Virus record (IMG/VR): IMGVR_UViG_3300032287_003113
Coordinates: 155,880 to 219,879 of that record
Direction: 5' to 3' (one strand)
Length of the DNA stretch: 64,000 nucleotides
The notes under the pieces are model-generated. The model did not search any database. It worked only from the letters and a program-made list of their open reading frames with translations, and was not told the DNA's origin. How positions within the stretch are numbered: the stretch's first letter is position 1; each line of letters begins with the position of its first letter. The translations under genes were made by a program, and so were the position numbers. Shown piece by piece: positions 1 to 64,000 of the stretch.

Positions 1-34
1 TTACTGACAAAACAATTTACACGAGAAATTACCT

Positions 35-1081
35 ATGTTGAATAGCGAATACCATGTTGGTATCAACGACAACAAGTTTTGGCGTAAAGACTTGTTAGTT
101 ATGCACCTGTACGATTGCTTAAACACCAACCAACAGCCAGCCCTGCGGGTAACTCCAGAAGGTTCAAGCCTTGCAGGCTGTGGTTTATATAGGTACTTGG
201 ATGCGTTTTGCAAACATACTGGATACGATAAAAAGAACATTAGCATACGCACAGGCAACATGATCGAACAACACCCTGAGTACACAATTATAAAAGATGC
301 CACCGCTTGGTTCGAAGTTCCTATTATGCAACAATGGGCACAAAAAAATCCGATCAACACAGGCACCATGCCTAGATTACACTTTGGACACTTTGTTGGA
401 AAAAGCAATTGGAATAGATTGTGGATTGGTGCTGTGTTGCACAGTAAATACAATGATAAGTTATTTCAAACATATAACACCGGCATTGGTACACACTATC
501 TTACTAAGAATGACGGCCTTTGTGATTTTGTGGGCTTAGAAGATCTGGTCAAAATGGAATGTGATCAAATTGATGTGGCTGTCGAATTTTTAAAGTCTTG
601 TCCAAAGTTTATACCTGAGGACATAGAAGCAATTAAAAATATGTCAACTTACATCAAACAAGACGATTACTACCCTATACAATTACCAGCCAATCTTAAC
701 ATATTGAAATACTATAACAATATATTTGTGGACATTATCCATGAAACATTTGTTCGTGATGAAGTATGTTTTGCTACAGAAAAAACTTGGAGAACAATGT
801 TAGCACGTAGGCCTTTTATTACCATGGGAGGCAGAAATCATTTGGCTAATTTAAAGCGTCTAGGATTCCGTACATTCAATGACATCTGGGATGAAGGTTA
901 CGACGAGTATGGTATGCAGTGGCGTGTTAAAGAAATACTAAAACTAATAGATACTATCAGTTCTTGGTCAGTGGAAAAGATACAACAGGTCTTACAAGAT
1001 ATGCAACCTATACTAGAACACAACTATCAAACTTTTATGACACTAACACATCAAAAAATACAGCGAACATTCAATGACTAA
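35..1081 (+). CDS. GT10 (alpha-1,3-fucosyltransferase)-like glycosyltransferase domain protein
   Basis: C-terminal FVDIIHET...FATEKTWR...PFITMG...LKRLGFRTF...WDEGYD resembles the GT10 E..Y/F.TEK donor motif region; paralogous to 15338..16516. Confidence 0.45.
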   Translation: MLNSEYHVGINDNKFWRKDLLVMHLYDCLNTNQQPALRVTPEGSSLAGCGLYRYLDAFCKHTGYDKKNISIRTGNMIEQHPEYTIIKDATAWFEVPIMQQWAQKNPINTGTMPRLHFGHFVGKSNWNRLWIGAVLHSKYNDKLFQTYNTGIGTHYLTKNDGLCDFVGLEDLVKMECDQIDVAVEFLKSCPKFIPEDIEAIKNMSTYIKQDDYYPIQLPANLNILKYYNNIFVDIIHETFVRDEVCFATEKTWRTMLARRPFITMGGRNHLANLKRLGFRTFNDIWDEGYDEYGMQWRVKEILKLIDTISSWSVEKIQQVLQDMQPILEHNYQTFMTLTHQKIQRTFND

Positions 1082-1910
1082 ATTCCATTTACCTTTTGTA
1101 GAAATGATGGTTACACAATTTTGTAATCTAAGCTGTGTTGGCTGTAGTAACTATGCTGACCTAAAACACACAGGTTATGTTCCTTGGGCAGATGGTCGGC
1201 GTGAAATAGAATCGTGGCTACCACGCATGACAATTGAAGACTTTGGTATCATGGGTGGCGAGCCCCTGATCAATCCCGAACTTAAACAATGGATACGTGG
1301 CTTGCGTGAGTTATTACCCACAAGCCCCATACGCTTTAGCACCAATGGCGAATTGCTAGATCGACATTTAGATGTGCTAGAAACAGCACACGAAGTGGGC
1401 AACTTTGTTTTTAAGATCACTGTACACCAACACAGCGAGCGTGTAGAACGTGTCATTGCTAAAATCTTCTCAATGTACAAGTGGGAACCTGTGTACGAAT
1501 ATGGCATCTATCGTTACAAAACCACAAACGGATTAAGATTTCAGGTCAATCGTCCGCTGACATTTATCAAGTATTATAAGAATGATTACGCCAACATGAT
1601 GCCGTTCAATTCCAATCCTGTGGATAGTTTCAATATTTGTATGCAACAACGATGTCCACTCATGTTCAATGGACGTATGTACAAGTGTAGTACACTAGGC
1701 GGATTGGAACAAACACTAGATCGTTTTAGTAACACCGACCCTGCATGGGAGCCATACAAAGGCAAATACATTACACCTACGAGCCCAGATGCAGATATTG
1801 CGGCGTTCTTAAACAATTATGGTCGTCCACATCAAGTGTGTACAATGTGTCCTACCGCCCAGGATGACGAAAGTGTTATTTTACATTATAATAACGTAAT
1901 AACAAAATGA
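1074..1910 (+). CDS. Radical SAM protein with C-terminal SPASM/twitch-like cysteines
   Basis: CNLSCVGC (CxxxCxxC), MGGEP, FSTNG; C-terminal C..RCP...YKC...CTMCP. Confidence 0.85.
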   Translation: MTKFHLPFVEMMVTQFCNLSCVGCSNYADLKHTGYVPWADGRREIESWLPRMTIEDFGIMGGEPLINPELKQWIRGLRELLPTSPIRFSTNGELLDRHLDVLETAHEVGNFVFKITVHQHSERVERVIAKIFSMYKWEPVYEYGIYRYKTTNGLRFQVNRPLTFIKYYKNDYANMMPFNSNPVDSFNICMQQRCPLMFNGRMYKCSTLGGLEQTLDRFSNTDPAWEPYKGKYITPTSPDADIAAFLNNYGRPHQVCTMCPTAQDDESVILHYNNVITK

Positions 1911-2788
1911 CAAGATTCTTTGCCTTCGGGTGCTCCTTTACTAACTCTAAAAATCCTACTTGGGCTGACATAGTGGCGCACGAGTACAACCATTACCAAA
2001 ACTGGGGACAGGCTGGTGCAGGTAATAGTTTTATATTCTACAGTCTAATGGAATGTAACAAGCGTAATCAGATTACTCCGGACGATGTAGTAATGATCAT
2101 GTGGAGCAGCATTGGTAGAGAAGATCGTTATGTTGGAGGAGAATGGTTGACTCCTGGTAGTATATACAATCAACAAGATTATGATGAGAACTTTGTAAAG
2201 AAGTTTACAGATCCAACAGGATACTTGTTACGAGATGCAGCACACTTGGCTGGTGCTAAAGCCATATTAGATAATATTGGGTGTCGGTATTATTTTTTTA
2301 GTATTGTTCCGTTTAATGTTCCAGACGATAACGTTTTTAAAATCTTTAGCATAGATAATAAAATATTAAATGTTTATGCTGAAGAATTTCGATCTGTGCG
2401 TCCCAGTGTATACGAAGTTGTCTTTGATCACGACTGGTACAGCCGGGCCGGCATTAAACAAGAAGACAAGCTCAAAGAAGAATACGAAATTAAACGTGGT
2501 AATGATTGGCCCACATGGGATAAGTTTATAATACAAGACTTCGGCGGTGTACCCAAAGATATTAAAGATGAAATAAACAACCAACACGAGTTTACCAACA
2601 GATATTTGCGTAGGTATGACACACATCCAACTCCAGCAGAATATTTAGAATATATCACACGAGTAGCACCAGACATAGAAGTATCCTCTGCCACACAAGA
2701 TTGGGTAGCAACAGTGACTGATAGATTAATCAAACACCAAGACTTAACCAAACTTTGGAAACCTAATAAAAAGCCTGCGAGATTCTAA
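1907..2788 (+). CDS. SGNH/GDSL-like hydrolase or acyltransferase
   Basis: N-terminal FGCSFT, G.AGAGNSFI block, C-terminal DTHP. Confidence 0.5.
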   Translation: MTRFFAFGCSFTNSKNPTWADIVAHEYNHYQNWGQAGAGNSFIFYSLMECNKRNQITPDDVVMIMWSSIGREDRYVGGEWLTPGSIYNQQDYDENFVKKFTDPTGYLLRDAAHLAGAKAILDNIGCRYYFFSIVPFNVPDDNVFKIFSIDNKILNVYAEEFRSVRPSVYEVVFDHDWYSRAGIKQEDKLKEEYEIKRGNDWPTWDKFIIQDFGGVPKDIKDEINNQHEFTNRYLRRYDTHPTPAEYLEYITRVAPDIEVSSATQDWVATVTDRLIKHQDLTKLWKPNKKPARF

Positions 2789-4170
2789 TGACCAAATCAA
2801 CATTTATGACAGCCGCAGAAAAGATGAAGGAACTATTGGGCCCGAGTCTTTGCCTGGCCAAATGGAAACAGGTTAGCCTGCATCTAGCTACTGGTATGAC
2901 CAACAGTTGTTACCATCCACCCTTACATGAAATAGATCCTATAGCATTAAAAGACAATCCCGGCGCACTACATAATACAGCACACAAAAAAGATCAACGT
3001 GTGATCATGCTCAAGAACGAACGCCCTACGGAATGTAATTATTGCTGGACACAAGAGGACATGGGCAATCTCAGTGATCGTCATTACAGATCAGGAGAAC
3101 CCTGGGCCGCCGACGACTACAATGCAATTAAAGCCAGCACAGGTACGGAAGATTGGATACCCAGTTATGTTGAAGTTAATTTTAATCACGTGTGTAATCT
3201 CAAGTGTAGCTATTGTAGTCCGCAGTTCTCTAGTACCTGGATGCAAGAAACTGACTATTATGGTGCCTATCCCACAAGCACTCCGCATAACGATCCTGCT
3301 CACTTCGCTGGTCGTCGCAGGCCTATACCGGTCAGCTACGATAATCCATATGTGGATGCATTCTGGGAATGGTGGCCTGAGCTGTATCCGCACCTGAAAC
3401 ATTTCCGTATGACCGGTGGCGAGCCGCTAATGGACAAGAATACTTATAAGGTATTTGATTATGTGTTGGCACTACCAAATCCAGAACTACACTTGGACGT
3501 GACCAGCAACTTTAGTGTTGACGATCGTTTATTTGACAAGTATCTGGGTTATGTCAAACAGTTATGTAACACACAGATAGAACACTTTATGCAGTACGTG
3601 AGTTTGGATAGTGGTAAACCCAGGCATGCAGAATACATTAGACACGGATTAAATTTTGCCAGAATGACTGATAATGTAAATCGTTTCTTAACAGGCGTTC
3701 CCTACCGTAATAGTCTAACATTTATCATTACCATGAACAATCTAAGTGTGTTGGGCCTACAGCGACAACTGGAATGGATACTTGATCTCCGAAGCACACA
3801 TAGTAAAACCTATCAACGTGTTTGGTTTGATACTCCCCTGCTACGTACACCCACTTGGCAAAGCGTACAAATACTGCCCGAAGTCTACGTTGGTGTGTTA
3901 GAACGTGTGGCCGACTGGATGGAACTACAGTTAGAAACAGCAGATAGACCATTTCAGGGATTCAAAGACTACGAAGTACAGCGTATGCGCCGTGATATAG
4001 ATTGGATGAAAGCAGGTCGCAATTTGGATCCAGAATATGTTAAACTGCAACGTGCAGATTTTTATCGTTTCTTTAACGAGCACGACAAACGACGCAAAAC
4101 TGACTTTTTAAAAACTTTTCCAGAAATGACAGAATTTTGGAACGAATGTAAGTACCATGCCCAGAATTAA
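2788..4170 (+). CDS. Radical SAM protein with N-terminal twitch-like domain
   Basis: N-term CLAKW..SCYH..CNYCW; core CNLKCSYC-SPQFSSTW; TGGEP. Confidence 0.85.
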   Translation: MTKSTFMTAAEKMKELLGPSLCLAKWKQVSLHLATGMTNSCYHPPLHEIDPIALKDNPGALHNTAHKKDQRVIMLKNERPTECNYCWTQEDMGNLSDRHYRSGEPWAADDYNAIKASTGTEDWIPSYVEVNFNHVCNLKCSYCSPQFSSTWMQETDYYGAYPTSTPHNDPAHFAGRRRPIPVSYDNPYVDAFWEWWPELYPHLKHFRMTGGEPLMDKNTYKVFDYVLALPNPELHLDVTSNFSVDDRLFDKYLGYVKQLCNTQIEHFMQYVSLDSGKPRHAEYIRHGLNFARMTDNVNRFLTGVPYRNSLTFIITMNNLSVLGLQRQLEWILDLRSTHSKTYQRVWFDTPLLRTPTWQSVQILPEVYVGVLERVADWMELQLETADRPFQGFKDYEVQRMRRDIDWMKAGRNLDPEYVKLQRADFYRFFNEHDKRRKTDFLKTFPEMTEFWNECKYHAQN

Positions 4171-5506
4171 CAACGAAACTGATTTAGAGTACAAACGCAG
4201 AGTGATTGACATCAAGTCGGACAGCTTCTGTGCGGCCAAGTGGTACAATGCCACCATATGGCTAGGCTCGGGGCAAACCACCAGTTGTCATCATCCCCTG
4301 CCGCATCAAGTCAGTGTAGCTGAAGTAGAAGCGAACCCCAAAGCCTTACACAACACCCCAAAGAAAAAAGCCGAACGTGCTCAAATGCAACGAGGAGAAC
4401 GTCCCAGCGGTTGCGAATACTGCTGGAAAATAGAAGACATCGGTCGCGACAACATTAGCGATCGTGTTTACAAAACAGTCATATATGATGACAAGGATTT
4501 GGATTATGCTTTTCAAACTCCAGCAAATGAAGATGTGGATTTACAAACACTTGAAATTGCCTTTGACCGCACCTGCCAGTTCGCTTGCTCTTATTGCAAC
4601 CCGGCGTTTAGTAGCACTTGGGTCAAGGACATTAGGAATAATGGTGCTTATACCAATCTTGTCAGCGATGGCCGCAATCACTTTACTCACGCTCATGACG
4701 GCAGTCAGCTATACCGGTTTGGAGAAACGAATCCGTATGTTGAAGCCTTCCACAAATGGTGGGAAACAGACTTACATAGAACGTTGAAAGAGTTACGTAT
4801 CACTGGGGGCGAGCCATTGATGAGTGCAGAAACTTGGAAGTTGATTGATTGGTTTAAAACTAACAAAGGCAAAAGTTTTACACGTCTTGCTATCAACAGT
4901 AACTTAGGCACTGAAGTAGACATTGATCGTTTACTTGCCGCCATTGATGGTGTAGAAGTTGACCTATATACCAGCAATGAATCAATAGGCTTGCAGGCCG
5001 AATACATTAGAGATGGTCTTGTGTTTGACGACTGGGCTAACAATGTAGAACGTTTGCTAGATTCGGGTAAGTTTCGTGGCCTGCATGTCATGTGTACTAT
5101 TAATGCATTGTGCTTGGATACACTAGACAGCTTTCTTGAAATGGTATATAACTGGAAACTTGAGTACGGCACGGATGCCATTAACTTCTCGCTGAATATA
5201 TTACGTTTTCCAAGTTTTCAAAGTCCTCTGGTATTGCCAGACAACATACGAACACAATACAGAACACAATTAAGTGACTTCTATAAAACACACAAAGACA
5301 CTGGGGTGCTACATGGTTTTGAGATTGATCAATTAAAACGCCTGATTGATTATCTTGATGTTGTTATAACTCCACACACGGGTGCCATGGAACAATCTAT
5401 CTTACAACACGATTTTAAAAACTTCTTCTCACAATACGATCAACGTCGTGGTAAGAATTTTGTAGAGACGTTTCCTAATTTAACAGAATGGTATAATACA
5501 CTATGA
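4157..5506 (+). CDS. Radical SAM protein with N-terminal twitch-like domain
   Basis: N-term CAAKW..SCHH..CEYCW; core CQFACSYC-NPAFSSTW; TGGEP. Confidence 0.85.
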   Translation: MPRINNETDLEYKRRVIDIKSDSFCAAKWYNATIWLGSGQTTSCHHPLPHQVSVAEVEANPKALHNTPKKKAERAQMQRGERPSGCEYCWKIEDIGRDNISDRVYKTVIYDDKDLDYAFQTPANEDVDLQTLEIAFDRTCQFACSYCNPAFSSTWVKDIRNNGAYTNLVSDGRNHFTHAHDGSQLYRFGETNPYVEAFHKWWETDLHRTLKELRITGGEPLMSAETWKLIDWFKTNKGKSFTRLAINSNLGTEVDIDRLLAAIDGVEVDLYTSNESIGLQAEYIRDGLVFDDWANNVERLLDSGKFRGLHVMCTINALCLDTLDSFLEMVYNWKLEYGTDAINFSLNILRFPSFQSPLVLPDNIRTQYRTQLSDFYKTHKDTGVLHGFEIDQLKRLIDYLDVVITPHTGAMEQSILQHDFKNFFSQYDQRRGKNFVETFPNLTEWYNTL

Positions 5507-6834
5507 CCAAAGAATTTTATAACAAGGGTTATGACTATATGGCACGTAAACCATATTTTATTGAACTCGAACAGTTGAATGACTCTCAGCAAGACTTATT
5601 AATAAAAAGCGAAACATTTTGCATGATGCCTTGGGTACACATGCATGCCTTCCCAGACGGTCGTGCATATCCTTGCTGTGTGGCAGACTATTGGCATCCT
5701 GTGGGGGACCTACGTAAAAGCACTATGGAACAAGTTTGGAATCAAGAACCTTATCGTAACTTGCGTAAGAATATGGTTAGCGAAACCAAGAGCAAAGAGT
5801 GTACCAAGTGCTACGAACAAGAACGCAATGGATTTTTTAGTATGCGTAACGATGCCAATCGTAACTACGGACATCATATAGGAGAAGTAAATGAAACCAA
5901 AGAAGATGGAACCAATCCTAAGTTCAAAATACGTTATTGGGACGTTCGTTTTAGTAACCTTTGTAACTTCCGTTGTCGCAGCTGTGGGCCTATTTTTAGC
6001 AGTAATTGGTATCAAGATCACGTAAAAATGTACGGCAAGAAACCTGATGTGTTAGGCCGTGACATGGCTGTGATTGAATATACCACAGGCAACGAAGATG
6101 ACATGATTGCACAAATGATGCCACACGTTCCACACCTGGAGCAGGTATACTTTGCCGGTGGCGAGCCCTTGATCATGAAAGAACATTATTACTTGCTTGA
6201 GAAGTTGATTGAAGCAGGTAAAACTGATGTGCGTATCCAATATAACACAAACTTTAGTGAACTGGCATTTAAGGACAAGCACGTATTTGAATATTGGCGA
6301 CATTTTAAAAATGTCAGTGTAGGTGCCAGTTTAGATGCCAGCGGAGCTAGAGCGGAGCTGATGCGTAAAGGAACAGATTGGACACAGGCAGTAGATAATC
6401 GTCGTCGCATGATAGCAGAAGTGCCACATGTGGATTTTTACATTAGTGCCACAGTTAGTTCAATGAACGTGTTGCATGTATTAGACTTTCATAGAGAATG
6501 GACCGAGCTTGGATTGATCAAAGCCAAGGACTTTAATGTAAACATTTGCCAAAGCCCGGAATGGTATCGAGTAGATATCTTTCCAGAACAGTTTAAACAG
6601 GATGTTATTGTGCCCGCCTACGAGCAACACATTGAGTGGTTAACACCGCAAGACAATCTTAAACGTGCTACCAATGGATTTCGTAGCACTCTCAAATTCA
6701 TGAACAGCACAGATCAAAGTCATTTGTGGCCACGCTTTGTTGAGGAGTGTGCCAAACTAGACGCTGTACGTCGAGAAGATTTTTGGGCAACATTCCCTGA
6801 ATTAGCCAGCTTACGAGATTATGAACCTACCTAA
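5503..6834 (+). CDS. Radical SAM protein with N-terminal twitch-like domain
   Basis: N-term CMMPW..PCC..CTKC; core CNFRCRSC-GPIFSSNW; AGGEP; YNTN. Confidence 0.85.
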   Translation: MTKEFYNKGYDYMARKPYFIELEQLNDSQQDLLIKSETFCMMPWVHMHAFPDGRAYPCCVADYWHPVGDLRKSTMEQVWNQEPYRNLRKNMVSETKSKECTKCYEQERNGFFSMRNDANRNYGHHIGEVNETKEDGTNPKFKIRYWDVRFSNLCNFRCRSCGPIFSSNWYQDHVKMYGKKPDVLGRDMAVIEYTTGNEDDMIAQMMPHVPHLEQVYFAGGEPLIMKEHYYLLEKLIEAGKTDVRIQYNTNFSELAFKDKHVFEYWRHFKNVSVGASLDASGARAELMRKGTDWTQAVDNRRRMIAEVPHVDFYISATVSSMNVLHVLDFHREWTELGLIKAKDFNVNICQSPEWYRVDIFPEQFKQDVIVPAYEQHIEWLTPQDNLKRATNGFRSTLKFMNSTDQSHLWPRFVEECAKLDAVRREDFWATFPELASLRDYEPT

Positions 6835-8038
6835 CACGATATGTATGTTGCCGTGGGTCAGCATTGAAGCTAGTCCAATGGGCACCACACGTCCTTGCTG
6901 TATGGCATATGATGAGATTACCGATGAGTCAGGCAAGAAGTACGACTTAAACGAAACTAATCTTGAAGTGGCATACCACAGTGAGTATATGCAGGACTTA
7001 CGACGTCAGTTTCGTTGTGGAGAAAAACCTGCAACCTGTAATCGTTGTTGGGAAGAAGAAGCCGCAGGTAGGGACAGTAAACGTATACACAGCCAAGTAA
7101 GATTAAAAGAATTATACAAACAAGTAGACTGGGCTAATGACGATCCTGATCAACTATGGTTTGTTGATTTAAAACTAGGTAACATCTGTAACTTAAAATG
7201 TCGTATATGTGGTTCTTGGTCCAGTAGTAAGTGGGCTGAAGAAGAACTTGCTTACATGCCCAAAGACTTTAACAAAAAAGAGCACATTGCCTACACTTGG
7301 CTACGGCAAGGTGCATGGCCACGCAAGACCACAACCTTCTGGGATAACATGCGTGACTTGTTGCCCAACATCCGGTACTTTGAATTTACCGGTGGCGAGC
7401 CCTGGATGATACAAGAACACTTTGATTTATTACAGTACGCAGTAGATCAAGGATACAGTAAAAATATTGATATACACTACAACACCAATGCTACACAACA
7501 ACCTAGTACTCCACAAATTTTAATGTGGAAAGAGTTTGGCCGAGTTGACATTGCCTTTAGTATTGACAACGTAGGCTCACGTTTTGAATATGAACGCTAC
7601 GGAGCCAATTGGCTATTGGCAAACAAGATCATTGATGATGTGCATTTTACACAGGCTGTCGACGCTCCTAATATTACCACACAGTTATGCTTTACTATCA
7701 ACATACAAAACGTGTATTACCTAGACGAACTACTAGCCTGGGCGGATACAAAAAGATTTGGCGACGTCTATTTTAATATGATGCATAGCCCAGATCACAT
7801 GAGCATACAAATGATGACTCCGGCAGCACAGGAGTTGGTACTAAACAAATTAAAAACAACATTTTGGAAAAATAACAAATATCAACAAGAAATTGATAGT
7901 GTAATTAAATTTATTGAACTTGGCACAGGCAGTGATGGCCGAGAGTTTTTGTTTAAGATGCAACGTACAGATGAACATCGCAAACAAAACTTTATGGATA
8001 CACATGAAGAAATAGCACGGGCAATGGGTTATGAATAA
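6821..8038 (+). CDS. Radical SAM protein with N-terminal twitch-like domain
   Basis: N-term CMLPW..PCC..CNRCW; core CNLKCRIC-GSWSSSKW; TGGEP; YNTN. Confidence 0.85.
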   Translation: MNLPNTICMLPWVSIEASPMGTTRPCCMAYDEITDESGKKYDLNETNLEVAYHSEYMQDLRRQFRCGEKPATCNRCWEEEAAGRDSKRIHSQVRLKELYKQVDWANDDPDQLWFVDLKLGNICNLKCRICGSWSSSKWAEEELAYMPKDFNKKEHIAYTWLRQGAWPRKTTTFWDNMRDLLPNIRYFEFTGGEPWMIQEHFDLLQYAVDQGYSKNIDIHYNTNATQQPSTPQILMWKEFGRVDIAFSIDNVGSRFEYERYGANWLLANKIIDDVHFTQAVDAPNITTQLCFTINIQNVYYLDELLAWADTKRFGDVYFNMMHSPDHMSIQMMTPAAQELVLNKLKTTFWKNNKYQQEIDSVIKFIELGTGSDGREFLFKMQRTDEHRKQNFMDTHEEIARAMGYE

Positions 8039-9338
8039 ACCGGCAACACTATGCATGGCACCATGGACACACACTTATCTTAGTCCACAAACAGAACGAC
8101 GCTTGTGCTGTGCCAGCCGTGAACCTGCACAAAACTTTGAACAGTATATAGATACATCGGCCGGCACAGGACGATACATTCCCATCACATTAGATGAGCA
8201 TTGGAACAGTGAACACATGCGTAGTGTGCGCCGTAGAATGATGGCTGGAGAAACCTTGCCCGAGTGTGAAGTGTGTAACAACAAACTATTAAACACAGAC
8301 GTTTACCGTAGTTATTTTAATCAATTGTTTGGAGATAAGTATTTACAGGCCCGAGAGCATACTGATGCAACAGGCTACACGACAATGAAGCCAGTTTCGT
8401 GGGATTACAGGTTCAGCAATCTCTGTAATTTTAAATGCCGCATGTGCGGCGACATGTTGTCGAGTGCTTGGGAGAGCGAGCAACGCCAACACGGAATGAT
8501 CGACTTTACAAATCCAAAGAACAATTGGATGCGTCCTGAAGTCAAAGAGCAAATAGAACAGTTTCAAGACACCCAGATAGAGCAAGAGTTTGCAGATGCC
8601 GTGGAACAGCATCGAGTCGAGGAAGTCTACTGGGTTGGTGGTGAACCGTTGATGTATGAGCAACACTGGCGCTATATGCAACGGATAATTGAATTGGGAG
8701 ATGGACCAAATGTTTACGCTCGATACAACACTAATCTTAGTCGTATTAGTTATAGAGGCGTTAATTTGTTTAGCGATATTTTATGCCGGTTACGTGACTG
8801 GCAAATCTGTGCAAGCATCGACGGCACGGGCAGAATTGGAGAGTATATTAGATCAGGTCTTGATTTTGATCAGTGGCTTGCGAACATCCGCCAAGGACTT
8901 GCGTACCACCATCACCGCCGCCAGATCCGTCTGGACTTCACTCTTACTACACCAGGACTCTTTGAAGTACAAGCGATACAAACGCTCGCCCAAGAACTCG
9001 GAGTAGATGTTTTAGCAAAGGTGGTGTTCTCGTTTAGTCCGGACATCATTATGAGCCCGTTGGCACTACCTAAAGATGTACTGCATCCTTGGATAGACGA
9101 AATTGTGAATGGCACTCCTGGGGAACGTCCTCTTACCGGCCCGTTACGGGACATACTGATTCAACTCAAAACAAGACCCACTTTTGCCGAACAATGGCCT
9201 GACTCGTATCAAGCAGGCCTACGCAAGGGCAAACAACGAATTCTACAGTTGGAAAAAATCAGAAACGACACATATACGTTTAGAGATATAATGTACTCGA
9301 GACCTGCGGCACTAGAATGGTATGACTCAATCAATTAA
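8031..9338 (+). CDS. Radical SAM protein with N-terminal twitch-like domain
   Basis: N-term CMAPW..LCC..CEVC; core CNFKCRMC-GDMLSSAW; VGGEP; YNTN. Confidence 0.85.
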   Translation: MNKPATLCMAPWTHTYLSPQTERRLCCASREPAQNFEQYIDTSAGTGRYIPITLDEHWNSEHMRSVRRRMMAGETLPECEVCNNKLLNTDVYRSYFNQLFGDKYLQAREHTDATGYTTMKPVSWDYRFSNLCNFKCRMCGDMLSSAWESEQRQHGMIDFTNPKNNWMRPEVKEQIEQFQDTQIEQEFADAVEQHRVEEVYWVGGEPLMYEQHWRYMQRIIELGDGPNVYARYNTNLSRISYRGVNLFSDILCRLRDWQICASIDGTGRIGEYIRSGLDFDQWLANIRQGLAYHHHRRQIRLDFTLTTPGLFEVQAIQTLAQELGVDVLAKVVFSFSPDIIMSPLALPKDVLHPWIDEIVNGTPGERPLTGPLRDILIQLKTRPTFAEQWPDSYQAGLRKGKQRILQLEKIRNDTYTFRDIMYSRPAALEWYDSIN

Positions 9339-10407
9339 AGTAATCTTACGCAACCCTTTAAACTACACAGATCAAGTTGATTATACAATTACGGCTGCAG
9401 ATAACCAATTGGCACGGGATTGGGTATCAGCATTAAAATTAGAACTATCGAGTGGTCGGCTATTAGAAAAGAATTTTTGTTTTATGGGTTTTCCCCGTAC
9501 AGCCCGCACACTGGAATATCTTTGTGACGAACTCAATCAAGCAGTAGATATCATTAATAGTTCTGGCATAGAATATCATATTCCTGAAGTGTTCTCCCCT
9601 GACACGGTACGTGGATTTGATTATGCAGATAATGGTGTCAATCATGCTGTAATGAATCAACTACACAATCACTTTGAGCGATTGCAAGGAACTGTTTGGG
9701 GTTTAAGTGATTATTACCGACGTGCCAACTACGAAACAAAGTATGCTATCCGACAGTTAAACAACATCTGTCACGAGATGGAAAACCTAATACTAAGTCA
9801 GCGTAAAGAAGCCACAGCACCTTATTGGGTACGTCCAAGCCAAATTACTACATTTCTACAAGCCGAGCGTTATGACCTCAAAGGCGAACATCGCACAGGG
9901 TTTGCCATCAATGGATATGATCGTGTACTAGGCGGAGTATATATGCATTGGACACAGATAGGCAAAACCTTGTTTGAAGTGTTCCGCGACGAAGGAGCAC
10001 CAGAACTTACAGCAACAACGTGTGAGGCCATCACAGAGTTAAAATACTACTCAGGCGAATTTGATGTAGAGTGGGGTAACGATGTGACCTTACTAGGCGA
10101 CAACAATCCTTGGCACACAAAGGAGCAGATAGAGTTTCGCAAGTGGCTAATAGCCAACAATCGAGATCCTGCAGATCCTGCATTAAGTCTAGGATACTTG
10201 CCTGTAGGACAAGTAGAATTGACAAAGAGTTTTGGTACAGCAGATTATCAACAGATATGGAACATACTTGGCAATCATTTGGACATATATCAAATAGAAG
10301 CAGGAGACGTATCCGCAACATTTGATTATTGCTGGACCGATGCCACGTACAAACAACAACAAATAGATCGGATGAGGCCGGGATATGACTATAGTAGCCG
10401 GGGGTGA
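9322..10407 (+). CDS. Hypothetical protein (361 aa)
   Basis: Long ORF overlapping both neighbours in the operon; no motif recognised. Confidence 0.7.
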   Translation: MTQSIKVILRNPLNYTDQVDYTITAADNQLARDWVSALKLELSSGRLLEKNFCFMGFPRTARTLEYLCDELNQAVDIINSSGIEYHIPEVFSPDTVRGFDYADNGVNHAVMNQLHNHFERLQGTVWGLSDYYRRANYETKYAIRQLNNICHEMENLILSQRKEATAPYWVRPSQITTFLQAERYDLKGEHRTGFAINGYDRVLGGVYMHWTQIGKTLFEVFRDEGAPELTATTCEAITELKYYSGEFDVEWGNDVTLLGDNNPWHTKEQIEFRKWLIANNRDPADPALSLGYLPVGQVELTKSFGTADYQQIWNILGNHLDIYQIEAGDVSATFDYCWTDATYKQQQIDRMRPGYDYSSRG

Positions 10408-11188
10408 TAGTTTTGTTTTTGGTCACGAATTAAAAGACTGCGGCAAGAACCCTAGTAAAAATACCTTTACGGCTTTATTGGGCGCCGACGTTTGTGTAGC
10501 TCGTGGCGGATACTCCAATAGTGCTATTGCTAGAACAGTGATGTCTGAATGCAGTCGACATCAAGACAATCTTGGCGTTATTGTTAGTTGGACTTTTTCT
10601 AGTAGGTTTGAATTTAGATTTGCCTACAGTACTGGACAAGTTAGCAGCCCCTGGTACAGCATCAATGCCTGGACCATAGAAGATAATTTTGAAAATATCA
10701 AAAGTGAGTTTGTTACAGAAAACGAAGCAATATTTAACAGCCAAGTAGAAACTATAAAACGGGCACAGAGCACAGGGGTACAGGACTTTGCAAAAACATT
10801 TTATAAACATGTGGGCAGTACAGAGTACTGGGAAATATATACTACACTTAAAGAAATTGTATTATTACAAAATTATTTGAAGCTACGCAATATACCTTAT
10901 ATGTTTACCTGTGCTGATAACCAAATTGTAAAAAATTATACTGTAGACAATGCAGACGTACATATTTCTGCATTATACAATCAAATTGATTTTGATCATT
11001 GGTTTTGGTTCCCGCCGGGCACCGGAGCAAATCAAACCGAAACCCCAAGAGGTTTTTATCAGTGGGCCGTGGAGAATAAATACCCAGTAGGCACCACACA
11101 TCCGCTGGAACAAGCACACATAGACGCATCCACGTTGATGCAAGGAAAATTCAATGAATTGGTTACGAAACATTTACAATCGAATTAA
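10385..11188 (+). CDS. SGNH/GDSL-like hydrolase or acyltransferase
   Basis: AGGDSF, GGYSNSAIAR, C-terminal THPLEQAH. Confidence 0.55.
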   Translation: MTIVAGGDSFVFGHELKDCGKNPSKNTFTALLGADVCVARGGYSNSAIARTVMSECSRHQDNLGVIVSWTFSSRFEFRFAYSTGQVSSPWYSINAWTIEDNFENIKSEFVTENEAIFNSQVETIKRAQSTGVQDFAKTFYKHVGSTEYWEIYTTLKEIVLLQNYLKLRNIPYMFTCADNQIVKNYTVDNADVHISALYNQIDFDHWFWFPPGTGANQTETPRGFYQWAVENKYPVGTTHPLEQAHIDASTLMQGKFNELVTKHLQSN

Positions 11189-11255
11189 ACTAGAATTACG
11201 CTATCGCAAGAAGTTAAAAGAGCTTCGTAAACGAGATCCATTTATCTATAAATGA
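11154..11255 (+). CDS. Small basic protein MNWLRNIYNRIKLELRYRKKLKELRKRDPFIYK (33 aa; below ORF-track cutoff)
   Basis: AAGGA SD at 11142-11146, ATG 11154, TGA overlaps next ATG (ATGA); fills the gap 11188-11252. Confidence 0.7.
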   Translation: MNWLRNIYNRIKLELRYRKKLKELRKRDPFIYK

Positions 11256-11896
11256 TTTATTGTATCGGAGACAGTTTTACCTACGGGGAAGAACTTGCTG
11301 ACCGTAATACAGCATGGCCGGCAATATTGGGTAAAAAATTAAATCAACCTGTGACCAATTGGGGCAAACCAGCAACTGGAAACCATCGCATGGTCAAGCG
11401 TACAATGGATGCTGTATTTGCGGGTGCTTCGTTGATTGTCGTTGGTTGGTCAGATCCAGCTAGACAAGAGTTTGCTGATGATATCAGTATTACTGACTTA
11501 TGGGCAGGTAGGGATTATCGTAGAATGCAAACCTGTACTGATCATCGACGTGATTTAATCAAGTATATGACAGCGTATGACGTTCCGGGATATTACTACG
11601 CACAGTGGATACGACAAATCGTTTTAACACAGACTTTTTGTCGTGCAAATGCCGTTCCTTGTGTGATGTTTAGTGCGTGTAATGCTGAAAGTTGGAATAT
11701 TGATTATATAAAAAAACAAAGTCAACACGAGCATTTAACGCGACACGTAGATGTAGACACATACATTGGTTGGCCATATTCAGGATCAACGGAATGGACA
11801 TATGGTACACCGCATGGCCCGGGCGGTCATCCTCTGGAACAGGGTCATGAGATTATAGCAGAAAAAATTTATGAGCATATTAGCCGTCGGGTGTAG
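11252..11896 (+). CDS. SGNH/GDSL-like hydrolase or acyltransferase
   Basis: IGDSFT, GKPATGN, C-terminal GGHPLEQGH. Confidence 0.55.
   Translation: MIYCIGDSFTYGEELADRNTAWPAILGKKLNQPVTNWGKPATGNHRMVKRTMDAVFAGASLIVVGWSDPARQEFADDISITDLWAGRDYRRMQTCTDHRRDLIKYMTAYDVPGYYYAQWIRQIVLTQTFCRANAVPCVMFSACNAESWNIDYIKKQSQHEHLTRHVDVDTYIGWPYSGSTEWTYGTPHGPGGHPLEQGHEIIAEKIYEHISRRV
11855..11883 (+). repeat. 29-nt dual-coding junction repeat, copy 1
   Basis: ATAGCAGAAAAAATTTATGAGCATATTAG; 27/29 identical to 12471..12499. Confidence 0.85.
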
Positions 11897-12521
11897 TTTT
11901 ACAGCAGGTGCAGAATTACCCAATCCTGCAGAATCTGCTTGGCCCAACCTAATAGGAAAATTAAATAATCGTCCAGTAAAAAATTTGGGACTTGGCGGCG
12001 CATCCAATGATCGTACATTTAGATTGGTTATAGAGGAAACTGCTCAACAACGATTTGATTTGGTTGTTATACAGTGGACTGAACCTAGTCGTATGGAAAT
12101 ATGGAATGCCCGCCGCCGCAATACCATGGATGTAAATATAGGAAAGTTGCATTCAAACATGTTTGAGATGTCTTGGCTCGATACTTACTATTGCAATCAC
12201 TACGATGATTTCCACGCTCATCGTAAATGGGCCGCACAGATATTGTCCTTGCAAGGATATTTAAAATCAATCGATCAGCCCTATGTTATGGTCAGTTTAA
12301 ATGGACTTGATCAAAGACTTTACACGGGTGCATGGAGTAGTGTAAAATACTTGTGGGACGGTGTTGACACCATGCATTACCCAGGTTGGCCGTTTGAGGG
12401 AATTTATATGTGGCAAGGTGATTGTCCTAGAGCTCCCGGCGGGCATCCATTGGAGCTGGGACACAAAAGAATAGCAGAAAAAATAAATGAGCATATTAGG
12501 AATCTCGGCTGGCTTCCATGA
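11871..12521 (+). CDS. SGNH/GDSL-like hydrolase or acyltransferase (tandem paralog of 11252..11896)
   Basis: VGCSFT, GLGGASN, C-terminal GGHPLELGH. Confidence 0.55.
   Translation: MSILAVGCSFTAGAELPNPAESAWPNLIGKLNNRPVKNLGLGGASNDRTFRLVIEETAQQRFDLVVIQWTEPSRMEIWNARRRNTMDVNIGKLHSNMFEMSWLDTYYCNHYDDFHAHRKWAAQILSLQGYLKSIDQPYVMVSLNGLDQRLYTGAWSSVKYLWDGVDTMHYPGWPFEGIYMWQGDCPRAPGGHPLELGHKRIAEKINEHIRNLGWLP
12471..12499 (+). repeat. 29-nt dual-coding junction repeat, copy 2
   Basis: ATAGCAGAAAAAATAAATGAGCATATTAG. Confidence 0.85.
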
Positions 12522-13968
12522 CGCCGCCATTTCGTTAATTAACTCCGATGGAGAAATAGTATTTGCTGGGCATTCAGAACGCTACAGCAAACGTAAGAAC
12601 GATCCAAATCTTTGTATTAGCCTATTAGAAGAGATATGCGATTACCCCATTGATACTATCGCATACTATGAACGACCCTGGAACAAACAATTACGTCAAT
12701 TGTACAGTGGGCAAGGAATAGAGTGGAACAAACTTTTTGTTAAACAAATTGTTCGGGATCAATTGCATGGCTGGTTGGCGCATCCTCCTAAAAACATAAA
12801 AACTTATAATCATCATTTGAGTCACGCCGCAGCAGGATTCCAAACAAGTGTGTTTGACAAAGCCACAGTGGTAGTAATTGATGCCATTGGGGAATGGGAC
12901 ACTATTAGTATTTGGGGTGCTCACTATGTGGATGGTCAGGCCAAATATCACAGACTGTGGGGACAGCGGTATCCACATAGTGTTGGACTGTTTTATTCAG
13001 CAATGACTCAGCGTGTGGGACTAAAACCCAACGAAGAAGAGTACATATTAATGGGCATGAGTGCATATGGCAAAGATAATGTTGCTGACGTTATAAAAAA
13101 TGCTGTAATTAACAATGAGTGGGATTTGACTTTTAAACAAAATTTACACACTGGCGTTGACACGGAGTTTTTACGTGGAATCTCAGACATGGATATTGCC
13201 ACATCTAGCCAGGCTTTTACAGAAAATCTGATATATAATGTTATGCGTCGAGCCAAAGACTTTGGCTGGAGCAGAAATTTGGTTTACATGGGCGGAGTTG
13301 CCCTAAATTGTTTAGCTAATCGTAATCTTGGTGATTATTTTGAAAAAATTTGGATCATGCCTAATCCTGGTGACGCTGGTAGCAGTCTTGGCGCCGCTGC
13401 CCTTGCCTACGGTAAAAGAATTGACTTCAACAACGCATACCTTGGTCACTGCATTAGCGGCGACTATCCCGTCAATGCCATCCTTGATTGTTTACTCCAC
13501 GATAAAATCGTTGGAGTTGCTTCCGGCCGAGCCGAATTTGGACCTCGTGCCCTTGGGAACAGAAGTCTCCTCGCCGATCCGCGTGGATCAGATATAAAAG
13601 ATCGTGTCAACCAAATCAAACGTCGTCAAAAGTTTAGGCCATTTGCGCCGGTTATCTTGGCTGAGCAAGCTGAGTTATTTTTTGATATGCCCCGTGGTTT
13701 CAGTGATAGTCCATATATGCAGTCAGTCGCCCATTGCCGGCATCCTGACACTTACCCTGCTATTGTGCATCACGACGGCACTAGCCGAGTACAAACGGTT
13801 ACAGATAATGGCTCAGGCATTAGAGAACTCCTAGAAAAATGGTATGTAATGACCGGCTGTCCCATGTTGCTCAACACCAGTCTCAACATTAGAGGTGAAC
13901 CCATGGTCAACGATCGTGCCGACGCAGATAGATTTGAACACTTATATGGAGTACGTGTATGCTCGTGA
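12487..13968 (+). CDS. Carbamoyltransferase, NodU/CmcH family
   Basis: GISAGFHDAA, ERYSKRK, HHLSHAA, DAIGE, GGVALNC, GDAGSSLGAA, EFGPRALGNRS, RPFAP, LNTSLN. Confidence 0.9.
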   Translation: MSILGISAGFHDAAISLINSDGEIVFAGHSERYSKRKNDPNLCISLLEEICDYPIDTIAYYERPWNKQLRQLYSGQGIEWNKLFVKQIVRDQLHGWLAHPPKNIKTYNHHLSHAAAGFQTSVFDKATVVVIDAIGEWDTISIWGAHYVDGQAKYHRLWGQRYPHSVGLFYSAMTQRVGLKPNEEEYILMGMSAYGKDNVADVIKNAVINNEWDLTFKQNLHTGVDTEFLRGISDMDIATSSQAFTENLIYNVMRRAKDFGWSRNLVYMGGVALNCLANRNLGDYFEKIWIMPNPGDAGSSLGAAALAYGKRIDFNNAYLGHCISGDYPVNAILDCLLHDKIVGVASGRAEFGPRALGNRSLLADPRGSDIKDRVNQIKRRQKFRPFAPVILAEQAELFFDMPRGFSDSPYMQSVAHCRHPDTYPAIVHHDGTSRVQTVTDNGSGIRELLEKWYVMTGCPMLLNTSLNIRGEPMVNDRADADRFEHLYGVRVCS

Positions 13969-14501
13969 AAATTACAGAAAACTTTTATCAACTCATTGAC
14001 GTATTTAACCCCAATTTATATCAACATTTAGCAAACGCTTTTAACCAAGATCGGTCCGCCTGGGCACAAATAAGTGACGAGAGCACAGATGTAAAACGTC
14101 AACAGCTAAGTTTATCTGTTAACGATTACCTTGGACAACAGATCAATGAAGAATTAAGAAAATATGTTAGAACAGCCGAGCCACGTGTTGGACCACTGTA
14201 TCAAAACGGTCCACAACTATGGTATGACAACAACGGTTATATCAACACCATACATGATGGTGATGTCAGTCCCAATCATTGTGTTAACGTACAAGTGTAT
14301 CTCAGTGATGGAGATGAACGTATGGGAACCTGTTGCTATGACGAAGGCGAATGGCACAGCGTACCGTATCGAGCCAACTCAGGATACATGCTGATAGGTC
14401 CTACTCGTATACCGCATGGTATGCAACATCCAGTAACCAATCACAGAATGAGTTTATATCAGGGATTTAGAAACACCGAAGTACCGTCAGATATTTGGTA
14501 A
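13959..14501 (+). CDS. 2OG-Fe(II) oxygenase-like protein
   Basis: IHDGD...VQVYL...PYRANSGY...PHG pattern typical of the DSBH fold; first motif is an atypical HxxD. Confidence 0.45.
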   Translation: MLVKITENFYQLIDVFNPNLYQHLANAFNQDRSAWAQISDESTDVKRQQLSLSVNDYLGQQINEELRKYVRTAEPRVGPLYQNGPQLWYDNNGYINTIHDGDVSPNHCVNVQVYLSDGDERMGTCCYDEGEWHSVPYRANSGYMLIGPTRIPHGMQHPVTNHRMSLYQGFRNTEVPSDIW

Positions 14502-14512
14502 AGGAAAACAAA

Positions 14513-15352
14513 ATGACACAACGTATTTTAATTATGGGCCTGCCGGGTGCAGGTAAAACAACCTTGGCTGGTGCTCTTAAAAAGTATTTGGAACAGTACG
14601 GAACAATGAGTATGTATTCTGCTGAACAACTTCCAGTAACCGGGTTTGATGCTAAGGTAACTTGGTTTAATGCTGACGATATTCGTCGTAAGTACAACGA
14701 CTGGGATTTTAGCAATGAAGGACGCATCCGCCAAAGCCTACGTATGTTTCAGTTTAGTATAGAAGCCGGTGGAGAATATGTGATCTGTGACTTTGTTGCA
14801 CCGCTAGTAGAAATGCGTAACAACTTCAAAGCTGATTGGACCATTTGGGTAGATACTATACGTGAAGGTCGTTATGCTGACACCAATGCGGCCTTTGTTG
14901 AGCCTGACGTGTATGACTTCCGTGTCACAGAACAAAACGCAGAAAAATGGGCTGAGTTTATTGGATCGCATATTATTGATAATCGCCGCAGGCCCACGTT
15001 TGATTGGCGGAAAGAAACTGTACAAATGTTAGGACGTTGGCAACCTTGGCACGATGGACACCGTGCTTTGTTTGAGCGTCTAATACAACGCACAGGACAA
15101 GTAGTCATACAAATACGTGACGTACAAGGTTGGCAAGGATCAAATCCATTTGAAGTAGAAAAGGTTAAAGGCTTTATTCGTCGCGACCTAGATCCAATCT
15201 ATCAAGGACAATATGAAATACAAGTGGTACCTAATATTGTACACATTGGTTGGGGTCGTGGAGTAGGATATACCAGTGGTGAAGAAACATTTGATGAAGC
15301 TGTCACAGACATCAGTGCCACAAAGATTCGTCGAGAACTAGGACTCAAGTGA
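14513..15352 (+). CDS. Adenylylsulfate kinase-like P-loop kinase fused to an HxGH nucleotidyltransferase domain
   Basis: GLPGAGKT Walker A, NADDIR, DFSNEGRIRQ, DFVAP; C-terminal GRWQPWHDGH; start moved to ATG 14513 (AAGGA SD). Confidence 0.7.
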   Translation: MTQRILIMGLPGAGKTTLAGALKKYLEQYGTMSMYSAEQLPVTGFDAKVTWFNADDIRRKYNDWDFSNEGRIRQSLRMFQFSIEAGGEYVICDFVAPLVEMRNNFKADWTIWVDTIREGRYADTNAAFVEPDVYDFRVTEQNAEKWAEFIGSHIIDNRRRPTFDWRKETVQMLGRWQPWHDGHRALFERLIQRTGQVVIQIRDVQGWQGSNPFEVEKVKGFIRRDLDPIYQGQYEIQVVPNIVHIGWGRGVGYTSGEETFDEAVTDISATKIRRELGLK

Positions 15353-16516
15353 GATAGGTATAGGCAAGCCAGTTCTGACATCTAGGCGATATGGGGGTAT
15401 GCGTTGAAACGCACGATCTATCGCTGTAATAGACCGAATCAAATGATCCCATTCACGCTTGATAAACGCCGGATCATTAAATAATTGATAGTTGTGTTCT
15501 AAGACGGGTTGCATGTCTAGCAACATGGTCATTTGTTGTTCTGTGCTTAATTCGCTAACAGTTTTTATTACTTGAGCAATAGCTTCAATACGTATTACAG
15601 GATCTTCTATTGCATCGTAACTTTCATCCCAGTAGTCACCAAATGTACGAAAGCCATAACTACGCAAATACTCTAAGTTATGGGCACAACCAGCAAGTAC
15701 GAATGGCATACGAAGTACAATAGGTTTAAATATCTTTTCTGTCAAGTGTGTTTTTGTTTGAAAGAAACAGGTTTCCGTTACCAAGAATACAAAACTTTTC
15801 ATCAACTCAGTCATAGGACTTAACAACATACTTTGATTGGGAATGTTTTGTCCAGCAAAATCTATACGCAACTCTGGTATCTGTTTTATGTTAGCAATGG
15901 CCTCGTTGATGTATGCTGGATCAAATTCATATTCGGGAACACCTCGGCGTAGGTTATCATCAAACGCACCGTCGTCGGGGCAATGGTGACTGTAACTTAC
16001 ATATCCTGAATCAAGCAAATTGTTTTTGTATAATTCGTTTACCAACAGGCTACGATAGATACGACGGTTACTGGTCAGTCGATTAAAAGATATATAAGTT
16101 TTTTCTAAGGTACGTTCGTGTGGTAGTTGTAAACCAGGAAGCATTTGGTGTCCTCGGAACCAATCGTGGGCAGCAAAAATATGAAAGAAGTAATTGATAT
16201 GCAGGAATGGAAATTCTTCACAGATGCGTTTGGCTTCGTCACTGTCACGTTCAGTGGATACAAGAATAAATGGTTTTTGCTCAAGACCGGTGATGGCTTC
16301 AAACACAGGACGATTGTAATCTAAATCCAACGGCTCTTGATCATAAAAGATAAACAATGGCCCGCGAAATTTACCTGCATCTTCGTCATTGCGTCGAAAT
16401 TCAAGATTTTCTGGTAGAGTTGATCCAAAAGGATGTAGGTAAACTACCCTGGGATCTGTTATAATAGTTTGTAGGTGTTGGAATATATTTTCGTAATGAC
16501 TGGATAAGTTATACAT
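15338..16516 (-). CDS. GT10-like glycosyltransferase domain protein
   Basis: FLVTET...LTEKIFKPI...PF...LRSYGFRTF..YWDESYD; paralog of 35..1081. Confidence 0.45.
   Translation of the reverse strand: MYNLSSHYENIFQHLQTIITDPRVVYLHPFGSTLPENLEFRRNDEDAGKFRGPLFIFYDQEPLDLDYNRPVFEAITGLEQKPFILVSTERDSDEAKRICEEFPFLHINYFFHIFAAHDWFRGHQMLPGLQLPHERTLEKTYISFNRLTSNRRIYRSLLVNELYKNNLLDSGYVSYSHHCPDDGAFDDNLRRGVPEYEFDPAYINEAIANIKQIPELRIDFAGQNIPNQSMLLSPMTELMKSFVFLVTETCFFQTKTHLTEKIFKPIVLRMPFVLAGCAHNLEYLRSYGFRTFGDYWDESYDAIEDPVIRIEAIAQVIKTVSELSTEQQMTMLLDMQPVLEHNYQLFNDPAFIKREWDHLIRSITAIDRAFQRIPPYRLDVRTGLPIPISLES
16457..16465 (+). promoter_or_regulatory. Extended -10 promoter candidate (TGnTATAAT) for 16515..18347, inside the antisense gene
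   Basis: TGTTATAAT 50 nt upstream of the ATG; no -35 at 17 bp. Confidence 0.35.
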
Positions 16517-18347
16517 GTTTGATGTTTTTTACTTTGGCGATAAACCGGGCTTGTTTGCTTTTGAACAACCTGCGACTAGTCTCAAAGATGCCGCTGATAA
16601 ATGTAAGACTACACACTACTGGTATATTTATGGGGGCAATGATTACACCGGCTTCGACTTTGAATACGTACCGGTACCTTGGGAAACCACGCACTTGCAT
16701 GTATGGCCTAGCCAGCATCAACGCAATGGCGAAGTGTATCTAGCCAATCGACGTACAGCACACAATCAAGAATGGCACTTCCATACAGAACAGAGTGTTG
16801 TCCGTAAGCCCGATCGCGGCATATGGCGTGTACCCGACAACATAGACGACACAGACTTTGATTATTCATGGCATCCTGATCGTACCGAACCTGACTACGA
16901 ATATCGATTTCCCACACAGTGGCAACGTGAAGGTGGTCCTGTGTATCCAGGCTCAGCCGGCGTCAAGTACATGACTGACCAACGCATACGTGCAGGCGCC
17001 ACACAAATATTCTACATGGACTTTATGAATGGTGGTATAGCACGTCATCAATTTGATTTGTTAAAATTAGATCACCCTGATATCAAGCGAACAAGATATG
17101 TGGACAACCACCTCAACGTGTTCAAGCGTATTATGAACATGGCCACCACAGAATACGTATGGATCATCAGTAGCATCTGCGACTATACGCAATTTGATTT
17201 TACCTGGCACCCCAGCGAAGCACAGCGTGAAATGATCCACTGCTTTCCCACAGGCAACCAACGACGTGGCGACACATTTTACATACACGTTCCCAGTTTC
17301 ACTCGGCAGATGTTTGAGTTAGAGCTGTTGGATTGGTTCAATGTTATCAACTACTCAGATGATCAACAGGTAGAACGTTTTGGTATGCCGGTACACCAAT
17401 ACTCAACCGACGATCTAGTAACCGAAATCAAAAACTACAAGTTCGAAACTCCCTATGTGATGTTCACTAATCAAAAGGACCTGGTGTTACATGATAGCCC
17501 TTGTTTATGGACCAAGAAAGACCGTACAGTGGTTCGTATTAGCACAGCAGGTGCTACTGCGATAGTGCCTCGAGATATCAAGGAGGATTTACGCACACAA
17601 ATCTACGATTATCCTTACATTGAGGACACGAAACCCAGGTTAAACGACTACTTAGGAGGCCGTGATTGTCTCGACATAGTCTATATCAGCAACGGTGAAC
17701 CGGACGAAGAACGTTGGTATGATCATCTGTGCTATATGAGCAATACCCGAGCAAAATGGGTTAGAGGAGTTGATGGTAGAACAGCCGCTTATCAAGAAGC
17801 TGCACGTCAAAGTTCTACACCCTGGTTTTTTGCTGTGTTTGCCAAATTAGAAGTGTTGGGCAATCAGTTTCCTTGGGACTCCTGGTTACCAGACTACTTC
17901 CAAGAGCCCAAACATTATATTTTTAATAGTCGTAATCCTGTAAACGGCTTAGAGTATGGGCACCAAGGTGTCATTGCTTACAACAAGCGATTGGTGTTAG
18001 AGAATAACGCACCTGGCATAGACTTTACACTAAGCCAACCACACGAAAGTGTTCCTATCCTGTCAGGTACAGCACACTACAATCAAAGTGAGTGGATGAC
18101 TTGGCGTACCGCTTTCCGTGAAGTGGTCAAACTACGACACTTTATGGACATACAACCTACTGTGGAAACAGAACATAGACTCGCGACATGGTTGACGGTT
18201 GCCGAAGGTGATTTTGCTGAGTGGAGTATACGTGGCGCAGAAGATGCTGTGGCTTACTATACAGAAGTTGGCGGAGACTACGAACAGTTAAAACTCAGCT
18301 TTGAATGGGCTTGGCTAAGAGAACGATTTAATTCAAGTAAGCCGTAA
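16515..18347 (+). CDS. Glycosyltransferase-A-like protein with three degenerate internal repeats
   Basis: Repeated units D(V/I)FY...A..(C/A/S).T..(Y/V/F)W/F...D(Y/F)..FDF.(Y/W).P; last unit DIVYISNGE..VRGVDG..AAYQEAA; DxD replaced by FAK. Confidence 0.45.
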   Translation: MFDVFYFGDKPGLFAFEQPATSLKDAADKCKTTHYWYIYGGNDYTGFDFEYVPVPWETTHLHVWPSQHQRNGEVYLANRRTAHNQEWHFHTEQSVVRKPDRGIWRVPDNIDDTDFDYSWHPDRTEPDYEYRFPTQWQREGGPVYPGSAGVKYMTDQRIRAGATQIFYMDFMNGGIARHQFDLLKLDHPDIKRTRYVDNHLNVFKRIMNMATTEYVWIISSICDYTQFDFTWHPSEAQREMIHCFPTGNQRRGDTFYIHVPSFTRQMFELELLDWFNVINYSDDQQVERFGMPVHQYSTDDLVTEIKNYKFETPYVMFTNQKDLVLHDSPCLWTKKDRTVVRISTAGATAIVPRDIKEDLRTQIYDYPYIEDTKPRLNDYLGGRDCLDIVYISNGEPDEERWYDHLCYMSNTRAKWVRGVDGRTAAYQEAARQSSTPWFFAVFAKLEVLGNQFPWDSWLPDYFQEPKHYIFNSRNPVNGLEYGHQGVIAYNKRLVLENNAPGIDFTLSQPHESVPILSGTAHYNQSEWMTWRTAFREVVKLRHFMDIQPTVETEHRLATWLTVAEGDFAEWSIRGAEDAVAYYTEVGGDYEQLKLSFEWAWLRERFNSSKP

Positions 18348-19437
18348 TACTATCAATTACAAGTTCTACTTCGGTGTCTGTCATTTCGGGATAGATAGGT
18401 AAACTCAATGCTTCTTTGCTGTGTGCTGTACTACCACGCATGATATCTCTAGCATAATCCACATAATCCCAACCCACTGGATGTTCAAATAAAGGTTGTT
18501 CGTAGTGTATTTTAGTTTCAATGCCTTTGCTGGCCAACATGCCTTGCATGGCACTACGTGATCCTGTGCGAATAACAAACTTGTGCCAAGCGTGTTCTAC
18601 ATCCGGATTGGGCAATAGTACATCCACCCAGTCAGTTAAGTTTTCTATATACAAGTCGGCTATTTCTTGTCTACGTCGTTGCCATGAGTCAAAGTACTTT
18701 AACTTGACCAACATTTGAGCACAGTCAGCATCACTCATCTTGCTGTTGGTACCGGCATGGTCGTGATTCAATACCTTGCCATTGTCTCTGAGAGCCAGAG
18801 CAAATTGATAGATGTCGTAATCGTCTGTGAGTATCATGCCGCCTGAACCATAGTTGTTTAGATTCTTTGTGGGATCAAAACTCAGTACGCTGACATCGCC
18901 TAATTTGCCTGATGGGATACCGTTATAGCTAGCACCAAAACTTTGTGCGGCGTCTTCGATAATCTTGACATCTTCGTTGAAGAATTTGGTAACATTTAAT
19001 AGTCGATCGTAGTCTAATACATTACCAAACATGTTGACATACATGACAGTATCTACATGTCCATCTAGGGCATAATCAATAGTTTCTATATCTAATAGAG
19101 CATTGTGATCTACATCGCAGTACACAGGTTCGTTACCGGCCATTAGCACAGAGTTAAGTGTGGCAACAAAACTAATGCCAGGAATCATGATCTTTTCTAT
19201 GCCTTTACTGCGAGCGGTGGCCAACTGAGCAAAGACCAAGGCCTGTGTTCCGGAGTTAACTGCCACACTATACTGACGCATACAACGTGCAGCCATTTGG
19301 CGTTCAAACATCTGTGTGTAAGGACCATCTAGCACTTGCCCCGTACGATATGCACGGTCACTGGCATCAAGAATCTCGTCTCGGAGCAGTTGGTATTGAC
19401 GAGCTACGCCATTAAACGGTACGTCGTAGCCACTCAT
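18328..19437 (-). CDS. DegT/DnrJ/EryC1/StrS PLP-dependent sugar aminotransferase
   Basis: VNSGTQAL, IEDAAQSFGA, SFDPTKNL (PLP Lys), GGMI, LSLPIYP; start moved to ATG 19437. Confidence 0.9.
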   Translation of the reverse strand: MSGYDVPFNGVARQYQLLRDEILDASDRAYRTGQVLDGPYTQMFERQMAARCMRQYSVAVNSGTQALVFAQLATARSKGIEKIMIPGISFVATLNSVLMAGNEPVYCDVDHNALLDIETIDYALDGHVDTVMYVNMFGNVLDYDRLLNVTKFFNEDVKIIEDAAQSFGASYNGIPSGKLGDVSVLSFDPTKNLNNYGSGGMILTDDYDIYQFALALRDNGKVLNHDHAGTNSKMSDADCAQMLVKLKYFDSWQRRRQEIADLYIENLTDWVDVLLPNPDVEHAWHKFVIRTGSRSAMQGMLASKGIETKIHYEQPLFEHPVGWDYVDYARDIMRGSTAHSKEALSLPIYPEMTDTEVELVIDSITAYLN

Positions 19438-20359
19438 AATATGCTTGAAAACCTTGTTCAATATCTACTCGTCCACGATAGCCAAAGTCTTGGCCGGCAC
19501 GTATGGTGCTTAGTGTGCCACGACTGGGAAATCTGGGATTGGCATCGGCCATCCTAATACGACCCTTGCCTGCAATCGCGACAGCCAATTCAGCGGCTTC
19601 TAATAGAGTACGTCCACGACTGCGTGTAATGTTGTATGTACGTTTGGAACTGTTAAAACTAAGTGAGGCCTTGACAATACCATCGACAGCATCATCAACA
19701 TAGGTAAAGTCTAACTGTTCTTCTGCACCACATACCACAAGTTCTTGATCTAGCATGGCATTGGTTAAAAACTTGCTGACTACACGGTCTTCGACATCTC
19801 GTGGTCCATACACCGCACTTGGACGTAACACGACATAATCAATTCCGGCCCGTTCACATAGATCACGTGTTAGGCTTTCTCCGGCATATTTTAAAATACC
19901 ATAGATACCTTTTGGATTACAACGCATATCTTCGTAGCCGCACAGCTCAAAGTCTCCGTAGACCATGCTAGAACTGATGTAAACAAATCTACGAACATCG
20001 AAGCGTTCGCTACAGCGTAATAAGTTAATCAATCCATTGGTCAATACTGTGGCACCTTCTTCGGGATTCTCATCCACAGCTTTGGCACGGGGAAATGCTG
20101 CACAATGTATCACAACATCAGGTCTGCACTCATCAAACACATTTAACAAAGCATTATAGTTTTTAATATCTACATGATGTATGCTGGTTGTAGCGATACG
20201 TTCCAAACGTTCTTGATGTAGTTTGGACATTTCGGCATCAGGCACAATACCGTAATTGGTAAAGTTATCTAGGATGCAAACATCGTGACCTTGTGCTTCA
20301 AGTTCAGCTACCACATTGTGCCCAATAAAGCCCACACCGCCAGTGACTAATATATTCAT
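19412..20359 (-). CDS. NAD-dependent epimerase/dehydratase (extended SDR)
   Basis: TGGVGFIG, SSSMVYG, YGILK (YxxxK), RPSAVYGP, DFTYVDD. Confidence 0.9.
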   Translation of the reverse strand: MNILVTGGVGFIGHNVVAELEAQGHDVCILDNFTNYGIVPDAEMSKLHQERLERIATTSIHHVDIKNYNALLNVFDECRPDVVIHCAAFPRAKAVDENPEEGATVLTNGLINLLRCSERFDVRRFVYISSSMVYGDFELCGYEDMRCNPKGIYGILKYAGESLTRDLCERAGIDYVVLRPSAVYGPRDVEDRVVSKFLTNAMLDQELVVCGAEEQLDFTYVDDAVDGIVKASLSFNSSKRTYNITRSRGRTLLEAAELAVAIAGKGRIRMADANPRFPSRGTLSTIRAGQDFGYRGRVDIEQGFQAYYEWLRRTV

Positions 20360-21267
20360 ACAGCCATTTCTGCTCGAATTGATGCGTGGCTAGTGTAGCC
20401 TGTCAATGAGATATCCGACATGGTAAAATCAAATATACTTTTAACATCGGGATTGAGTAGAAGTTGTGGGGCAGGTAATGGTTCACGATCCAATTGTTCT
20501 CGAACCTGCTCTACATGATTCAAGTAGATGTGTGCATCTCCGAGCACGTGAACAAACTCTCCCACAGCCATACCACACGTTCTAGCTATTAGATGAGTTA
20601 ACAAGCTATAGCTGGCTATATTAAATGGAACTCCTAAAAACATGTCACAACTTCTTTGGTACATTTGGCAACTCAGCTTACGATCTCGACTTACGTAAAA
20701 CTGTGCAAACATGTGGCACGGAGGCAATGCCATTTGACCTAGCTCGCCAGGATTCCAAGATGTTAATATGTGCCTACGTCCGTACGGATCTTTCTTTAGT
20801 CCCGCAATTAACTCTTTGAGTTGATCAACTTCTTTGATGTGCAATAAGCCGCCACGATTAAAAATGTTACCAAATGAATCTTTGAATGTTTCTTGTTTGT
20901 GCTCAATTGGAGTACGCCAGTGGCGCCATTGTACTCCATACACACGACCCAAGTCTCCTTCAAACTTAGCTTTTGTTTTCCAGTAAGGCGCAAGAGCATT
21001 AGGAGTCCAAATAGTTGCGGTACCATCTGCGGTACCGTGTGTGATCTCGGCCAGTCTGCGTTCACTGCCTGAACCTTCAATCATCCATAGCAGTTCGCCT
21101 ACACAGGCTCGCCAGGCAAGTTTTTTAGTAGTTACTGCCGGGAATGAAACAGATAAGTCATAGCGTTGTTGCAGACCAAACAGGCCGATAGTGCCCACGC
21201 CGGTTCGATCATCTCTTTGTTCGCCCTGCTCAAGAACTTGTCTAAGTGCGTCTAGGTATTGTTTCAT
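20356..21267 (-). CDS. thyA: Thymidylate synthase
   Basis: DRTGVGT, ELLWMI, YGVQWR, PPCH catalytic Cys, QRSCD.FLG.PFNIASY, HIYLNH. Confidence 0.97.
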   Translation of the reverse strand: MKQYLDALRQVLEQGEQRDDRTGVGTIGLFGLQQRYDLSVSFPAVTTKKLAWRACVGELLWMIEGSGSERRLAEITHGTADGTATIWTPNALAPYWKTKAKFEGDLGRVYGVQWRHWRTPIEHKQETFKDSFGNIFNRGGLLHIKEVDQLKELIAGLKKDPYGRRHILTSWNPGELGQMALPPCHMFAQFYVSRDRKLSCQMYQRSCDMFLGVPFNIASYSLLTHLIARTCGMAVGEFVHVLGDAHIYLNHVEQVREQLDREPLPAPQLLLNPDVKSIFDFTMSDISLTGYTSHASIRAEMAV

Positions 21268-22049
21268 AGGTGTAATAAGTCTGTTAGGTGTTTATACAGT
21301 ATTGTATGACCTTCTCGGTTAGGATGCAAGCCATCTGGATGAAAAATAAGCTCATCCATTATTCTGGTACTATCGGATATTGAGTCAAATTCTTGCCGAA
21401 CTTGACGGGCAAATTCTGGAGTGTATGTGGATAAGTTGATGTAGTTGATATCCCAAGTATACGTTATACCAAATTCAGGATTATCTGTTCCGGGGTGTTC
21501 TTGATATTGTCCTGCTAACAAGTATATCCAACTTACCACTGTGGGCAATAGGTTTGTGTATTTGTTGAGTATATTAGTGTTTACATTATAGGTGCCACCA
21601 ACACAATGTATGTTGGCATTGTGCTTTTTGGCCACTGTATCAAGTTGACGGTATATAGAGTCTTGTTGTTGACGTACTAGATTAATTAACCCGGCAGCTG
21701 TTTTAATGGCTTCGGTAAACCCGGGCAAGTTACCGGCATCACTGTCACGTTTGAGATTTAATTCAGCAAGTTCTGGCATGATAAGATCTAGCAAAGGATC
21801 AGCCATTATAAAAAATACAACGTCTCCGTCTTGGTATCGGCTCGCTAATTTACCATCTAGATATGTGATCACACGACTGTGGTAACTACGAGCTTGACTG
21901 GCATCTACTACTGTGTATCCTGCATCGGCAAAATACTGTTTTATGCCATCATGTTGAACTACAGGATTACCAGGAGCCCATTCTCCACGAGCCCAGCTGG
22001 ATCCTGATACAAATATTTTAGGTTGGTTTGCGTTTGAAGACCGACTCAT
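21264..22049 (-). CDS. SGNH-like protein
   Basis: SGSSWA at the N-terminus and DGLHPNREGH at the C-terminus. Confidence 0.45.
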   Translation of the reverse strand: MSRSSNANQPKIFVSGSSWARGEWAPGNPVVQHDGIKQYFADAGYTVVDASQARSYHSRVITYLDGKLASRYQDGDVVFFIMADPLLDLIMPELAELNLKRDSDAGNLPGFTEAIKTAAGLINLVRQQQDSIYRQLDTVAKKHNANIHCVGGTYNVNTNILNKYTNLLPTVVSWIYLLAGQYQEHPGTDNPEFGITYTWDINYINLSTYTPEFARQVRQEFDSISDSTRIMDELIFHPDGLHPNREGHTILYKHLTDLLHL

Positions 22050-22518
22050 AGACCGTAAATGTTGATTGAAAATCTCGACTTACTTGAGCACGTACAGGAT
22101 GGAATCCTGTCAAGAACTCTTTTACATATATTCTAGTGTCTGCACGATAAGTTCCTTTGACGTGTGTTAGGTATATCCTATCAAACAAAGGTTTAGCAGT
22201 TTCTAACAGGGCGGAACCACCAATCACAAATATTTTTTTAGTGGGATTTTCACGCTCTAGATCCAGAAGTTTTTCTTGTACGTCACCGCTGAAAGGATTT
22301 GCATGTGTCACAGGTCTATGTGTGGCTACATACACAGTACGATTAGGTAACGGCTTGGGCATCTTGGGATCGTCCCAGGTCTTGCGGCCCATGACAACCA
22401 CATGCCCAGTGGTCAAGTTTTTAAAGTGTTGTAAATCTTCAGCGTTATGCGGCCAAGGTAACGTTCCGTTATGGCCCATACCGCCGTTGAAATCAACGGC
22501 AAATATAGCATTTATCAT
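22018..22518 (-). CDS. folA: Dihydrofolate reductase
   Basis: GGMGHNGTLPW, DLQHFK, VVMGRKTWD, PLPNR, IGGS; adjacent to thyA. Confidence 0.95.
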   Translation of the reverse strand: MINAIFAVDFNGGMGHNGTLPWPHNAEDLQHFKNLTTGHVVVMGRKTWDDPKMPKPLPNRTVYVATHRPVTHANPFSGDVQEKLLDLERENPTKKIFVIGGSALLETAKPLFDRIYLTHVKGTYRADTRIYVKEFLTGFHPVRAQVSRDFQSTFTVYESVFKRKPT

Positions 22519-22862
22519 AAGTCTTTGAGTAAGTTGTCAGTGAAAGGCTGGATTACTTTGGCCACGCTGTCTACACTTATATGAAAATCGACATCTTTTA
22601 TGATGTCATCTAAGGCTTCTAGTTTGGCATTGATAATTTTTTCCACTACAGCAGGATCGGCACCTTCGTCAATCATCTCAGCGACGTTGACATCTACACT
22701 GGTGCCATCTTTTAAATTAACAGTAATATAACGTAAGACATTAATGGGTACTTGTTCTTTGGTTACTTCTTTTAAGAGCTTTTCCCATTGATCTTTACGG
22801 TTTAAGTTAAGCCGCTTGCTTCTTGGTCGGCGTGGCTTTTTTGGCTCTTGTTGGTTTGGCAT
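22515..22862 (-). CDS. Hypothetical protein
   Basis: ATGA-coupled to DHFR; start uncertain (56-nt overlap with upstream gene). Confidence 0.6.
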   Translation of the reverse strand: MPNQQEPKKPRRPRSKRLNLNRKDQWEKLLKEVTKEQVPINVLRYITVNLKDGTSVDVNVAEMIDEGADPAVVEKIINAKLEALDDIIKDVDFHISVDSVAKVIQPFTDNLLKDL

Positions 22863-23511
22863 TTTTCGCGGGTGTTAGTGATTGTGCTTCTTCAGTTAAA
22901 CGCTTGGCTTCGGCTAATAGTTGCTCGGCTTGTTTTTGCATCTGAGCAGCCTGGCTTAGTCTTTGTGTGGCCAAATCATCATCGCTTAGTACACCCTTGA
23001 GATAGGCAGCGGCGCTATCGGTTGCTTCAACATCAAGATTGGTTCTGCTGATACTGGAATTGTTTGGTGGCATACCAACTTCACGACCTTCTGTGGTACG
23101 ACGTTTTTTAGTTTGCAATCCTGCATTGGCGTCAATGTCGGCCAACTTCTTGATGGCCTCTTCGCCTTTTTCCATTTCATCTAGGATACTGTTTAGTTCA
23201 TCTAAACGTACACTGGATTTCATTGTGGGAGTTATCAACACTTGGCTGGTTGGAACCTTCTTGATAAAACCTTCTTTGTGTAATACTTCAAGAGCATTAC
23301 GACCATCAGCCATGGTTGTACGGAACAACACGTCACTGAATTCTTTGGCGTTTTGACCAATTGGGCTTTCCAAGGCCTTCATGACTTCGTCATGAATCAT
23401 GCGTGGAAGTGTTTCGCTGTATGTAAGCAAGGCCATATGATCCTCGTTTGGTACACGGCGCCATAGTAATACTATTCTTTTGTTGTTGTGTTTACCCACA
23501 TGTTTAATCAT
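22807..23511 (-). CDS. Hypothetical protein (coiled-coil C-terminus)
   Basis: 234-aa ORF with AAGGA SD. Confidence 0.7.
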   Translation of the reverse strand: MIKHVGKHNNKRIVLLWRRVPNEDHMALLTYSETLPRMIHDEVMKALESPIGQNAKEFSDVLFRTTMADGRNALEVLHKEGFIKKVPTSQVLITPTMKSSVRLDELNSILDEMEKGEEAIKKLADIDANAGLQTKKRRTTEGREVGMPPNNSSISRTNLDVEATDSAAAYLKGVLSDDDLATQRLSQAAQMQKQAEQLLAEAKRLTEEAQSLTPAKNAKPTRAKKATPTKKQAA

Positions 23512-23525
23512 TTTGAATTTTCCTT

Positions 23526-23783
23526 TTATTCAGCAACTGGTGTGGCTACTGTTTCATCACTGGCTGGTGCAGAAGATGATGACATTGCGCCACTGGCTGT
23601 AAGGAAAGTGGTTATGCGATCAAATACTCCGCCAATCTGTGTGAATTCTTCGGCACGAAATGCGCCACGTGTACTGGCCAACTGAAGGGCCTGGGCACAC
23701 AGCATCAAGTCCGATAATTGTAACTGAACTGCTGTTTCATCGGGCTGTGCTACTTGTTCTTGTTGTATTGCTTGTTCTTGCAT
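23526..23783 (-). CDS. Hypothetical protein
   Basis: GGAG SD, preceded by a TAAATA motif. Confidence 0.7.
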   Translation of the reverse strand: MQEQAIQQEQVAQPDETAVQLQLSDLMLCAQALQLASTRGAFRAEEFTQIGGVFDRITTFLTASGAMSSSSAPASDETVATPVAE

Positions 23784-23807
23784 AGATATCTCCGTAAACT
23801 ATGCATA

Positions 23808-23813
23808 TATTTA
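23808..23813 (-). promoter_or_regulatory. Late-type promoter motif TAAATA
   Basis: Intergenic, about 25 nt upstream of the 23783 start; recurs at equivalent positions elsewhere. Confidence 0.5.
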
Positions 23814-23840
23814 CGATCTATACAGCCACCGGAAAAATTT

Positions 23841-24131
23841 TTAGAACTCGAAATCGAAGGTGTTGATTTGATCTAGTACTAGGGCAAACATACTAGCTTC
23901 TACGGCTATTTCAAATGCGGCACAGCGATGGCTGTGTACATTGGCATCGGCATCTTTGTAATACTGTTCACCATGGTAAAACCTACCTGAAAGATTGGTC
24001 CAGATCCAATCTGAAATGGTTTTTTCGGTGCATTTTAATTCAAAGGTAACCGGTGTAAAGTGCGGCGGGCAATGATCTAATTCTCTAAGTCCAAATACCG
24101 CCAGGGGATTGGCTTCGTTATACTTTAGCAC
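23841..24131 (-). CDS. Hypothetical protein
   Basis: ORF in co-directional run. Confidence 0.6.
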   Translation of the reverse strand: MLKYNEANPLAVFGLRELDHCPPHFTPVTFELKCTEKTISDWIWTNLSGRFYHGEQYYKDADANVHSHRCAAFEIAVEASMFALVLDQINTFDFEF

Positions 24132-24417
24132 TGGACCGGATGGAATCGATGGTTTCTTGGCTTAGTTCGCCTTCAACCAAGGTAAATTTGGTATCGCTTT
24201 GATCAGCTTCGGGTATTACCAATCTATCTGCAAGCAAGGCTTCAGCATCACGCACAAAAGTTTCGGTTACTTGATACTGTTTGGTATACTGAGCAATTTC
24301 CATGGAGCGGCTAAGATCATCTAGACAGTTTTCTAGTTTGAGAATACGCAACTGCAACTTTAGTGCCAATTCACGTGCGGCCTTGGGTTTTAAATCTTTG
24401 GGATTTACAAATTCCAT
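24118..24417 (-). CDS. Hypothetical protein
   Basis: ORF in co-directional run. Confidence 0.6.
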   Translation of the reverse strand: MEFVNPKDLKPKAARELALKLQLRILKLENCLDDLSRSMEIAQYTKQYQVTETFVRDAEALLADRLVIPEADQSDTKFTLVEGELSQETIDSIRSSAKV

Positions 24418-24599
24418 TATTCTACTCCAAAATGTTTTAAAATATTGTCACTGCTCTGATAAGGTTCGGCGGTGTGTGCAATATCAGCACACTCCCGCAC
24501 AATGGCCTGGGCAAACTCTTCAACCTTGAGTCGCCATATGGGGCTATGAGCAATGGTAAAGTGAGTGTCCTCGGCTATGCGTTGGATATTTTCGTTCAT
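24417..24599 (-). CDS. Hypothetical protein (60 aa)
   Basis: Start moved to ATG 24599, which overlaps the upstream TGA (ATGA). Confidence 0.55.
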   Translation of the reverse strand: MNENIQRIAEDTHFTIAHSPIWRLKVEEFAQAIVRECADIAHTAEPYQSSDNILKHFGVE

Positions 24600-25840
24600 T
24601 TCACAGCATCTTCGTAGTGGGCATACACACCAAACTCGGGTTTGGCTTCTTTGTTGCCTTTGATAATCCACACAGTATCGCAATACTGCTCGACCTGATC
24701 AGGGCTCCAACCAAAGAAACAAAAGTCAGTAAACATGATCAATTTCTTGGGTTCGATGTTGTTTTCTTCCAACCAGGTCCAAACACAATGCGGATCTGTA
24801 CCACCGCCACCACCCGGTACAAAGCTCTCAATGTCAGCGATATTGTCCGATGTGAATATTTCGTGATTGTGTACTTCGGTATCCCAACCCAACACATGGA
24901 TACGATATTCGTCGTAACTTTCCATGATACCTTTGATTTCACTCAAGAAAATCTTGAGATCTGGGTCAGTGATACTACCTGAAGTATCAATACCAATCAC
25001 AACATCAATCTGGTTGCCGGGCAACATGCCGGGCATGACAGCATCCATATGCCACCCTCTGCGGCTGGGACGTTGCCAAGTAAAATCACTCTTGATAGAA
25101 CTTTCAACCTGCTGATTGATCAACTCACGCCAGTTAATCACAGGTTCGGTTAGGTCCTTGATCATGCGTTTGACACCACCGGGCAAATTACCTGCACCCG
25201 AAGCATTGGCGGCATTTAGTACTGCATCTTTGATTTCGTCGCGAATAGCCTTCTTTTCTTCTTCGCTCAGGCGTGGACGACCGTTGCCTGGCTTGTCGCC
25301 ATCTTCGCCTTCACCACCTTCTCCGTCCAAATGTTCGTCTAGTAGACGCTTCATCAATTCATCAATGTTGATTTTGTCGGCATTGGCATACAAGTCATCA
25401 TACACTTCTTCGGCACTCATACCTTTGTACTTCGAGTCGTACAGGGCAACGGGAATCTTGTCGCCAATACGTTGTTCTACCAGGTCCCAGTTTACGCAAT
25501 AGTCATCGGCAATGTTCCACAGTTTTGGATCTCTGTTGCCACGACGTCCCATATGGTCATAAACCGCATGAAGCACTTCATGTCCGACCAAGAATTCCAA
25601 TTGCTTTAGGGGAAGGTTATTGACAAACTCTGAATTATAGTAAAATTTACGGCCGTCTGTGGCGGCAGTAGGACACCATTCATCTGCGTTGATAAGTGTT
25701 AGGCGGGTAGCAAGGTTGCCAAAGAATGGAGCACGGAGCAAAAGACCAATACGTGCGGTAACCAGTTTTTCGCGGGCACTTGCATCCGTCTTGGGATCTG
25801 TTACTGTTACCGCTTTACTTTTTTCTGCTAGTGTAGTCAT
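24596..25840 (-). CDS. HExxH metallopeptidase-like domain plus C-terminal VWA domain protein (DUF2201-type MoxR partner)
   Basis: TAATDG..FYYN, GHEVLH, N.ADDY.VN; VWA MIDAS IDTSGS...GGGT; start ATG 25840 with AGGAG SD. Confidence 0.85.
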   Translation of the reverse strand: MTTLAEKSKAVTVTDPKTDASAREKLVTARIGLLLRAPFFGNLATRLTLINADEWCPTAATDGRKFYYNSEFVNNLPLKQLEFLVGHEVLHAVYDHMGRRGNRDPKLWNIADDYCVNWDLVEQRIGDKIPVALYDSKYKGMSAEEVYDDLYANADKINIDELMKRLLDEHLDGEGGEGEDGDKPGNGRPRLSEEEKKAIRDEIKDAVLNAANASGAGNLPGGVKRMIKDLTEPVINWRELINQQVESSIKSDFTWQRPSRRGWHMDAVMPGMLPGNQIDVVIGIDTSGSITDPDLKIFLSEIKGIMESYDEYRIHVLGWDTEVHNHEIFTSDNIADIESFVPGGGGGTDPHCVWTWLEENNIEPKKLIMFTDFCFFGWSPDQVEQYCDTVWIIKGNKEAKPEFGVYAHYEDAVK

Positions 25841-25864
25841 TCTGTTCGCTCCTGTATTATATAT

Positions 25865-25893
25865 ATTATACATTTAATTGATTTTTTGGTCAA
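25865..25893 (-). promoter_or_regulatory. Sigma70-type promoter, conserved-spacer family
   Basis: TTGACC-17-TATAAT with extended TG; spacer AAAAAATCAATTAAATG. Confidence 0.8.
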
Positions 25894-26185
25894 CCTTTTG
25901 GTTAGCACGGTTTTTTCGTTGATTAAACACATCTTCCATGCCCTGTACACTAGAACCAGGCTTGATCACTTGTGGTGCTGTGGGCTGGCTGACTGCGACT
26001 GTGGCACGTGGTTCAGGTGCTGTGGGACGGCAAATATCATTGCCGCTGATGCTTCGGCTGATCTTGCAGTCTTGATCGCGAACAGCACTGATACCATGGT
26101 CTGCTAGACCTTTACCGGTGGTTTCTACCGAAGCCACACTAGCTAGACCGACTATGAGCAAAGGACCTATGACCATTGTGGCCAC
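25874..26185 (-). CDS. Hypothetical membrane or secreted protein
   Basis: Hydrophobic N-terminus, Cys pair; start uncertain. Confidence 0.5.
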   Translation of the reverse strand: MATMVIGPLLIVGLASVASVETTGKGLADHGISAVRDQDCKISRSISGNDICRPTAPEPRATVAVSQPTAPQVIKPGSSVQGMEDVFNQRKNRANQKVDQKIN

Positions 26186-26364
26186 CTTAACATAAAATAA
26201 GTACGGTCTGCTGGGTCGGGGATATATAACATCATTTGTCCTAGTGCTATCTTATTGTGGCCTAACCAAGTACCAATGGATTCTTTGTTATCTAACCACC
26301 ATTTACGATTCATGACTACACAAATCTCTGGAGTATCTAGTTCTGGACAAAAGTCATAGTTCAT
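26167..26364 (-). CDS. Hypothetical protein
   Basis: 65-aa ORF in co-directional run. Confidence 0.55.
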   Translation of the reverse strand: MNYDFCPELDTPEICVVMNRKWWLDNKESIGTWLGHNKIALGQMMLYIPDPADRTYFMLRWPQWS

Positions 26365-26419
26365 AAGAATAAGGAGGACTTACAGCGTGTGCCTGCCCCC
26401 TGCCTGTGACAGCAACCTT

Positions 26420-27526
26420 TTACTTACCGCCTGCCGCGATAATGTACTTGCCGTACCGCTTATGGAACTCATCAAAGTTCTTGAGCTTGCCTGGTACCAA
26501 GGGTAAGTTGTACGTGGTCAACGCAACTCTAGCACCCATAACAACCAATTCAGTGGTAAAGTTATCCATCATAAAGCGGAAGAAGTTATCGGCCATACCG
26601 TGCCATTGGCTGATCTTTTCCTTGCCTAGTTTGGCATAAGCATCTTGCAATTCATAGCACATGGACACAGTCAAGGAGTACATGGCACTGACTTCTTTGA
26701 CATCTAAAGTCTTGACCTTGCCTGCCAAGATTTCGCTTGGGTTAGGCATCTTGCTGGCAACCTTGCGGTGTGCCATAAACTTAACTGCCAAGCCATCACC
26801 GATAGTACCAGCAATCAAGTCCGACAATTCTGCATCTGTGGCATCTTCGTCATGTAAGAATTCACTTACAAAGTGCCATGAACGTGGTGTTGCAAAGGCA
26901 CGGCTGGCTGAGCGTGGGTTAAAATCCATCAAGTCTTGCTTGGCAAAACCAATGTAACCTACCACGTCCTTGTGCTCACGATTCTGCACAGCCCACTCGT
27001 TCCATGAGTCGTAATCAGCACGTACTTCCAAATGTACGAAACGATTTGCCAGGGGCATTGGCATACGGAAACTAACACCTTTGTCGCTTTCACGATTACC
27101 CGCGGCCACAATTACCACATTCTTGGGCAGGTGATACTTGCCTAGTCTGCGATTGAGAATCAACTGATAGGCCGCGGCCTGTACTGCCGGGGCTGCCACG
27201 TTCATTTCGTCCAAGAACAAGGTCACAACAGGATATTCTGCGGCCAACTCTGGTGTTGGTAAATCCACAGGTTCAGCCCAGTCCATTTTGCCCGACTCTT
27301 TGTTATAAAACGGAATACCACGCAGATCTGTGGGCTCCATCTGGCCTAGACGTAAGTCAATGGTATAACCGCCTAATTCTTGGGTAAGACCGGCTACCAA
27401 TTCACTTTTACCTACTCCGGGAGGACCCCAAATAAAAACAGGGCGTTGGACTTTGAATGCACGAAGCAAGCGGCTACGGCATTCATTGGGTGTTACTGTA
27501 CGGCTTTCACTAATAGTTGTACTCAT
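26420..27526 (-). CDS. MoxR-family AAA+ ATPase
   Basis: WGPPGVGKS Walker A, LFLDEMN Walker B, AAGNR, LANRF, PRSW; AGGAG SD. Confidence 0.9.
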   Translation of the reverse strand: MSTTISESRTVTPNECRSRLLRAFKVQRPVFIWGPPGVGKSELVAGLTQELGGYTIDLRLGQMEPTDLRGIPFYNKESGKMDWAEPVDLPTPELAAEYPVVTLFLDEMNVAAPAVQAAAYQLILNRRLGKYHLPKNVVIVAAGNRESDKGVSFRMPMPLANRFVHLEVRADYDSWNEWAVQNREHKDVVGYIGFAKQDLMDFNPRSASRAFATPRSWHFVSEFLHDEDATDAELSDLIAGTIGDGLAVKFMAHRKVASKMPNPSEILAGKVKTLDVKEVSAMYSLTVSMCYELQDAYAKLGKEKISQWHGMADNFFRFMMDNFTTELVVMGARVALTTYNLPLVPGKLKNFDEFHKRYGKYIIAAGGK

Positions 27527-27570
27527 CACAGGCTCCTAAAAATTACTACAAAATTAACTACTATAGAACT

Positions 27571-27599
27571 ATTATACAATTAAATGATTTTACGGTCTA
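27571..27599 (-). promoter_or_regulatory. Sigma70-type promoter, conserved-spacer family
   Basis: TAGACC-17-TATAAT; spacer GTAAAATCATTTAATTG. Confidence 0.7.
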
Positions 27600-27915
27600 C
27601 TAAATTTTCACGATCGCTGTAAATTTTATTACCACGATCACGAATTAAATCAGCCGAACCTTGCGGATCTGCGTCAAACATACCACGAATATCTTCGTCT
27701 GAAATACCTTCCGCCACATTCATGGTATAGATTTCATAATGTCTTTGGCTGTTGGCCCTAGCACGAAGCATCAAATGATTGACCATACTGCCCAACCGAA
27801 CCGGTGGATCTTCATTCTTGAGTGTGGCCCAAGTGGCTTCTTTTTCATAGTCTGTGATATTGATCACAGCCTCAAGCCCCGTGCAGTCCCACGACACAAG
27901 AAACAGGTTGCTCAT
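27580..27915 (-). CDS. Hypothetical protein
   Basis: ATGA-coupled ORF. Confidence 0.65.
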   Translation of the reverse strand: MSNLFLVSWDCTGLEAVINITDYEKEATWATLKNEDPPVRLGSMVNHLMLRARANSQRHYEIYTMNVAEGISDEDIRGMFDADPQGSADLIRDRGNKIYSDRENLVDRKII

Positions 27916-28100
27916 ACTTCGGCGATTTCCCAGGCCATGATACGGCGTTCCATTTCGGCATCAAGTACATCACGAATAGCCCGTTCGCCTTCAGTCAATG
28001 TAGTCGAGCTCCAAAACGTATCTAGCAAGGATGATAATTCTTGAGCCGGCATAGTCCGGGCCATTGCTTGGTATTCTTCTCGGGTACGATATTTCGACAT
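27912..28100 (-). CDS. Hypothetical protein
   Basis: AGGAG SD, 62 aa. Confidence 0.65.
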   Translation of the reverse strand: MSKYRTREEYQAMARTMPAQELSSLLDTFWSSTTLTEGERAIRDVLDAEMERRIMAWEIAEV

Positions 28101-28115
28101 TTCGATCTCCTGTTT

Positions 28116-28153
28116 AAAAAGTACTGGTTTTTATTTTGAGTCAAAAACCAGTA
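28116..28153 (-). terminator. Intrinsic terminator-like hairpin
   Basis: Perfect 11-bp inverted repeat TACTGGTTTTT/AAAAACCAGTA (28122-32, 28143-53) followed by CUUUUU on the minus strand. Confidence 0.55.
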
Positions 28154-28159
28154 AAAAGT

Positions 28160-28218
28160 GACTGCGTCGTTTCTGGGGTATCAAGGCTCCCCAAGGACCG
28201 CACGGCCCCATCACAGCC
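28160..28218 (-). ncRNA. Candidate three-way-junction structured RNA
   Basis: P1 GGCUGU/GCAGUC, P2 GGGGCC/GGUCCU (GUGC loop), P3 UGGGG/CCCCA; GC-rich intergenic; folded by eye. Confidence 0.4.
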
Positions 28219-28500
28219 TTATCTGGAAAGATTCATTACACGACCTTGGAACTCGTTGAAGCTGACTCTCCAAGGCACAAATATTTCATGACCCACACGA
28301 CTGTCGGGACCGGATTGATTAGTATCGGTGTCGGCACCAAAATGATCACGGGTAACACGGATCTTGTAGGCCTGATAACCTTGCTCGGTATTGTGAGCAT
28401 CAATCACTTGACCTTCGATAAAACAATCATCACGTCCCGCCATGGGTTTGAAATCATAGCTACGGATGATATCACCATCTACTATTGTTAGTCCAACCAT
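28219..28500 (-). CDS. Hypothetical protein
   Basis: Start moved to ATG 28500 (AAGGAG SD), just downstream of a promoter. Confidence 0.7.
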   Translation of the reverse strand: MVGLTIVDGDIIRSYDFKPMAGRDDCFIEGQVIDAHNTEQGYQAYKIRVTRDHFGADTDTNQSGPDSRVGHEIFVPWRVSFNEFQGRVMNLSR

Positions 28501-28530
28501 TTTTAGCTCCTTTTTATTAACTATACATAC

Positions 28531-28559
28531 ATTATACATTTAATGGATTTATGGGTCAA
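28531..28559 (-). promoter_or_regulatory. Sigma70-type promoter, conserved-spacer family
   Basis: TTGACC-17-TATAAT; spacer CATAAATCCATTAAATG. Confidence 0.8.
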
Positions 28560-28611
28560 CCAAAAAAACACCCCTAAAAAGGGGTATTTTAAGCGTTGTA
28601 AGTCATTGATT

Positions 28612-29670
28612 TTATTGAGATTTTTTACCCATATATTCGTGGCTATAACACACCCTATAAGCATCGCGAACAGTGGTTGTGCCGCCATAGCCCGCCATTT
28701 TTCTAGCAGTACCGTCTTTGTTTAAGTAACTACCTATCCTAGACTTCTTGTTCATTGATGTGGGGCGCCACAGGTCTGACTTTTCTCTGTGTTCACCAAA
28801 GCTAGGGTGTGCAGTCTTACTAAAGTACCTTAGCCCACGGCTCACATATATTTCAGCAACGGCATCGCTAAACGCTGTGCCTATACCCATGCCCTGAAAC
28901 TCGGGAAGGATTACTGTACGATGACCACGCCAGTACGAATGAATATCTCTGTTGGTTGAATGTATTGCGGCATGGAAGCCAATGGGCTTGTCGCCTAACA
29001 GTAACACATAGTAATGAGCACTCTTACTGATTGCAGTATCTAGATAGTGATACCGACTGAAATATCTCCAATAGTCGACACTTGAGCTTTTGATGGTGAG
29101 TGCAAGTTGTGGTCTTGTCCCCAGTCGAAAGGGTGACCTCCGGTTTTCTAAGACACAGAGATCTGTGTCATATACGTAGTCTGGATCTAACCATTCTACT
29201 ATGTCTCGATGGCAACTGGCAATGTATAACGGATTGGTACTGCTTTGACGATCGTAAAACTTGCGAATACTCAATGCAAGACTCTTAGCAGTATCACGGT
29301 CCACAACACTTGTAAACTCATCTACTGCGGTTAATCCTTGGTCTAGACTTATGGCCATTTCAAAGCGATGATATTCGCCGTTGCTCAATGTTGCAGGTGC
29401 TCGGAACCAAGCGGGTATGCTACGCAGGCCACAGGCCAGTAACAACTCTTCTCCACGTTCAGGTGTGGTAAAGTTCTCTATTGTGTTAAGAGTATTATCT
29501 ACTACAGGTTGTTGAAGTTTGCCTAAGCTACGTAGGATAGTACTCTTGCCACTGCCTGACGTACCTACAATTAATACAATACCATCCGTTGGAAGCTCGG
29601 GTATTGCTACCTGTGACTCTTTATAGTCTGTGATGTCGTACTTGCGTTTAATTTCTTCTAAGTAGCTCAT
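28612..29670 (-). CDS. ABC-type ATPase fused to a C-terminal GNAT acetyltransferase-like domain
   Basis: GTSGSGKS, LSNGE..R signature, VDEFTS Walker B; C-terminal RTVILPEFQGMGIG acetyl-CoA motif A. Confidence 0.8.
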   Translation of the reverse strand: MSYLEEIKRKYDITDYKESQVAIPELPTDGIVLIVGTSGSGKSTILRSLGKLQQPVVDNTLNTIENFTTPERGEELLLACGLRSIPAWFRAPATLSNGEYHRFEMAISLDQGLTAVDEFTSVVDRDTAKSLALSIRKFYDRQSSTNPLYIASCHRDIVEWLDPDYVYDTDLCVLENRRSPFRLGTRPQLALTIKSSSVDYWRYFSRYHYLDTAISKSAHYYVLLLGDKPIGFHAAIHSTNRDIHSYWRGHRTVILPEFQGMGIGTAFSDAVAEIYVSRGLRYFSKTAHPSFGEHREKSDLWRPTSMNKKSRIGSYLNKDGTARKMAGYGGTTTVRDAYRVCYSHEYMGKKSQ

Positions 29671-30875
29671 GCTATTTCAAATACAGCAGGATTTAAATCG
29701 TTGATAGTTTTTTTATTTTTCTTAGGTACAGGCAACACCGGTTTAGTAAAAGTTTTTCCAAGAGAATCAGCACAAACAACATTTGATGCAGGAACACCGG
29801 GTAATCTTTTTAAAGCAGAATCTACATTAGATTGAGTTAAATCAATTCCGTATATGGTGTCCACAGGAATATTATTTGCTAATTTTCTTTTTTGTATTGC
29901 TACCAAAAACTGACCGTCACCACACATAGAATCTATAAAAGTATTATCTGGATTTGTAAATGCAGTAGGATCGTATTGTTCAATGACGTTTAATACTTCT
30001 TCTACTAAACTTGTTGGAGTAAACACTTCGCCTAATGCTTTAACACGGTCTCGATCTTCCGTAATATCATTATCTAATACTTTAGGAGCCGTCAAATCTT
30101 GCGGTGTAATATTCCATTCTTTAGGAGTTTCTAATCCCGTAACAATTTGATTAATATCAAATTTTTTAACATTACGCATACCAAATGCATGGCCGCGTAG
30201 TTTCATACGTTTAACATATTCCTTAAAAACAGGATTCTTTTCTACAAATAATTTTAATTTTTCTGCTTCGGCAATAGTAGCAGTTGGTATGTAGCAGATA
30301 GTCCCACCATATACTGCTTCATCTGTGACCGTATAACTTTTACGACTTTCCATTGTATAAAAGGCAAATTTAGGACCTGCGTCAATTTTGACGTCGGTAT
30401 AATCATATGCAACTTGATCTCTACCTTTACCGGGCAACTGTCTAATTACTTTATTCTTTTTACCTGCACCAAAAAACTTATTCATGCCATTGTTACTGCC
30501 ACTGTAATAAACAAAGTCAAAACAATCTGCAGGGTTGGGACTGTAAATCTTTGCAGCCATGCCACCTAATATTACAGGCGGGGTCGTGCGTGGAAGTTTG
30601 CTTACACTAAAGAAACAGGTGTTATACGGCCATACATCAAGATTGTCCATTAAATGAATAAAGTTAACTTGATAGTCTTTAAAGTACCCGTTGACCAAGT
30701 CTGGGATAATGCCTTTGAGGGTAATATTAACTAATGTACCAGAGTCGGCAACACGATTATCAAAATCGTTGCGTGTGGCTGTTTTATAAAGAGTGGTGTT
30801 TCCGCCAGTGCCGGCAATGTTATTACCTTCGGCTACATTGAACGCTGGGTTACTAATTGCATAATTAAATTGCAT
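29667..30875 (-). CDS. N6-adenine DNA methyltransferase-like protein, circularly permuted
   Basis: N-terminal FNYAISNPAF (motif IV-like); C-terminal GEVFTP (X), FIDSMCGDGQFL (I), IYGIDL (II), CADSL (III). Confidence 0.75.
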   Translation of the reverse strand: MQFNYAISNPAFNVAEGNNIAGTGGNTTLYKTATRNDFDNRVADSGTLVNITLKGIIPDLVNGYFKDYQVNFIHLMDNLDVWPYNTCFFSVSKLPRTTPPVILGGMAAKIYSPNPADCFDFVYYSGSNNGMNKFFGAGKKNKVIRQLPGKGRDQVAYDYTDVKIDAGPKFAFYTMESRKSYTVTDEAVYGGTICYIPTATIAEAEKLKLFVEKNPVFKEYVKRMKLRGHAFGMRNVKKFDINQIVTGLETPKEWNITPQDLTAPKVLDNDITEDRDRVKALGEVFTPTSLVEEVLNVIEQYDPTAFTNPDNTFIDSMCGDGQFLVAIQKRKLANNIPVDTIYGIDLTQSNVDSALKRLPGVPASNVVCADSLGKTFTKPVLPVPKKNKKTINDLNPAVFEIA

Positions 30876-31587
30876 TTGACATTTTCTTAAAGATTTCTTT
30901 TAATTCTTCTGTGGACTTTAAATATTTAGTCTGCCAAGATTTATATAATTCAGGTTCTGTTTTAGAATTAAAATTCCACCCAATTTGGTCTTGTCTTTTT
31001 TTATCTAAGTTTTCTTGAAGAATTGCTAATCTAGTAGCAGTATCACCTTTAATTTTTCCGGACCCTTGACTTGATCCGATGGCCTCGTAAAATTTAGGTT
31101 TGCCAGATTTTTTATCAATTTTGTAAGGGGTAATAGCACGTTGACGAATTTCATCGATTAGTTCGTCTTTGGTGAGATAAAAATATTCTACTTTAGTATT
31201 ATCCCATGCCTTCATAAACAAGTAACCAGCCAAATCTTCGTAAAAGCGTAATTGCCCACCACCAATTGCATCACCGGATGAAAACGATACCTTAAGTTCA
31301 ATATTATTTTTTCCTGGTACCAACATTTCTCCTGCAACTAAGTCGCCTAAGTCAAGACCTTCTTCGTCATTCTTTTTATCATAACTTAACGCATCTTTTT
31401 TCTTAGTACCAGTTTGGTGTGCTACCCAGCCCTCAATAAATTTTTCAGCTGATTTTTGTTTCATAGCACCATAATACTCGTACATTTCTGAATATGGTGT
31501 AATGTAATAATTTTCAATATTTTCTAATAGTTCTTGTATTTCTTTGCGTTCTTTATTGCTGGCTTTAATTCGATCAAGTAACGACAT
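30865..31587 (-). CDS. Putative PD-(D/E)xK restriction endonuclease-like protein
   Basis: EKFIE...LGD...NIELKVS; directly upstream of the MTase in an AT-rich cassette. Confidence 0.45.
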   Translation of the reverse strand: MSLLDRIKASNKERKEIQELLENIENYYITPYSEMYEYYGAMKQKSAEKFIEGWVAHQTGTKKKDALSYDKKNDEEGLDLGDLVAGEMLVPGKNNIELKVSFSSGDAIGGGQLRFYEDLAGYLFMKAWDNTKVEYFYLTKDELIDEIRQRAITPYKIDKKSGKPKFYEAIGSSQGSGKIKGDTATRLAILQENLDKKRQDQIGWNFNSKTEPELYKSWQTKYLKSTEELKEIFKKMSNAI

Positions 31588-31617
31588 AGATTTCCCAATA
31601 TTTTACTGTAGAACTAC

Positions 31618-31646
31618 AGTATAACACAAATGGATTTATTAGTCAA
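31618..31646 (-). promoter_or_regulatory. Sigma70-type promoter, conserved-spacer family
   Basis: TTGACT-17-TATACT; spacer AATAAATCCATTTGTGT. Confidence 0.75.
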
Positions 31647-31663
31647 CCTTTACAGTTGACTAA
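31639..31663. repeat. Inverted repeat covering the -35 box (operator candidate)
   Basis: TTAGTCAAC-7 nt-GTTGACTAA, perfect 9-bp arms. Confidence 0.5.
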
Positions 31664-31675
31664 AAGTTATCCACA

Positions 31676-32071
31676 TTAAGTTATTACTATTCGCATGGTT
31701 TTCCAACTATTGTAGTACTGTTCGGTATTGTGACAGAGTCTACTGGTCACAATGTAACGATGATATCGTTGCCTAAACCTGCGATGAGATGTGGTAAGTT
31801 TATTGGGGTCAATTGACAACCAATAAAATGCGAGCCAGGCCCGCATGATAGAAACCACAGCAATTGGCGGAAAATCTCTGTCCATAATGGCATTTAAATA
31901 TTGATCAACTCTTTTATTGAGTTCATCGTTATTGTTCACACGGCTGAGTTCTTCGCCAACGGCAATAGCAATTTCTTCGGGGCGGCCATATTTGACCACA
32001 TGCTCTCCTACCCGTCCTTGCAAATCTGCCCAGAATAGTTTTTGTTTTTTGGTAAGACGTTTGACTTTCAC
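31676..32071 (-). CDS. Hypothetical protein
   Basis: 131-aa ORF overlapping the upstream stop. Confidence 0.6.
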   Translation of the reverse strand: MKVKRLTKKQKLFWADLQGRVGEHVVKYGRPEEIAIAVGEELSRVNNNDELNKRVDQYLNAIMDRDFPPIAVVSIMRAWLAFYWLSIDPNKLTTSHRRFRQRYHRYIVTSRLCHNTEQYYNSWKTMRIVIT

Positions 32072-32382
32072 CCCAAGATCCTTTCAGAAATACGGTGAGA
32101 CATTGTGTCTGGCATCTCTTGACAAATGATATCAAGATAATAAAGTGCTATTTCTCTCACTGTAGCCAGATCAGATTCGCATTTAATTTGTAGAGCTATA
32201 TCGCTGTATAGTTGATAAGCATTTTGATATTGCGGTAATTCCATTGGATTGTATTCCACATACTCGTTGGTCAACAGTGGGTTGAACGAATCGTGCCCGG
32301 GTCTTGTTGTATGTTTTTGCTCTGATTTGAGTGCTGCTAGTAACGCTTTTAATCGCGTTGATTGATTTCTGTTGTTACTCAT
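32068..32382 (-). CDS. Hypothetical protein
   Basis: AAGGA SD 8 nt upstream. Confidence 0.65.
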   Translation of the reverse strand: MSNNRNQSTRLKALLAALKSEQKHTTRPGHDSFNPLLTNEYVEYNPMELPQYQNAYQLYSDIALQIKCESDLATVREIALYYLDIICQEMPDTMSHRISERILG

Positions 32383-32545
32383 TTGGACATTTCCTTCAAT
32401 GTGCCAACCTGCCGTTGTTAATATATAGAGTTACTTCTACTACTAACTACCATTGATACTATCGCTGGACTACCTGGTATGTTCGCTTATCTAGCATTGC
32501 ACTAGAGGGCCGGGTAGTGTCACCGGTTGGCCTGGTGATGAAGTA

Positions 32546-32574
32546 ATTATATATTATTGTTGTAGTGATGTCAA
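32546..32574 (-). promoter_or_regulatory. Consensus sigma70 promoter
   Basis: TTGACA-17-TATAAT, perfect. Confidence 0.8.
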
Positions 32575-32599
32575 AAACAATATTTGCCAAACTTGTATT

Positions 32600-32986
32600 T
32601 TATTGCGTTGATTCTAAGTTATCTAAATAGGCTTTCAAGTTGCCAGAATGTAGTGTAAGCATCATGGCTTCCTCTTCTTCGAACACTATTATTTTTTGAC
32701 GTTTGAGCAAGTAATACATGCTTTTGAATTGCCGTTCTAATTGTAGTAGTTGGTGATTTGTTAATTCTTCGGGCAAGGCAAATTCATAGCTTTGTAGTTT
32801 AAGCACAGCCTTGACAAATTGTAAGCCGGCAAGACTTAGTCTTAGGCTGGTGTCGTCTGTGGGATTCTTCCACCAACGCAGTTGCAGGTCAGTGGTTTGG
32901 CCAACAGGAATGTTGGCCTGTTCAACAAATATTTTTGTGAGTTGACGTTGAGTGTAACGCTTATGGGAAGATTTTGTCGCCGGCAC
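32600..32986 (-). CDS. Hypothetical protein
   Basis: Open frame 32600..33061; start uncertain, GTG 32986 chosen to limit overlap. Confidence 0.55.
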   Translation of the reverse strand: MPATKSSHKRYTQRQLTKIFVEQANIPVGQTTDLQLRWWKNPTDDTSLRLSLAGLQFVKAVLKLQSYEFALPEELTNHQLLQLERQFKSMYYLLKRQKIIVFEEEEAMMLTLHSGNLKAYLDNLESTQ

Positions 32987-33248
32987 GTAACAGTACCACA
33001 CTGAACTTGTCAGTCTTAAACAAGGTGTTGAGTTTCTTGCACAGATTGATTGCATGGCCACTGTTACTGAAACTTACTTTTTTGTACTTGGGGCCAGGGT
33101 AGCTCACTAGAATATTGTGTGTTTTGAGATTGATAGGTTGATTGTCGTAGAACACCGCCCAGATACCTTCAGAGGCCAGCACTTGCTCGCTCTTGTAAGT
33201 GGTTTTGTTAACGTGGTCCAACAACACAGTTGGCTTGGGTCTAGACAT
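32961..33248 (-). CDS. Hypothetical protein (MSRPKP...)
   Basis: AAGGA SD; TAAATA motif upstream. Confidence 0.7.
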   Translation of the reverse strand: MSRPKPTVLLDHVNKTTYKSEQVLASEGIWAVFYDNQPINLKTHNILVSYPGPKYKKVSFSNSGHAINLCKKLNTLFKTDKFSVVLLRAGDKIFP

Positions 33249-33273
33249 TTTCAGTTATCCTTGATATACTGTT

Positions 33274-33279
33274 TATTTA
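33274..33279 (-). promoter_or_regulatory. Late-type promoter motif TAAATA
   Basis: Intergenic ATAAATA about 26 nt upstream of the 33248 start. Confidence 0.5.
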
Positions 33280-33297
33280 TCTCTTAATATACGTATA

Positions 33298-33516
33298 TTA
33301 TTTAAAACCGCCACCATCCATGCTGATATCAGTTTTGATGATGGAATTTTCGGTATTTTTACTCAATCCACTGATGGTGGCCAACAACTCGTAAATTTCG
33401 GCATGCAAGTTGCGAGCTTCTTGAGCATTCAGTGTTAAGATTTTGCCATTGCTTTGATTCATGGCTCTAACACGATCGTTAAACATGCGTACATGAACAG
33501 ATACGTTATTGTCCAT
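33298..33516 (-). CDS. Hypothetical protein
   Basis: ORF in co-directional run. Confidence 0.6.
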   Translation of the reverse strand: MDNNVSVHVRMFNDRVRAMNQSNGKILTLNAQEARNLHAEIYELLATISGLSKNTENSIIKTDISMDGGGFK

Positions 33517-33982
33517 TGGCTTCTCGCATGGCTTCTATCATGCGGTCTTGAGTTTTGAATGGACCTTGATATTCGTAACGATTCAGTGTGATAAGTTTTG
33601 GACAGTAGGCACGAACCCAGGTTGAACTAAATTTAATAATGTAGTAGCCGGCACAGAAGAAACTTTTACTTTTGCTACCTTTGGTGTAGATGGGCAAGTA
33701 ACGTTGCACATCTAACACTTCGTTGTTGGGTTGTGTGTTGGTGGGAAATCCATACACATCATACACATCTAGTTTTTCTTTCTTGGGTTTTTCAGCCTTG
33801 ACAAATTCGATGTTGTATTTTTTACTGATCATCTTGATTGATGGAAACAGTTCTCTTTGCTCATCGTGTACATAAGCAAAGCCGCCTTCTTCAATGGCCT
33901 GGATGGTGGCAATCTTTTCTCCACCTTCTTCTACAATCCAAAATTTATTTTTTACAACAGGTTTAGCAATAATATCACTCAT
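33506..33982 (-). CDS. Hypothetical protein
   Basis: AGGAG SD, 158 aa. Confidence 0.7.
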   Translation of the reverse strand: MSDIIAKPVVKNKFWIVEEGGEKIATIQAIEEGGFAYVHDEQRELFPSIKMISKKYNIEFVKAEKPKKEKLDVYDVYGFPTNTQPNNEVLDVQRYLPIYTKGSKSKSFFCAGYYIIKFSSTWVRAYCPKLITLNRYEYQGPFKTQDRMIEAMREANGQ

Positions 33983-33991
33983 GGTGACTCC

Positions 33992-34351
33992 TTAAATAGC
34001 TTCTTGTAAGATCCATACCAACCAGATATAGAACGTGTAGTGAGCCAGCTGATCGGCTCCCAGTTGAATCCAAAACTTTTGTGTGTTAGCATCTCGTGTA
34101 CCCCATTTGGCTTTGACGTAATCTATGTGATAATGTACAACACTATCTAAGAGACCGAACACCAAACCCACCGGTGCACTATTCACAAATACTGTCACTA
34201 TGATGCCAGTAAACACGCCATGCATGACAGCATGTTCTATGCCTCCCATAAGACCATATGTGCCTTTTTGTTCGACCATGTATTCAAATTGCAATACGAA
34301 ATCTGCAATCCAATGTTTGACAGCCATCACAAACAATAACAAAAAAATCAT
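33992..34351 (-). CDS. DUF3307-like membrane protein
   Basis: KHWIADFVLQ, EHAVMHG, HYHID, DQLAH pattern with hydrophobic segments. Confidence 0.65.
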   Translation of the reverse strand: MIFLLLFVMAVKHWIADFVLQFEYMVEQKGTYGLMGGIEHAVMHGVFTGIIVTVFVNSAPVGLVFGLLDSVVHYHIDYVKAKWGTRDANTQKFWIQLGADQLAHYTFYIWLVWILQEAI

Positions 34352-34518
34352 CTTTTAATAAACCAATAATTTATCGCAGCAACCAACCAACTGATCGAAG
34401 CGTCAACATACTCTCCGCGACCAATCTGAGCACAACCGGCCATGATCAAAAAACCAATAAGAAACCAAGTGATTTCGGTGTAGTTACGCAAATACCACTG
34501 TCTAAAATTTTCTAACAT
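34348..34518 (-). CDS. Small membrane protein MLENFRQWYL...YWFIKR (56 aa; not in ORF track)
   Basis: AAGGA SD, TGA overlaps next ATG, two hydrophobic segments. Confidence 0.65.
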   Translation of the reverse strand: MLENFRQWYLRNYTEITWFLIGFLIMAGCAQIGRGEYVDASISWLVAAINYWFIKR

Positions 34519-34519
34519 A

Positions 34520-35515
34520 TTATTCCTTTTCTGGGTAACTTGCTTCTAAAAATCTAGTGTACTGTTCAGCGTATTCTGACATTTTTACTAGATCATATTT
34601 GCCGCAAAACTTTAAAAAATGGGCACCAATCATGGGGCGGTTAAGTGCCACGCTATTTCCATCTATGGTGCCACGGATTTTAACTTTGACGTCGTCGGGT
34701 TGTGCGGTTAGGTCAACTAGCACACGATTACGTTCATAGTCGTCCAGCACACGATGTTCCTGACCGTTGTGATCAGTCCAGCGTTGTAGCATTAGATTAT
34801 TCCACGCAAAGCCTTTCGCTGTTTTATCGTTAAATGCCTCAATGAGTCCCACTTTATTTTTACTTCCCACCTTACGCACCCCTGGGTATGCCGAGAAAAT
34901 GTTATCTGTGGGGTCACCTCGCATACATTTTTCGAAAAGAATCCACTTAGGATCCGGAATTGTTTTTGGTTCCTTAGTTTTTTTATCTTTGACTGGGGCA
35001 CCTTTCTTGTCGAAAATACCTTGAATAGTGTGGAGCTCATCTGAGATTCCGTTATATTGATTTACATTTTCTGCTAGTAGTTGATGAAAGTCTGTATCAC
35101 TTGACACAATGGTATGATGATCACGTGGGTGGGCTTGTATCCAACCGGCAATCAAATCATCTGCTTCAAGTTCAGGGTGTTGTAATACTGTGCAGTTTGT
35201 TTTTGTGGCCAAGAAGTCTTTGAGAGTATCGAAGCTTTCCCAAAACAATGCATCTTCTTCAGCTTCTTTTTCTGTCAAGGCCGCACGAGCCACACTACGA
35301 TTCTTTTTATAAGGCTCATAGTAGTCTTTACGCCACGAGCGACCTTCCAAGCAGAAAATAACATGGTCTGCCTTTTGGTCTCTCCAGCTCTTATTAACAC
35401 TATTTAATGTCACCTGAATGGCGAAACCCAGCCTATCCCAAGTATCAGCTTGACGGTGTGCGGCATGCCTGGCACGGAAGAAAGTATTAGCGGTGTCAAC
35501 AAGTAGATATCTCAT
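34520..35515 (-). CDS. rnh: T4-type RNase H / 5'-3' flap exonuclease
   Basis: LLVDTAN, EADDLIA, SSDTDFHQL, GDPTDNI; start moved to ATG 35515. Confidence 0.85.
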   Translation of the reverse strand: MRYLLVDTANTFFRARHAAHRQADTWDRLGFAIQVTLNSVNKSWRDQKADHVIFCLEGRSWRKDYYEPYKKNRSVARAALTEKEAEEDALFWESFDTLKDFLATKTNCTVLQHPELEADDLIAGWIQAHPRDHHTIVSSDTDFHQLLAENVNQYNGISDELHTIQGIFDKKGAPVKDKKTKEPKTIPDPKWILFEKCMRGDPTDNIFSAYPGVRKVGSKNKVGLIEAFNDKTAKGFAWNNLMLQRWTDHNGQEHRVLDDYERNRVLVDLTAQPDDVKVKIRGTIDGNSVALNRPMIGAHFLKFCGKYDLVKMSEYAEQYTRFLEASYPEKE

Positions 35516-35521
35516 GTAGTT

Positions 35522-35550
35522 ATAATAGCATATAATGATTAAGTTGTCAA
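35522..35550 (-). promoter_or_regulatory. Sigma70 promoter, probably giving a leaderless rnh mRNA
   Basis: TTGACA-17-TATTAT, then 6 nt to the ATG; no SD. Confidence 0.6.
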
Positions 35551-36240
35551 TAGCGTTTGGACATAATTTTGGTATAGGAATTCGGCCCAGGCGGTATGGG
35601 CATCTGGACCAAAATGATATGATCCAGGACGAACCGTTTCGAATCCCCGTTGCTTTAACCAATTGTAGTAAGTATATTCTGGACTGTATGGATGTATGTA
35701 ACTGTTGCCCCATTCAAATTTTAAAGTTTTGGTAAATGGTTCAAATGTGTTAAAAAATATGTGTGGTATTTTGTTCTGGTCAAGATATCTATGCAGTTGG
35801 TGTATTTTTTCGTGTGCGTTTCTAACAGCATGATCGTAGTTGATGTTTAAAATGTAACCGCGGTATTGATCTTTGATTTCTGTAGGCCAATCTTCACCAA
35901 TGCCACCGGCATTGACTTGCCAATACTGTTCAGTGCCTTCGTGCCACCACTCTTCTCGTTCCCATGTTGACCACCCAATGATGACCAACTCGGGTTTTAC
36001 AATGTCAAGGGCCTTGTAAGTGGTACGAATGATTCTGTCGTTGCTACTGGCTGACTCTGCATCACATTGTAGTATGGCACCCAGCATGTTGGCCAACTCA
36101 CAGCCGTAGCTGACACGTAGATTATCTGGATGCGGTTCACGTGCCATGTTCCAATATAGGCTATCGTCTTGGGCAAACGAATATGTGTTTACTGCTTCGG
36201 CACCAGCACTATGGCTGTCACCATTTACATACAAGATCAC
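35539..36240 (-). CDS. SGNH-like protein
   Basis: NGDSHSAG, SASSNDRI, C-terminal YHFGPDAH. Confidence 0.5.
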   Translation of the reverse strand: MILYVNGDSHSAGAEAVNTYSFAQDDSLYWNMAREPHPDNLRVSYGCELANMLGAILQCDAESASSNDRIIRTTYKALDIVKPELVIIGWSTWEREEWWHEGTEQYWQVNAGGIGEDWPTEIKDQYRGYILNINYDHAVRNAHEKIHQLHRYLDQNKIPHIFFNTFEPFTKTLKFEWGNSYIHPYSPEYTYYNWLKQRGFETVRPGSYHFGPDAHTAWAEFLYQNYVQTLLTT

Positions 36241-36623
36241 GATACTTCAGTACGCCCGTCACCAATATCTCTACGTTCAATGTTGCGTGGACGTGCATCT
36301 ATTGGCTGATTGGCTTCCCATTGTTCAAAGTTTTCTGCCACTACATTTTTACACACATCAGCAAACCAACGGTCTACCATGTCTGCATCTGTATCTGCAG
36401 GTTTGTGTTGATATCCAGCACGTACCAGATTGGCAATAAACTTGTCATTCCAATCCAGTTCAAATGCACCGTTGCCAATGTTGTCTGGATCTAAATCTAC
36501 ACTAAGAATCGCCACATAAGGTTCGCCCTTTTCTGTGGCCAAATCCTTGGCAGATTTTTTTCGAGTCTTGGGTGCTTCTGGTTTTGTTTCGGGTTTCTTT
36601 TTAAAGCGATCAAATATTCCCAT
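36237..36623 (-). CDS. Hypothetical protein
   Basis: AAGGA SD, 128 aa. Confidence 0.7.
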   Translation of the reverse strand: MGIFDRFKKKPETKPEAPKTRKKSAKDLATEKGEPYVAILSVDLDPDNIGNGAFELDWNDKFIANLVRAGYQHKPADTDADMVDRWFADVCKNVVAENFEQWEANQPIDARPRNIERRDIGDGRTEVS

Positions 36624-37572
36624 TTTTATTCCTTATGTTCTTAATGTAAAAACTTGCTACAAAAAATATTACAAATGATGCCAGTGTTATCACAGTTGGT
36701 GTCAGCATATTTAGATTTTTACTCATGAAGTAAAAATAGTTTACAGCATTCATGGCCAGTACTGTGTACAACATGGTTTCTTTACGTACCCATCCCAACA
36801 GTATGTTACCAAATGGAGCAAAAAACAACACCACCGGGGCAGCCGCCAGCCACATCAAATAAACATCCGGGTGTACAGCATCCAAAAACAAACCACGATA
36901 GGCAATGCCAAACACAGTGATCACAGCCATGAGCACAATGCTGATGTCTGTGCTGATCTTTTCCTTCATGCCGTAGTAGCAGGTCAACGCAATGTAAATC
37001 AACATGTCACTGCCTGTGCCGAACATGGCAGAGGCACAACCACCTATGAATGAAAATATTGTAAAAATAACAAATTGGGAACCTTTGAGTTCGACATCGT
37101 CCACGGTGCCACCACCACGGCTGATCAAGTAAGCCACAATAAAGGCCAGGGCCATACTCACAAACAACATCTGTATGGTTTTGAAAGCAAAGGCACCTGC
37201 TATAGTGGTCATAAGCACAAAACCAATCATGTTTACAGCCGCATAGAATGGTATGTGTCTAAATGTCCGTAGGTCATGTGCTTTGCGTGTCAAGATCCAT
37301 ATGGCGGCTGATACCATACCAATGCTTTGTATGGCTAGACTAAAGTCTCTTGCCGCAGGTGGGGTGATATTAAAGTACAGGCTCAGAATGGGAAATGCCA
37401 CAGCACCGCCACCCTCGGGAGTAAAGCCGGCTATGGCTGAACCAAATATCATCATAAACGCATACAACCAATGTGTTTCGTACAAGGCAAAACCCGGTCC
37501 GGTCAAGATCAGATATAGCCAAGTGGTCAATACTGCCACTGCCCACACGGGCCAAATCATCATTTTATTCAT
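36610..37572 (-). CDS. TauE/SafE-family (sulfite exporter-like) membrane protein
   Basis: About 8-9 hydrophobic segments; AGF.P.GGGAVAFP and repeated SAMFGTG motifs. Confidence 0.65.
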   Translation of the reverse strand: MNKMMIWPVWAVAVLTTWLYLILTGPGFALYETHWLYAFMMIFGSAIAGFTPEGGGAVAFPILSLYFNITPPAARDFSLAIQSIGMVSAAIWILTRKAHDLRTFRHIPFYAAVNMIGFVLMTTIAGAFAFKTIQMLFVSMALAFIVAYLISRGGGTVDDVELKGSQFVIFTIFSFIGGCASAMFGTGSDMLIYIALTCYYGMKEKISTDISIVLMAVITVFGIAYRGLFLDAVHPDVYLMWLAAAPVVLFFAPFGNILLGWVRKETMLYTVLAMNAVNYFYFMSKNLNMLTPTVITLASFVIFFVASFYIKNIRNKNGNI

Positions 37573-38069
37573 TTTGCATCCTCTTCTGTTACTTCTACCC
37601 AGGTGTAATCACCCAACCATTTGACCTGGCAGATGTATTCATACTCAGATGGACCACCTGTGGTCCAATCTGCGGGTCCGTTGTGTGTGAGTCGTGTGCC
37701 GCCGCGGCGGTGATCACGAACCAACCAATATTTTTGTCCATGGTAGATTTGGAACTCGTAGCGAGCAGCATGTACCATGTCGGTTATATCTAATCGACGT
37801 TTTAGTTCTGCTGCTTGGCGTTGTAATACTTCTACCAGTTCCATGATCCTGTTGTACTCCTGTTGCCCGTGCATGCGAGCCACATTGACCATGATGTCTT
37901 TTTGTTTCTCTACCGGTATAAGATCAAAAGCCGGTCCTCCCACCTCGGTGGGGTAGGGTGTCACATTCTTGTTGAAGAACTCAACTACAACATTACCAGC
38001 CGTGATGTCAAAACTTGTTCTGCCGTCGGCTGCATTGGATTTTTTTTCAGTCACTGTCGAAGTTGCCAA
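37569..38069 (-). CDS. Hypothetical protein
   Basis: 166-aa ORF, ATGA-coupled. Confidence 0.65.
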   Translation of the reverse strand: MATSTVTEKKSNAADGRTSFDITAGNVVVEFFNKNVTPYPTEVGGPAFDLIPVEKQKDIMVNVARMHGQQEYNRIMELVEVLQRQAAELKRRLDITDMVHAARYEFQIYHGQKYWLVRDHRRGGTRLTHNGPADWTTGGPSEYEYICQVKWLGDYTWVEVTEEDAK

Positions 38070-38275
38070 ATTAGGTGTTCCTGGGGAGCATGATATCTGT
38101 ATTCAAACACAGGTTCACCGGGGCCGACCCAGACTGCTGTGCCACGATATGCATGTTGCAACCAGATTTGACGGTTAGTGAGTTCACATCGTTTCGGCCA
38201 CCAGACAAATATGTAATCCCAGTCGGCTCGTGCATGAAACTGATCATAGTGGTCCATGCCCGGTATGGGAGCCAT
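38051..38275 (-). CDS. Hypothetical protein
   Basis: Start moved to ATG 38275 right after the queE stop. Confidence 0.55.
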   Translation of the reverse strand: MAPIPGMDHYDQFHARADWDYIFVWWPKRCELTNRQIWLQHAYRGTAVWVGPGEPVFEYRYHAPQEHLIWQLRQ

Positions 38276-38276
38276 A

Positions 38277-39137
38277 TTATTTGCCCCAGCCGTTGCCCCA
38301 AAGATCCACATGCAAACGTGGGCTGTAGTTAAATCCACGTTCACAACAGATATTGGCGATGTTTAGTTTGTTGCTTTCGTATGGGTCAACTACGCCACCT
38401 TGTGGCATTAGATATACCACACCTTTGAAACCGTCATGTCTAAATGCATCCACAGCACGTATGGCTTCTGTAACGTGATCTTCAGTTTCAACCACAAACT
38501 TGAGATAAGTGTGTCCGTAAGTTTGATAGATATTGACAATCTTGGGTTTGATAGCATCATCCCACGACTCGCCTGACGCACTTAGTTTGGCACTGACACT
38601 GAATGTGACTTCACGTCCGGCTTTGTCACTGGCCCAGTCAATCAAGTAATCGCGGAAGTCTTCGTGTAGTTCTTGAGTACCGTTGGTTTCAAATGTGATA
38701 TTCTTCAAGTCTGCCATGCGGTGATGACTCAACAGTTCTGCATAAGCACGTTGCCAACCTAGCAAAGGTTCACCGCCTGTAATAACCAAGTGAACATCAT
38801 TGCCATTGTTTTGCATCCACATGTTATTAGGTGTCAGCGCCAACATCTTTTCCACAAGTTCTTCTGTGGTCAGTGTGGGACTCAGGTGTTTGTAGGCTGG
38901 ATGCCACGATGCATAACTGTCACATCCTGTTTCTACCAATGGAAGATCGTTGAATGTTTTGTACAGTTCTACCTTTTTGGCCACGTCATCTGCACCTGTT
39001 GATTTTTCGCCAGGCTTGCAACCAAAACCTGAACAGGTAAAGTTACATCCGTATGTTCTTAAGAATACGCTAGGTACTCCAACAAAGCGACCTTCGCCTT
39101 GTAAGCTATAAAATATTTCGCTGACTTTAATCTTCAT
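38277..39137 (-). CDS. queE: 7-carboxy-7-deazaguanine synthase (QueE-type radical SAM)
   Basis: SEIFYSLQGEG...VFLRTYGCNFTC, third Cys after a 36-aa insert (GCDS), VITGGEP, FETNGT, SPRLH; clustered with queD/folE. Confidence 0.85.
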   Translation of the reverse strand: MKIKVSEIFYSLQGEGRFVGVPSVFLRTYGCNFTCSGFGCKPGEKSTGADDVAKKVELYKTFNDLPLVETGCDSYASWHPAYKHLSPTLTTEELVEKMLALTPNNMWMQNNGNDVHLVITGGEPLLGWQRAYAELLSHHRMADLKNITFETNGTQELHEDFRDYLIDWASDKAGREVTFSVSAKLSASGESWDDAIKPKIVNIYQTYGHTYLKFVVETEDHVTEAIRAVDAFRHDGFKGVVYLMPQGGVVDPYESNKLNIANICCERGFNYSPRLHVDLWGNGWGK

Positions 39138-39402
39138 ATATTGTTGACCATTGTGTTAATTTTTGACTCTTTCTCACTTGTGCCGCATGTAATTCTGCTT
39201 CTGTAAAAATATTGTGTGCCTTGAGTAATTCTACTAACAATGTAACATCGCCTAGTTCTTGTACCAAATGTTCACGCTGGGTACCACCATCCTTGTAGCT
39301 ATTGTCAATACCAAAACGGCGAATCTTGCTGATAGCAACAATAACTTCAGCACACTCCTCTTGCAGTATGTCTAAGATTTCGTTAACCTTCGTAGATTGC
39401 AC
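39127..39402 (-). CDS. MazG-like nucleotide pyrophosphohydrolase
   Basis: LQEECAEVI...ELGDV; GTG start 39402 with GGAG SD. Confidence 0.7.
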   Translation of the reverse strand: MQSTKVNEILDILQEECAEVIVAISKIRRFGIDNSYKDGGTQREHLVQELGDVTLLVELLKAHNIFTEAELHAAQVRKSQKLTQWSTIYED

Positions 39403-39832
39403 TATTGGCTCCGTGTTCGGCACACTCAACTCTAACACAATAACAACGATTATTAGTTTTTTCTCGAATCAATTGATCTGCAAAATTAAAAGCGTGTTCA
39501 GCAAACTTTTCTGCACCTACTCCATCAAACATTCGGATCTCTACTAGGTCTAATGCTTGTAATTCTTCGAACTTGGCCAAGTGTGGATCTTGTCGATCCA
39601 GGGCCAACTTGTGATCAAAGTGATCTTCTAGCCAGGCTTTTAGTTCTTTAAGTCCTCCAAAGTCCACTGCCCAGTTCTTGTTGTCTAATTGGTCACAACC
39701 AAATGTAAATGTGAACGCTAGGCTGTAACCATGTAGCAGATGACAGTGACTGTGATCAGCATTGGGCTGTCTAAATACAGCACTCAATCCAATGTTGTGT
39801 CCGTAATGTTTTGTTGAGTAATACTTTGCCAT
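39383..39832 (-). CDS. queD: 6-carboxy-5,6,7,8-tetrahydropterin synthase
   Basis: HCHLLHGY, DFGGLK, FDH, terminal E; next to queE. Confidence 0.85.
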   Translation of the reverse strand: MAKYYSTKHYGHNIGLSAVFRQPNADHSHCHLLHGYSLAFTFTFGCDQLDNKNWAVDFGGLKELKAWLEDHFDHKLALDRQDPHLAKFEELQALDLVEIRMFDGVGAEKFAEHAFNFADQLIREKTNNRCYCVRVECAEHGANSAIYEG

Positions 39833-39840
39833 TGATTTCT

Positions 39841-39901
39841 CCTATGTTAATTATAGCATAGGCGGCAGAATTTATCAAGCGGGAATGACGCCAAGACCGC
39901 T
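39841..39901 (-). ncRNA. Candidate riboswitch (preQ1-I-like H-type pseudoknot plus SD-sequestering hairpin) in the queD leader
   Basis: P1 AGCGG/CCGCU, loop UCUUGGCGUCAUUC, tail UGAUAAAUUCUGCCGCC, hairpin CCUAUG/CAUAGG over AGGAG. Confidence 0.45.
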
Positions 39902-39917
39902 GTTTTGGGGATATAAC

Positions 39918-39923
39918 TATTTA
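39918..39923 (-). promoter_or_regulatory. Late-type promoter motif TAAATA for the queD leader
   Basis: ATAAATA overlapping the upstream stop, 86 nt before the queD ATG. Confidence 0.5.
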
Positions 39924-40466
39924 TCTCCACCATTCTTCCCAAGGAAAAACACACCATATGGGTTCTTCCAGTTTGTTTATTGACATGCCTGTATAGTCTA
40001 CATCTTTAAAGTCACTGGCCTCGTTGTTGATCAACACAGCAAAACGAACATTGTTGCCCCATACTGTCTTCCAACGCTCGTGGTCTGGCAAGCAACCGCT
40101 TGTCCAATCTTCGCGAATCCAATTTAGGGTAGCACCTGTGTCATTGATATCATCCACAACCAGAATGTTTTTGGCGTTGATACTGTAATCAAAGTCGGCT
40201 AACAACCGTTCTTCTTTGGGCACATATCCAAATGCTTCTTCGGCCATCCACAAGTTGCTTTCTGGTCCATGATCACTGTCACGTAAACTTACTTTCAGCG
40301 TTTCCATTGGAACTTCTAAATAATGACTCAGCATGGCAGCTGGTACTAGGCCGCCACGAGTAAGTCCCACAATGTAGTCAGGCTTCCATCCATCTGCATT
40401 CATGGCACGAATGATATCGTGTACCCAAGCTCGAACTGTTGAATCTTTGTAATATACTTTGTTCAT
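39921..40466 (-). CDS. Type I phosphoribosyltransferase (xanthine/guanine PRT-like)
   Basis: IVGLTRGGLVPA, ILVVDDINDTGAT PRPP loop, FPWE. Confidence 0.85.
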   Translation of the reverse strand: MNKVYYKDSTVRAWVHDIIRAMNADGWKPDYIVGLTRGGLVPAAMLSHYLEVPMETLKVSLRDSDHGPESNLWMAEEAFGYVPKEERLLADFDYSINAKNILVVDDINDTGATLNWIREDWTSGCLPDHERWKTVWGNNVRFAVLINNEASDFKDVDYTGMSINKLEEPIWCVFPWEEWWR

Positions 40467-40467
40467 T

Positions 40468-40638
40468 TTATCTTCTCGTGTTAATTCTTATACATTCGGC
40501 TAATTCTCGATCTGAATGCGATTTTGTAATACAGTTTCTAGCAGTGGCATCAGCCAGCGGATCGTGAGTTTGATAATATACTGCCATGGCAAGTATGATA
40601 GCAAGTAGAATTGCAATAACGATGTCTCTCAATTTCAT
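40468..40638 (-). CDS. Small membrane-anchored protein MKLRDIVIAILL...INTRR (56 aa; not in ORF track)
   Basis: AAGGA SD, N-terminal transmembrane segment, fills the gap. Confidence 0.6.
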   Translation of the reverse strand: MKLRDIVIAILLAIILAMAVYYQTHDPLADATARNCITKSHSDRELAECIRINTRR

Positions 40639-40648
40639 TTGAATATCC

Positions 40649-40876
40649 TTATTTTTCTAAATTACGTATACGCAAGCTAAGATCACGACCATCTGTGACC
40701 TGTCGATTTTCAAGTTGTGTTACCTTGCGTTGCAATCTAGAAATTCTAATGTGTGCATATACCAGCACAGCAACCACAAGAGTAAATGTCAGTCCCCAAC
40801 CGGCAACAATGCCGATCATCCAAGACCATAGGTCGGATATTTCTGTTACAACAGCCTGTAGACTTTGTGTAATCAT
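40649..40876 (-). CDS. Small membrane protein with coiled-coil tail
   Basis: Hydrophobic segment followed by heptad-like C-terminus. Confidence 0.6.
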   Translation of the reverse strand: MITQSLQAVVTEISDLWSWMIGIVAGWGLTFTLVVAVLVYAHIRISRLQRKVTQLENRQVTDGRDLSLRIRNLEK

Positions 40877-41298
40877 GCAAATGCTTCCTCTTCTAAATAG
40901 CGTTTTAATTCTTTGTCTGTGGGTTCTACTGTGTAATTGTTCTTGAAGAAGATTTCGTAGCTGTCCGAACCGTATTTTCCAATGCCATACAGTTTGTCAG
41001 CTTCATTGCCATCCCATTCCATGAAATCCAGACTCATCTGCACCAGTCGTTCATAACGACGATTCACCATGCCCAGACTCCAGATCACATCACGCACCTC
41101 GTCCGGAGTGGCCTGCAAGAATGCATAAGCACTACGCCATTTATTCCAAAATACAGGAGCCACGGTCTTTACGGGTTTACGGCCAGTTTGGTTCAACATT
41201 ATGACCGCAACCATGTGTTGCCAGGCCGCATCGACACCCTCCAAGCCATCGGGCAACTGCTGTTGCACCATGAGATCATCGCGGAGTGGCTGTATCAT
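40873..41298 (-). CDS. HhH-GPD DNA glycosylase, MBD4 catalytic-domain-like
   Basis: WQHMVAVIMLNQT, LGMVNRR, LYGIGKYGSDSYEIF. Confidence 0.7.
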   Translation of the reverse strand: MIQPLRDDLMVQQQLPDGLEGVDAAWQHMVAVIMLNQTGRKPVKTVAPVFWNKWRSAYAFLQATPDEVRDVIWSLGMVNRRYERLVQMSLDFMEWDGNEADKLYGIGKYGSDSYEIFFKNNYTVEPTDKELKRYLEEEAFA

Positions 41299-42131
41299 CT
41301 TGGTGCAAACTCTTGTTGCAGTTTGATATTGTCCATGAACTCTTTCTTGGTGCCAGGATCATCTTTGAACGCACCTTTCAGCACCGTGGTCTGAGTCAAA
41401 CTTGAATGTGCCATGATACCACGATTCTCACAGCAACCATGTGTGGCCTGTATGTACACACCAATATTTTCGCTGTCGGTAGCACGACTTATTTCTCTCG
41501 CGATGTCGTTGCATAGTTCTTCTTGTAGAGTACCGCGACGAGCACACCACTGAGCAATCCTAGTGTACTTAGATAAGCCAATAAGTTTTTGGGCAGCAAT
41601 GATACCAATGTAAGCAACGCCAGATACAGGCTGATGATGGTGACTGCACATACTACGCAATTCGCTACGCACAACAAGCATGCCTTCATATCTATCCTCG
41701 CTATCGTTAGGGAAAGCAGTGGCATCAGGTCTGGGTTCATACCTACCTGCCATGATTTCATTAAAATACATCTTGGCCAAGCGTCGTGCTGTGCCACGAC
41801 TGTTGGGATCTGTCGCACGATCAATCAACAGGGTGTCTAAAACTCGTTCAAAAGCTTCTGTAGCTTCATCGATTAGTCGTTCTTTGTCGCCTTCGTGCAA
41901 GTAATCGCTGATGTTGTCACCGGCCCAGAAACGTTTCTTGTTACGCTTCATGTTGAACCGAATAGCATCGGCTAGATACTTGCCTTCTTCGTAACCTTTA
42001 TCGCTCATGTGCATTACAGCATCTTCGTATCCGGGATGATACGGTGCTTCATTTACGTATTGTGTAGCTTTGATTGCATCAAATAGTAGATCTTTATCTT
42101 TATTTTTATCTTTATTTTTATTTTTGGACAT
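41295..42131 (-). CDS. folE: GTP cyclohydrolase I
   Basis: TARRLAKMY, SMCSHHHQP, GLSKYTR, RGTLQEEL, ATHGCCENRG. Confidence 0.95.
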   Translation of the reverse strand: MSKNKNKDKNKDKDLLFDAIKATQYVNEAPYHPGYEDAVMHMSDKGYEEGKYLADAIRFNMKRNKKRFWAGDNISDYLHEGDKERLIDEATEAFERVLDTLLIDRATDPNSRGTARRLAKMYFNEIMAGRYEPRPDATAFPNDSEDRYEGMLVVRSELRSMCSHHHQPVSGVAYIGIIAAQKLIGLSKYTRIAQWCARRGTLQEELCNDIAREISRATDSENIGVYIQATHGCCENRGIMAHSSLTQTTVLKGAFKDDPGTKKEFMDNIKLQQEFAPR

Positions 42132-42177
42132 GTATTCTCCGAGTTAGTGTCGTGGATGACTTTGTATTATTGTATGA

Positions 42178-42183
42178 TATTTA
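42178..42183 (-). promoter_or_regulatory. Late-type promoter motif TAAATA
   Basis: Overlaps the upstream stop, about 47 nt before the folE ATG. Confidence 0.45.
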
Positions 42184-42762
42184 GATTGCAAAGTCAATGG
42201 TTCTCAAGTCTGAATATTGGATATATTTAGGTTTTTCGTCCACTAATGGTAATTTTTGTGATCCCAGTTCGCATACTTCTAACGTGGGACAATAGTGATA
42301 TCCTTGTTCAAATACTTTTTGTTCGGTCCAGGGCAATATGGATAAATCTCTACCATCACTACGCATACGACTCAGTGTTTGGTAATCTTGTTTGTTGTCT
42401 AACAAGATAGCACCTGCTCTACCTAACTGTAAGGGTTTGCCGTTACCGAAACTTAAACATTGTTTATGGCCTGCACGGTACATTGCTCGTTCAAGTCTGC
42501 GAGCACTATCCCAGATATTGGTATGCCCAAATTGATATTCGCCTTGCCACGCCTGGTCTTTTAATTCGTAATGTATACCCAATTGACGAATCATTTGCGG
42601 AACACTAAGATAGGTATATGCTGTAAACTCTGTGTAAGTGACTCGGTCTAACCTAAAACACAATTCCATTGCGTGTGTGCAACTGTCGGTGACAACCACA
42701 TAAGGGGCACCGGTATACTCTGCCAGTGCGTGTTCAAAGTCAAACAGTCTTTTAAAACTCAT
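42181..42762 (-). CDS. Short DegT-like PLP-dependent aminotransferase
   Basis: FEHALAEYTG..VTDSCTHAM, WDSA, CLSFGNGKPL.LG.AGAIL; only 193 aa. Confidence 0.65.
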   Translation of the reverse strand: MSFKRLFDFEHALAEYTGAPYVVVTDSCTHAMELCFRLDRVTYTEFTAYTYLSVPQMIRQLGIHYELKDQAWQGEYQFGHTNIWDSARRLERAMYRAGHKQCLSFGNGKPLQLGRAGAILLDNKQDYQTLSRMRSDGRDLSILPWTEQKVFEQGYHYCPTLEVCELGSQKLPLVDEKPKYIQYSDLRTIDFAI

Positions 42763-42790
42763 ATATTCAAATTGCCTTTAGTGGAACACT

Positions 42791-42819
42791 ATTATAATAT
42801 AAATACCATATCAAATCAA
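42791..42819 (-). promoter_or_regulatory. Sigma70 promoter, leftward half of a divergent pair
   Basis: TTGATT-17-TATAAT. Confidence 0.6.
42798..42805 (+). promoter_or_regulatory. T4-type late promoter TATAAATA, rightward half of a divergent pair
   Basis: Exact TATAAATA 30 nt before ATG 42835. Confidence 0.6.
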
Positions 42820-42834
42820 ATTTAATTTAATCAA

Positions 42835-43920
42835 ATGAAACGTGCTGTTATCTGTGTTGCCAATCCTTGGGAATATATACCGCTATACGATAAAAATTAT
42901 AGCATTATGGTATTGAATCCCTCGGCACCTGCTGATCGAAATCAATACTTGTTGAACAATTCAGACTGGAGCCTATTGGTCACGGCCGACAATGTACAAG
43001 AAAGAGACGGCGCCGACTATCCCGGAGAAAAAGTTTATTGGTATACATCGGGCACCACCGGCGACAGTAAATTTTACAGTTTTACCGAACAACAAGTCGA
43101 TTATGTGTGTCGTCAAATAATCAAATCCTACGATCTTACTGCCAATGATCGATATGTTGGTGTAATGAGTCTATGGCATGCACACGGACAAATGATGTAT
43201 TGGATGAGCCGCATGATCGGCATGGAAACAACATTTTTGCCCATTGGACGATTGCAAGAAGTTTCCAAACACAGTCCCACATTCATCACCGGTATTCCAG
43301 ACATATTAAAAGCCTTGATGAAGCAACAGTTTGATAGTTTACGATTTGTTCGTAGTGCCAGTTCTGCTTTGCCTCCACAACTGTATTCTGCTATGAAAGA
43401 ACGTTTTGCTGTACCTATCGTGGAAAGTTTTGGTATGACAGAATCGTGTAGTCACTGTCTGACCAATCCCTTGGAAGGTGAACAACGCATAGGCACAGTG
43501 GGTTTACCGGATGGAGTAGAAGCACGTATTGAGCAAAATAAACTACTGATTAGAGGGCCGGCTGTGGCCGATTCGGATTGGCTCGACACCGGCGATTTGG
43601 CCGAGCAAGATGAAGCAGGGTACTTTCGAATTCTAGGACGTAGTGTGGATCGTATCAATGTGCGTGGTTACAAATTGGATCCCTTGAGCCTGGAAAACAA
43701 ACTATATGCGGCCTTTCCTGACCTTAAAGATCTAGCAATATTTGGTACCGACTCTGTAAAATGCATATACAATGGACCGTACGATAAAACGCAAATCAAG
43801 GCAGTATTGGTATCTATGGGACAATCGTGTTATCCAACCATACTTGAAGAAGTTGATTCAGTACCTAAAAATGCCGCGGGCAAGGTGTCAAGGACCATGC
43901 TCAATGACCTATTCGCTTAG
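42835..43920 (+). CDS. AMP-forming acyl-CoA synthetase / adenylation (ANL) enzyme
   Basis: YTSGTTGDSK, ESFGMTE, GTVG, TGDL, GRSVDRINVRGYK, PKNAAGK. Confidence 0.85.
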   Translation: MKRAVICVANPWEYIPLYDKNYSIMVLNPSAPADRNQYLLNNSDWSLLVTADNVQERDGADYPGEKVYWYTSGTTGDSKFYSFTEQQVDYVCRQIIKSYDLTANDRYVGVMSLWHAHGQMMYWMSRMIGMETTFLPIGRLQEVSKHSPTFITGIPDILKALMKQQFDSLRFVRSASSALPPQLYSAMKERFAVPIVESFGMTESCSHCLTNPLEGEQRIGTVGLPDGVEARIEQNKLLIRGPAVADSDWLDTGDLAEQDEAGYFRILGRSVDRINVRGYKLDPLSLENKLYAAFPDLKDLAIFGTDSVKCIYNGPYDKTQIKAVLVSMGQSCYPTILEEVDSVPKNAAGKVSRTMLNDLFA

Positions 43921-44271
43921 GTGATCTTTTTTAATCTCACGTACTGCACACTCTAGTCGTTCAGCAATAGCGTTTTTAATGGCAATACGTTTGTTGTTGT
44001 GATCTCTAATGGCAATGGCACGTCGACCAATTTCTTCTAGCCCTAGTTCTTGTTCACGCCCAGTTTTAAGCAAGGACTCTAGTTCCCATATCTCGTTGTG
44101 TATGCCCACAAGATTCATATATAAATCTTCAATTTTTTCTATGTCGTGTGCTATCGCTTGATTCATGTACCAAGTGAGTTCTTCAGCATTGGCTCCTCCG
44201 GTGCGTTTAAACTTAACGTCGGCGATGGCCAGGCGATCAAATAATTCAATAACAGGAAATGTAGGAGTCAT
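43909..44271 (-). CDS. Hypothetical helical protein
   Basis: ATGA-coupled to the upstream radical SAM gene. Confidence 0.65.
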   Translation of the reverse strand: MTPTFPVIELFDRLAIADVKFKRTGGANAEELTWYMNQAIAHDIEKIEDLYMNLVGIHNEIWELESLLKTGREQELGLEEIGRRAIAIRDHNNKRIAIKNAIAERLECAVREIKKDHLSE

Positions 44272-45296
44272 AGGTATAAGGTCTCTATTTTTTTGGGGTT
44301 ATCTAAAATGTTTTGTATCTGTATATTGCTTATGTTAGGACGACATGGAGCACAAAACTCCACACGAGTTCGATTGTATATTTCGTAATGACGAGCATTC
44401 AACCAACTATCACGGAAGTCTCCTGAGTCCCAATTGGCCAATTCAAACTGTGGATTACCCTTGCCTTCACAACAGATGTATATTTTACCATCGGCACAGA
44501 ATACAGGAAAGTGGAACATCTGGTGACACTTCTTGTAGTTACGTGGCAGAGTTTTGTTTTGATTGGCCCAGTATGGTAACCTGTACAACTGACTGTACTT
44601 TTCTAGTCTAGCAATGGTCTCTGGGGTAATTGGGTATGCTTGATTGTCAATGATAACAGGACGGAAGTAAATCATACGACCACCCAACTTGGCTACCAAG
44701 CGAAACAGATCATTCATTGCTTCTTCGGTGTCGTTCAATGGGTTTATCAATGCTTTAAAGTCAACATTGACCCCGGCTTGGATCAGGCCACGAGCATTGT
44801 CACATACCTTGGTAAACAAACTACGAGCAGTTAGGCTACGACGTATTTCTTCATACAAACTTTCTGTGCCGGCATCAATGTCAATACCAATCCAGGCCAT
44901 CTTGCGTAGTTTATCCACGTGAACAGTATCCAGCAGGGTGTCCAGGTTACTGCCGTTTGTGGTCAAACTGGTCAGGAATCCAAGGTCCAAGGTATGTTCA
45001 ATGACCTTCTCGTAACTGACCAATACAGTGGGTTCTCCACCGCCGGGATAGGTAATAGTATGAGTTGTGCCGTAACTGCGGGGAGTGTGTGCTCGCCACG
45101 TGGCCAACTTGTCTAGTAATGCAATGTATTCTGTGTATTTCTTTTGTACAGGCTTTTCTGCACGGAAGTCGGCAGAATTGCAGTAGTAACAGTCTTGATT
45201 ACACACATTGGTCAGATCTATGTCTACCTGAGCAGGCAAGATCTTCATGGTGTCTTGATTTCTCATCCAATGGACAAGTTCTGCGTATTGATACAT
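44268..45296 (-). CDS. Radical SAM protein with C-terminal SPASM/twitch
   Basis: CNQDCYYC, GGGEP, TTNG; C-terminal KCH...ICCE...CAPC. Confidence 0.85.
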   Translation of the reverse strand: MYQYAELVHWMRNQDTMKILPAQVDIDLTNVCNQDCYYCNSADFRAEKPVQKKYTEYIALLDKLATWRAHTPRSYGTTHTITYPGGGEPTVLVSYEKVIEHTLDLGFLTSLTTNGSNLDTLLDTVHVDKLRKMAWIGIDIDAGTESLYEEIRRSLTARSLFTKVCDNARGLIQAGVNVDFKALINPLNDTEEAMNDLFRLVAKLGGRMIYFRPVIIDNQAYPITPETIARLEKYSQLYRLPYWANQNKTLPRNYKKCHQMFHFPVFCADGKIYICCEGKGNPQFELANWDSGDFRDSWLNARHYEIYNRTRVEFCAPCRPNISNIQIQNILDNPKKIETLYL

Positions 45297-45322
45297 TATG
45301 GGCCCGGGGAATTAGATCCAAG

Positions 45323-46318
45323 TTACGGATAGGTAAGCGATCGTAGATACCACTTATAAGCTGAGTCTATAATAGTACTTATGTCGCTGTATTCGGCAGT
45401 CCAATTTAACCATTCGTGTGCTCGGTCTACCTGTGCCACCAACTCTGCTGGATCTCCTAGTCTAGGAGCAGATACAACAGTACGGAAATCGGTGTCGTAG
45501 TGTTGTTTGACATAGTTGACAATTTCTTGATTGCTGATACCACCACCTGTGCCAAGATTGATCTGCTGTGCACCAACCCATCCATGAGCTTCGCCGGCGC
45601 GATCAGCGGCCATCACATGTGCCTGTGCTAGATCCCATACGTGTATGTAGTCTCTGACGCAAGTACCATCACGTGTTTTATAATCTGTGCCGTTTAATCC
45701 AAATTCTTCTTTACGCAACATAGATTCTAACACTCGTGCCACAATATGTGTGGCATTGGGCTCTTGGCCAAGGTCGTAGTTGAAAGGTTCAGCACCGGCC
45801 GCATTGAAAAATCTAAAACATACGCTTGGGATAGCATGAGCCAAGTAATAGTCTTTTAATATGCGTTCACAAGTGGCTTTGGTATTGCCATACGGACTGA
45901 TTGGATCGACACGATGACCTTCAGGAATAGGCAAACGTTCAGGCTCGCCGTACACACTGGCACTTGAACTAAACAAGATCAACGGACGTTTGGGCAAAGT
46001 TTTTACCACGTCCAAGAACTTTACAAATTTTACCACATTGTTGTCCCAGTACTCGCCGGGATTTGTCATGCTAGGGCCAACAAGACTGGTACCAGCACAA
46101 TGTACAACAACGTCAGGGTTGGCATGTATTAACACACTCAACGCACCATCGCTGACAAAGTCTCCGATAAAATACCCGTCAATGTCTCGGAGTGTGTGTT
46201 CACGTCGGACTTGATCCACTATAGTAACGTGGTAGCCGTGTTGTTTGAATGCCCGTGCCACGTGACTACCAATGTAGCCACACCCACCGGTTACAACAAC
46301 TCGTTTCGTGCTAGTCAT
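45323..46318 (-). CDS. galE: UDP-glucose 4-epimerase-like SDR
   Basis: TGGCGYIGSH, SSSASVYG, YGNTK, RFFNAAGA, DGTCVRDYIHV. Confidence 0.85.
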   Translation of the reverse strand: MTSTKRVVVTGGCGYIGSHVARAFKQHGYHVTIVDQVRREHTLRDIDGYFIGDFVSDGALSVLIHANPDVVVHCAGTSLVGPSMTNPGEYWDNNVVKFVKFLDVVKTLPKRPLILFSSSASVYGEPERLPIPEGHRVDPISPYGNTKATCERILKDYYLAHAIPSVCFRFFNAAGAEPFNYDLGQEPNATHIVARVLESMLRKEEFGLNGTDYKTRDGTCVRDYIHVWDLAQAHVMAADRAGEAHGWVGAQQINLGTGGGISNQEIVNYVKQHYDTDFRTVVSAPRLGDPAELVAQVDRAHEWLNWTAEYSDISTIIDSAYKWYLRSLTYP

Positions 46319-46491
46319 TCAGCCCGTCCGGTAGTACAACTATCACTCCAAAGTTCTTGTGCTTGTTGGCGGTATTGATCCAGTTCATATTCGTCTAGTT
46401 TAACACGATATGCTTCTTCTGTCAAGGCATGCCAGCCACAACATTTACCTGTTGGGCTACGTCCACACCCGCATTTGGCTTGTTCGGTCAT
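46315..46491 (-). CDS. Small CDGSH-like iron-sulfur protein (58 aa; not in ORF track)
   Basis: MTEQAKCGCGRSPTGKCCGWH...; ATGA overlaps at both ends. Confidence 0.6.
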   Translation of the reverse strand: MTEQAKCGCGRSPTGKCCGWHALTEEAYRVKLDEYELDQYRQQAQELWSDSCTTGRAE

Positions 46492-46691
46492 TCTGGAATC
46501 CTAACTTTTAATCCACGCCATTGGTCGATTTGTATCTCGCCCCACCCTTTTTCTTTAGTCCAGTCTGCACGATGCGTCCAGGGCCATGCTGTACTCATCA
46601 CTTCATATTCGCCTTCGTGTACAGGATCTAAATCAAATGGAAACCATTCGGTTTTTAGACTTTCAATGTCATCAGTGGTAAAGGTTGTCAT
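46488..46691 (-). CDS. Hypothetical Trp-rich protein
   Basis: ATGA-coupled. Confidence 0.6.
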   Translation of the reverse strand: MTTFTTDDIESLKTEWFPFDLDPVHEGEYEVMSTAWPWTHRADWTKEKGWGEIQIDQWRGLKVRIPE

Positions 46692-46831
46692 TCTTTTCTT
46701 GCCTTGTGTTTAGCTAAAGCATCTGCACTACGCTGTTGGAAATCTACCATTGAGTGATACCCCATTTGATAGCAAGGACAATGGTTGCCTAAAATCTTAC
46801 GGGCCAACCAGATTCTAAATTTTTTGGTCAT
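46688..46831 (-). CDS. Small protein MTKKFRIWLARKILGNHCPC... (47 aa; not in ORF track)
   Basis: TGA overlaps the next ATG; fills the gap. Confidence 0.55.
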   Translation of the reverse strand: MTKKFRIWLARKILGNHCPCYQMGYHSMVDFQQRSADALAKHKARKE

Positions 46832-46991
46832 GGATAAGATCTCCTGTTACGGCATTGACCTTCATACCGGATTCGTTAATATAATAAGGTTGGCACATTT
46901 TAGTGCCATCCCATCGTTGTCCGCACCAGCACTCACCTTCTGCATTAATGATGCAATTGCCTGAACCGCAACAGCGTGGATCAGTCATCAT
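46815..46991 (-). CDS. Small Cys-rich protein
   Basis: RCCGSGNC...CWC...MC; GGAG SD before ATG 46991. Confidence 0.55.
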   Translation of the reverse strand: MMTDPRCCGSGNCIINAEGECWCGQRWDGTKMCQPYYINESGMKVNAVTGDLIHDQKI

Positions 46992-47658
46992 TACGCCCTC
47001 CAAACAACTGCAACAGGCTGATAAAAATATTGATAAAGTTTAGGTATAGGCTAAGTGCTCCTAACACTTCTTCGCGACCAGTATCACTATCATGTGACAC
47101 TATTTGGCGAATATTTTGTGTGTCGTATGCAGTTAGTCCCAAAAACACAACAATAGCAATAGCACTGATGACCATTTGCAACACTGAGCTGCCAACAAAG
47201 ATATTGACAATGCTGGCAATCACAATGGCAATCAAGCCCACAAACATGAATGATCCTATACTGGTCAAATCTTTTTTGGTAAAGTAACCATAAATGCTCA
47301 TGGTGCCAAACAGCACAGCGCCACCCATAAAGGCTGTAAAGATACTGCCCATGGAATAGATCACAAAGATTGTGGCAAAGCTCAGGCCCATAAGAGCACT
47401 GAACGCATACAAGAATAATTGTAGTCCAGTCTTGCTAAATCTTTCAGACGCAAATGTCATTGCTAAAATGCACACCAACGGAGCAAAAATAACAATCCAT
47501 TTTGTTAAACCTGTAAAAAAGAATCGCACCAGCTCTGGACTGGATCCTACAAAATAGCTCACAAACATACTGATAATCACAGCAAGACTCATGTGACCAT
47601 ACACACGACCCATTGCTTCATTAATTCCTGCGGCACTACGGTATACTGCTGTATTCAT
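46981..47658 (-). CDS. Bax inhibitor-1 / YccA family membrane protein
   Basis: 7 hydrophobic segments; YGYFTKKDL, GLTAYDTQNI, ALSLYLNFINIF. Confidence 0.85.
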   Translation of the reverse strand: MNTAVYRSAAGINEAMGRVYGHMSLAVIISMFVSYFVGSSPELVRFFFTGLTKWIVIFAPLVCILAMTFASERFSKTGLQLFLYAFSALMGLSFATIFVIYSMGSIFTAFMGGAVLFGTMSIYGYFTKKDLTSIGSFMFVGLIAIVIASIVNIFVGSSVLQMVISAIAIVVFLGLTAYDTQNIRQIVSHDSDTGREEVLGALSLYLNFINIFISLLQLFGGRNDD

Positions 47659-47671
47659 ACGTTCTCCTCGA

Positions 47672-48232
47672 TTATTCTTCTACAAAATCAATCATATTAC
47701 CATCTGCATCGGCACAGATAATACGAGTATTGCCTTCATCGTCTGATACTTCCAATGGTCCCCAGACCCAAACCTCAGTTTCGTCCAAATACCACTTGTC
47801 ATCATCTTCTAATGAGTAAGCACCTTCTTCGCTGATGAATTCTTCTAAGCGTTCCGCTTCGTCCTCATCGTCGATACCTTCGATTTCAATATCGCCCCAA
47901 CAGCCGCCGTCAAACATTTCAACAAGTTCAGTTGATTCAATGTTGTCACCAAAGCAGGAGTTTAAGTCAACGCTGTCTAAATCAGCACTACCTCCTGGGC
48001 AGTTGGTAAAGCTAAATTGCGGAAACTCTCCGTCATTGGTTTCTACACGGTATTCACACGAGCGGAATCCGTCCTTGACAACAACGCGACCAGCGCCATC
48101 GTTTTGCACATAGTATTCGTGTTGTTCACAAGACTTTTTATAGTAGGTCCTAACAGTCCACCAGCGTGATTTGGATTCTGTGGCTGGTTCTGCTACTGCT
48201 ACATCTTCGTCGGGTCCATAGGGCCAAGCCAT
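47672..48232 (-). CDS. Hypothetical acidic protein
   Basis: 186 aa, very D/E-rich. Confidence 0.7.
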   Translation of the reverse strand: MAWPYGPDEDVAVAEPATESKSRWWTVRTYYKKSCEQHEYYVQNDGAGRVVVKDGFRSCEYRVETNDGEFPQFSFTNCPGGSADLDSVDLNSCFGDNIESTELVEMFDGGCWGDIEIEGIDDEDEAERLEEFISEEGAYSLEDDDKWYLDETEVWVWGPLEVSDDEGNTRIICADADGNMIDFVEE

Positions 48233-49425
48233 TATGCTGTCTCCTCTTCAGTTACAGGAAATGCTTTAACGATCCTGTTCATCGACACCTCCGGATCCCA
48301 TTCTCTACAATATTTTGCACGGTTGGCACGACCTTGCTTAGTGTCAGGATCATAATCGATCCACGTAAACTCTGTGCCATCACACTCAGGGCAATGACTG
48401 TTGTATTCTTCATCTTCACGGCGGTCATCACTGCTGCCTACCCAGCCACACTTTTTATTGTCGCAGATCAGGCTGGGTGGCTCTGGTGGTTGATTGACCC
48501 ATGACGTGGTGTCCCAATTATAACCTGACCAAGACTCTACGCCTGACTCGGGTTTAAACTTACCGTATTCCCACTCGCCGAACTCTGTGCCGTTCCAATA
48601 CAACGACCCACTGGTTGTGCCAAAGTTTTTCCATACTGCATTGTAGTATCCAGGAATAGTAGGTTTAACTTTCTTAAACTTAAATGTCTCAGACCGTTCC
48701 CAAGTACTCGGACTTGTGCCGTATTCTGGATGACCCCAATCTTTTTCTTCAGGTTCATACTTCTCCCAACCACCGTTGTCGTCGGTGATCCGTGCCATGG
48801 TAAAGTCTGAACTCTTACCATCGGTGCTGCCACCAAAGTTATCAATGTCTTCACCGTTATATGTTAGACCAGTAACAATATCTTCGCCATCGAACTCTTC
48901 GTAGTGCAGTTCCAGTTTGGTGATATCAAACGGTTCAGTAAGTTCGATCTCGCCTTCAAAGAAGGTGCCTTTTTCATTGCTAGTTCCAACAAATACGATC
49001 TCGCCCTTCTTGCGGCTTCCAATCCAAACTTCGTCGTCGCAACACCACTCTGGGCTGTCTTCGGATGCACCATCACAGTCATCAAATGACTTTTGAAACA
49101 CAGTTTCGCCCGTTTCATCTTCAATCTGAATTGTACCAGCATCGCGACTTACACCATTGGTGTGTCCCATATCATCGCACTCGTACCAGGATCCTGGTGG
49201 GAATGGCAACAGGTCTTCGTCTAGATCCATGTCTTCACAGGCATCATAGTTCCAGGCGATGTCACTGAGATCAACTTGCTTATTGTTACAATAATCCCAG
49301 ACTTCCTGGGTGGTTGTGCCCATAACACGTTCGCCACCGTAGCCCCACATGCTAACCTTATAGGTGCGTGGTGTAAACTTAAGAACAGCTACTAGTTCTT
49401 CTGCTGTAATATCTTTGGTTGTCAT
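48232..49425 (-). CDS. Hypothetical acidic protein with C-terminal zinc ribbon
   Basis: CDNKKCGW...HCPECDG; D/E/W-rich; alternative start 49443. Confidence 0.7.
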   Translation of the reverse strand: MTTKDITAEELVAVLKFTPRTYKVSMWGYGGERVMGTTTQEVWDYCNNKQVDLSDIAWNYDACEDMDLDEDLLPFPPGSWYECDDMGHTNGVSRDAGTIQIEDETGETVFQKSFDDCDGASEDSPEWCCDDEVWIGSRKKGEIVFVGTSNEKGTFFEGEIELTEPFDITKLELHYEEFDGEDIVTGLTYNGEDIDNFGGSTDGKSSDFTMARITDDNGGWEKYEPEEKDWGHPEYGTSPSTWERSETFKFKKVKPTIPGYYNAVWKNFGTTSGSLYWNGTEFGEWEYGKFKPESGVESWSGYNWDTTSWVNQPPEPPSLICDNKKCGWVGSSDDRREDEEYNSHCPECDGTEFTWIDYDPDTKQGRANRAKYCREWDPEVSMNRIVKAFPVTEEETA

Positions 49426-49426
49426 T

Positions 49427-50605
49427 TTAGTATTTGCTTTCATGAGTGTGTTTACGATAATCAGTGCTCATACGGCGCCACTGCTCTCCTTTACCTTCTA
49501 AAATATCTACAATGCGATCAATACAACCGTCGGTCCAATCACTAATACGTCCTTGGTTAGGATGGGGATCAGCCAACAAATTGACCAGTTTGGTTTCGGC
49601 ATCATCTAACGACCAAGGAATGTAAAGTCGTTCAGGATCGTTAGCAAAAGTTTCAGGGAAACTACGATAAGCAGGATAAAGCACGTTGGCTCCCAGAGTG
49701 TCTGCTTCTGAAACGGTGTTTGATACCCAGTCTTGCAGAGCACAATTAAACAACACACGAGTATCGTTAAGTAGATGATAGTAATCATTTTTTTCCAAAT
49801 CCTCATATACTGTTAGCCAACCGCGAGCCTGTAGGTCTCTAGTACGAGCCATGTAGCTGTCATTGTTTGACTTTAGTTTAGCACCACTGAAAATAGCAAA
49901 CTCCACTGGAAAGTTGTTGTGATTACGATGCCATTGTTCAATTAAATCCATAAAGAAGTCTGGTTGCTTTTCCTGATCCCAACGTGCTGCAAATCCCACG
50001 CGATATGCACGATCCTGGAATGGTTTTAGTTCGCCCTCGATGCGACCACGCACTTCCGATTTGCCAAATGCCAAGCCCGAAATGTTATAGATGTTGCCTT
50101 CCCAACCGGCCACCTTCATGTGCATGACCATTTCTTCATTTGATGCTAGAATAATGTCCGCAAAACTATCCACCATTTTTTCATAAAGCCCCATCCACTT
50201 CTGCATACCCCACACATGAACGAAATCATCAGGGTCAATACTTTGTGCAAGGCAACGAACGGCAATGCGAGGACGATGAGCAGGATCGATTTGATCCATA
50301 ATATAAGGTAAGCTCTCGATACCGGGTTGAAACATGTCTTCAAAATAGATAACATCTTCATTTGTAACTTCTCCCTGTTTCATCTTGCGTACAAGATTCA
50401 TTAGTTGGCTCATACCAAAGTAAGTACGGCCATGTGCATCTAGCACTTGTCCTGTGACAATGGCTTGATCATTGCTGAGTGTTTCACCTGTAACAAGTTC
50501 GTACGTGATGCCACGACGTTTAAACACAGATTCATTCCAGTCTTGTAACTGTAATGTGTATCTTGCTTTGTAGGGCTCTAGGCCCATGTACCATAGTTTA
50601 CGCAT
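49427..50605 (-). CDS. GT-B (GT4-like) glycosyltransferase
   Basis: FAARWDQEKQPDFF, YYHLL..RVLFNCALQDWVSNTVSEA..G..VLYP..RSFPE; start ATG 50605. Confidence 0.7.
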   Translation of the reverse strand: MRKLWYMGLEPYKARYTLQLQDWNESVFKRRGITYELVTGETLSNDQAIVTGQVLDAHGRTYFGMSQLMNLVRKMKQGEVTNEDVIYFEDMFQPGIESLPYIMDQIDPAHRPRIAVRCLAQSIDPDDFVHVWGMQKWMGLYEKMVDSFADIILASNEEMVMHMKVAGWEGNIYNISGLAFGKSEVRGRIEGELKPFQDRAYRVGFAARWDQEKQPDFFMDLIEQWHRNHNNFPVEFAIFSGAKLKSNNDSYMARTRDLQARGWLTVYEDLEKNDYYHLLNDTRVLFNCALQDWVSNTVSEADTLGANVLYPAYRSFPETFANDPERLYIPWSLDDAETKLVNLLADPHPNQGRISDWTDGCIDRIVDILEGKGEQWRRMSTDYRKHTHESKY

Positions 50606-50619
50606 CTTATAAAGCCTCA

Positions 50620-50880
50620 TTAGTCTCTGGGTTTCCAATTCGTATCACGTGGTTTAAACGTGGTACGATCACGCTTGGGAGTACGCCACTGGTCCCATGG
50701 TTCACGCCCACGTACCATTTTCATGTATTCACCGTAGGGTGTGCGTTCGTTGTAAAGATTTTTCTCATCAAACGGATAACCATAGTCTCGACAAAAACGC
50801 TCATAGCGTTCTAGGTCTTCAAAGATAGCGACCACTTCGGGTTTGAAACGAAGATACTTCTTTAGCCATTCTTGGGCCAT
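50620..50880 (-). CDS. Hypothetical protein
   Basis: AGGAG SD. Confidence 0.7.
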   Translation of the reverse strand: MAQEWLKKYLRFKPEVVAIFEDLERYERFCRDYGYPFDEKNLYNERTPYGEYMKMVRGREPWDQWRTPKRDRTTFKPRDTNWKPRD

Positions 50881-50891
50881 GTTACTACTCC

Positions 50892-51341
50892 TTAGATTAC
50901 AATTGATTGGGAAGGGCGAGTGAGGTTATAATGAATCAAGCAACCGTTCTCGCCATCTTCGGCCACTTGAATTGAAATATTACGATTGGGATATCGATCT
51001 GCAATCTGTATGTAAAGATCGTCAGCGATCATTTCACACGATTTGAAATCCAGTTCTAAAACGGTATTCTGACCGTTATACAGCGACTCGAGCCATCGTT
51101 TGAACTGGATGAACTCGATGTCCCGGTCATTGTGGAACACATCGATTGACACCCGGAAATGAAATATATGGCGATGAGGATTAGCAAGGAACGCGACATC
51201 ATACTCTCCTGCTGTATTTAGCCGGGGATCAGTGGCCGCCGCTGGGTAGCAATGGATACCTTCTTTGCGGAAGGTGACCCAGATTCTGCGCCGGGCAGCT
51301 GTTTTAACTCTTTCAATTACTGCTCTTTGTTCTTGATTCAT
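50892..51341 (-). CDS. QueD paralog, DpdL-like (putative 7-carboxy-7-deazaguanine decarboxylase)
   Basis: LANPHRHIF matches the LxxxHRHxF signature recalled for DpdL; also DRDIEFI, SCEM, V.EDGENG. Confidence 0.6.
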   Translation of the reverse strand: MNQEQRAVIERVKTAARRRIWVTFRKEGIHCYPAAATDPRLNTAGEYDVAFLANPHRHIFHFRVSIDVFHNDRDIEFIQFKRWLESLYNGQNTVLELDFKSCEMIADDLYIQIADRYPNRNISIQVAEDGENGCLIHYNLTRPSQSIVI

Positions 51342-51342
51342 T

Positions 51343-52443
51343 TTATGCCTTGAGCATGTTAATAAGATTAGGGAAAGTTTTTGTAAAATCTAAATTTCTG
51401 CGTTTATCTATTGTGTTTAACGAGTATACAACATTGTCTATATTTTTGTCAAATGGTTTGGTAAGAAATTCTGCACAATTATGTAAACTGTTGCCAAATG
51501 TTGTGTTTGGATTATATCTATTTAGATCGCTGATTAAATCACCTAAAATTTTATCACCAAAATTTCTAGCGTCCAAATATTTTGGTTGTGTCAAGTAATG
51601 TACTGCTGTGCGATCAATATCTACGCCCAAATCAATAAGATATTCCCCAGTTTCAACAATGTTGGTAGAGAGCAAGAAATAATTCATTGTTACACCAATT
51701 TTCTCCTGGGGCCATTGTTGAATCAATTGTCGAAGGTTCGTTTCAAACTCCGACCATACTCCTGGATGCCTGATATACTCAAATTGAGCACCTGTGGCTT
51801 CAACACTGATTTCCCATTGCACATTGTTAAACTGTTTTATTTTAGAATAAATTCCAGTTTTTAAATTTGAAAGATTAGTGGTGATGCGTACCAAGCAATC
51901 AGGATTGGCCGCATATAATCGATCCAACAGTTCGCCATTTTCTTTAATCATCAACGGTTCGCCGCCGGCCAAGTATACTTCTTGAAGCCCCGCCAGTTTA
52001 TCGTGTGTGTAATCTTTCAATTGATCAAATGTGGAACGATCGGCATTGACAGTTTGTCCCATTTCAGCCGCCCACAAACTGCTAAAGTATGGACCACAAT
52101 AAACACAGGCATAGTTACAGACGTTTGACCAGCGTAGATCCAGTTGTGTCAGTTTATGCGTACCATCGTAATCAATGTCAACGTCCTTGTGTAATTTGAG
52201 CTGGTATGCTCGATTACTAAACTCAGGATCTACAGTTTCTCTTTGCTCGCATAGCTGACAGCTTTTGGGCCAGTGACCTGATTTTAAACTGTTTCTTATT
52301 TGTTGATTTTGTGTGTTGTCTAATATTACAGCAATTGGTGAAGATTTTAAGTTGCCCAGGGTTTCTTGGCTCATGGCACAATTTCTAACAGAACCATCGG
52401 GATTAACAGCGACGCCAGTCCACGGAAGCGGACAAGCGATCAT
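51343..52443 (-). CDS. Radical SAM protein with N-terminal twitch-like domain
   Basis: CPLPW..NC..CQLC; core CNYACVYC-GPYFSSLW; AGGEP; start ATG 52443 (ATGA). Confidence 0.85.
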   Translation of the reverse strand: MIACPLPWTGVAVNPDGSVRNCAMSQETLGNLKSSPIAVILDNTQNQQIRNSLKSGHWPKSCQLCEQRETVDPEFSNRAYQLKLHKDVDIDYDGTHKLTQLDLRWSNVCNYACVYCGPYFSSLWAAEMGQTVNADRSTFDQLKDYTHDKLAGLQEVYLAGGEPLMIKENGELLDRLYAANPDCLVRITTNLSNLKTGIYSKIKQFNNVQWEISVEATGAQFEYIRHPGVWSEFETNLRQLIQQWPQEKIGVTMNYFLLSTNIVETGEYLIDLGVDIDRTAVHYLTQPKYLDARNFGDKILGDLISDLNRYNPNTTFGNSLHNCAEFLTKPFDKNIDNVVYSLNTIDKRRNLDFTKTFPNLINMLKA

Positions 52444-52955
52444 TTTATAACTTCGTCTTGTGTGTATTTGGACCAATCCGTAAACTTAGTACGATCCTTT
52501 AAGTCATGTAACTGGTGACACCATACTCCGGGATTGGTTGCTGCAAAGTCTTTGTCATCCAGCTTTATTGTGGCGTTGTATCCCAAAAGTTGCAGATATG
52601 GTAGTTTAACACTGATCATTGGGATGAAATTGTTGTACTCGATCAAACAGCCCTGGGCTAGACCTTCTGCACTAGACACATCCAAATCCAAAGTACACAA
52701 TAGACCTCGTTGTAAACATGAGGTGATCATGCCTTCCCATTCACGCCAAGTATCGCCATCGTCGACGTCAGGATTGGGAAAACTTTGGTTGGCACCAAAA
52801 TAAACATGGTTGCAATTATTGTCCATGACCATATTGATAATAACGCCGGCGTCTTGTACACCAACCACAAATAAAGTTTTATGTCCAAATGCCGGGCTAT
52901 GCTCTACTTCCCGGCCAACAAAGAAATTTACTTGTTCGTGTCCTGCTCTGTTCAT
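52440..52955 (-). CDS. Uncharacterised protein adjacent to the DpdA-like gene
   Basis: G.EVE...G.KTLFVVG, HVYFGAN, NPGVWC; ATGA-coupled to the transglycosylase. Confidence 0.7.
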   Translation of the reverse strand: MNRAGHEQVNFFVGREVEHSPAFGHKTLFVVGVQDAGVIINMVMDNNCNHVYFGANQSFPNPDVDDGDTWREWEGMITSCLQRGLLCTLDLDVSSAEGLAQGCLIEYNNFIPMISVKLPYLQLLGYNATIKLDDKDFAATNPGVWCHQLHDLKDRTKFTDWSKYTQDEVIK

Positions 52956-54514
52956 TCTGCCTCCAGTGCGTCTAGTTTAGTTTGATCAAATTCTTGTTCT
53001 GTTGTTTCTTCTACAATTTCTACATCATCTTCAAAATAAAACAATTTACTAAAATTGGCACTACCGTTAACAGCTTTCTTGCCTTTGAATCCTCTAGTAC
53101 CAACAATTTCACACCAATACCCGGTATCTCCTTTATACATATCAATGATCTCCATCGATGTTGCTTTATCTGGGGCAGCAAAGATTGCTTCTACGATGTC
53201 TTCAAAATATTCACCACCCGGGCCTGAGCTACGCATCATGGCAGGATGAGCACCGGCATCAAATCTACGATTGGCTTCTTGTACCGCTGTCAAATGCATC
53301 CATACATTATGACCCATTAACAATGCGTAACTAAAACTATCCCATGACGTTTTGCCTTCTTTGCCATTCTTGTTTACATCGCCTGGTTTGTAGTAGCAAA
53401 TGTCTTTCATTTTAAACAAGTTACTAAGTGGACTGTCTTCCCAACGTGGATACTTGCCATCCGCTACCACTCCGTCACTCCACTTGCGTGTGTCTGTTGC
53501 GTACTTTTTGTCATCTGCACTAGGAGCCATCCTGTATGACCACTTGCCGTTGTCGGGAAACACATTTTCAAAGTATACCTGTCCGTTGGCAGTTGCCAAG
53601 AATGGACTAGCACAATCAAAGCTGATAGTGAAACTAGGATTTACATATTTTCTAACGTTTCGTTGTATTACAGTTAACAGTACTGCCCACTCTAGTTTGC
53701 TTGTGCCCAAGAAGTGCATCCAATCGTGAACACCTTCTTGTAACAAGTTATCATGACGTAGAGTAACTAAACGTCTGAGAATCAACTCTACGTCACACAT
53801 GTTTTGTCCACCCATGGCCCATCCGTTAAAGTGTGTGTCTGGATGTTGCACAGGATCACAATAGTGTTTCATGGTTTCGTACCAATCGTCGGCCTCAATG
53901 TGGTTGGCACCTTGTAATACATTTAAGATCTTAACACCACCGTTCTTGATACCTTTACGATTGGTCATAAAGTAATCATTGTTGTATTTGGTAGCATCAA
54001 CAGCTTCCTGGTGCGTACTGATACCACATTTCTTACCTGCTTCTTTATCTAGTGCAACCCAGGTTGGAATATCAAGGGTCATACCGTAGTCAGCAATGCC
54101 ATCAAGCCAAGCCAAAACCTGTTCTCGTTTTTTCTGTGCTTTGGGACATCCTGAATTGGCCTTCCAATCGCCTTCCCATAATCCTTTGGCAATCTGGAAT
54201 CCACCAGAGTCGCCTAAGATCAGTGTGTTGGGATCACGATTGCGTACCATATCCTCTGACCAGTCCTGTTTGGCAAGGTCGAGGTTTGCGTGGCCACCGG
54301 AGTAAAGAGACCACTTGTAAGGAAACAACGCTTTTTGATCATTCAACCAGTTGAGTTGTTCCATGTCTGTTATGCCTTGCGGAAAACGTGTAGGATCCAC
54401 ATAAGGTCCGGCAGGATCACGTTGCTTGCCTATGAACGTGGCATAGAAACCACTGATGGCTGGAAGGAACACAGCATAGTCTGATTGTTTGGCAGTTAAG
54501 TTATCTTGGCTCAT
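52952..54514 (-). CDS. dpdA: TGT-fold guanine transglycosylase, DpdA-like
   Basis: LGDSGGFQ, TLDIP, LNVLQG, GWAMGG, MHFLG, ISFDCASP, C-terminal HN; no CxCxxC Zn site; linked to folE/queD/queE; start ATG 54514. Confidence 0.7.
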   Translation of the reverse strand: MSQDNLTAKQSDYAVFLPAISGFYATFIGKQRDPAGPYVDPTRFPQGITDMEQLNWLNDQKALFPYKWSLYSGGHANLDLAKQDWSEDMVRNRDPNTLILGDSGGFQIAKGLWEGDWKANSGCPKAQKKREQVLAWLDGIADYGMTLDIPTWVALDKEAGKKCGISTHQEAVDATKYNNDYFMTNRKGIKNGGVKILNVLQGANHIEADDWYETMKHYCDPVQHPDTHFNGWAMGGQNMCDVELILRRLVTLRHDNLLQEGVHDWMHFLGTSKLEWAVLLTVIQRNVRKYVNPSFTISFDCASPFLATANGQVYFENVFPDNGKWSYRMAPSADDKKYATDTRKWSDGVVADGKYPRWEDSPLSNLFKMKDICYYKPGDVNKNGKEGKTSWDSFSYALLMGHNVWMHLTAVQEANRRFDAGAHPAMMRSSGPGGEYFEDIVEAIFAAPDKATSMEIIDMYKGDTGYWCEIVGTRGFKGKKAVNGSANFSKLFYFEDDVEIVEETTEQEFDQTKLDALEAE

Positions 54515-55139
54515 AGTAAAATTGTGTTTGATTGATAAAATTGTAGTCCTCTTGGAATCTAGCAACTACTTTGGCTTTTAATGTAAAATCGTCCAGTATC
54601 CTATTTTTTATAAATTTAGTTACGACTTGTTGATCGTAATGATCTTCGGAAACATTTGACTCAACCGGGGCTACGGTGAAAGGTTGTGAGATGCAAGCAC
54701 CCATATTGTCAATCACACACCGATCTAGTTTAAAATATGTAACAGGTACGCCTGGCAATAGTTGGTCGAGTTGTTTGATAAATCTAATCTGCGGTGTGGT
54801 ATGATCATCAACGATCAAGGTTTCAAACAACAGCCGTTCAGATAAATTATTATAGTGTTCAATAAAGTGATCACTTCCATACCCCGGTCCCAATATCCAA
54901 CTGCTAATATATGTACCAACTCCACTGACCCAACGATCAACAGGGTCTTTTAGCACAACCATTGCGTGTTCAATTCGATCACTGTCGTCACCTAATGTAT
55001 GATAGTGCCATCCATTGGCCAGTAGTGTGTTAGACAGATACGTACTGGCGTTTTTAGGAATATTTAGATAAAAGTTTTTTTTATCTGGACTACGCAATCC
55101 GCCATTTTCATGATAACCATGTCTAACTGCTTCACGCAT
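54501..55139 (-). CDS. Sulfotransferase-like protein (PAPS-dependent fold)
   Basis: NIPKNASTYL (5'-PSB-like), KDPVDRWVS (3'-PB-like), DHTTPQ. Confidence 0.6.
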   Translation of the reverse strand: MREAVRHGYHENGGLRSPDKKNFYLNIPKNASTYLSNTLLANGWHYHTLGDDSDRIEHAMVVLKDPVDRWVSGVGTYISSWILGPGYGSDHFIEHYNNLSERLLFETLIVDDHTTPQIRFIKQLDQLLPGVPVTYFKLDRCVIDNMGACISQPFTVAPVESNVSEDHYDQQVVTKFIKNRILDDFTLKAKVVARFQEDYNFINQTQFYYEPR

Positions 55140-55873
55140 TACTTGGTTTGTGCTGGCAACATGTATTTGTAAACAGCCAAACCTGAATCCACAGTGATTT
55201 CAGCAACACCTTCATCACTGATCTTGAATGTTTTATCTCCGGGCAAGCTCAAAATACTATTGACAACTGCCACAGGCCAATTCAATTGTTTACTTAAACT
55301 GCCCGGTGTTGCGGCAAATGTAAATGATCCTGCATGGCTGCTGGCTTCGCCAAAGAAAAACTTCAGTTCGCCATTTTCTGTTTTGCTTGAAAATGTGGTA
55401 GCATCTGAGTGTGCCATTGATTGAAACTTCAACTTCTGAATGCTCAGTGCTGTGGGAACAACTTCAACACCCCACTTGACTGGTTTCATCTTAACGTTCT
55501 TGAGTTGATCATTAATGACAGCAGTGGTCATAAATCGATATGAATTTTTAAAGTCTCCGCCTTTGTTTTCAAAGTTGATGCTGGCAGGAACATCTGTGCC
55601 GTCCGAATCTTTCTGTGTTGCTACAGCAAGTTTGGCACCTTCTTTGTATTCTGGAATGTTAAGAATAGTGTTGAGTCTATCCAAGTTGGGCATACCAAAC
55701 ACGCCAACAAACTCGGCAATGGGTGCTTTGAATTCTGCATTTAGCACTACTGTTTTGGTAGCTTGGTCAAAGGCATTGATAGCGGTGCCTTCTGCGGTGC
55801 CGGTAACTTTGAGCATACTAATAACGCCTAAGCCATAAGTGTGTTGTACAATATCTTTTAAATGATCAAACAT
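55139..55873 (-). CDS. Putative DNA polymerase sliding clamp (gp45-like)
   Basis: 244 aa, beta-rich repeating pattern, near the family B polymerase; no diagnostic motif. Confidence 0.45.
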   Translation of the reverse strand: MFDHLKDIVQHTYGLGVISMLKVTGTAEGTAINAFDQATKTVVLNAEFKAPIAEFVGVFGMPNLDRLNTILNIPEYKEGAKLAVATQKDSDGTDVPASINFENKGGDFKNSYRFMTTAVINDQLKNVKMKPVKWGVEVVPTALSIQKLKFQSMAHSDATTFSSKTENGELKFFFGEASSHAGSFTFAATPGSLSKQLNWPVAVVNSILSLPGDKTFKISDEGVAEITVDSGLAVYKYMLPAQTK

Positions 55874-55909
55874 TTTTTATTCTCCGTAAGTGTAGTAATT
55901 GTATAGTAG

Positions 55910-55915
55910 TATTTA
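55910..55915 (-). promoter_or_regulatory. Late-type promoter motif TAAATA
   Basis: Intergenic, about 37 nt upstream of the 55873 start. Confidence 0.5.
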
Positions 55916-55922
55916 GAAAAAG

Positions 55923-56873
55923 TCAATGGTCTCGTCTTTTTATTTCGCCTAATACCTGATGTGCTTTGACCGTTTCCAGTGTGCCAGGCCGTTTGAGTTC
56001 GATCCAACTGACTGTGGTTCCTTGACCATGTACGTCTTTGATGTAATATACCTCAAAACCCAAACTCTCACACATGGGTATCAACATGCTTTTTGGCATA
56101 TAACTCATCCAAAAACTTTCTGCATAGTTGGCACCGTCGACTAAGTCGCCGTTGTTATAACTAAACATAAAAATGCCACCCGGACGTAACAGTCCCTTGA
56201 CCGATTTTAAATATTCTTTTATAGTATCGAGACTGCGATAGTTTAGGAAATTCCAACAAAATACAAATCCAAATTGTCCCTGAGGCAATGCATCAAAATT
56301 GGTATCTTTGACAAGATATGGTCTTAGTCTGCGTTGATACTCATCTGGAAACTGACTGACTGTAGATTGTAAAAAATCTCTGTAGTGATCAGTGACATAT
56401 AACGGATCAGCAGCCACAATGTGTTTGGTCCACTCACCATCCCGGCATCCAATTTCTAGTGCTGGATATTTCCAATTGGTATTTAATTGTATGCGATTAT
56501 GAATTTCTGTTTGTAAAGATTCAGATAACTCCATCACCCGTAATTTTCGTATGTTGCTCACTGCCTCTTCTTCGACACGCAATTCTAATTCGTAGTTATT
56601 GGTAAACAAGTGAGCCGCTTCCACGTGTATCTGTTGATTTATTTTGTCGATGATGAGATCGAATCGAGACTGACTAAATTGTAAATCCTGGTGTAGTCTA
56701 GTAAAATCTCCAGTCAATTGATGGATTTCTGTTTGTACATCTGCCAATGGCGTTTCGTTGGCAATAGCACCAATGCGATTTTCTAAACTGTTAATACCCA
56801 AGGTAATGTCGTGAGTCGTGTACTCTGATTTTAACAGCTCTCGGATTCGAACAAGTTCGGTTAATTTTTTCAT
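55923..56873 (-). CDS. Class I SAM-dependent methyltransferase with N-terminal coiled coil
   Basis: ALEIGCRDG, FGFVFCWNFLNY, LLRPGGIFMFSY. Confidence 0.75.
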   Translation of the reverse strand: MKKLTELVRIRELLKSEYTTHDITLGINSLENRIGAIANETPLADVQTEIHQLTGDFTRLHQDLQFSQSRFDLIIDKINQQIHVEAAHLFTNNYELELRVEEEAVSNIRKLRVMELSESLQTEIHNRIQLNTNWKYPALEIGCRDGEWTKHIVAADPLYVTDHYRDFLQSTVSQFPDEYQRRLRPYLVKDTNFDALPQGQFGFVFCWNFLNYRSLDTIKEYLKSVKGLLRPGGIFMFSYNNGDLVDGANYAESFWMSYMPKSMLIPMCESLGFEVYYIKDVHGQGTTVSWIELKRPGTLETVKAHQVLGEIKRRDH

Positions 56874-59533
56874 TATTCAAAACTAAACAAATCATCAAAG
56901 GTTGTTTTAATATCTGTTGATTCAGCAATACGCCACTCTAGCACACCCAACAAGTTCTCTACCTTTTGATCCACAATGGTTGATTCCATTGTGCTATCAT
57001 CGAATGGCAAGTCTTTGAACCACTGCGGTATATGAGTTTCGTCTGTGGGATAGCCCACAGACGTATATCCCACTGGATTGTCTTTGAGTTTACACACGAT
57101 GGTTTTCATACCGTCTACGATGGTTGTTGAATAGTTGTCGCCATGCATACGCTTTAGGTTGTTCCAGTTCATTGCGGCTCTAACGTGTCCGGGCATGTTG
57201 GCTTTGCCCAGACGTGCTTCTTCGGCCGCATATTTGGTCAGGTTGTTCACACGTTTGGGTGTGCCTTTTTCCCAGGCTGGTCTGGTAGCAAACAATAACT
57301 TGAATTCTTTGACTTTTTCAATAACAGCTTCTCGGCCGGCACCTGTTAACACATCCATGAGTAGCTCACTCAAGAAGTCTTGTACTACCTTGGGTGTATC
57401 TGATCGCTTGAGATCCAAGCCCATGGCCTTCATCTTGCCTGGCTTGCCGTGTGTGTCTAGTCGCACACCTTCCATGTCAAAGATCAATACACCATAACGT
57501 TTCTTTTTGATAAACAAGCCCTTACTTGCAATAAGTTCACGACCGGCTGCAATAATGGCACCCATCTCTCTAGGACAATGACAAGCACGTTCCATGAATG
57601 CTGGGAAACTGGCATTTACTGAGTCGGCAATGGTATCATATAACTGCACACAGATTTCTCTGCTCCATTCCATGCGACCTGCGGCTACTTCCTCTTTGAT
57701 TTGCGGCCAGGCTGAGAAATAGACCGAGTCCGTGTCGCCGTAGATGATACTTGCGCCAACGTGGTCATACTGGCCGGTAATAGCTTCATTGACGTGTGCG
57801 TCCATGTGCTTTGCAATGATCCGGCCCGTAAGCGTCGTAGATTGGCCAATCCTTTGATCAAAGAAGCGGCAACCCGGGTTAAGGATCGCCCCGTAAAGTG
57901 AGTTAAGGTTAATTTTTTTAACGAGTTGCCGCTTGTCCCAGAACGCTTGATCTTCCTTAGATGTTGCGGTTTTCTTCTTAGCTTGCATTTCCTTACGTTC
58001 AGCATACCATCTCTCCAATAGGCCAGGGATAATACCCTTGACATCATATTTAAATATTGTGCCATTGGCACTCAAAGTCCATGGCTGACGACTGTCAAAT
58101 ATCAAGCGCCATACATCTGCGGCACTCATTACATCCGAACCACCCTGTTCCCAGTCTACAGTAATCTCAGTGCCTGGTTCCATGTTCATCACTGCTTGAT
58201 ACTCTAGGGTACCAAACATGTTTTCCCAGGCATCAGCAAAGCTCGATCCACTCGCCAGCTTTTCTTGGATGTAGTGGTCGGTCATTACAGTTCTTAACTG
58301 ACCAACGACCGTTTCTGGTCCCATGTTAAGAGCACGGATCGCTGACGGGTAGAGACTGTTAAGGTCGATCGCTCCGATGTATTCGTGCATGCCTTTTTTG
58401 GGGTAAGCAACGTAGGCACCTGCCGCTTGTGTGTCACCTTGATCATCTCTGCTTCTCCTGTTAGGTACTACTAGCCCACGGCTGTGAGCCTCATTGATAA
58501 TGGCTTGTTCGGTAACTGCCACAGCACCCATGGTGGTTTGCAGTAGCACAGTATTGTCATGTGCTAGTTCATTAGCCAAGTCTAAGAAGCGTAGTTTCTT
58601 ATCTAACTTGGCAAGAATCATTGTGTCTTGGCGATTGTAGTCAATGAACTTGGGAAAGTCTTTGTTGTACAGTTGATCCAAGGTGCCTTCGTACTGTGTC
58701 TTGCGGTCACCCAGTTCGTATTCGGCAATGGCATCCAGGCTATAACTGTGACGTTCTTCATAAGTGTATTTGCGATACAGTTGCATGTAGTCTAAGTGAA
58801 CACGACCCAGCAAGTCAAAGGTCAAGTTCTCTGCACCAAAGCGTTCAAACACACGTTGCTTGGGCAGTTGCCCCCACAAGCATAATCTACGTGTGTCGTC
58901 CTTGCTGAGAACTCTAGTGATACGCATTGTGGTATAAGGAATATCGAAGCCCTCACTGTTCCATCCCGACAAGATATCTGCATCTTCAATCAGGTCAAGG
59001 AATGTGTTGAGCATGTCCTCTTCTCGTTCAAACAAAAAACAGTTGTCATATTGAGCACAAATTTCTTCAGCAGTTTGCCAACTGTAACTCTTGGGCGGAA
59101 CCACCAGCGTGACCATTTTGTCCATCCAGTCCATGTAGACTGAGACAGCAGTGATAGCGTTAAAGGGATCTTCAGGTTTTGAATAGCCTCTAAGTGGATC
59201 AAAGTCCACCTCAATGTCAAAAAAGGCTGTTTGTAGTTTTGGCGAGTCTACGCCTAGATAATTTTCTTCAAGACAACGGAAGATGGGATTGATATCTGAC
59301 TCCCATAGTCGCTTGTTACCGTTGATGCGTTGCTCTTTGTGGAACTCTTTGCCGTTTTTTGTGGCAAAGCGTGTGACAGGCGTGTCAAAGATTGTGCGGA
59401 ATTTTCCTCTGGGGTCATCGTAGTAGAACACATAGTTGGCCGGATACTCAGTATAAATTCGTTCTCCGTTCACACGTTCTACCACGTGTATGCGATCTTT
59501 GTCGCGATCAAACAATGCATCTATATAACTCAT
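56873..59533 (-). CDS. polB: Family B DNA polymerase with 3'-5' exonuclease
   Basis: FDIEVD, GWNSEGFDIPY, DLNSLYPS, KINLNSLYG, YGDTDS, KKRY; start ATG 59533 (GGAG SD). Confidence 0.97.
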   Translation of the reverse strand: MSYIDALFDRDKDRIHVVERVNGERIYTEYPANYVFYYDDPRGKFRTIFDTPVTRFATKNGKEFHKEQRINGNKRLWESDINPIFRCLEENYLGVDSPKLQTAFFDIEVDFDPLRGYSKPEDPFNAITAVSVYMDWMDKMVTLVVPPKSYSWQTAEEICAQYDNCFLFEREEDMLNTFLDLIEDADILSGWNSEGFDIPYTTMRITRVLSKDDTRRLCLWGQLPKQRVFERFGAENLTFDLLGRVHLDYMQLYRKYTYEERHSYSLDAIAEYELGDRKTQYEGTLDQLYNKDFPKFIDYNRQDTMILAKLDKKLRFLDLANELAHDNTVLLQTTMGAVAVTEQAIINEAHSRGLVVPNRRSRDDQGDTQAAGAYVAYPKKGMHEYIGAIDLNSLYPSAIRALNMGPETVVGQLRTVMTDHYIQEKLASGSSFADAWENMFGTLEYQAVMNMEPGTEITVDWEQGGSDVMSAADVWRLIFDSRQPWTLSANGTIFKYDVKGIIPGLLERWYAERKEMQAKKKTATSKEDQAFWDKRQLVKKINLNSLYGAILNPGCRFFDQRIGQSTTLTGRIIAKHMDAHVNEAITGQYDHVGASIIYGDTDSVYFSAWPQIKEEVAAGRMEWSREICVQLYDTIADSVNASFPAFMERACHCPREMGAIIAAGRELIASKGLFIKKKRYGVLIFDMEGVRLDTHGKPGKMKAMGLDLKRSDTPKVVQDFLSELLMDVLTGAGREAVIEKVKEFKLLFATRPAWEKGTPKRVNNLTKYAAEEARLGKANMPGHVRAAMNWNNLKRMHGDNYSTTIVDGMKTIVCKLKDNPVGYTSVGYPTDETHIPQWFKDLPFDDSTMESTIVDQKVENLLGVLEWRIAESTDIKTTFDDLFSFE

Positions 59534-59540
59534 AACTCTC

Positions 59541-59592
59541 CAATGTGTGCCGCTTTGAGCCGACACTTGCTCTACATGCTGATTAAGTCAGC
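59541..59592 (-). promoter_or_regulatory. Two hairpins in the polymerase 5' leader (translational operator candidate)
   Basis: GCUGA/UCAGC hairpin and a CAAGUGU.../...ACACAUUG hairpin ending at the GGAG SD. Confidence 0.4.
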
Positions 59593-59602
59593 GACTCTGT
59601 AT

Positions 59603-59631
59603 ATTATACTATCTTACTTATCGTTTAGCAA
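59603..59631 (-). promoter_or_regulatory. Sigma70 promoter for the polymerase
   Basis: TTGCTA-17-TATAAT. Confidence 0.65.
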
Positions 59632-60139
59632 GAGCAATATCAAAAGAAATTGCCCGTCGTGTGCCAACAAATTCACATTTTGGAACCGAATGTCTAATAT
59701 GACTGGGCCATATTAAAAGCATGCCTGCTGTGGGATTTATGATATGTATTTTGGTATCATTGTGAAACTGTATCGGTCCAGATCCTGTGGGAATTTCTAC
59801 ATAGTAAGTACCGCTGAAATGGCATTCATCGTGCTGATGTGGAGCATGACACAACTCAGCAGTCATAGCAAACGGCCAGATGCCAATCAGCACTGACCGT
59901 TGGGAAAAATTATTATATTGTTGTTGTAAAAATATATTAACGTGGGTGTTGATAAAATTTACAAATGGATTATTTTGATACAGTTGATCAATTTGATCAA
60001 TGTTGTTGGCATTTCTTAGACCACGTAGTTCGTTAGTCCAATTTAAATCTGCTGTGCCATTGAACCAAGACTGTGCATAGTTTACAAAATCTTGATCCTG
60101 ACATTCGTACAACCAGTCATCAAACACCTGATGCAACAT
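59618..60139 (-). CDS. 2OG-Fe(II) oxygenase-like protein (TIGR02466-type)
   Basis: PHQHDECHFSGTYYV...PTAGMLLIWPSHIRHSV...R.AISF. Confidence 0.65.
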   Translation of the reverse strand: MLHQVFDDWLYECQDQDFVNYAQSWFNGTADLNWTNELRGLRNANNIDQIDQLYQNNPFVNFINTHVNIFLQQQYNNFSQRSVLIGIWPFAMTAELCHAPHQHDECHFSGTYYVEIPTGSGPIQFHNDTKIHIINPTAGMLLIWPSHIRHSVPKCEFVGTRRAISFDIALAKR

Positions 60140-60444
60140 TAGGTGGTTTTAATAATAAATCTAATCAGTCCAATGGCATCTATAAAAATAAGAAATGCAT
60201 AATTGGCCAATAGACCAAAACTGCCTCGTGTCCAGCAGGTCCAAGCTGCCGCTGCACAACCAGCAATAAAAATACTGTATAAGGGAATGACAGGAATTTC
60301 TGGAACACTTACAGCAAAGATAATGGCACTGACTACACTACAGGTCCAACTAAAAACTTCAGCACAAAAACGCAAAGGCCACTCGTGGTAGTCTTTTTTT
60401 ATGTAGTCCCAGGTAGCGTAGATCCAGTCGCCGAACGGAAACAT
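60139..60444 (-). CDS. Small membrane protein
   Basis: Three hydrophobic segments. Confidence 0.65.
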   Translation of the reverse strand: MFPFGDWIYATWDYIKKDYHEWPLRFCAEVFSWTCSVVSAIIFAVSVPEIPVIPLYSIFIAGCAAAAWTCWTRGSFGLLANYAFLIFIDAIGLIRFIIKTT

Positions 60445-60704
60445 TAAAGTGTTTTACCTACAGTTTCAAGAATTGTGTTTAATTCTTCGTGATCGTTGTT
60501 GGTTTCACCTAGTTTGGATTTTTGGGCAATCTTGATAGCCTTCTTCAAGATAGCTGGTTTGATTTCCATTTCTTCAGCAATAGCTTTTACTGTGTCTGAT
60601 AGACCGGCATTGAGGTCCTCAATTTCTTGTAGCACAGCCATACCTTCGTTGATGATTTGGGTTAATTTGGCTTTTTGCTCATTGCTAAACATACGTGTTG
60701 ACAT
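60444..60704 (-). CDS. Putative dsDNA-binding protein (T4 DsbA-like)
   Basis: Helical pattern EIEDL...VKAIAEEMEIKPAILKKAIK; AGGAG SD. Confidence 0.5.
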   Translation of the reverse strand: MSTRMFSNEQKAKLTQIINEGMAVLQEIEDLNAGLSDTVKAIAEEMEIKPAILKKAIKIAQKSKLGETNNDHEELNTILETVGKTL

Positions 60705-60728
60705 TTGAATCTCCTAGTTGAAAAACAT

Positions 60729-60757
60729 ATTATATACTACTTATTTTGATAAAGCAA
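60729..60757 (-). promoter_or_regulatory. Sigma70 promoter
   Basis: TTGCTT-17-TATAAT. Confidence 0.65.
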
Positions 60758-60785
60758 GAGTGTTTTGGAAAAGTTGCTCACTTTA

Positions 60786-60873
60786 AACATACATTCCGGG
60801 GCACGACTCCCAAATATGTTAGCCCAGCAGCCGGGCATACACTAGTAACGCATAACGTCCTAAGGTAGTGTAT
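60786..60873 (-). ncRNA. Candidate structured RNA, three abutting hairpins
   Basis: AUACACUA/UAGUGUAU, GCCCGG/CUGGGC, AACAUA..GGG/CCC..UAUGUU; folded by eye. Confidence 0.35.
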
Positions 60874-61516
60874 TCGGTTTAATTTCTGATTTTTCGTACA
60901 TGACTGTGTCAGTGTCACCCAGGGCCCATTTGGCGTCTGTTTCCACACTCCATCTACGAGTGGCCACACGAAAGTCTGGCTGTTTGAGTTCTCGAGGATT
61001 GCTACTGGGTTCTAATATGATTAGTCTGTTGTTGGGTTGTGCGGCAAACTGTCCGTTATTACAGCGTATGAAATTGTAGCTCTTGTGATCTTCCACATCC
61101 TCTGAGAAGCCAGTATCAAGTGTGTTAAAGTCTGGATGTGCTGAGTCCACAGTAAACATGTATTCGCCTGACATCCAGGCTCCATTCTTGAGTTTGAACT
61201 TGCAACGCATACTTTGTAGTTGTGCTTTTTTGATCACAGTGATATCGTAACTGAGACAGTCCCATAACTGTAGGTAATCCAACGGTAGTGGTTCACCCTC
61301 TATGGGTTTCCAGCAGTAGGCATGTAAGGGTAGCTTGTCATAGAGTGCACCATACTGGTTGAGATAGCTTTCAATACGAAATGCTTGACCACGCAGGCTT
61401 TTGATTGACACCCACCACACAGGTTCTAATTCACCGTGACCTTGCTCAAAATCATACAAAAACTCTCTACGAACAAAACATTTTACAGCGGGTAAGTTAG
61501 CTACTATGTGACTCAT
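60860..61516 (-). CDS. Hypothetical protein
   Basis: 218-aa ATGA-coupled ORF. Confidence 0.7.
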   Translation of the reverse strand: MSHIVANLPAVKCFVRREFLYDFEQGHGELEPVWWVSIKSLRGQAFRIESYLNQYGALYDKLPLHAYCWKPIEGEPLPLDYLQLWDCLSYDITVIKKAQLQSMRCKFKLKNGAWMSGEYMFTVDSAHPDFNTLDTGFSEDVEDHKSYNFIRCNNGQFAAQPNNRLIILEPSSNPRELKQPDFRVATRRWSVETDAKWALGDTDTVMYEKSEIKPNTLP

Positions 61517-62289
61517 TCACAGTTCCAACGACGTCGTGCCTTGCAAATAGCTTTGTCTGGAGTTTTAGCACACGAAATGTTGTGCATGTTCATTTGACCC
61601 TTGCTACGTGAGCAATAGCTCTTACGACGTTTTGAGGCTTTGCCGCCCTTCTTTAACTTGCTGGGTTTAGTAGTCACAGCAGTCTTTAATTTTGAACCTG
61701 GATTTTCTCTACGATAGGCTTTGACAGCTTTGCGACTCATGCCATCTGTTCGATCTTTCTTATTGGCCTTTTGCCAATCTTCCATAACTGGAACAGTAGT
61801 TGCAAACACATACAATTCATCATCAGTTAAACTCTCTAGGTCTTCCCAGATCACTTCTGAGTCTACGCCATTGCGTTCAGCGAGATTGTCGATGATTGAT
61901 TCAATAAGATCAAACTCTTCATTTACTGTATCAACTATACCGTTTTCATGTTGACTAATCATATAGTCCATAACATTAACAATCATTCCTTTGGCTTGTG
62001 CTATCTTAGCTTGGCACCACTCTGGCAAATTTTCATCATCATGTATAGCTTTTTCTAAATGGGTACTAACTCTTTGAATAGTTTGTAGATCATTTTTAAA
62101 CATGCCGGCTTCGTCGTTATATTCTCTATCGAAGTTTTCGTCTACGCTTTCAGCTGGCACACAGTTGTTGACTCTAACTCCGCCCTTGACCTTGGTCTTG
62201 GGGTTGCCAATCTTCTTGCCCTTCCAACACTTGGGATCCAAGCGTGTTTTGGTAGCTTTAGCTTCTGTTATAAATTCATTAGATTTCAT
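61513..62289 (-). CDS. Modular basic/acidic protein, probable virion-internal precursor
   Basis: MKSNEFITE leader; modules bounded by hydrophobic-x-E; CWKG..NCVP and RRKSYC..RRRWNC modules; start ATG 62289. Confidence 0.55.
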   Translation of the reverse strand: MKSNEFITEAKATKTRLDPKCWKGKKIGNPKTKVKGGVRVNNCVPAESVDENFDREYNDEAGMFKNDLQTIQRVSTHLEKAIHDDENLPEWCQAKIAQAKGMIVNVMDYMISQHENGIVDTVNEEFDLIESIIDNLAERNGVDSEVIWEDLESLTDDELYVFATTVPVMEDWQKANKKDRTDGMSRKAVKAYRRENPGSKLKTAVTTKPSKLKKGGKASKRRKSYCSRSKGQMNMHNISCAKTPDKAICKARRRWNCE

Positions 62290-63356
62290 TTTTTCTTTCC
62301 TGATTTCATGTTGGCACACCAGTGGTACATCTTGGCACGTTCACCCGATGCATTCTTTGCTTTCTTACGTAAACTAGTCACACTTCCCGAACAACTGGCA
62401 CCTGCACGTTTTACACGACCCGGGCGACTTTTACCTTTTACTTTACCGTCGTGAAAGTTTTCGGCCATACCACCGCCATCTCCACCTTCACCGCCAGTGC
62501 TGTCCGATGTACCCCACCAAGGATATCCAACATAGTAACCGCCACGAGACTTGCGTTTCTTTTTGCGTGCCTCGGCTACATTGTAAGTTGGGTCTGTTTT
62601 TTGACGCGGCATTCCCTTGGGTTGTTTAGGGTCAACAGGATCAATATCGGTTGTGGTAAGACCAGTTTTCTTTAGGGCATCAATGTACTTGTGTTCCTCT
62701 TCCTCACTGCCAAACGAAAAAATAGTACTGGGAGGACCCTTGCCAAAGTCATGTTTGCCTAGCCCTTTAAGATTTGCAATGTGCGTTCCAAGTTTGTACC
62801 AATCATACACATCTGATACGTCTACTCTCACAGTACCTGCTGGCATAGTAGGTTTAAACTCAGGGCCGGGTGGCGGGCCATTAGGATCGTAATCTTCGTC
62901 TAGGAATGTGTCGGCCAGTCGTTTACACAACTCACGCAGTTTTTCATTGCCGGTTTCAATGCTGTCATCACCTTCCTGTGTGGGATCTTTGTATCCCGAG
63001 TACACATGTTCAATGCCGTATTCAGCAATTAGGGCTTCGCAACTTTCTCCTGACCGTTCATCCATGGGACGATTGCAAGGACTTAGCGTAGTAACAATGA
63101 TACATTCTGACGTAACGTTGTCACAACGTTCTAAGGCAGCACGTTCTGCGTGTACTCTACGTCCATTCGGGGCTTGGTAGTTGACGCCGTAGACAAGTTG
63201 ACCGTCGGGACATACCACACAGGCTCCAACCATGCCGTAAAACTCTGAGTCGGCGGCCTGGCCGTTGAGCACTATCTCGCAACAACGTGCCAGTATGCTA
63301 TCTAATTCTTCTCTAGGATCGTTAGACGGGGCTGTAAGGATTTCTTGGATTATCAC
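62286..63356 (-). CDS. Modular protein with an N-terminal RibD-like zinc deaminase domain
   Basis: VGACVV..G, HAERAAL, TLSPC-x11-C-EALI..GI..V; followed by low-complexity and basic modules. Confidence 0.7.
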   Translation of the reverse strand: MIIQEILTAPSNDPREELDSILARCCEIVLNGQAADSEFYGMVGACVVCPDGQLVYGVNYQAPNGRRVHAERAALERCDNVTSECIIVTTLSPCNRPMDERSGESCEALIAEYGIEHVYSGYKDPTQEGDDSIETGNEKLRELCKRLADTFLDEDYDPNGPPPGPEFKPTMPAGTVRVDVSDVYDWYKLGTHIANLKGLGKHDFGKGPPSTIFSFGSEEEEHKYIDALKKTGLTTTDIDPVDPKQPKGMPRQKTDPTYNVAEARKKKRKSRGGYYVGYPWWGTSDSTGGEGGDGGGMAENFHDGKVKGKSRPGRVKRAGASCSGSVTSLRKKAKNASGERAKMYHWCANMKSGKKK

Positions 63357-63408
63357 TGTTGTCGCCTTCGGCTTGTTCGGGGTATACTGGATATTCGTTT
63401 GGGTTCAT
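63322..63408 (-). CDS. 28-aa acidic Pro/Tyr-rich peptide MNPNEYPVYPEQAEGDNSDNPRNPYSPV (not in ORF track)
   Basis: ATG overlaps the upstream TGA (ATGA); fills the 63356-63405 gap. Confidence 0.55.
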   Translation of the reverse strand: MNPNEYPVYPEQAEGDNSDNPRNPYSPV

Positions 63409-63893
63409 TTGTCTTGCCCAAAGTATTCTGGATTGGCACTGGCAAAGTCACGCATCACAATACCAGCATTGGCATTGGCTTCGTTTTCTTCGTCGGTGCC
63501 AGTGTCACCAGAGTTTGCATCCAACTGCCCAGCCAAATTTTGTTTGTGATGAGTGAGTTCGTGTGCCAGAGTACGCAACACATCAATGGGATGGCGTCCG
63601 GCAGTGACCAGATACAAACAGTTGTTGTCGGCATCGTATGTGCCAAAGCTGGTGTTCATTGGCTGGTCTAGCAATTCTATTTCAGGTAGTTGTTCAATGC
63701 CAAGTTGTTCAGCCACCCATGGAGCAAATTTATGAACAAAGTTGTTGACTGTATGCTCTTCAGATTCATTCTTTTTACGACCCGCACAGTGAGCCCGTTG
63801 ACTAAACCCTTTGGGGTTGGCACAGTTGATAGAGCTTTTGTATTTCTGGCTCCACTTTTCATTTAGGGGTGAAAAAACTTCGCTGATTTTCAT
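63405..63893 (-). CDS. Modular protein with a C-terminal zincin (HExxH) metallopeptidase-like domain
   Basis: MKISE leader; INC.NPKGFSQRAHC module; LAHELTH...ENEANA; start ATG 63893. Confidence 0.65.
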   Translation of the reverse strand: MKISEVFSPLNEKWSQKYKSSINCANPKGFSQRAHCAGRKKNESEEHTVNNFVHKFAPWVAEQLGIEQLPEIELLDQPMNTSFGTYDADNNCLYLVTAGRHPIDVLRTLAHELTHHKQNLAGQLDANSGDTGTDEENEANANAGIVMRDFASANPEYFGQDK

Positions 63894-64000
63894 TTTGCTG
63901 TGGCACGAAGCATCCAACTATGTTTTCTATGAGCATCCATGCGTTCCGCAAGGAAATTGCTGAAACCATGCTCGCCTGCCGCTTCAGCAACATCATAAAC
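63890..64000 (-). CDS. C-terminal fragment of a Dps/ferritin-like protein (runs off the window)
   Basis: VYDVAEAAGEHGFSNFLAERMDAHRKHSWMLRATAK*, Dps-type terminal helix ending xxWML. Confidence 0.55.
   Translation of the reverse strand, partial: VYDVAEAAGEHGFSNFLAERMDAHRKHSWMLRATAK

What the first reader, a model, noticed from the sequence alone, without database searches (positions are those of the whole stretch)
1074..9338. Tandem array of radical SAM enzymes with inverted domain order
Five adjacent paralogs (2788-9338) and a sixth at 51343 carry the twitch/SPASM-like Cys set (CxxxW...C(C/xH)...CxxC) N-terminal to the CxxxCxxC core, each followed by a conserved SSxW. Canonical SPASM/twitch domains are C-terminal, as in 1074..1910 and 44268..45296 here. 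Nine radical SAMs in 64 kb of phage DNA, diverged but retained, suggest sequential tailoring of one substrate, for example successive sugar dehydrogenation or epimerisation as in the twitch enzymes BtrN/NeoN (inference).
Basis: partly seen in the sequence, partly recalled or inferred. Interest (0 to 1): 0.75.

Follow-up and report, generated by a model that had tools for sequence, protein, structure and literature searches.

The report
Phage array of N-terminal-twitch radical SAMs
A freshwater jumbo phage carries a conserved set of very old, strongly selected radical SAM enzyme genes whose extra iron-sulfur domain sits at the front instead of the back; the family already has a curated name, but no known reaction, substrate or solved structure.

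Summary
Five overlapping genes (2788-9338, + strand) and a sixth (51343-52476, - strand) are full-length members of NCBIfam NF033640, 'N_Twi_rSAM', at 242-398 bits against a cut-off of 170. So the inverted domain order is real but already curated.

A profile of the N-terminal domain finds one significant solved protein, the C-terminal twitch domain of BtrN (E 1e-6). The four invariant Cys align with the four Cys of that domain.

The window is the end of a 220 kb, about half-complete contig of a T4-like jumbo phage from freshwater lakes. The contig holds 12 such genes in at least five places.

- The paralogs are only 16-45% identical.
- The five array genes fall in five old subfamilies. Four have a supported counterpart in one chromosomal eight-gene array of a Bacteriovoracaceae bacterium.
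- Orthologs show dN/dS of 0.04-0.08.

The family is very large (about 1,500 clusters at 50% identity) and looks mostly viral. I found no paper on it.

The function is unknown. My best-supported guess (about 0.4) is stepwise radical tailoring of a sugar-type substrate. This rests on the BtrN-like domain, sugar-nucleotide, carbamoyl- and GDSL-type neighbours, and one fusion to a glycosyltransferase. Peptide or protein, nucleotide and lipid substrates remain open.

The parts
2788..4170 (+). NT1, an N-terminal-twitch radical SAM (460 aa)
   Evidence: NF033640 at 306 bits, full length. CNLKCSYC at residue 136. Its subfamily clade with a Bacteriovoracaceae member has support 1.0. dN/dS 0.038 against the L085 ortholog.
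4157..5506 (+). NT2, an N-terminal-twitch radical SAM (449 aa)
   Evidence: NF033640 at 295 bits. 33% identical to NT1. The ortholog in L085 is 73% identical and synonymous sites are saturated. Clade support 0.82.
5503..6834 (+). NT3, an N-terminal-twitch radical SAM (443 aa), the copy closest to the family model
   Evidence: NF033640 at 398 bits; Pfam SPASM at residues 40-104, E 9e-13. AlphaFold2 model with pLDDT 94.3. More than 120 clusters (90% identity clustering) hold orthologs 75-93% identical. dN/dS 0.041.
5605..5877 (+). Twitch domain of NT3 (residues about 35-125; Cys 40, 58/59, 100 and 103)
   Evidence: The domain profile hits BtrN residues 163-242 at E 9.7e-7, the only significant PDB hit. 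Fold match to BtrN 163-247.
5962..5985 (+). CxxxCxxC motif of NT3 (C154, C158, C161) for the SAM-binding cluster
   Evidence: Invariant in 99 of 99 family members.
6821..8038 (+). NT4, an N-terminal-twitch radical SAM (405 aa)
   Evidence: NF033640 at 330 bits. dN/dS 0.068. The clade with the bacterial member is weakly supported, 0.23.
8031..9338 (+). NT5, an N-terminal-twitch radical SAM (435 aa)
   Evidence: NF033640 at 289 bits. dN/dS 0.084. Clade support 1.0.
51343..52476 (-). NT6, an N-terminal-twitch radical SAM (377 aa), a solitary copy
   Evidence: NF033640 at 242 bits; SPASM at residues 15-76, 32.4 bits. Its closest paralog lies outside the window at contig position 52586-53740 (36% identity).
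9322..10407 (+). Conserved 361-aa protein of unknown family that closes the array
   Evidence: Overlaps NT5 by 17 nt. Homologs 40-55% identical sit at the same position in related phage contigs L001, L002, L003, L008 and L009, and the L085 ortholog is 90% identical with dN/dS 0.052. No Pfam, NCBIfam, PHROG or Atlas lead.
1074..1910 (+). Short radical SAM (278 aa) of another family, just upstream
   Evidence: PF04055 at 52 bits; it is not an N_Twi member (31 bits, core region only). Its C-terminal Cys pattern looks twitch-like but is not significant. The gene is conserved in L085, dN/dS 0.049.
1907..2788 (+). 293-aa protein with an N-terminal GCSFT motif (SGNH/GDSL-like by motif only)
   Evidence: No family hit. 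This slot varies: L085 has three other genes here.
35..1081 (+). 348-aa protein of a phage-only family, possibly a glycosyltransferase (lead only)
   Evidence: Paralog at 15338-16516. Several copies are interleaved with the rSAM genes in L008 and L009. The nearest named Atlas cluster is GT10 at 0.79, and structural neighbours are fused to a methyltransferase or an NDP-sugar epimerase. No PDB or Pfam hit.
10385..12521 (+). Three GDSL/SGNH-like genes (10385-11188, 11252-11896, 11871-12521; the last two match DUF6071)
   Evidence: Pfam DUF6071 and Lipase_GDSL_2. The GDSF and GCSF motifs are visible in the translations. Syntenic in L001, L002 and L085.
12487..13968 (+). NodU/TobZ-type carbamoyltransferase
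   Evidence: Carbam_trans_N and Carbam_trans_C, E 1e-38 and 3e-48. Syntenic in related phages. The same family occurs next to bacterial N-twitch genes, 3 of 132 neighbours.
44268..45296 (-). Radical SAM (342 aa) of another family, next to GalE (45323-46318)
   Evidence: PF04055 at 44 bits. Its best named model is a viperin-like one at 54 bits, far below that model's cut-off of 180.

Best explanation
The six genes encode working radical SAM enzymes of the curated family NF033640.

Each has two parts. The core is a normal SAM-cleaving partial barrel with a CxxxCxxC cluster and a GGE motif. In front of it, not behind it, sits a BtrN-type twitch domain whose four invariant cysteines should fully ligate a second [4Fe-4S] cluster.

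Inferred chemistry, by analogy with BtrN and other enzymes with a fully ligated auxiliary cluster:
- 5'-deoxyadenosyl radical abstracts a hydrogen atom from the substrate.
- The substrate radical then passes an electron to the auxiliary cluster.
- The net result is a two-electron oxidation, or an epimerisation or rearrangement built on it.

The five adjacent genes are not recent copies. They represent five old subfamilies that travel together in related phages; four of the five have a supported counterpart in a bacterial chromosome. Each is under strong purifying selection. This suggests they perform different, non-redundant steps or positions of one multi-step process.

The most likely substrate class is a sugar, aminosugar or cyclitol unit of a glycan or small glycoconjugate that the phage makes or remodels during infection. 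Neighbouring aminotransferase, NDP-sugar epimerase/dehydratase, carbamoyltransferase, methyltransferase and GDSL-type enzymes would act on the same product.

What is shown: family membership, twitch homology, cysteine conservation, age of the paralogs, selection, and synteny.
What is inferred: cluster binding, the chemistry, the substrate class, and that the paralogs work on one product.
For: - **Membership.** 242-398 bits against a cut-off of 170, full length.
- **Twitch homology.** Pfam SPASM hits the N-terminus. A profile of the N-domain alone finds only BtrN residues 163-242 in the whole PDB, at E 9.7e-7, with the four invariant Cys on the four Cys of that segment. Modelled alone (pLDDT 97), the N-domain has BtrN as its best fold match: TM 0.52, and VIA model residues 5-96 on BtrN 163-247. 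BtrN's auxiliary cluster has four Cys ligands and is proposed to be the electron acceptor (PMC9012708).
- **Core.** The model has pLDDT 94 and matches SPASM/twitch-class rSAM cores at Z 11-12.7, including the sugar enzymes BlsE and DesII.
- **Old, retained set.** Paralogs are 16-45% identical. Ortholog dN/dS is 0.04-0.08. Gene ends overlap by 4-17 nt. The five subfamilies recur in L001, L002, L008, L009 and L085. In a Bacteriovoracaceae chromosomal array they recur with support 1.0, 0.82, 0.81, 0.23 and 1.0.
- **Sugar context in the phage.** DegT aminotransferase, two NDP-sugar epimerase/dehydratases, GalE, a carbamoyltransferase, methyltransferases, several GDSL/DUF6071 genes, and a cytidylyltransferase-cupin fusion beside the second array.
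- **Context in bacteria.** Among 132 neighbours in 17 loci: PhyH 10, GDSL 4, carbamoyltransferase 3, glycosyltransferase families 2 each.
- **Fusion.** One family member is fused to a GT2 glycosyltransferase.
Against: - No reaction, substrate or cluster was tested.
- The fold match of the N-domain is weak in absolute terms (Z 3.9, Foldseek E 0.08).
- The structural matches of the core do not separate sugar enzymes from peptide enzymes. SkfB, CteB, anSME and SuiB score as high as BlsE and DesII.
- Other fusions are to TPR, Sel1 and ankyrin repeats, which point to protein partners.
- The phage and bacterial arrays share no non-rSAM gene.
- The 12 copies are scattered, some between uvsX and the gp46/gp47-like genes.
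- No DOI synthase and no clear glycosyltransferase turned up in the half of the genome that is held.
- The isolate bacterium Agaribacillus aureus has a single copy in an uninformative neighbourhood.
Confidence: 0.4

Rival explanations
1. The enzymes modify peptides or proteins, for example cross-links, epimerisation or Cα/Cβ oxidation of phage structural or host proteins, as most SPASM/twitch enzymes do. Each paralog would recognise a different protein target.
For: SkfB, CteB, anSME, SuiB and EpeE are among the best structural matches of the core. Family members are fused to TPR, Sel1 and ankyrin repeats, which are typical protein-binding modules. In relatives the array lies next to large fibre-like structural genes (Gly_rich_2, Peptidase_G2). 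The phage and bacterial arrays share no small-molecule pathway genes.
Against: There is no recognisable RiPP recognition element and no conserved short precursor ORF. The array genes overlap with no room between them. Only one auxiliary cluster is present, whereas most peptide-modifying enzymes have two. The sole sequence-level PDB relative of the extra domain is BtrN, a small-molecule enzyme.
Confidence: 0.25
2. The enzymes act on nucleotides or nucleic acids. They could hypermodify phage DNA or tRNA, or make nucleotide analogues used in conflicts with the host or with other phages.
For: Copies sit between uvsX and the gp46/gp47-like genes, and near thymidylate synthase, DHFR and dCMP deaminase. 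The core gives weak hits to MoaA, viperin and QueE models. The same window carries a separate FolE-QueD-QueE 7-deazapurine cluster.
Against: Those model hits cover only the generic core and lie far below their cut-offs. T4-like phages routinely place accessory genes between core genes. Four of the five subfamilies have a supported counterpart in one array of a bacterial chromosome, among housekeeping genes. Bacterial neighbours are tailoring enzymes, not nucleic-acid enzymes.
Confidence: 0.12
3. The enzymes modify lipids or isoprenoids, forming C-C bonds or oxidising unactivated carbons as Tes/GDGT-MAS and HpnH do.
For: GDGT-MAS is the top Foldseek hit of the whole model, and its alignment runs into the N-terminal region. 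GDGT-MAS has an N-terminal auxiliary-cluster domain (PMC9433317). PhyH (10) and UbiA prenyltransferases (3) are among the bacterial neighbours.
Against: TM is only 0.33. The N-terminal cluster of GDGT-MAS uses a different motif (C73, C77, C80 and a His). PhyH-family enzymes are general hydroxylases. No lipid genes lie near the phage arrays.
Confidence: 0.08

Closest known systems
NCBIfam NF033640, 'N_Twi_rSAM' (twitch domain-containing radical SAM protein; a subfamily model with no assigned function)
   Same: All six window genes, and ten of twelve in the contig, score above its curated cut-off over the full model length. The architecture is the same: twitch domain first, then the radical SAM core.
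   Different: Nothing structural differs; these are members. What this locus adds is the scale: 12 diverged copies in 220 kb, a five-subfamily cassette, and a viral setting.
BtrN (2-deoxy-scyllo-inosamine dehydrogenase, butirosin pathway; PDB 4M7S and 4M7T), the archetypal twitch enzyme
   Same: The auxiliary-cluster domain is homologous at sequence level (E 9.7e-7) with the same four-Cys layout, C-x17-C-x40-45-C-x2-C, and the same fold. Four Cys ligands imply a closed cluster, as in BtrN.
   Different: In BtrN the domain follows the core (residues 163-250 of 250). Here it precedes it. The cores are not specifically similar, since BtrN is not among the top 50 whole-model matches. These proteins are about 180 residues longer and have an extra C-terminal helical region. 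No aminocyclitol pathway genes were found.
DesII and BlsE (radical SAM enzymes acting on TDP-aminosugar and cytosylglucuronic acid)
   Same: BlsE is the best structural match of the core (Z 12.7; DesII Z 11.9). Both act on sugars, which agrees with the gene neighbourhood.
   Different: There is no sequence-level similarity. The scores are no better than for peptide-modifying enzymes.
GDGT-MAS / Tes (tetraether lipid synthase, PDB 7TOM)
   Same: It is a solved radical SAM enzyme with an auxiliary [4Fe-4S] domain in front of the core, and it is the top Foldseek hit.
   Different: Its N-terminal cluster has Cx3Cx2C plus His ligation and is not a twitch. It also carries a rubredoxin domain and a C-terminal cluster. 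TM is only 0.33.
Sugar- and amino-acid-tailoring gene clusters of jumbo cyanophages (Iyer et al. 2021, PMC7824862)
   Same: Carbamoyltransferases, dioxygenases, methyltransferases and NDP-sugar enzymes are clustered in T4-like jumbo phages. Those authors predicted that they decorate capsular polysaccharide or make a secondary metabolite. The window also has the MoxR-vWA pair that marks their group 2.2.
   Different: That paper does not contain the words 'radical' or 'SPASM'. Here the dominant component is the N-twitch rSAM family.

Membership tests
Radical SAM superfamily | CxxxCxxC motif for the SAM-binding [4Fe-4S] cluster | tested here: met
   Present in all six genes. Invariant in 99 of 99 relatives.
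Radical SAM superfamily | GGE SAM-binding motif and a partial TIM-barrel core | tested here: met
   GGEP219-222 is invariant. The model (pLDDT 94) aligns to solved rSAM cores at Z 11-12.7 over about 220 residues. Pfam PF04055 gives 20-41 bits, over the 29.5 cut-off only for NT6 and just under it for the others.
Radical SAM superfamily | Reductive cleavage of SAM to 5'-deoxyadenosine | not testable with these tools
   Needs an anaerobic enzyme assay.
NF033640 N_Twi_rSAM | Whole-protein score over the curated cut-off (170 bits), covering the model end to end | tested here: met
   306, 295, 398, 330, 289 and 242 bits, with model positions 1-4 to 386-398 of 398 covered.
Twitch domain (one auxiliary cluster) | Homology to the auxiliary-cluster domain of a solved twitch enzyme | tested here: met
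   The N-domain profile against all PDB sequences finds only BtrN 163-242, E 9.7e-7. BtrN is the best fold match. Pfam SPASM scores up to 48.7 bits.
Twitch domain (one auxiliary cluster) | Conserved Cys ligands for exactly one extra cluster | tested here: met
   Four invariant Cys (40, 58/59, 100, 103) align with the four Cys of the BtrN segment. There are no further invariant Cys, so this is not a two-cluster SPASM domain.
Twitch domain (one auxiliary cluster) | The domain is a C-terminal extension of the core (as the class is defined in PMC9012708) | tested here: not met
   The domain occupies residues about 35-125, ahead of the CxxxCxxC motif at 154-161. It is a permuted arrangement.
Twitch domain (one auxiliary cluster) | Actual binding of a second [4Fe-4S] cluster near the active site | not testable with these tools
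   Model coordinates were not exposed. This needs iron and sulfide analysis, EPR or Mössbauer spectroscopy, or a structure.
BtrN-type radical SAM dehydrogenases | Overall sequence or structural similarity beyond the auxiliary domain, and an aminocyclitol pathway context | tested here: not met
   The full-length protein has no PDB sequence hit. BtrN is absent from the top 50 whole-model matches. No DOI-synthase homolog is present. So it works like BtrN at most; it is not a member.
RiPP-maturing rSAM/SPASM enzymes | Two auxiliary clusters, an N-terminal peptide-recognition domain, and an adjacent precursor peptide gene | tested here: not met
   Only four extra Cys are present. The N-terminus is the twitch domain. 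The overlapping genes leave no room for a short ORF.

The most novel reading that the evidence does not exclude
The five-subfamily cassette of permuted-twitch radical SAM enzymes is a self-contained, still unknown multi-step radical pathway. Four of its subfamilies have a supported counterpart in a chromosomal array of predatory Bdellovibrionota. It would carry out several different C-H functionalisations on one scaffold, and its product (an unusual glycan, glycoconjugate or metabolite) would matter in phage-host or predator-prey interactions. In that case the family, among the largest virus-dominated enzyme families without a known reaction, would hold new radical chemistry.
Probability: 0.3. 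Interest if true: 0.8.

Novelty: new member of a known kind. Interest (0 to 1): 0.6.

Why it matters
- **Size of the gap.** A single-sequence search finds about 1,500 clusters at 50% identity at E below 1e-30. The nearest ESM Atlas clusters are labelled almost wholly viral, although few of their members carry a taxon. Yet the family has no known reaction, no solved structure and no paper that I could find.
- **Commitment by the phage.** This phage gives 12 genes in half a genome to the family and keeps each under strong selection. Near-identical copies of the array occur in lake metagenomes from at least eight studies between 2015 and 2025. That is a sizeable commitment of genes that need iron-sulfur clusters and SAM, and its purpose is unknown.
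- **Value for enzymology.** A natural domain permutation of the twitch module offers a test of what the auxiliary cluster does.
- **Value for phage biology.** Finding the product would show what large aquatic phages build with their tailoring islands.
- **A place to start.** Two cultured phages carry family members: Ralstonia phage RsoM2USA (two copies) and Vibrio phage K566 (about five).

Tried and rejected
- **Megablast of the array against GenBank phages:** no match.
- **Full-length NT3 against PDB sequences:** nothing. Only the domain profile worked.
- **The search for related loci with the six-paralog alignment:** it failed because no stretch was conserved enough. The 99-row alignment worked.
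rejected, because at 16-45% amino-acid identity synonymous sites are saturated. I replaced it with ortholog pairs against L085.
- **Recent tandem duplication:** rejected on identity and on the tree.
- **A single operon for one pathway:** weakened, because copies lie in at least five places.
- **Searches of the contig for PhyH and GT10:** nothing found, but the controls were silent too, so these are inconclusive.
- **DOI synthase:** absent, with working controls.
- **GT2:** only a sub-threshold hit.
- **Promoter and terminator scan:** no more sites than in shuffled sequence.
- **The 361-aa partner protein:** no lead from Pfam, NCBIfam, PHROGs or the Atlas.
- **The 348-aa family:** no PDB sequence relative. 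GT10 stays a lead only.
- **The 'Haliscomenobacter' loci as bacterial context:** rejected. Both contigs carry a gp23 capsid gene, so they are phage contigs binned into the MAG.
- **Exact-sequence look-up of the Gemmatimonadaceae copy:** not on record.
- **Metatranscriptome contigs over parts of the array:** these do not prove transcription.
- **Literature searches for an N-terminal twitch or SPASM domain, or for NF033640:** no paper found.

Full report
**1. What is there**

The region from 35 to about 15,350 is one dense block of + strand genes. Within it lie five ORFs: 2788-4170, 4157-5506, 5503-6834, 6821-8038 and 8031-9338. I call them NT1 to NT5. They overlap one another by 4-14 nt. A sixth ORF, NT6, lies at 51343-52476 on the - strand.

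All six match NCBIfam NF033640, named 'N_Twi_rSAM, twitch domain-containing radical SAM protein'. The matches run over the whole model at 242-398 bits, against a curated cut-off of 170.

Pfam places its SPASM model at the N-terminus and its Radical_SAM model behind it.
- the CxxxW start;
- the PCC or SCxH second cysteine;
- the CxxC pair;
- then CxxxCxxC followed by SSxW.

The inverted order is real. It is also already known to the curators of that model.

**2. Is the N-terminal Cys set a twitch domain?**

Four cysteines are invariant in the six paralogs and in 99 diverse family members: 40, 58/59, 100 and 103 in NT3 numbering.

I built a profile of residues 30-140 from 81 sequences and searched it against every PDB sequence. 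It found one significant protein, BtrN, over residues 163-242, which is its C-terminal twitch domain (E 9.7e-7). In that alignment the four invariant cysteines fall on the four cysteines of the BtrN segment. Counting along the alignment places the first two at C169 and C187 and the last two in its CKNC motif.

Modelled alone, the domain is confident (pLDDT 97.1). Its best fold match is again BtrN:
- Foldseek gives TM 0.52 over 73 columns at 2.5 Å.
- VIA-align puts model residues 5-96 on BtrN 163-247.
- The next matches are PqqE, anSME, TigE and CteB.

The absolute fold scores are weak (Z 3.9). Sequence profile, fold ranking and cysteine register all agree, however.

According to PMC9012708, BtrN's auxiliary cluster has four Cys ligands and a very low potential, and is proposed to accept the electron from the substrate radical. 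The same review defines SPASM and twitch domains as C-terminal extensions. That is the one class feature these proteins do not meet.

An N-terminal auxiliary cluster has one solved precedent, GDGT-MAS. Its motif is different (C73, C77, C80 plus His; PMC9433317).

I could not measure cysteine geometry, because model coordinates are not exposed.

**3. The rest of the protein**

The full NT3 model is confident (pLDDT 94.3, pTM 0.91). Residues about 140-405 align to solved radical SAM cores of the SPASM/twitch class at Z 11-12.7. The matches are BlsE, SkfB, anSME, CteB, DesII, SuiB, MoaA and viperin.

No solved protein matches the whole chain. The full-length sequence has no PDB relative at all. 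The ranking does not separate sugar-acting enzymes from peptide-acting ones.

**4. Genome setting**

The window is the last 64 kb of a 219,879-bp IMG/VR virus record that CheckV rates 51% complete.
- It encodes a T4-type gp23 capsid protein.
- Its family-B DNA polymerase is closest to those of Sinorhizobium phage Phosso (52%) and Agrobacterium phage Atu_ph07 (47%).
- It has the MoxR and vWA-metallopeptidase pair that Iyer et al. use to mark their jumbo-phage group 2.2.

The array occurs almost letter for letter in freshwater and lake metagenomes from at least eight studies, 2015-2025. A few short contigs from one metatranscriptome cover parts of it, which does not prove transcription.

The contig holds twelve N-twitch genes:
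- the six in the window;
- a second group at contig positions 48872-55109, which is interrupted by a uvsX (RecA-like) gene;
- one copy between the gp46-like and gp47-like genes;
- one further solitary copy.

There are nine radical SAM genes in the window only if a sub-threshold QueE-like ORF is counted.

**5. Age and selection**

The paralogs share only 16-45% identity, so dN/dS between them cannot be computed. I compared orthologs instead, using the closest related contig, L085. The values are NT1 0.038, NT3 0.041, NT4 0.068 and NT5 0.084. NT2 is 73% identical, with synonymous sites saturated. There is no relaxed selection.

A maximum-likelihood tree of 83 family members puts NT1 to NT5 in five separate clades. 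Each clade contains the positional orthologs from five related phage contigs. Each also contains one or two members of an eight-gene array in a Bacteriovoracaceae genome. The clade supports are 1.0, 0.82, 0.81, 0.23 and 1.0.

That bacterial array sits between rplU-rpmA-obg-rsfS and lgt. The genome has no gp23, and all eight of its copies lie in this one array.

The two 'Haliscomenobacter' loci are phage contigs binned into a MAG.

Bacterial single copies, including the one in the isolate Agaribacillus aureus, all fall in the NT3-like clade.

The array region is also plastic. L085 has three different genes in place of 1907-2788 and an extra gene between NT4 and NT5. L002 has a sixth rSAM gene.

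**6. How large is the family?**

A single-sequence search of 1.84 billion representatives found 1,491 proteins at E below 1e-30 and 6,019 at E below 1e-10. The word-indexed search found orthologs of NT3 at 75-93% identity in more than 120 clusters, on contigs of up to 366 kb. The nearest ESM Atlas clusters are labelled 93-100% viral, though few of their members carry a taxon.

Among GenBank phages, tblastn with NT3 found only Vibrio phages K566 and K567, Ralstonia phage RsoM2USA and one marine single-virus contig. The family model finds 2 copies in RsoM2USA, about 5 in K566, and none in Phosso or Atu_ph07.

A marine T4-like genome with 12 radical SAM genes was noted in PMC5332604. I found no paper that treats an N-terminal twitch or this family.

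**7. What might it do?**

Evidence pointing to a sugar-type substrate:
- The extra domain resembles BtrN and no other solved protein.
- The phage neighbourhood holds a DegT aminotransferase, an NDP-sugar epimerase/dehydratase, GalE, a NodU/TobZ-type carbamoyltransferase, methyltransferases and at least five GDSL/SGNH-like genes. A cytidylyltransferase-cupin fusion lies beside the second array.
- Among 132 neighbours of bacterial copies, the commonest families are PhyH dioxygenases (10), GDSL (4), ABC transporters (4), carbamoyltransferase (3), UbiA (3), and halogenases and glycosyltransferases (2 each).
- One family member is fused to a GT2 glycosyltransferase.
- The unknown 348-aa family interleaved with the rSAM genes has weak glycosyltransferase-like leads.

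Evidence against that reading:
- Other fusions are to TPR, Sel1 and ankyrin repeats.
- The phage and bacterial arrays share nothing except the rSAM genes.
- No clear glycosyltransferase or cyclitol synthase was found.

I therefore put the carbohydrate-tailoring reading at about 0.4, a peptide or protein substrate at 0.25, nucleotide or nucleic acid at 0.12, and lipid at 0.08. The remainder is unassigned.

I rate the following much higher, around 0.9:
- the proteins are active two-cluster radical SAM enzymes;
- the paralogs are non-redundant.

**8. Verdict**

It belongs to a family that already has a curated name, so the architecture itself is not new. What stays open, and interesting, is the function of a very large, mostly viral enzyme family. 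The evidence here also shows that a fixed set of old subfamilies is inherited together by lake jumbo phages, and that four of the five have a supported counterpart in a predatory bacterium.

Noticed in passing
window 38277-42131 (- strand): A likely 7-deazapurine (preQ0-type) pathway. It has GTP cyclohydrolase I FolE (41295-42131), a QueD-like ORF (39383-39832) and a QueE-like radical SAM (38277-39137) with an unusual Cx3Cx4C motif; only its first 36 residues match the QueE models. A purine phosphoribosyltransferase-like gene (39921-40466) lies beside them. This may mean deazaguanine-modified DNA.
   Followed up: partly
window 1907-2788, 10385-12521, 21264-22049; contig 57792-58556: A second expanded family: at least five or six GDSL/SGNH-like genes (motifs GDSF, GCSF, GDSW; two match DUF6071). 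Most lie next to the radical SAM genes and are syntenic in related phages.
   Followed up: partly
window 35-1081 and 15338-16516; L008 and L009: A phage-only family of 300-400 aa proteins with a conserved 'ET...TEK..KP...PF..G' block. Up to four copies are interleaved with the N-twitch genes in related phages. Elsewhere it is fused to a methyltransferase or an NDP-sugar epimerase. It is possibly a GT10-like glycosyltransferase.
   Followed up: partly
contig 48872-55109 and 116822-118111 (outside the window; loci L087, L089): N-twitch genes flank the uvsX (RecA-like) gene, and one sits between the gp46-like and gp47-like recombination nuclease genes. They behave like accessory inserts between T4 core genes. 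The copy at 54225-55109 is short (294 aa) and lacks the C-terminal helical part.
   Followed up: partly
window 24596-27529 (- strand): A MoxR-type AAA+ ATPase (26420-27529) and a metallopeptidase-vWA protein (DUF2201; 24596-25873). This is the chaperone pair described for group 2.2 jumbo phages.
   Followed up: no
loci L033, L039, L046, L047, L057, L060, L070, L074, L079, L082 (one Elusimicrobia MAG): One MAG holds dozens of N-twitch modules. Many sit inside very long ORFs (600-1,200 aa) arranged head to tail on many contigs. This is a far larger expansion than in the phage, and I do not know what it is.
   Followed up: no
P0121, P0122, P0124, P0126, P0127: Proteins of about 800-1,100 aa that contain two N-twitch radical SAM modules in tandem. 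Neighbouring paralogs have therefore fused more than once, which fits paralogs that work together.
   Followed up: no
window 36610-37572, 46981-47658: Membrane proteins that are unusual for a phage: a TauE/SafE-type sulfite exporter family protein and a Bax inhibitor-1 family protein.
   Followed up: no
L006 (Polynucleobacter MAG contig, 72% identical ortholog) and G001 (Haliscomenobacter MAG): Contigs of this phage lineage are binned into freshwater bacterial MAGs. This is a weak hint about hosts, and a warning that the 'bacterial' copies of this family in MAG collections are partly phage.
   Followed up: partly

What the first reader, a model, noticed from the sequence alone, without database searches (positions are those of the whole stretch)
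29667..30875. Circularly permuted gamma-type N6-adenine methyltransferase
Gamma-class MTases run X-I-II-III-IV...VIII-TRD. Here the catalytic half (NPAF, LY, motif VI strand, motif VIII) is N-terminal, and GEVFTP/DSMCGDGQFL/GIDL/CADSL (X-I-II-III) sit at the C-terminus after the presumed TRD. Gamma-family motifs thus appear in beta-like order, a natural permutant of the kind gene-duplication models predict. NPAF in place of NPPY is also unusual.
Basis: partly seen in the sequence, partly recalled or inferred. Interest (0 to 1): 0.65.

Follow-up and report, generated by a model that had tools for sequence, protein, structure and literature searches.

The report
Circularly permuted TaqI-like phage DNA methyltransferase
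A jumbo phage gene encodes a DNA adenine methyltransferase whose two halves are joined in the reverse of the usual order, and relatives with normal, split and swapped layouts show how such rearrangements arise.

Summary
Window 29667-30875 (-) is one 402-aa ORF. It starts with the motif IV strand (MQFNYAISNPAF). It ends with motifs X, I, II and III (GEVFTP, DSMCGDGQFL, GIDL, CADSL).

When the C-terminal 140 aa are placed in front of the N-terminal 262 aa, the protein aligns as one HMMER domain with about 370-400-aa relatives (E 1e-53). Those relatives have the normal gamma order and carry Pfam N6_Mtase and Eco57I.

By fold, the whole model resembles beta-class enzymes (M1.MboII Z 9.4). Residues 1-245 match M.TaqI residues 97-410. 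So the sequence is gamma-type and the topology is beta-type.

The fused layout is conserved in more than 260 metagenomic homologues. The family also has split gene pairs in the permuted order, and a tree indicates more than one origin of the fused permuted form. NPAF occurs only in the window's own clade.

A conserved, overlapping upstream gene has a PD-(D/E)xK nuclease-like fold, which suggests a phage restriction-modification pair.

Activity is untested. A permuted M.EcoKI-like methylase in jumbo phages was noted in one sentence in 2021, so novelty is moderate.

The parts
29667..30875 (-). Whole ORF, 402 aa (P0001): circularly permuted TaqI/Eco57I-like (gamma-family) SAM-dependent methyltransferase
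30585..30875 (-). aa 1 to about 97: catalytic half of the Rossmann fold. It holds the motif IV strand and loop, a helix and the following strands. The boundary with the TRD is approximate.
   Evidence: AF2 secondary structure. Homology to the motif IV region of canonical relatives with Pfam Eco57I.
30840..30851 (-). Motif IV, NPAF (aa 9-12). Invariant in the window's clade; NPPF/NPPY in the rest of the family.
30090..30584 (-). aa about 98-262: presumed target-recognition domain. In canonical-order relatives this part forms the C-terminus.
   Evidence: Model residues 1-245 align to M.TaqI 97-410 (Z 6-6.7, 216-218 residues aligned, rmsd 6.6-6.7). Canonical relatives end at the position equivalent to aa 262.
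30051..30089 (-). aa 263-275: linker joining the old C-terminus to the old N-terminus
   Evidence: part of the low-pLDDT block at about aa 271-283
29751..30050 (-). aa 276-375: AdoMet-binding half. Motif X GEVFTP (30015-30032), motif I DSMCGDGQFL (29904-29933), motif II GIDL (29838-29849), motif III CADSL (29760-29774).
   Evidence: Pfam N6_Mtase 19.8 bits (cut-off 20.4), aa 278-349 to profile 22-88. HsdM 2okc and M.BseCI 7qw5 alignments. PADLOC MTase_II. Coordinates.
29670..29750 (-). aa 376-402: variable, low-confidence C-terminal tail. It occupies the place of the loop that leads into motif IV in canonical enzymes.
30865..31587 (-). Upstream 240-aa gene, overlapping the MTase start by 11 nt: PD-(D/E)xK nuclease-like protein, a candidate restriction endonuclease partner
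   Evidence: Directly upstream of the MTase in 10 of 14 related viral loci. Invariant E52, D79, D82 and L98-K99, with E97 replaced by D in one sequence. AF2 pLDDT 85.6. Best structural matches are restriction endonucleases, all below Z 8.

Best explanation
The ORF encodes a SAM-dependent DNA N6-adenine methyltransferase of the TaqI/Eco57I/HsdM ('gamma') sequence family. Its polypeptide is circularly permuted between motifs III and IV.

The chain starts at the motif IV strand (FNYAISNPAF). It continues through the rest of the catalytic half and a TaqI-type target-recognition domain (aa 1-262). A short linker follows. The chain ends with the AdoMet-binding half (motifs X, I, II, III; aa about 276-375). 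The two halves are inferred to fold back into one Rossmann domain by pairing the motif IV strand with the motif I strand, which gives a beta-class chain topology.

NPAF keeps the Asn and the aromatic residue that hold the flipped adenine, so the enzyme is expected to be active. In the jumbo phage it most likely methylates phage DNA at a short specific site. It is probably the modification partner of the PD-(D/E)xK nuclease-like gene that overlaps its start, or it may protect against host restriction.

In evolutionary terms it is a fusion of a 'catalytic + TRD' gene with a downstream 'SAM-binding' gene. Such split pairs, in that order, still exist in related phages.

Shown: the permutation, the homology and the conservation. 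Inferred: methyl transfer to DNA adenine, the restriction-modification pairing and the order of evolutionary events.
For: - ORF and motifs.
- C-terminal block matches X-I-II-III of gamma MTases.
- A profile search of 1.84 billion proteins finds many 360-400-aa relatives in which profile positions 1-262 match their residues about 105-370. Their N-termini match the window protein's C-terminal part. They carry Pfam N6_Mtase and Eco57I.
- The re-ordered sequence aligns as one domain across the junction (E 1e-53 to P0131; also P0128, P0139).
- The fused layout and all motifs are conserved in 263 word-search hits (the 120 listed are 70-92% identical over 93-100% of the query) and in 14 IMG/VR loci.
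- AF2 model: pLDDT 76, pTM 0.77.
- Foldseek best hits are CamA, M.BseCI, BrxX/PglX, M.TaqI and MmeI.
- VIA-align: beta-class MTases over model 1..360-379 (M1.MboII Z 9.4, rmsd 4.3, 157 aligned). M.TaqI matches 1..245 to 97..410 (Z 6.7).
- Split pairs in permuted order: L023, L026, L029 and Synechococcus phage S-CAM7 gp056/gp057.
- Predicted complex of the L026 halves: score 0.83, best control 0.00. The mark was reached by 51 of 78 solved complexes and 2 of 108 mismatched pairs. Runs agree in at least 78% of contacts and partner pLDDT is at least 81. The interface pairs the motif IV strand with the motif I strand.
- Tree: the window's clade is 100* supported and nested among canonical-order proteins.
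- Nuclease-like neighbour.
Against: - No experiment shows activity or target.
- The protein's own Pfam hit (19.8 bits) is just under the gathering score (20.4). Its N-terminal 262 aa hit no Pfam model directly, so homology rests on intermediate relatives.
- The AdoMet-binding half of the AF2 model has only pLDDT about 50-67.
- NPAF is not a documented active motif IV. No paper in the held library links NPAF with a methyltransferase.
- The nuclease assignment rests on moderate scores (best Z 7.0; Foldseek E >= 0.1) and a motif. The nuclease gene is absent next to the MTase in 4 of 14 related loci.
- The 220-kb record shows no other amino-MTase, and the host is unknown.
Confidence: 0.75

Rival explanations
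1. It methylates RNA, protein or a small molecule rather than DNA. NPPY-type gamma-like enzymes include HemK/PrmC and rRNA and tRNA m6A methyltransferases.
For: Source annotations of some relatives read 'predicted RNA methylase' and 'tRNA1(Val) A37 N6-methylase TrmN6'. Pfam UPF0020/RMKL-like and MTS also hit the canonical relatives. No target site is known.
Against: The best structural matches are DNA MTases, including their DNA-recognition domains: M.TaqI 97-410, CamA 157-568, M.BseCI 125-578 and PglX. Relatives sit in DNA-methylase islands with Dam-like and N6_N4_Mtase genes, or next to restriction-type helicase genes. The conserved neighbour looks like a restriction nuclease. The source names are automatic.
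Confidence: 0.1
2. It is a catalytically dead methyltransferase-like protein. The Pro-to-Ala change in motif IV would have inactivated it, and it would be kept as a DNA- or SAM-binding factor, for example a specificity or regulatory partner of the neighbouring nuclease.
For: NPAF departs from the (D/N/S)PP(Y/F/W) consensus and is confined to this clade. No report of NPAF in a methyltransferase was found.
Against: Asn9, Pro10 and Phe12 are invariant, as are Phe285, Thr286 and Pro287 of motif X and Asp315, Gly319 and Gly321 of motif I, across relatives that share 69-90% identity with the window protein. By the cited description of the mechanism, the substituted position contributes backbone rather than side-chain contacts (PMC4738411). 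Dead paralogues such as METTL14 typically lose several motif residues.
Confidence: 0.1
3. It is an ordinary, ancient beta-class methyltransferase (N6_N4_Mtase lineage), and the gamma-like motifs are convergent.
For: The full-length structural matches are beta-class enzymes (M1.MboII, M.RsrI, CcrM, EcoP15I Mod, M.PvuII; Z 7.5-9.4). The motif order is beta.
Against: No hit to PF01555 in the protein or in the record. Motif X is GEVFTP and motif IV is N-P-x-F, both gamma-type. Sequence homology runs end to end with canonical-order gamma relatives after re-ordering. The TRD matches M.TaqI's.
Confidence: 0.03
4. The fused ORF is an assembly or gene-calling artefact that joins two separate genes.
For: Split versions of both halves exist as separate genes elsewhere.
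Against: The same fused ORF occurs in 14 independent IMG/VR contigs and in hundreds of metagenomic clusters from JGI, ENA, Logan and NCBI. The linker region is conserved.
Confidence: 0.02

Closest known systems
M.TaqI / Eco57I-type gamma-class N6-adenine DNA methyltransferases (Pfam PF07669 Eco57I, PF02384 N6_Mtase; also CamA, M.BseCI, PglX/BrxX)
   Same: Sequence family of both halves: motif X GxxxTP, motif I DxxCGxGxFL, motif III xxDSL, motif IV N-P-x-F. The TRD follows the catalytic half and matches M.TaqI 97-410. Probable monomeric base-flipping m6A chemistry.
   Different: The chain order is IV...TRD-X-I-II-III instead of X-I-II-III-IV...TRD. Motif IV is NPAF, not NPPY/NPPF. No direct Pfam hit on the catalytic half.
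Beta-class amino-methyltransferases (M1.MboII, M.RsrI, CcrM, EcoP15I Mod, M.PvuII; Pfam PF01555)
   Same: [quoted passage not shown] Best full-length structural superpositions (Z 7.5-9.4).
   Different: No sequence membership in PF01555. Motif IV starts with N, not D/S. The TRD is TaqI-like. The permutation here is recent and traceable to canonical-order sisters, whereas the origin of the beta class is ancient and debated (PMC7544214).
[quoted passage not shown] 2021, PMC7824862)
   Same: Same idea, in the same kind of phage. The window's DNA polymerase is nearest to Sinorhizobium phage Phosso and Agrobacterium phage Atu_ph07, and that paper places Atu_ph07 in group 2.2.
   Different: That paper gives one sentence and no anatomy. 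I could not verify whether its example protein belongs to this family. Split intermediates, recurrence and the NPAF clade are not described there.
Naturally split or permuted cytosine methyltransferases (M.AquI and M.EcoHK31I two-subunit enzymes; M.BssHII zeta class; plant DRM2) and engineered circular permutants (PMC7544214, references 2 and 3). The M.AquI and M.EcoHK31I examples are from my own knowledge.
   Same: The Rossmann MTase fold tolerates breaking and re-joining. Split halves reassemble.
   Different: Those are C5-cytosine enzymes with other breakpoints. Here the break lies between motifs III and IV of an N6-adenine enzyme, and one family shows canonical, split and permuted states side by side.

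Membership tests
Gamma-class (TaqI/Eco57I/HsdM-like) N6-adenine MTases | AdoMet-binding region with motifs X, I, II, III homologous to PF02384/PF07669 members | tested here: met
   Pfam N6_Mtase aa 278-349 to profile 22-88, 19.8 bits against cut-off 20.4, so marginal on its own. Family profile against HsdM 2okc 121-250 and M.BseCI 10-93. PADLOC MTase_II E 2e-5. About a third of the listed close homologues carry a precomputed PF02384 hit.
Gamma-class (TaqI/Eco57I/HsdM-like) N6-adenine MTases | Catalytic region with motif IV NPP(Y/F), homologous to the Eco57I/TaqI catalytic half | tested here: met
   Homology shown through relatives: aa 1-262 align with residues about 105-370 of proteins that hit PF07669 across motif IV. 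The window's own motif is NPAF, a variant.
Gamma-class (TaqI/Eco57I/HsdM-like) N6-adenine MTases | Linear order X-I-II-III-IV-...-VIII-TRD | tested here: not met
   The order is IV...TRD-X-I-II-III. It is therefore a permuted derivative of the family, not a gamma-class enzyme in the Malone sense.
Gamma-class (TaqI/Eco57I/HsdM-like) N6-adenine MTases | TRD directly after the catalytic half, TaqI-like | tested here: inconclusive
   Model 1..245 aligns to M.TaqI 97..410 with Z 6.0-6.7, rmsd 6.6-7.2 and 214-222 residues aligned. This is suggestive but below Z 8.
Gamma-class (TaqI/Eco57I/HsdM-like) N6-adenine MTases | Forms N6-methyladenine in DNA at a specific site | not testable with these tools
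   Needs expression and methylome mapping.
Beta-class amino-MTases (PF01555 N6_N4_Mtase) | [quoted passage not shown] | tested here: met
   full-length structural matches to M1.MboII, M.RsrI, CcrM, EcoP15I Mod and M.PvuII
Beta-class amino-MTases (PF01555 N6_N4_Mtase) | Sequence membership in PF01555 with a DPPY/SPPY-type motif IV | tested here: not met
   No PF01555 hit at E <= 1 and none in the record. Motif IV is NPAF.
Beta-class amino-MTases (PF01555 N6_N4_Mtase) | Obligate dimer with the TRD facing away from its own active site (PMC7544214) | not tested
   No homodimer prediction was run. A TaqI-like TRD argues for a monomer, by inference.
Type II restriction-modification system | Adjacent endonuclease gene with a PD-(D/E)xK active site | tested here: inconclusive
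   The 240-aa neighbour has invariant D82 and L98-K99, with E97 replaced by D in one sequence. Its fold matches NhoI (Z 7.0), 3ndh (6.0), PvuII (5.7), MspI (5.6) and DpnI (4.7). The Atlas gives the Bsp6I REase family at TM 0.48/0.56. There is no HMM hit.
Type II restriction-modification system | Endonuclease and methyltransferase share one recognition sequence, and methylation blocks cleavage | not testable with these tools
   Needs biochemistry.

The most novel reading that the evidence does not exclude
The family may be a modular, two-piece methyltransferase system. Phage 'methylase islands' would encode several different catalytic + TRD halves and a single shared SAM-binding half that can pair with any of them, giving several specificities from one cofactor module. 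The window's protein would be one such pair frozen by fusion in the gene order catalytic-half then SAM-half. It would serve as the modification arm of a phage-borne restriction-modification module together with the upstream nuclease. The family would then record live, repeatedly, the route by which beta-order enzymes arise from gamma-order ones.
Probability: 0.3. Interest if true: 0.7.

Novelty: new variant of a known kind. Interest (0 to 1): 0.5.

Why it matters
The alpha, beta and gamma classes of amino-methyltransferases have been explained by circular permutation since the 1990s. That explanation rests on ancient, unresolvable splits.

Here one young phage family holds canonical-order proteins, split gene pairs, arrays of halves and fused permuted proteins. 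These states share 30-60% identity, and the breakpoint is marked by a conserved internal Met. The permutation pathway can therefore be tested directly by reconstitution and swapping experiments.

There are practical consequences too:
- The catalytic half escapes Pfam, and PHROGs lists the family as 'unknown function'. Permuted and split phage methyltransferases are therefore under-annotated. Examples are a hypothetical protein in Aeromonas phage avDM6 and gp057 of Synechococcus phage S-CAM7. Phage methylome predictions are affected as a result.
- The natural break point is a ready-made design for split methyltransferase tools.

Tried and rejected
- Megablast of the 4-kb region against 50,697 GenBank phage records found no match.
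- tblastn of the protein there found only C-terminal (SAM-half) matches in 5 records.
- The search for related loci with the diverse catalytic-half alignment failed because no stretch was conserved enough. With P0130 it returned only short motif IV matches. With P0131 it returned nothing.
- The look-up of encoding contigs: P0130 is not on record. P0125 and P0142 lie on contigs under 1 kb, so their partner genes could not be seen. The apparent stand-alone SAM half P0134 starts at a contig end and is probably a fragment. Many of the 66 'C-part only' hits may therefore be fragments and were not counted as split genes.
- Pfam PF07669, PF01555 and PF02086 gave no hit anywhere in the 220-kb record.
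- Pfam ThaI (PF15514), suggested by the Atlas feature search, gave no HMM hit.
- A PDB sequence search with the nuclease family profile gave only chance hits.
- Bujnicki 2002 could not be read. What I say of it comes from PMC7544214 and the bioRxiv classification paper and from my own knowledge.
- The look-up of sequencing runs found DNA holders only, partly freshwater or lake metagenomes, and no RNA run.
- Rejected ideas: an artefactual fusion, an ancient beta-class member, and a hidden upstream in-frame SAM-binding exon. The last is excluded because the ORF begins at the first start codon after a stop.
Full report
**1. The object.** Window 29667-30875 (minus strand) is a single 402-aa ORF, P0001, read from the first start codon after a stop. 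It overlaps the stop of the upstream 240-aa gene (30865-31587) by 11 nt. It overlaps the start of a downstream ATPase-GNAT gene (28612-29670) by 4 nt.

The window is the last 64 kb of a 219,879-bp IMG/VR viral record that CheckV rates about 51% complete. Its family-B DNA polymerase is closest to Sinorhizobium phage Phosso (52% identity) and Agrobacterium phage Atu_ph07 (47%), which have genomes of 470-490 kb. This is therefore a fragment of a jumbo phage. Runs that hold parts of the stretch are partly labelled freshwater or lake metagenomes, and none is RNA.

**2.
- NPAF at aa 9-12
- GEVFTP at aa 282-287
- DSMCGDGQFL at aa 315-324
- GIDL at aa 343-346
- CADSL at aa 368-372

The C-terminal block matches the N-terminal part of gamma-type models in every library tried:
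- Pfam N6_Mtase: profile 22-88, 19.8 bits against a cut-off of 20.4.
- PADLOC MTase_II and type IIG models.
- NCBIfam Alw26I-type methylase, positions 1-66.
- PDB sequences: StySJI HsdM 121-250 and M.BseCI 10-93.

In the HsdM alignment, GQYFTP, DPACGTGGFL, GVD and VCEDSL line up with the window's motifs. No library recognised the N-terminal 270 aa directly. That is why I used the one large profile search.

**3. Proof of the permutation.** I searched 1.84 billion representative proteins with a profile of the family and found 2,260 proteins at E <= 0.001.
- Beyond a few full-length permuted clusters, dozens of 360-400-aa proteins match profile positions 1-262 with their residues about 105-370.
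- With the window protein cut in two, its first 262 aa match the C-terminal two thirds of these proteins. Its last 140 aa match their first 100 aa.
- These relatives hit Pfam N6_Mtase at their N-terminus and Eco57I across motif IV. They are ordinary gamma-order enzymes.
- When I re-ordered P0001 as aa 263-402 + aa 1-262, HMMER aligned it as one domain running straight across the junction. The matches were P0131 (query 10-401, target 17-383, E 1e-53), P0128 and P0139.
- At the junction, the window's '...CADSLGKTF...EIA|MQFNYAISNPAFNVAEG..AGTGGNTTLYK' lies over P0131's '...VADYLGVDI...EYNMEFDAVVGNPPFNIHDG..QGTGGNVNLYK'.
- Canonical proteins end where aa 262 of P0001 lies.

The protein is thus an exact head-to-tail permutant, broken between motif III and the motif IV strand.

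**4. Structure.** The AF2 model has pLDDT 76 and pTM 0.77. It is weaker (50-67) in the SAM-binding half.
- Foldseek ranks CamA, M.BseCI, BrxX/PglX, M.TaqI and MmeI first. All are gamma-family enzymes. TM-scores are low, as expected for a permutant.
- The order-dependent VIA aligner splits the evidence cleanly.
  - Over the whole chain (model 1..360-379) the best matches are beta-class enzymes: M1.MboII (Z 9.4, rmsd 4.3, 157 aligned), M1.HpyAVI, M.RsrI, M.BceJIV, CcrM, EcoP15I Mod and M.PvuII.
  - M.TaqI aligns only with model 1..245, to its residues 97..410 (Z 6.0-6.7). That is the stretch from motif IV through the TRD.
  - M.BseCI (125..578), CamA (157..568) and PglX (501..935) behave likewise.

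The sequence family is gamma and the chain topology is beta.

**5. Conservation.** The word-index search found 263 relatives. The 120 listed share 70-92% identity over 93-100% of the query.
- In a 22-sequence alignment, N9, P10, A11, F12, N13, the loop AGTGGN.TLYKTATRNDF, F285-T286-P287 of motif X, and D315, G319 and G321 of motif I are invariant.
- Fourteen IMG/VR loci carry the same fused ORF.
- An artefactual or decaying fusion is therefore excluded.
- NPAF is restricted to the window's clade (7 permuted proteins plus 1 stand-alone). Of the 52 canonical-order proteins in the tree set, 46 have NPPF or NPPY. The three other fused permuted proteins have NPPF.
- As described in PMC4738411, the target amino group is held by the Asn side chain and a backbone carbonyl between the following residues. 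A Pro-to-Ala change at the third position should therefore be tolerated. That is an inference.
- No paper in the held library mentions NPAF together with a methyltransferase.

**6. How the permutation arose.** The family exists in several states.

(a) Canonical fused proteins.

(b) Stand-alone catalytic + TRD proteins of about 255-300 aa that begin exactly at the motif IV strand (MKFDxVxGNPP[FY]). Their stop codons lie inside the contigs.

(c) Split pairs in the permuted order:
- L026: a 299-aa catalytic half, then a 145-aa SAM half overlapping it by 4 nt.
- L023: a 276-aa half, then a 147-aa half 7 nt downstream.
- L029: a 267-aa half, then the SAM half.
- Cultured Synechococcus phage S-CAM7: gp056 (348 aa, annotated 'DNA methyltransferase'), then gp057 (133 aa, 'hypothetical'), beside a 'restriction subunit' gene.
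- Sources.

(d) A split pair in canonical order with an unrelated beta-class MTase gene in between (L024/L025).

(e) Fused permuted proteins, including a 386-aa 'hypothetical protein' of cultured Aeromonas phage avDM6.

Other observations bear on the route:
- In L023 and L029, two or three catalytic halves precede a single SAM half.
- In 35 of 51 canonical proteins a Met sits eight residues before the motif IV Asn. This is exactly where split and permuted proteins start.
- A complex prediction for the L026 halves scored 0.83, with a best control of 0.00. The mark was reached by 51 of 78 solved complexes and 2 of 108 mismatched pairs. Runs agree in at least 78% of contacts and partner pLDDT is at least 81. 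The closest contacts join residues 38-43 of the catalytic half (the motif IV strand) to residues 53-58 of the SAM half (the motif I strand). This is the central junction of the Rossmann sheet. The model supports binding but does not show it.

A maximum-likelihood tree of 94 catalytic + TRD regions gave these results:
- The window protein sits in a 100*-supported clade of eight permuted proteins and one stand-alone protein, nested among canonical ones.
- Two other permuted proteins (P0132, P0133) sit in other clades.
- Stand-alone forms are scattered, needing 21 changes.

Holding all permuted forms together costs 127 log-likelihood units (p-AU 0.0003). Two caveats apply. I named the group after seeing the tree, and P0133 is a long branch.

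I read this as frequent fission and fusion at one hinge, with fusion in the order 'catalytic half then SAM half' happening more than once. This is compatible with the tandem-duplication model (Jeltsch 1999, cited in PMC7544214), because arrays of halves look like decayed tandem copies. The order of events is not resolved.

**7. What it does.** I infer a DNA N6-adenine methyltransferase for these reasons:
- All cofactor and catalytic motifs are kept.
- The recognition domain resembles that of TaqI-type DNA enzymes.
- Relatives lie in islands with Dam-like and N6_N4_Mtase genes, or next to restriction-type helicases.

The 240-aa gene lies directly upstream of the MTase in 10 of 14 related loci. 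Its family keeps E52, D79, G81, D82, N95, L98 and K99, with E97 replaced by D in one sequence. That pattern is a PD...(D/E)xK signature.

The evidence on its fold:
- Its AF2 model has pLDDT 85.6.
- Against 48,161 PDB representatives the model matches almost only nucleases of that fold:

| Match | Z |
|---|---|
| NhoI | 7.0 |
| I-Ssp6803I | 6.6 |
| 3ndh, a restriction endonuclease-DNA complex | 6.0 |
| Eco15I N-terminal domain | 5.7 |
| PvuII | 5.7 |
| MspI | 5.6 |
| Hjc | 5.5 |
| DpnI | 4.7 |

- The ESM Atlas gives a Bsp6I-family restriction enzyme cluster (TM 0.48/0.56).
- The feature search gives a ThaI-family cluster (0.92).
- All Z values are below 8 and no HMM hit exists.

A phage restriction-modification pair is therefore my favoured reading but remains unproven. 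A homing endonuclease or a resolvase-like nuclease is not excluded. The ATPase-GNAT gene downstream accompanies the MTase only in the three closest loci.

**8. What is known.** Permutation among MTase classes is textbook material (Malone 1995, Jeltsch 1999 and Bujnicki 2002, as summarised in PMC7544214 and in bioRxiv 10.1101/2023.12.13.571470).
- The recent topology classification ties NPPF/NPPY to topology A and DPPY/SPPF to topology B. It does not describe a gamma-sequence family with B order.
- Iyer et al. [quoted passage not shown] I could not check whether that is this family.
- PHROGs files the permuted architecture under 'unknown function' (phrog_11371, phrog_4376).

I therefore rate it a new variant of a known kind. 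The principle is known and was probably glimpsed before. The anatomy, the NPAF clade, the split intermediates, the arrays, the recurrence and the nuclease partner appear undescribed.

**9. Limits.**
- No activity, target site, host or expression data are available.
- Homology of the catalytic half rests on intermediate sequences.
- The tree used the quick search and has a long-branched outgroup.
- Many 'SAM half only' hits are probably contig-end fragments.

Noticed in passing
window 30865-31587 (-): 240-aa protein with no Pfam or PHROG hit. It has an invariant D82 and L98-K99 signature (E97 is D in one sequence) and a fold matching restriction endonucleases (NhoI, 3ndh, PvuII, MspI, DpnI) and other PD-(D/E)xK nucleases. 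It overlaps the MTase start and is syntenic in 10 of 14 related loci. Possibly the R gene of a phage restriction-modification pair.
   Followed up: yes
window 28612-29670 (-): 352-aa fusion of an ABC/AAA-type P-loop ATPase (aa about 25-140) with a GNAT acetyltransferase (aa about 210-285). It matches phrog_11143 ('unknown function') end to end and overlaps the MTase stop by 4 nt. It is syntenic only in the three closest loci. The ATPase + GNAT combination recalls nucleic-acid acetyltransferases such as TmcA (from my own knowledge; untested).
   Followed up: partly
L023:3997-7282, L029:819-2875, L028:4001-8996: Phage 'methylase islands' in which two or three Eco57I-type catalytic + TRD half-genes stand in tandem before a single SAM-binding half-gene (L023, L029), or beside an 1148-aa ResIII-helicase/Eco57I fusion (L028). 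This suggests that one cofactor module is shared by several specificity modules.
   Followed up: partly
L031 (Synechococcus phage S-CAM7, NC_031927.1 42777-44221) and L030 (Aeromonas phage avDM6, OP380601.1 808-1968): Published phage genomes carry unrecognised members. S-CAM7 gp057 ('hypothetical', 133 aa) is the SAM-binding half that completes gp056 ('DNA methyltransferase'). The avDM6 386-aa 'hypothetical protein' is a fused permuted MTase, with MNPPY near its N-terminus and EVFTP / DPACGDG near its C-terminus.
   Followed up: partly
canonical-order relatives, e.g. P0131 residue 128, P0138 residue 112: 35 of 51 canonical-order proteins keep a Met eight residues before the motif IV Asn, exactly at the permutation and split point. 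It may be a relic of a gene start or an internal translation start.
   Followed up: partly
P0152, P0177, P0183, P0191, P0230 (1127-1244 aa): Large proteins in which the same catalytic + TRD module is the C-terminal about 260 aa. It lies behind a ResIII-type helicase region in P0152, and behind a SAM half at 863-955 in P0191. These are helicase-methyltransferase fusions of the family.
   Followed up: no
window 1-18347 (+): A run of about 17 co-oriented genes, including a radical-SAM-like protein (2788-4170) and a Nol-like carbamoyltransferase (12487-13968). It looks like a biosynthetic or modification gene cluster in the phage.
   Followed up: no
window 24596-25873 (-) and 26420-27529 (-): A 425-aa HNH endonuclease family protein (phrog_1314) and a CobS/MoxR-like AAA ATPase (phrog_1297) lie just downstream of the MTase operon.
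   Followed up: no
L002 (P0125, 261 aa): A stand-alone NPAF catalytic half inside the otherwise fused permuted clade. The 99 nt after its stop do not encode the SAM half, so its partner is elsewhere or lost. The contig is too short to tell.
   Followed up: partly

Follow-up and report, generated by a model that had tools for sequence, protein, structure and literature searches.

A large uncultured phage, known from the IMG/VR record IMGVR_UViG_3300032287_003113, carries a set of genes whose inferred role is to replace guanine in its DNA by a 7-deazaguanine made without the usual preQ0 step. The base exchange would be performed by a very divergent enzyme, and the locus also encodes a sugar transferase that, among cultured phages, was found only in phages with the same pathway, which suggests that the base may be sugar-decorated. 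The module lies on the minus strand at positions 38277-54514 of the 64,000-nucleotide stretch that we analysed (hereafter the window), which corresponds to positions 155,880 to 219,879 of the record. An earlier note, based on the sequence of the window alone, had pointed to folE, queD, queE, a DpdA-like gene with a tRNA-guanine transglycosylase (TGT) fold and a QueD paralog, spread over 16 kb among many extra enzymes, and what it described proved to be real, as all five genes are present, intact and on the minus strand. The features of the locus are the following:

38277-39137, minus strand: queE, 7-carboxy-7-deazaguanine (CDG) synthase of the radical SAM type
39127-39438, minus strand: MazG-like nucleoside triphosphate pyrophosphohydrolase
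39383-39832, minus strand: queD, 6-carboxytetrahydropterin synthase (CxxxHGY variant)
39921-40466, minus strand: purine (xanthine/hypoxanthine-guanine-like) phosphoribosyltransferase (PRTase)
41295-42131, minus strand: folE, GTP cyclohydrolase I, with an N-terminal extension of about 80 aa
42181-42762, minus strand: half-size DegT/DnrJ-like (sugar aminotransferase-like) protein, conserved at about 200 aa
45323-46318, minus strand: galE, UDP-glucose 4-epimerase
49427-50605, minus strand: GT-B / GT4-like glycosyltransferase linked to DpdL
50620-50880, minus strand: conserved 86-aa protein of unknown function (o86)
50892-51341, minus strand: DpdL-type QueD paralog, proposed CDG decarboxylase
51343-52476, minus strand: Twitch/SPASM radical SAM protein, a variable insertion and not part of the core
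52440-52955, minus strand: conserved 171-aa protein of unknown function (o171)
52952-54514, minus strand: long-form DpdA-like guanine transglycosylase (predicted TGT fold), 520 aa

The genes for the first steps of the pathway are readily recognised. QueE matches phrog_2076 (E 2e-54), whereas the NCBIfam QueE models match only its N-terminus, below cut-off, and its Cys triad C31/C35/C72 is conserved, with the insert typical of phage QueE, and aligns with the CX3CX2C of the QueE of Acidovorax phage ACP17. QueD matches Pfam PTPS (1.5e-14) and phrog_2389 (1.4e-39), is 46% identical to the QueD of Cellulophaga phage phiST and shares the CxxxHGY motif of the phiST and ACP17 proteins. FolE matches Pfam GTP_cyclohydroI (1e-38) on residues 93-269 and is 59% identical to the FolE of Phosso. 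The MazG-like protein is supported by Pfam MazG (6e-5, just above cut-off) and phrog_4856 (2e-19), and a MazG also sits in the phiST cluster. The PRTase matches Pfam Pribosyltran (3e-13) and, below cut-off, the NCBIfam xanthine PRTase (4e-10), and PRTases also lie in the deazaguanine clusters of BUCT-ZZ01, Ps15 and PA5oct.

The QueD paralog carries the sequence LANPHRHIF, which fits the motif LxxxHRHxF. The earlier note had assigned this motif to DpdL, and correctly so, since the CxxxHGH of QueD is reported to become LxxxHRHxF in DpdL (Hutinet et al. 2023, PMC10516641). The protein also matches phrog_17812 (2e-34) and is 66% identical to the Phosso protein, 52% to the DpdL of ACP17 and 33% to that of phiST.

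The 520-aa protein is the most divergent member of the set. Its longest open reading frame starts at a TTG at 54565, but homologues start at the ATG at 54514. It matches no Pfam, NCBIfam or PHROG model, PF01702 and PF23859 find nothing in the genome, and it fails every curated TGT and DpdA HMM, so that DNA rather than tRNA as its substrate is inferred only from context. However, its confident AlphaFold model (pLDDT 90.2) matches tRNA-guanine transglycosylases with a Foldseek E of 6e-8 and a Z of 19.6 over about 305 residues, and the motifs DSGGFQ, LD, QG, HxLG and SxD are invariant in 69 diverse homologues. Moreover, an hhalign comparison of its profile with that of the phage DpdA2 enzymes gave 98.1% probability (E 8e-14) across the catalytic core, from DSGGxQ to ISxDS. 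The DpdA2 profile includes the enzyme of Vibrio phage VH7D, which experimentally inserts preQ1, preQ0 and a little CDG into DNA (PMC10516641). The VH7D enzyme is 458 aa long, works with QueC, QueF and DpdM in the preQ1 branch and is found by ordinary BLAST among DpdA2 members, whereas the protein of the window is not. The latter is not DpdA3, the subfamily that accompanies DpdL in phiST: the phiST DpdA3 has 259 aa and is not detectably similar by BLASTP, and hhalign gives only 69.7% probability over 85 columns. Instead, it belongs to a large unnamed long-form clade of at least 900 clusters at 50% identity, a point that goes beyond what the note had predicted.

The fold and motifs are those of tRNA-guanine transglycosylases, and the genome encodes 11 tRNAs, including tRNA-Asp(GUC), a queuosine-family tRNA, so that an enzyme acting on phage or host tRNA to tune translation could be considered. 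We regard this possibility as very unlikely. The closest profile relatives are phage DpdA2 enzymes, DpdL is known only from DNA-modifying phages (PMC10516641), the gene lies among replication genes and the family lies next to DNA polymerase genes, the DNA of phage PA5oct has modified G (PMC12191111), and tRNA enzymes use preQ1 or preQ0, which this pathway cannot make without QueC and QueF. Independent context comes from Vibrio phage 2.275.O, where the homologue lies beside QueF, a YhhQ-like transporter, a “queuosine biosynthesis protein” with an adjacent nucleophile aminohydrolase (both are record annotations, which we read as QueC-like and Gat-like), and FolE.

The absence of QueC, which the note could see only within the window, extends further. 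No queC or queF was found in the window or in the whole 219,879-bp record, although this record is only about 51% complete. QueC is also absent from a contig whose DpdA is 97-99% identical (288.8 kb, 80% complete), from two relatives that are 92-95% complete, and from the complete genomes of PA5oct and ACP17, whereas QueF is absent from the record itself and the three metagenomic relatives. The only weak PP-loop hit is NadE. The pathway would therefore bypass preQ0, and the reading offered by the note, a modification pathway that stops at CDG or 7-deazaguanine (DG) or leads to a further-decorated form, is supported. An alternative is that the host supplies preQ0 or preQ1, which most bacteria make, that the enzyme inserts it and that DpdL has another role, with the absence of QueC being irrelevant, and indeed the same DpdA clade works with a QueF-containing pathway in phage 2.275.O. 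This also seems very unlikely, since it would be odd to encode FolE, QueD and QueE but to omit only QueC in every member of the lineage, and DpdL without QueC is the published signature of the dDG branch (PMC10516641).

The second point beyond the prediction relates to the sugar genes. A comparison of 84 loci revealed a conserved order of DpdA, o171, DpdL, o86, glycosyltransferase, GalE, DegT-like protein, FolE and QueD in about 80 related contigs. The DpdA-like gene is the most conserved member (81 of 84 loci), and o171, next to it, occurs in 79 of 84, with a homologue directly upstream of ACP17 DpdA (E 4e-16; HMM 1e-18). The o171 model (pLDDT 71) gave no significant PDB fold match, and a shape TM of 0.58 to QueE models is a lead only. 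The o86 protein occurs in 70 of 84 loci between the glycosyltransferase and DpdL, without any family hit. GalE (TIGR01179, 289.6 bits, above the equivalog cut-off of 262.3) occurs in 54 of 84 loci, next to the glycosyltransferase, whereas the DegT-like protein, which matches Pfam DegT (1e-10) on residues 8-63 only and shows weak NCBIfam matches to sugar transaminases, occurs in 47 of 84, always between GalE and FolE. In contrast, the Twitch/SPASM protein (NF033640, 9.5e-72, above cut-off) was found in only 13 of 84 loci and is absent at this position in L009, a contig whose DpdA is 97-99% identical. Most of the interleaved extra enzymes to which the note had drawn attention are, in fact, variable cargo and not part of the conserved module.

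The glycosyltransferase resembles GT4 clusters of the ESM Atlas (structural TM 0.69-0.75), and a profile search against PDB returned the GT4 enzyme WlaC (5e-5). Among 50,697 phage records, tblastn found it only in five DpdL records, and a profile search added three more DpdL phages. The profile search placed it in 6 DpdL lineages, and found it absent from 4 DpdA phages without DpdL and from phiST, the one phage group where plain dDG was measured. Homologues lie beside DpdL or DpdA in ACP17, PA5oct, Phosso, BUDD/X1, BCSR5 and BUCT-ZZ01 (63% identity), and the gene sits directly beside DpdL or DpdA in seven otherwise unrelated phage groups. It tracks DpdL and not the DpdA clade, as phage 2.275.O has the same DpdA clade but neither DpdL nor the glycosyltransferase. 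A sugar added to an already modified base has functional analogies in the T4-type glucosylation of hydroxymethylcytosine and in the tRNA queuosine mannosyltransferase (QTMAN), and the Atlas lists a QTMAN-like cluster among the look-alikes of the glycosyltransferase (score 0.97). This is a resemblance and not membership, since no homology to T4 glucosyltransferases was shown and QTMAN acts on a hydroxyl of queuosine in tRNA.

Among described systems, the dDG cluster of phiST (FolE-QueD-QueE-MazG-DpdL-DpdA3; PMC10516641) has FolE, QueD, QueE, a MazG and a DpdL with the same LxxxHRHxF motif, lacks QueC, and predicts a deazaguanine without the cyano or aminomethyl side chain. It is compact (about 4.5 kb, against 16 kb here), has a different transglycosylase, and has no glycosyltransferase, GalE, o171 or PRTase. 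The clusters of ACP17, Synechococcus phage BUCT-ZZ01, Xanthomonas phages BUDD/X1 and Burkholderia phage BCSR5 show the same set of DpdA, DpdL and a GT4-like glycosyltransferase adjacent to one another, with FolE, QueD and QueE nearby, but their DpdA is the 416-446-aa DpdA2 type, whereas the enzyme of the window is a deeper branch related only at profile level. The nearest cultured carrier of the long-form protein is the Pseudomonas jumbo phage PA5oct (Wroclawvirus), where EST35_0316 (36% identity), in the locus EST35_0314-0324, is followed by a GT-like gene, DpdL, an 86-aa ORF, an epimerase-like fragment, a PRTase and QueE. There is no full GalE and no o171 homologue was detected. All these genes except QueE are annotated as hypothetical, and the preprint, in the parts consulted, names no transglycosylase. 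However, PA5oct DNA resists restriction enzymes with G-containing sites and is hit by nucleases that sense modified G (PMC12191111).

Taken together, the analysis supports the gene identities, the homology of the 520-aa protein to DpdA2 at profile level and its modelled TGT fold, the lack of QueC in every genome checked and the conserved synteny, whereas the chemistry, the action of the enzyme on DNA and the roles of the remaining genes are inferred. In the explanation that we favour, FolE, QueD and QueE convert GTP to CDG, which follows from established pathway knowledge. DpdL would then decarboxylate CDG to 7-deazaguanine by analogy with phiST, an assignment that does not rest on biochemistry of any DpdL, and ACP17 DpdA plus DpdL gave no dDG in E. 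coli (PMC10516641). The 520-aa enzyme would exchange guanine for the deazapurine in phage DNA after replication. More speculatively, the PRTase could plausibly return the released guanine to the GTP pool and MazG may trim a nucleotide pool. We hold the core of this explanation, a preQ0-independent deazaguanine placed in DNA by the DpdA-like enzyme, with reasonable though not full confidence. G/C-containing palindromes are still under-represented in the genome (mean O/E 0.81-0.86, against about 1.0 for AT-only), which argues against a complete, fully protective replacement.

A pre-replicative route could also be proposed, where the PRTase turns the free deazapurine into a nucleotide, kinases and reductase make the dNTP, MazG removes dGTP and the phage polymerase incorporates the product, with the TGT-like protein in an auxiliary or repair-like role. 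A PRTase and a MazG do lie inside the cluster, PRTases recur in the deazaguanine clusters of other phages, and a nucleoside form of ADG was seen in CP220-infected cells, as cited in PMC10516641. However, every phage with deazaguanine DNA encodes a DpdA, which the field reads as post-replicative insertion (PMC10516641), the DpdA-like gene is the most conserved member of the module, and the PRTase is equally well explained as guanine salvage. PRTase and MazG were matched in only 2 and 0 of the 84 loci, respectively, but most of those loci do not extend far enough to reach these genes and the low counts are not informative. This route appears very unlikely.

A less remote alternative, although we consider it doubtful, is that the DNA carries plain dDG (or dCDG) exactly as in phiST, and that the glycosyltransferase, GalE and DegT-like genes are mere neighbours serving the glycosylation of virion proteins or host envelope sugars. 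In its favour, phiST makes dDG without any glycosyltransferase, seven DpdL phage lineages lack this gene, and 7-deazaguanine has no side-chain hydroxyl for O-glycosylation and thus no obvious acceptor for a sugar. Against it stand the restriction of the glycosyltransferase to DpdL-encoding phages in the tblastn search and the failure of ACP17 DpdA plus DpdL alone to give dDG. The conserved glycosyltransferase plus GalE make the further-decorated form at least as likely as plain dDG, although sugar decoration itself remains a tentative proposal, somewhat short of an even chance even if the core explanation holds. In this view, the GT4-type enzyme, supplied with UDP-hexose by the adjacent GalE, and the sugar perhaps modified by the DegT-like protein, would further decorate the base or its precursor. 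The locus is thus best explained as a phage module that replaces guanine in DNA with a 7-deazaguanine through a branch leaving the queuosine pathway at CDG, and its final product may be a glycosylated deazaguanine rather than plain dDG.

The 219,879-bp linear IMG/VR virus record whose last 64 kb form the window is rated by CheckV as about 51% complete, and everything in the finding lies on the minus strand between positions 38277 and 54565. The main features are the following:
38277-39137 (-), queE
39383-39832 (-), queD
41295-42131 (-), folE
49427-50605 (-), a 403-aa protein, putative GT4-like glycosyltransferase
50892-51341 (-), a DpdL-type QueD paralog
52952-54565 (-), a TGT-like ORF, most likely starting at the ATG at 54514, as its homologues do

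Family scans confirmed the three pathway genes for the synthesis of CDG, with matches of folE to Pfam GTP_cyclohydroI (1e-38), of queD to Pfam PTPS (1.5e-14, with the Cys-containing motif) and phrog_2389 (1.4e-39), and of queE to phrog_2076 (2e-54). None of the three reaches the NCBIfam equivalog cut-offs, as expected for divergent phage versions, and the NCBIfam QueE equivalogs match only the N-terminus of QueE. However, the three cluster cysteines of this protein align with those of other phage QueE proteins, across an insert shared by PA5oct, BUDD, BUCT-ZZ01 and others. FolE carries a Lys/Asn/Asp-rich N-terminal extension of about 80 aa, which lies outside the Pfam match and is not seen in canonical FolE. 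Just downstream of queE there are a TauE/SafE-type sulfite-exporter-like membrane protein (36610-37572, minus strand, 1.3e-12) and a weak DUF2452 protein (37569-38069, minus strand), which, together with a weakly galactose-3-O-sulfotransferase-like ORF at 54501-55139 (phrog_3347, 8e-4), offer a possible hint of sulfur or sulfate chemistry.

The QueD paralog contains the sequence L-A-N-P-H-R-H-I-F, aligned with the same motif in the DpdL proteins of phiST and ACP17. QueD's CxxxHGH has been reported to become LxxxHRHxF in DpdL, the proposed CDG decarboxylase (PMC10516641), and the motif put forward in the earlier note is therefore correct. In tblastn comparisons, the protein is 52% identical to ACP17 DpdL (E 6e-37) and 33% identical to phiST DpdL (E 4e-9). 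It aligns with them throughout and, in an alignment that includes QueD, shares with the latter one invariant His and two invariant Glu, although it has no Pfam PTPS hit of its own. Its genomic company of FolE, QueD, QueE and a DpdA-like protein, but without QueC, is also that expected for DpdL.

The TGT-like gene was the weakest part of the observation. The 520-aa protein has no Pfam, NCBIfam or PHROG hit, genome-wide searches with PF01702 (TGT) and PF23859 (DpdA) at E up to 1 and 10 found nothing, and neither phmmer nor two family HMMs gave any TGT hit among the PDB sequences. Only structure and profile-profile comparisons worked, and three independent lines nevertheless place the protein in the TGT/DpdA superfamily. 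First, an AlphaFold model built on 69 diverse homologues is confident (pLDDT 90.2, pTM 0.89), and its 50 best PDB matches are all tRNA-guanine transglycosylases (E 6e-8), and a second structural alignment gives Z 19.6 to 2ash over about 305 aligned residues spanning model residues 11-428. In the viral structure library BFVD, the model hits phage “queuine tRNA-ribosyltransferases”, including the DpdA2 of Vibrio phage nt-1 (1e-9) and, weakly, phiST DpdA3 (9e-3). Second, an hhalign comparison of the family profile with a DpdA2 alignment that includes VH7D gives 98.1% probability and E 8.3e-14 over 186 columns, across the stretch from DSGGxQ to ISxDS (94.7% probability against ACP17 alone). The VH7D enzyme inserts preQ1, preQ0 and a little CDG into DNA in E. 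coli (PMC10516641). Third, residues D102, S103, G105, H267 and D300 are invariant, and G104, Q107, L147, D148, G202, L269 and G270 are at least 90% conserved, among the 69 homologues of 26-86% identity. This motif pattern, with an Asp in DSGGFQ, an Asp in LD, QG, and an Asp in (F/S)xD, is that of the general acid/base, the substrate-binding and the nucleophilic Asp of TGT, which by analogy would be the counterparts of D102, D156 and D280 of the Z. mobilis enzyme.

A DpdA3 assignment, which the company of DpdL could suggest, was rejected, since BLASTP against phiST DpdA3 gave no significant match and hhalign against the phiST/MA9V-3 DpdA3 type reached only 4.3% probability with one alignment (A1) and 69.7% over 85 columns with the family alignment (A2). 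The family of this long-form protein is large and unnamed, with more than 7,000 clusters at 90% identity, none of them with a Pfam domain or an informative name, and 912 clusters at 50% identity with E no greater than 0.001, whereas no paper in the literature searched uses a name such as DpdA5. The neighbourhoods of distant family members, found on contigs that were too short, said little. In a 320-kb relative (92% complete), the DpdA-like gene (contig positions 9959-11692) contains one in-frame stop in the tblastn-matched region, which could be a sequencing error, a pseudogene or recoding.

Because the record is only half complete, the absence of QueC was also examined in relatives, among the at least 599 IMG/VR loci retrieved with the DpdA-like protein. 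A search with PF06508 (QueC) found nothing above threshold in the window's own record, in a 288.8-kb contig (L009) whose DpdA is 97-99% identical (80% complete), in contigs of 331.7 kb and 320.8 kb that are 95% and 92% complete, or in the complete genomes of PA5oct and ACP17, whereas the control genomes gave the expected signal. The single 14-bit hit, in the relative G002 (95% complete), is NAD synthase. QueF is absent from the own record and the three metagenomic relatives. The pathway therefore leaves the queuosine route at CDG in the whole lineage.

To delimit the conserved module, the proteins of the window were compared by tblastn with 84 related loci, which showed the order methyltransferase, 244-aa protein, (212-aa protein), DpdA-like, 171-aa protein, DpdL, 86-aa protein, 403-aa protein, epimerase, DegT-like protein of about 200 aa, FolE and QueD.

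Occurrence of the module genes among 84 related loci (lower counts further from DpdA partly reflect the length of the flanks)
DpdA-like: 81
171-aa protein (o171): 79
DpdL: 78
86-aa protein (o86): 70
403-aa protein (putative glycosyltransferase): 69
Epimerase: 54
DegT-like: 47
FolE: 45

The earlier note had described the pathway as interleaved with many extra enzymes, but most of these are variable cargo, found in only 2-13 loci. A twitch radical SAM protein between o171 and DpdL was rejected as a core partner, as it occurs in only 13 of 84 loci and is missing at that position in L009. The AMP-binding ligase, the viperin-like radical SAM, the 120-aa ORF, Bax1-I, and the 186-aa and first 403-aa ORFs are present in only 2-6 of the loci. 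Among these and other neighbouring genes are the following:
44268-45296 (-), a radical SAM protein whose best NCBIfam match is prokaryotic viperin (1.5e-14, far below cut-off)
43909-44271 (-), the 120-aa ORF next to it
42835-43920 (+), an adenylate-forming (AMP-binding) ligase on the opposite strand
46981-47658 (-), a full-length Bax1-I/BI-1-like membrane protein (Pfam 4.7e-54), unusual for a phage and present in only 2 of 84 loci
40873-41298 (-), a small (141-aa) HhH-GPD/endonuclease III-like protein between folE and the phosphoribosyltransferase (Pfam 9e-5, nth 1.7e-5, both below cut-off), found in 6 of 84 loci
55139-55873 (-), the 244-aa protein (o244; phrog_12062, unknown function), always just upstream of the DpdA-like gene
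55923-56873 (-), a conserved class I SAM methyltransferase (316 aa, 77 of 84 loci)

The first three lie between the DegT-like gene and GalE, and an adenylating enzyme could in principle activate the CDG carboxylate. Host nucleases that sense hypermodified bases use an inactivated EndoIII domain (PMC12191111), and a phage copy of an endonuclease III-like protein inside a base-modification cluster may deserve attention. Homologues of o244 are annotated as a virion structural protein in PA5oct (by mass spectrometry) and as a sliding clamp in Phosso, but a PDB sequence search gave no support for either, whereas the methyltransferase beside it could belong to the module.

Among the other conserved pieces, o171 has a clear homologue directly upstream of ACP17 DpdA. 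Its model is middling (pLDDT 71), with nothing below E 0.03 in a Foldseek search against PDB, its PDB profile hits to ‘Cake’ designer repeat proteins are summed-repeat artefacts, and an Atlas feature search gave only scores of 0.85. A shape search gave TM 0.58 to QueE models, which we regard as a lead only. The phosphoribosyltransferase resembles xanthine and hypoxanthine-guanine enzymes, below cut-off, and similar enzymes recur in the deazaguanine clusters of BUCT-ZZ01, Ps15 and PA5oct, so that recycling of the guanine released by base exchange is a plausible, though inferred, role.

The 403-aa protein has no Pfam hit, and its reading as a glycosyltransferase rests on its look-alikes and its family. 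Its Atlas look-alikes are GT4 glycosyltransferases, with structural TM 0.69-0.75 for its nearest cluster, and include a tRNA-queuosine mannosyltransferase-like cluster. Its homologues in ACP17 and PA5oct give only sub-threshold Glycos_transf_1 hits, and the family profile hits the GT4 enzyme WlaC in PDB at 5e-5. Homologues lie directly beside DpdL or DpdA in ACP17 (ASD50404, between DpdA and DpdL), PA5oct (EST35_0317, same position), Phosso (annotated as glycosyltransferase, next to DpdL), the Xanthomonas phages BUDD and X1, the Burkholderia phage BCSR5 and the cyanophage BUCT-ZZ01. In the latter (Synechococcus phage BUCT-ZZ01, positions 6656-7819 and 3665-5005), the DpdL-adjacent glycosyltransferase is 63% identical to that of the window, while the DpdL proteins are only 41% identical and the DpdA proteins belong to different clades, which suggests horizontal transfer of the glycosyltransferase. 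This phage also has a second GT1-like gene on the other side of DpdA.

A tblastn search of all 50,697 phage records with the putative glycosyltransferase returned only five records, all encoding DpdL. A profile search of 17 genomes found it in six DpdL lineages, which were in the model and match by construction, but neither in seven other DpdL lineages, including phiST, nor in four DpdA phages that lack DpdL (VH7D, pf16, Ps15 and 2.275.O). Vibrio phage 2.275.O carries the same long-form DpdA clade, beside genes annotated in its record as QueF, a vitamin uptake (YhhQ-like) transporter, a queuosine biosynthesis protein and a nucleophile aminohydrolase (which we read as QueC-like and Gat-like), and FolE. 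The glycosyltransferase therefore follows DpdL, not the DpdA clade. The adjacent epimerase is GalE by the NCBIfam equivalog cut-off (TIGR01179, 289.6 bits against 262.3, E 2.4e-86). A glycosyltransferase aimed at hydroxymethyl-pyrimidines was also considered and rejected, since the only thymidylate-synthase-family gene (20359-21264, minus strand; PF00303, 344 bits, full length) scores like a canonical ThyA and is absent from G002, which keeps the glycosyltransferase.

Altogether, the observation of folE, queD, queE, a TGT-fold DpdA-like gene and a DpdL-like QueD paralog made in the earlier note is confirmed, and its interpretation as a deazaguanine DNA-modification pathway that stops short of preQ0 is supported. 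What the analysis itself shows are the gene families, the predicted fold, profile homology and motifs of the long-form protein, the absence of QueC in the genomes examined and the conserved gene order, whereas the enzymatic steps are proposed from them. The conversion of GTP to CDG by FolE, QueD and QueE is established chemistry for these families. The decarboxylation of CDG to 7-deazaguanine by DpdL is the published proposal, but it remains unproven, as it has never been shown biochemically and heterologous tests failed (PMC10516641). The exchange of guanine in DNA, rather than in tRNA, by the long-form DpdA is inferred from its homology to DpdA2, from its replication-gene neighbourhood and deazaguanine synthesis neighbours, and from the restriction resistance of PA5oct DNA at G-containing sites, which indicates modified G (PMC12191111). 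A tRNA role cannot be dismissed on the ground of the tRNA content, since the genome has 11 tRNA genes (record positions 25671-44895, about 110-130 kb upstream of the window), including tRNA-Asp(GUC) and one with an odd two-base anticodon call. Moreover, palindromes with G/C remain under-represented in the whole record (mean O/E 0.81-0.86, with GCGC 0.49, CGCG 0.52, AAGCTT 0.30 and GTGCAC 0.46), whereas AT-only palindromes are not (about 1.0). These statistics are a weak proxy for modification, but, if anything, they argue against full protection, and they fit partial or sequence-specific modification better than full replacement.

As a last step of the proposed mechanism, a GT4 enzyme with GalE may add a sugar in this lineage. 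In the fuller form of this reading, which we consider somewhat less likely than not, DpdL does not end the pathway in this lineage and in the cultured phages PA5oct, ACP17, BUDD/X1, BCSR5, BUCT-ZZ01 and Phosso. In this view, 7-deazaguanine, or a DpdL product other than plain DG, would be glycosylated by a dedicated GT4-type enzyme using UDP-galactose or UDP-glucose from the adjacent GalE, possibly as an amino sugar made through the DegT-like protein. The main weakness of this reading is that 7-deazaguanine lacks a side-chain hydroxyl, which leaves the sugar without an identified acceptor. If correct, the result would be a sugar-bearing 7-deazaguanine in DNA, a class of purine hypermodification not yet described, which would be installed by a large, unmodelled long-form DpdA clade.

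7-Deazaguanine DNA modifications are already known as a way for phages to escape restriction, but the preQ0-independent dDG branch has been measured in only one small group, phiST and its two relatives, which have no glycosyltransferase. The system studied here differs from the known DpdA/DpdL ones in its unmodelled long-form DpdA clade and in a DpdL-linked glycosyltransferase/GalE module that has not been described in the papers that could be searched. The same branch is widespread in very large uncultured phages, and surveys that use Pfam TGT or DpdA as the signature will miss them, as the transglycosylase is so divergent that no curated model finds it. PA5oct, ACP17, BUDD/X1, BUCT-ZZ01 and Phosso are in culture, and PA5oct-like phages are both candidates for phage therapy and targets of nucleases that sense modified bases. 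The putative glycosyltransferase that travels with DpdL may explain why ACP17 DpdA plus DpdL alone gave no dDG in E. coli, where the authors noted that other enzymes might be needed (PMC10516641), and it also points to a possible sugar-decorated purine.
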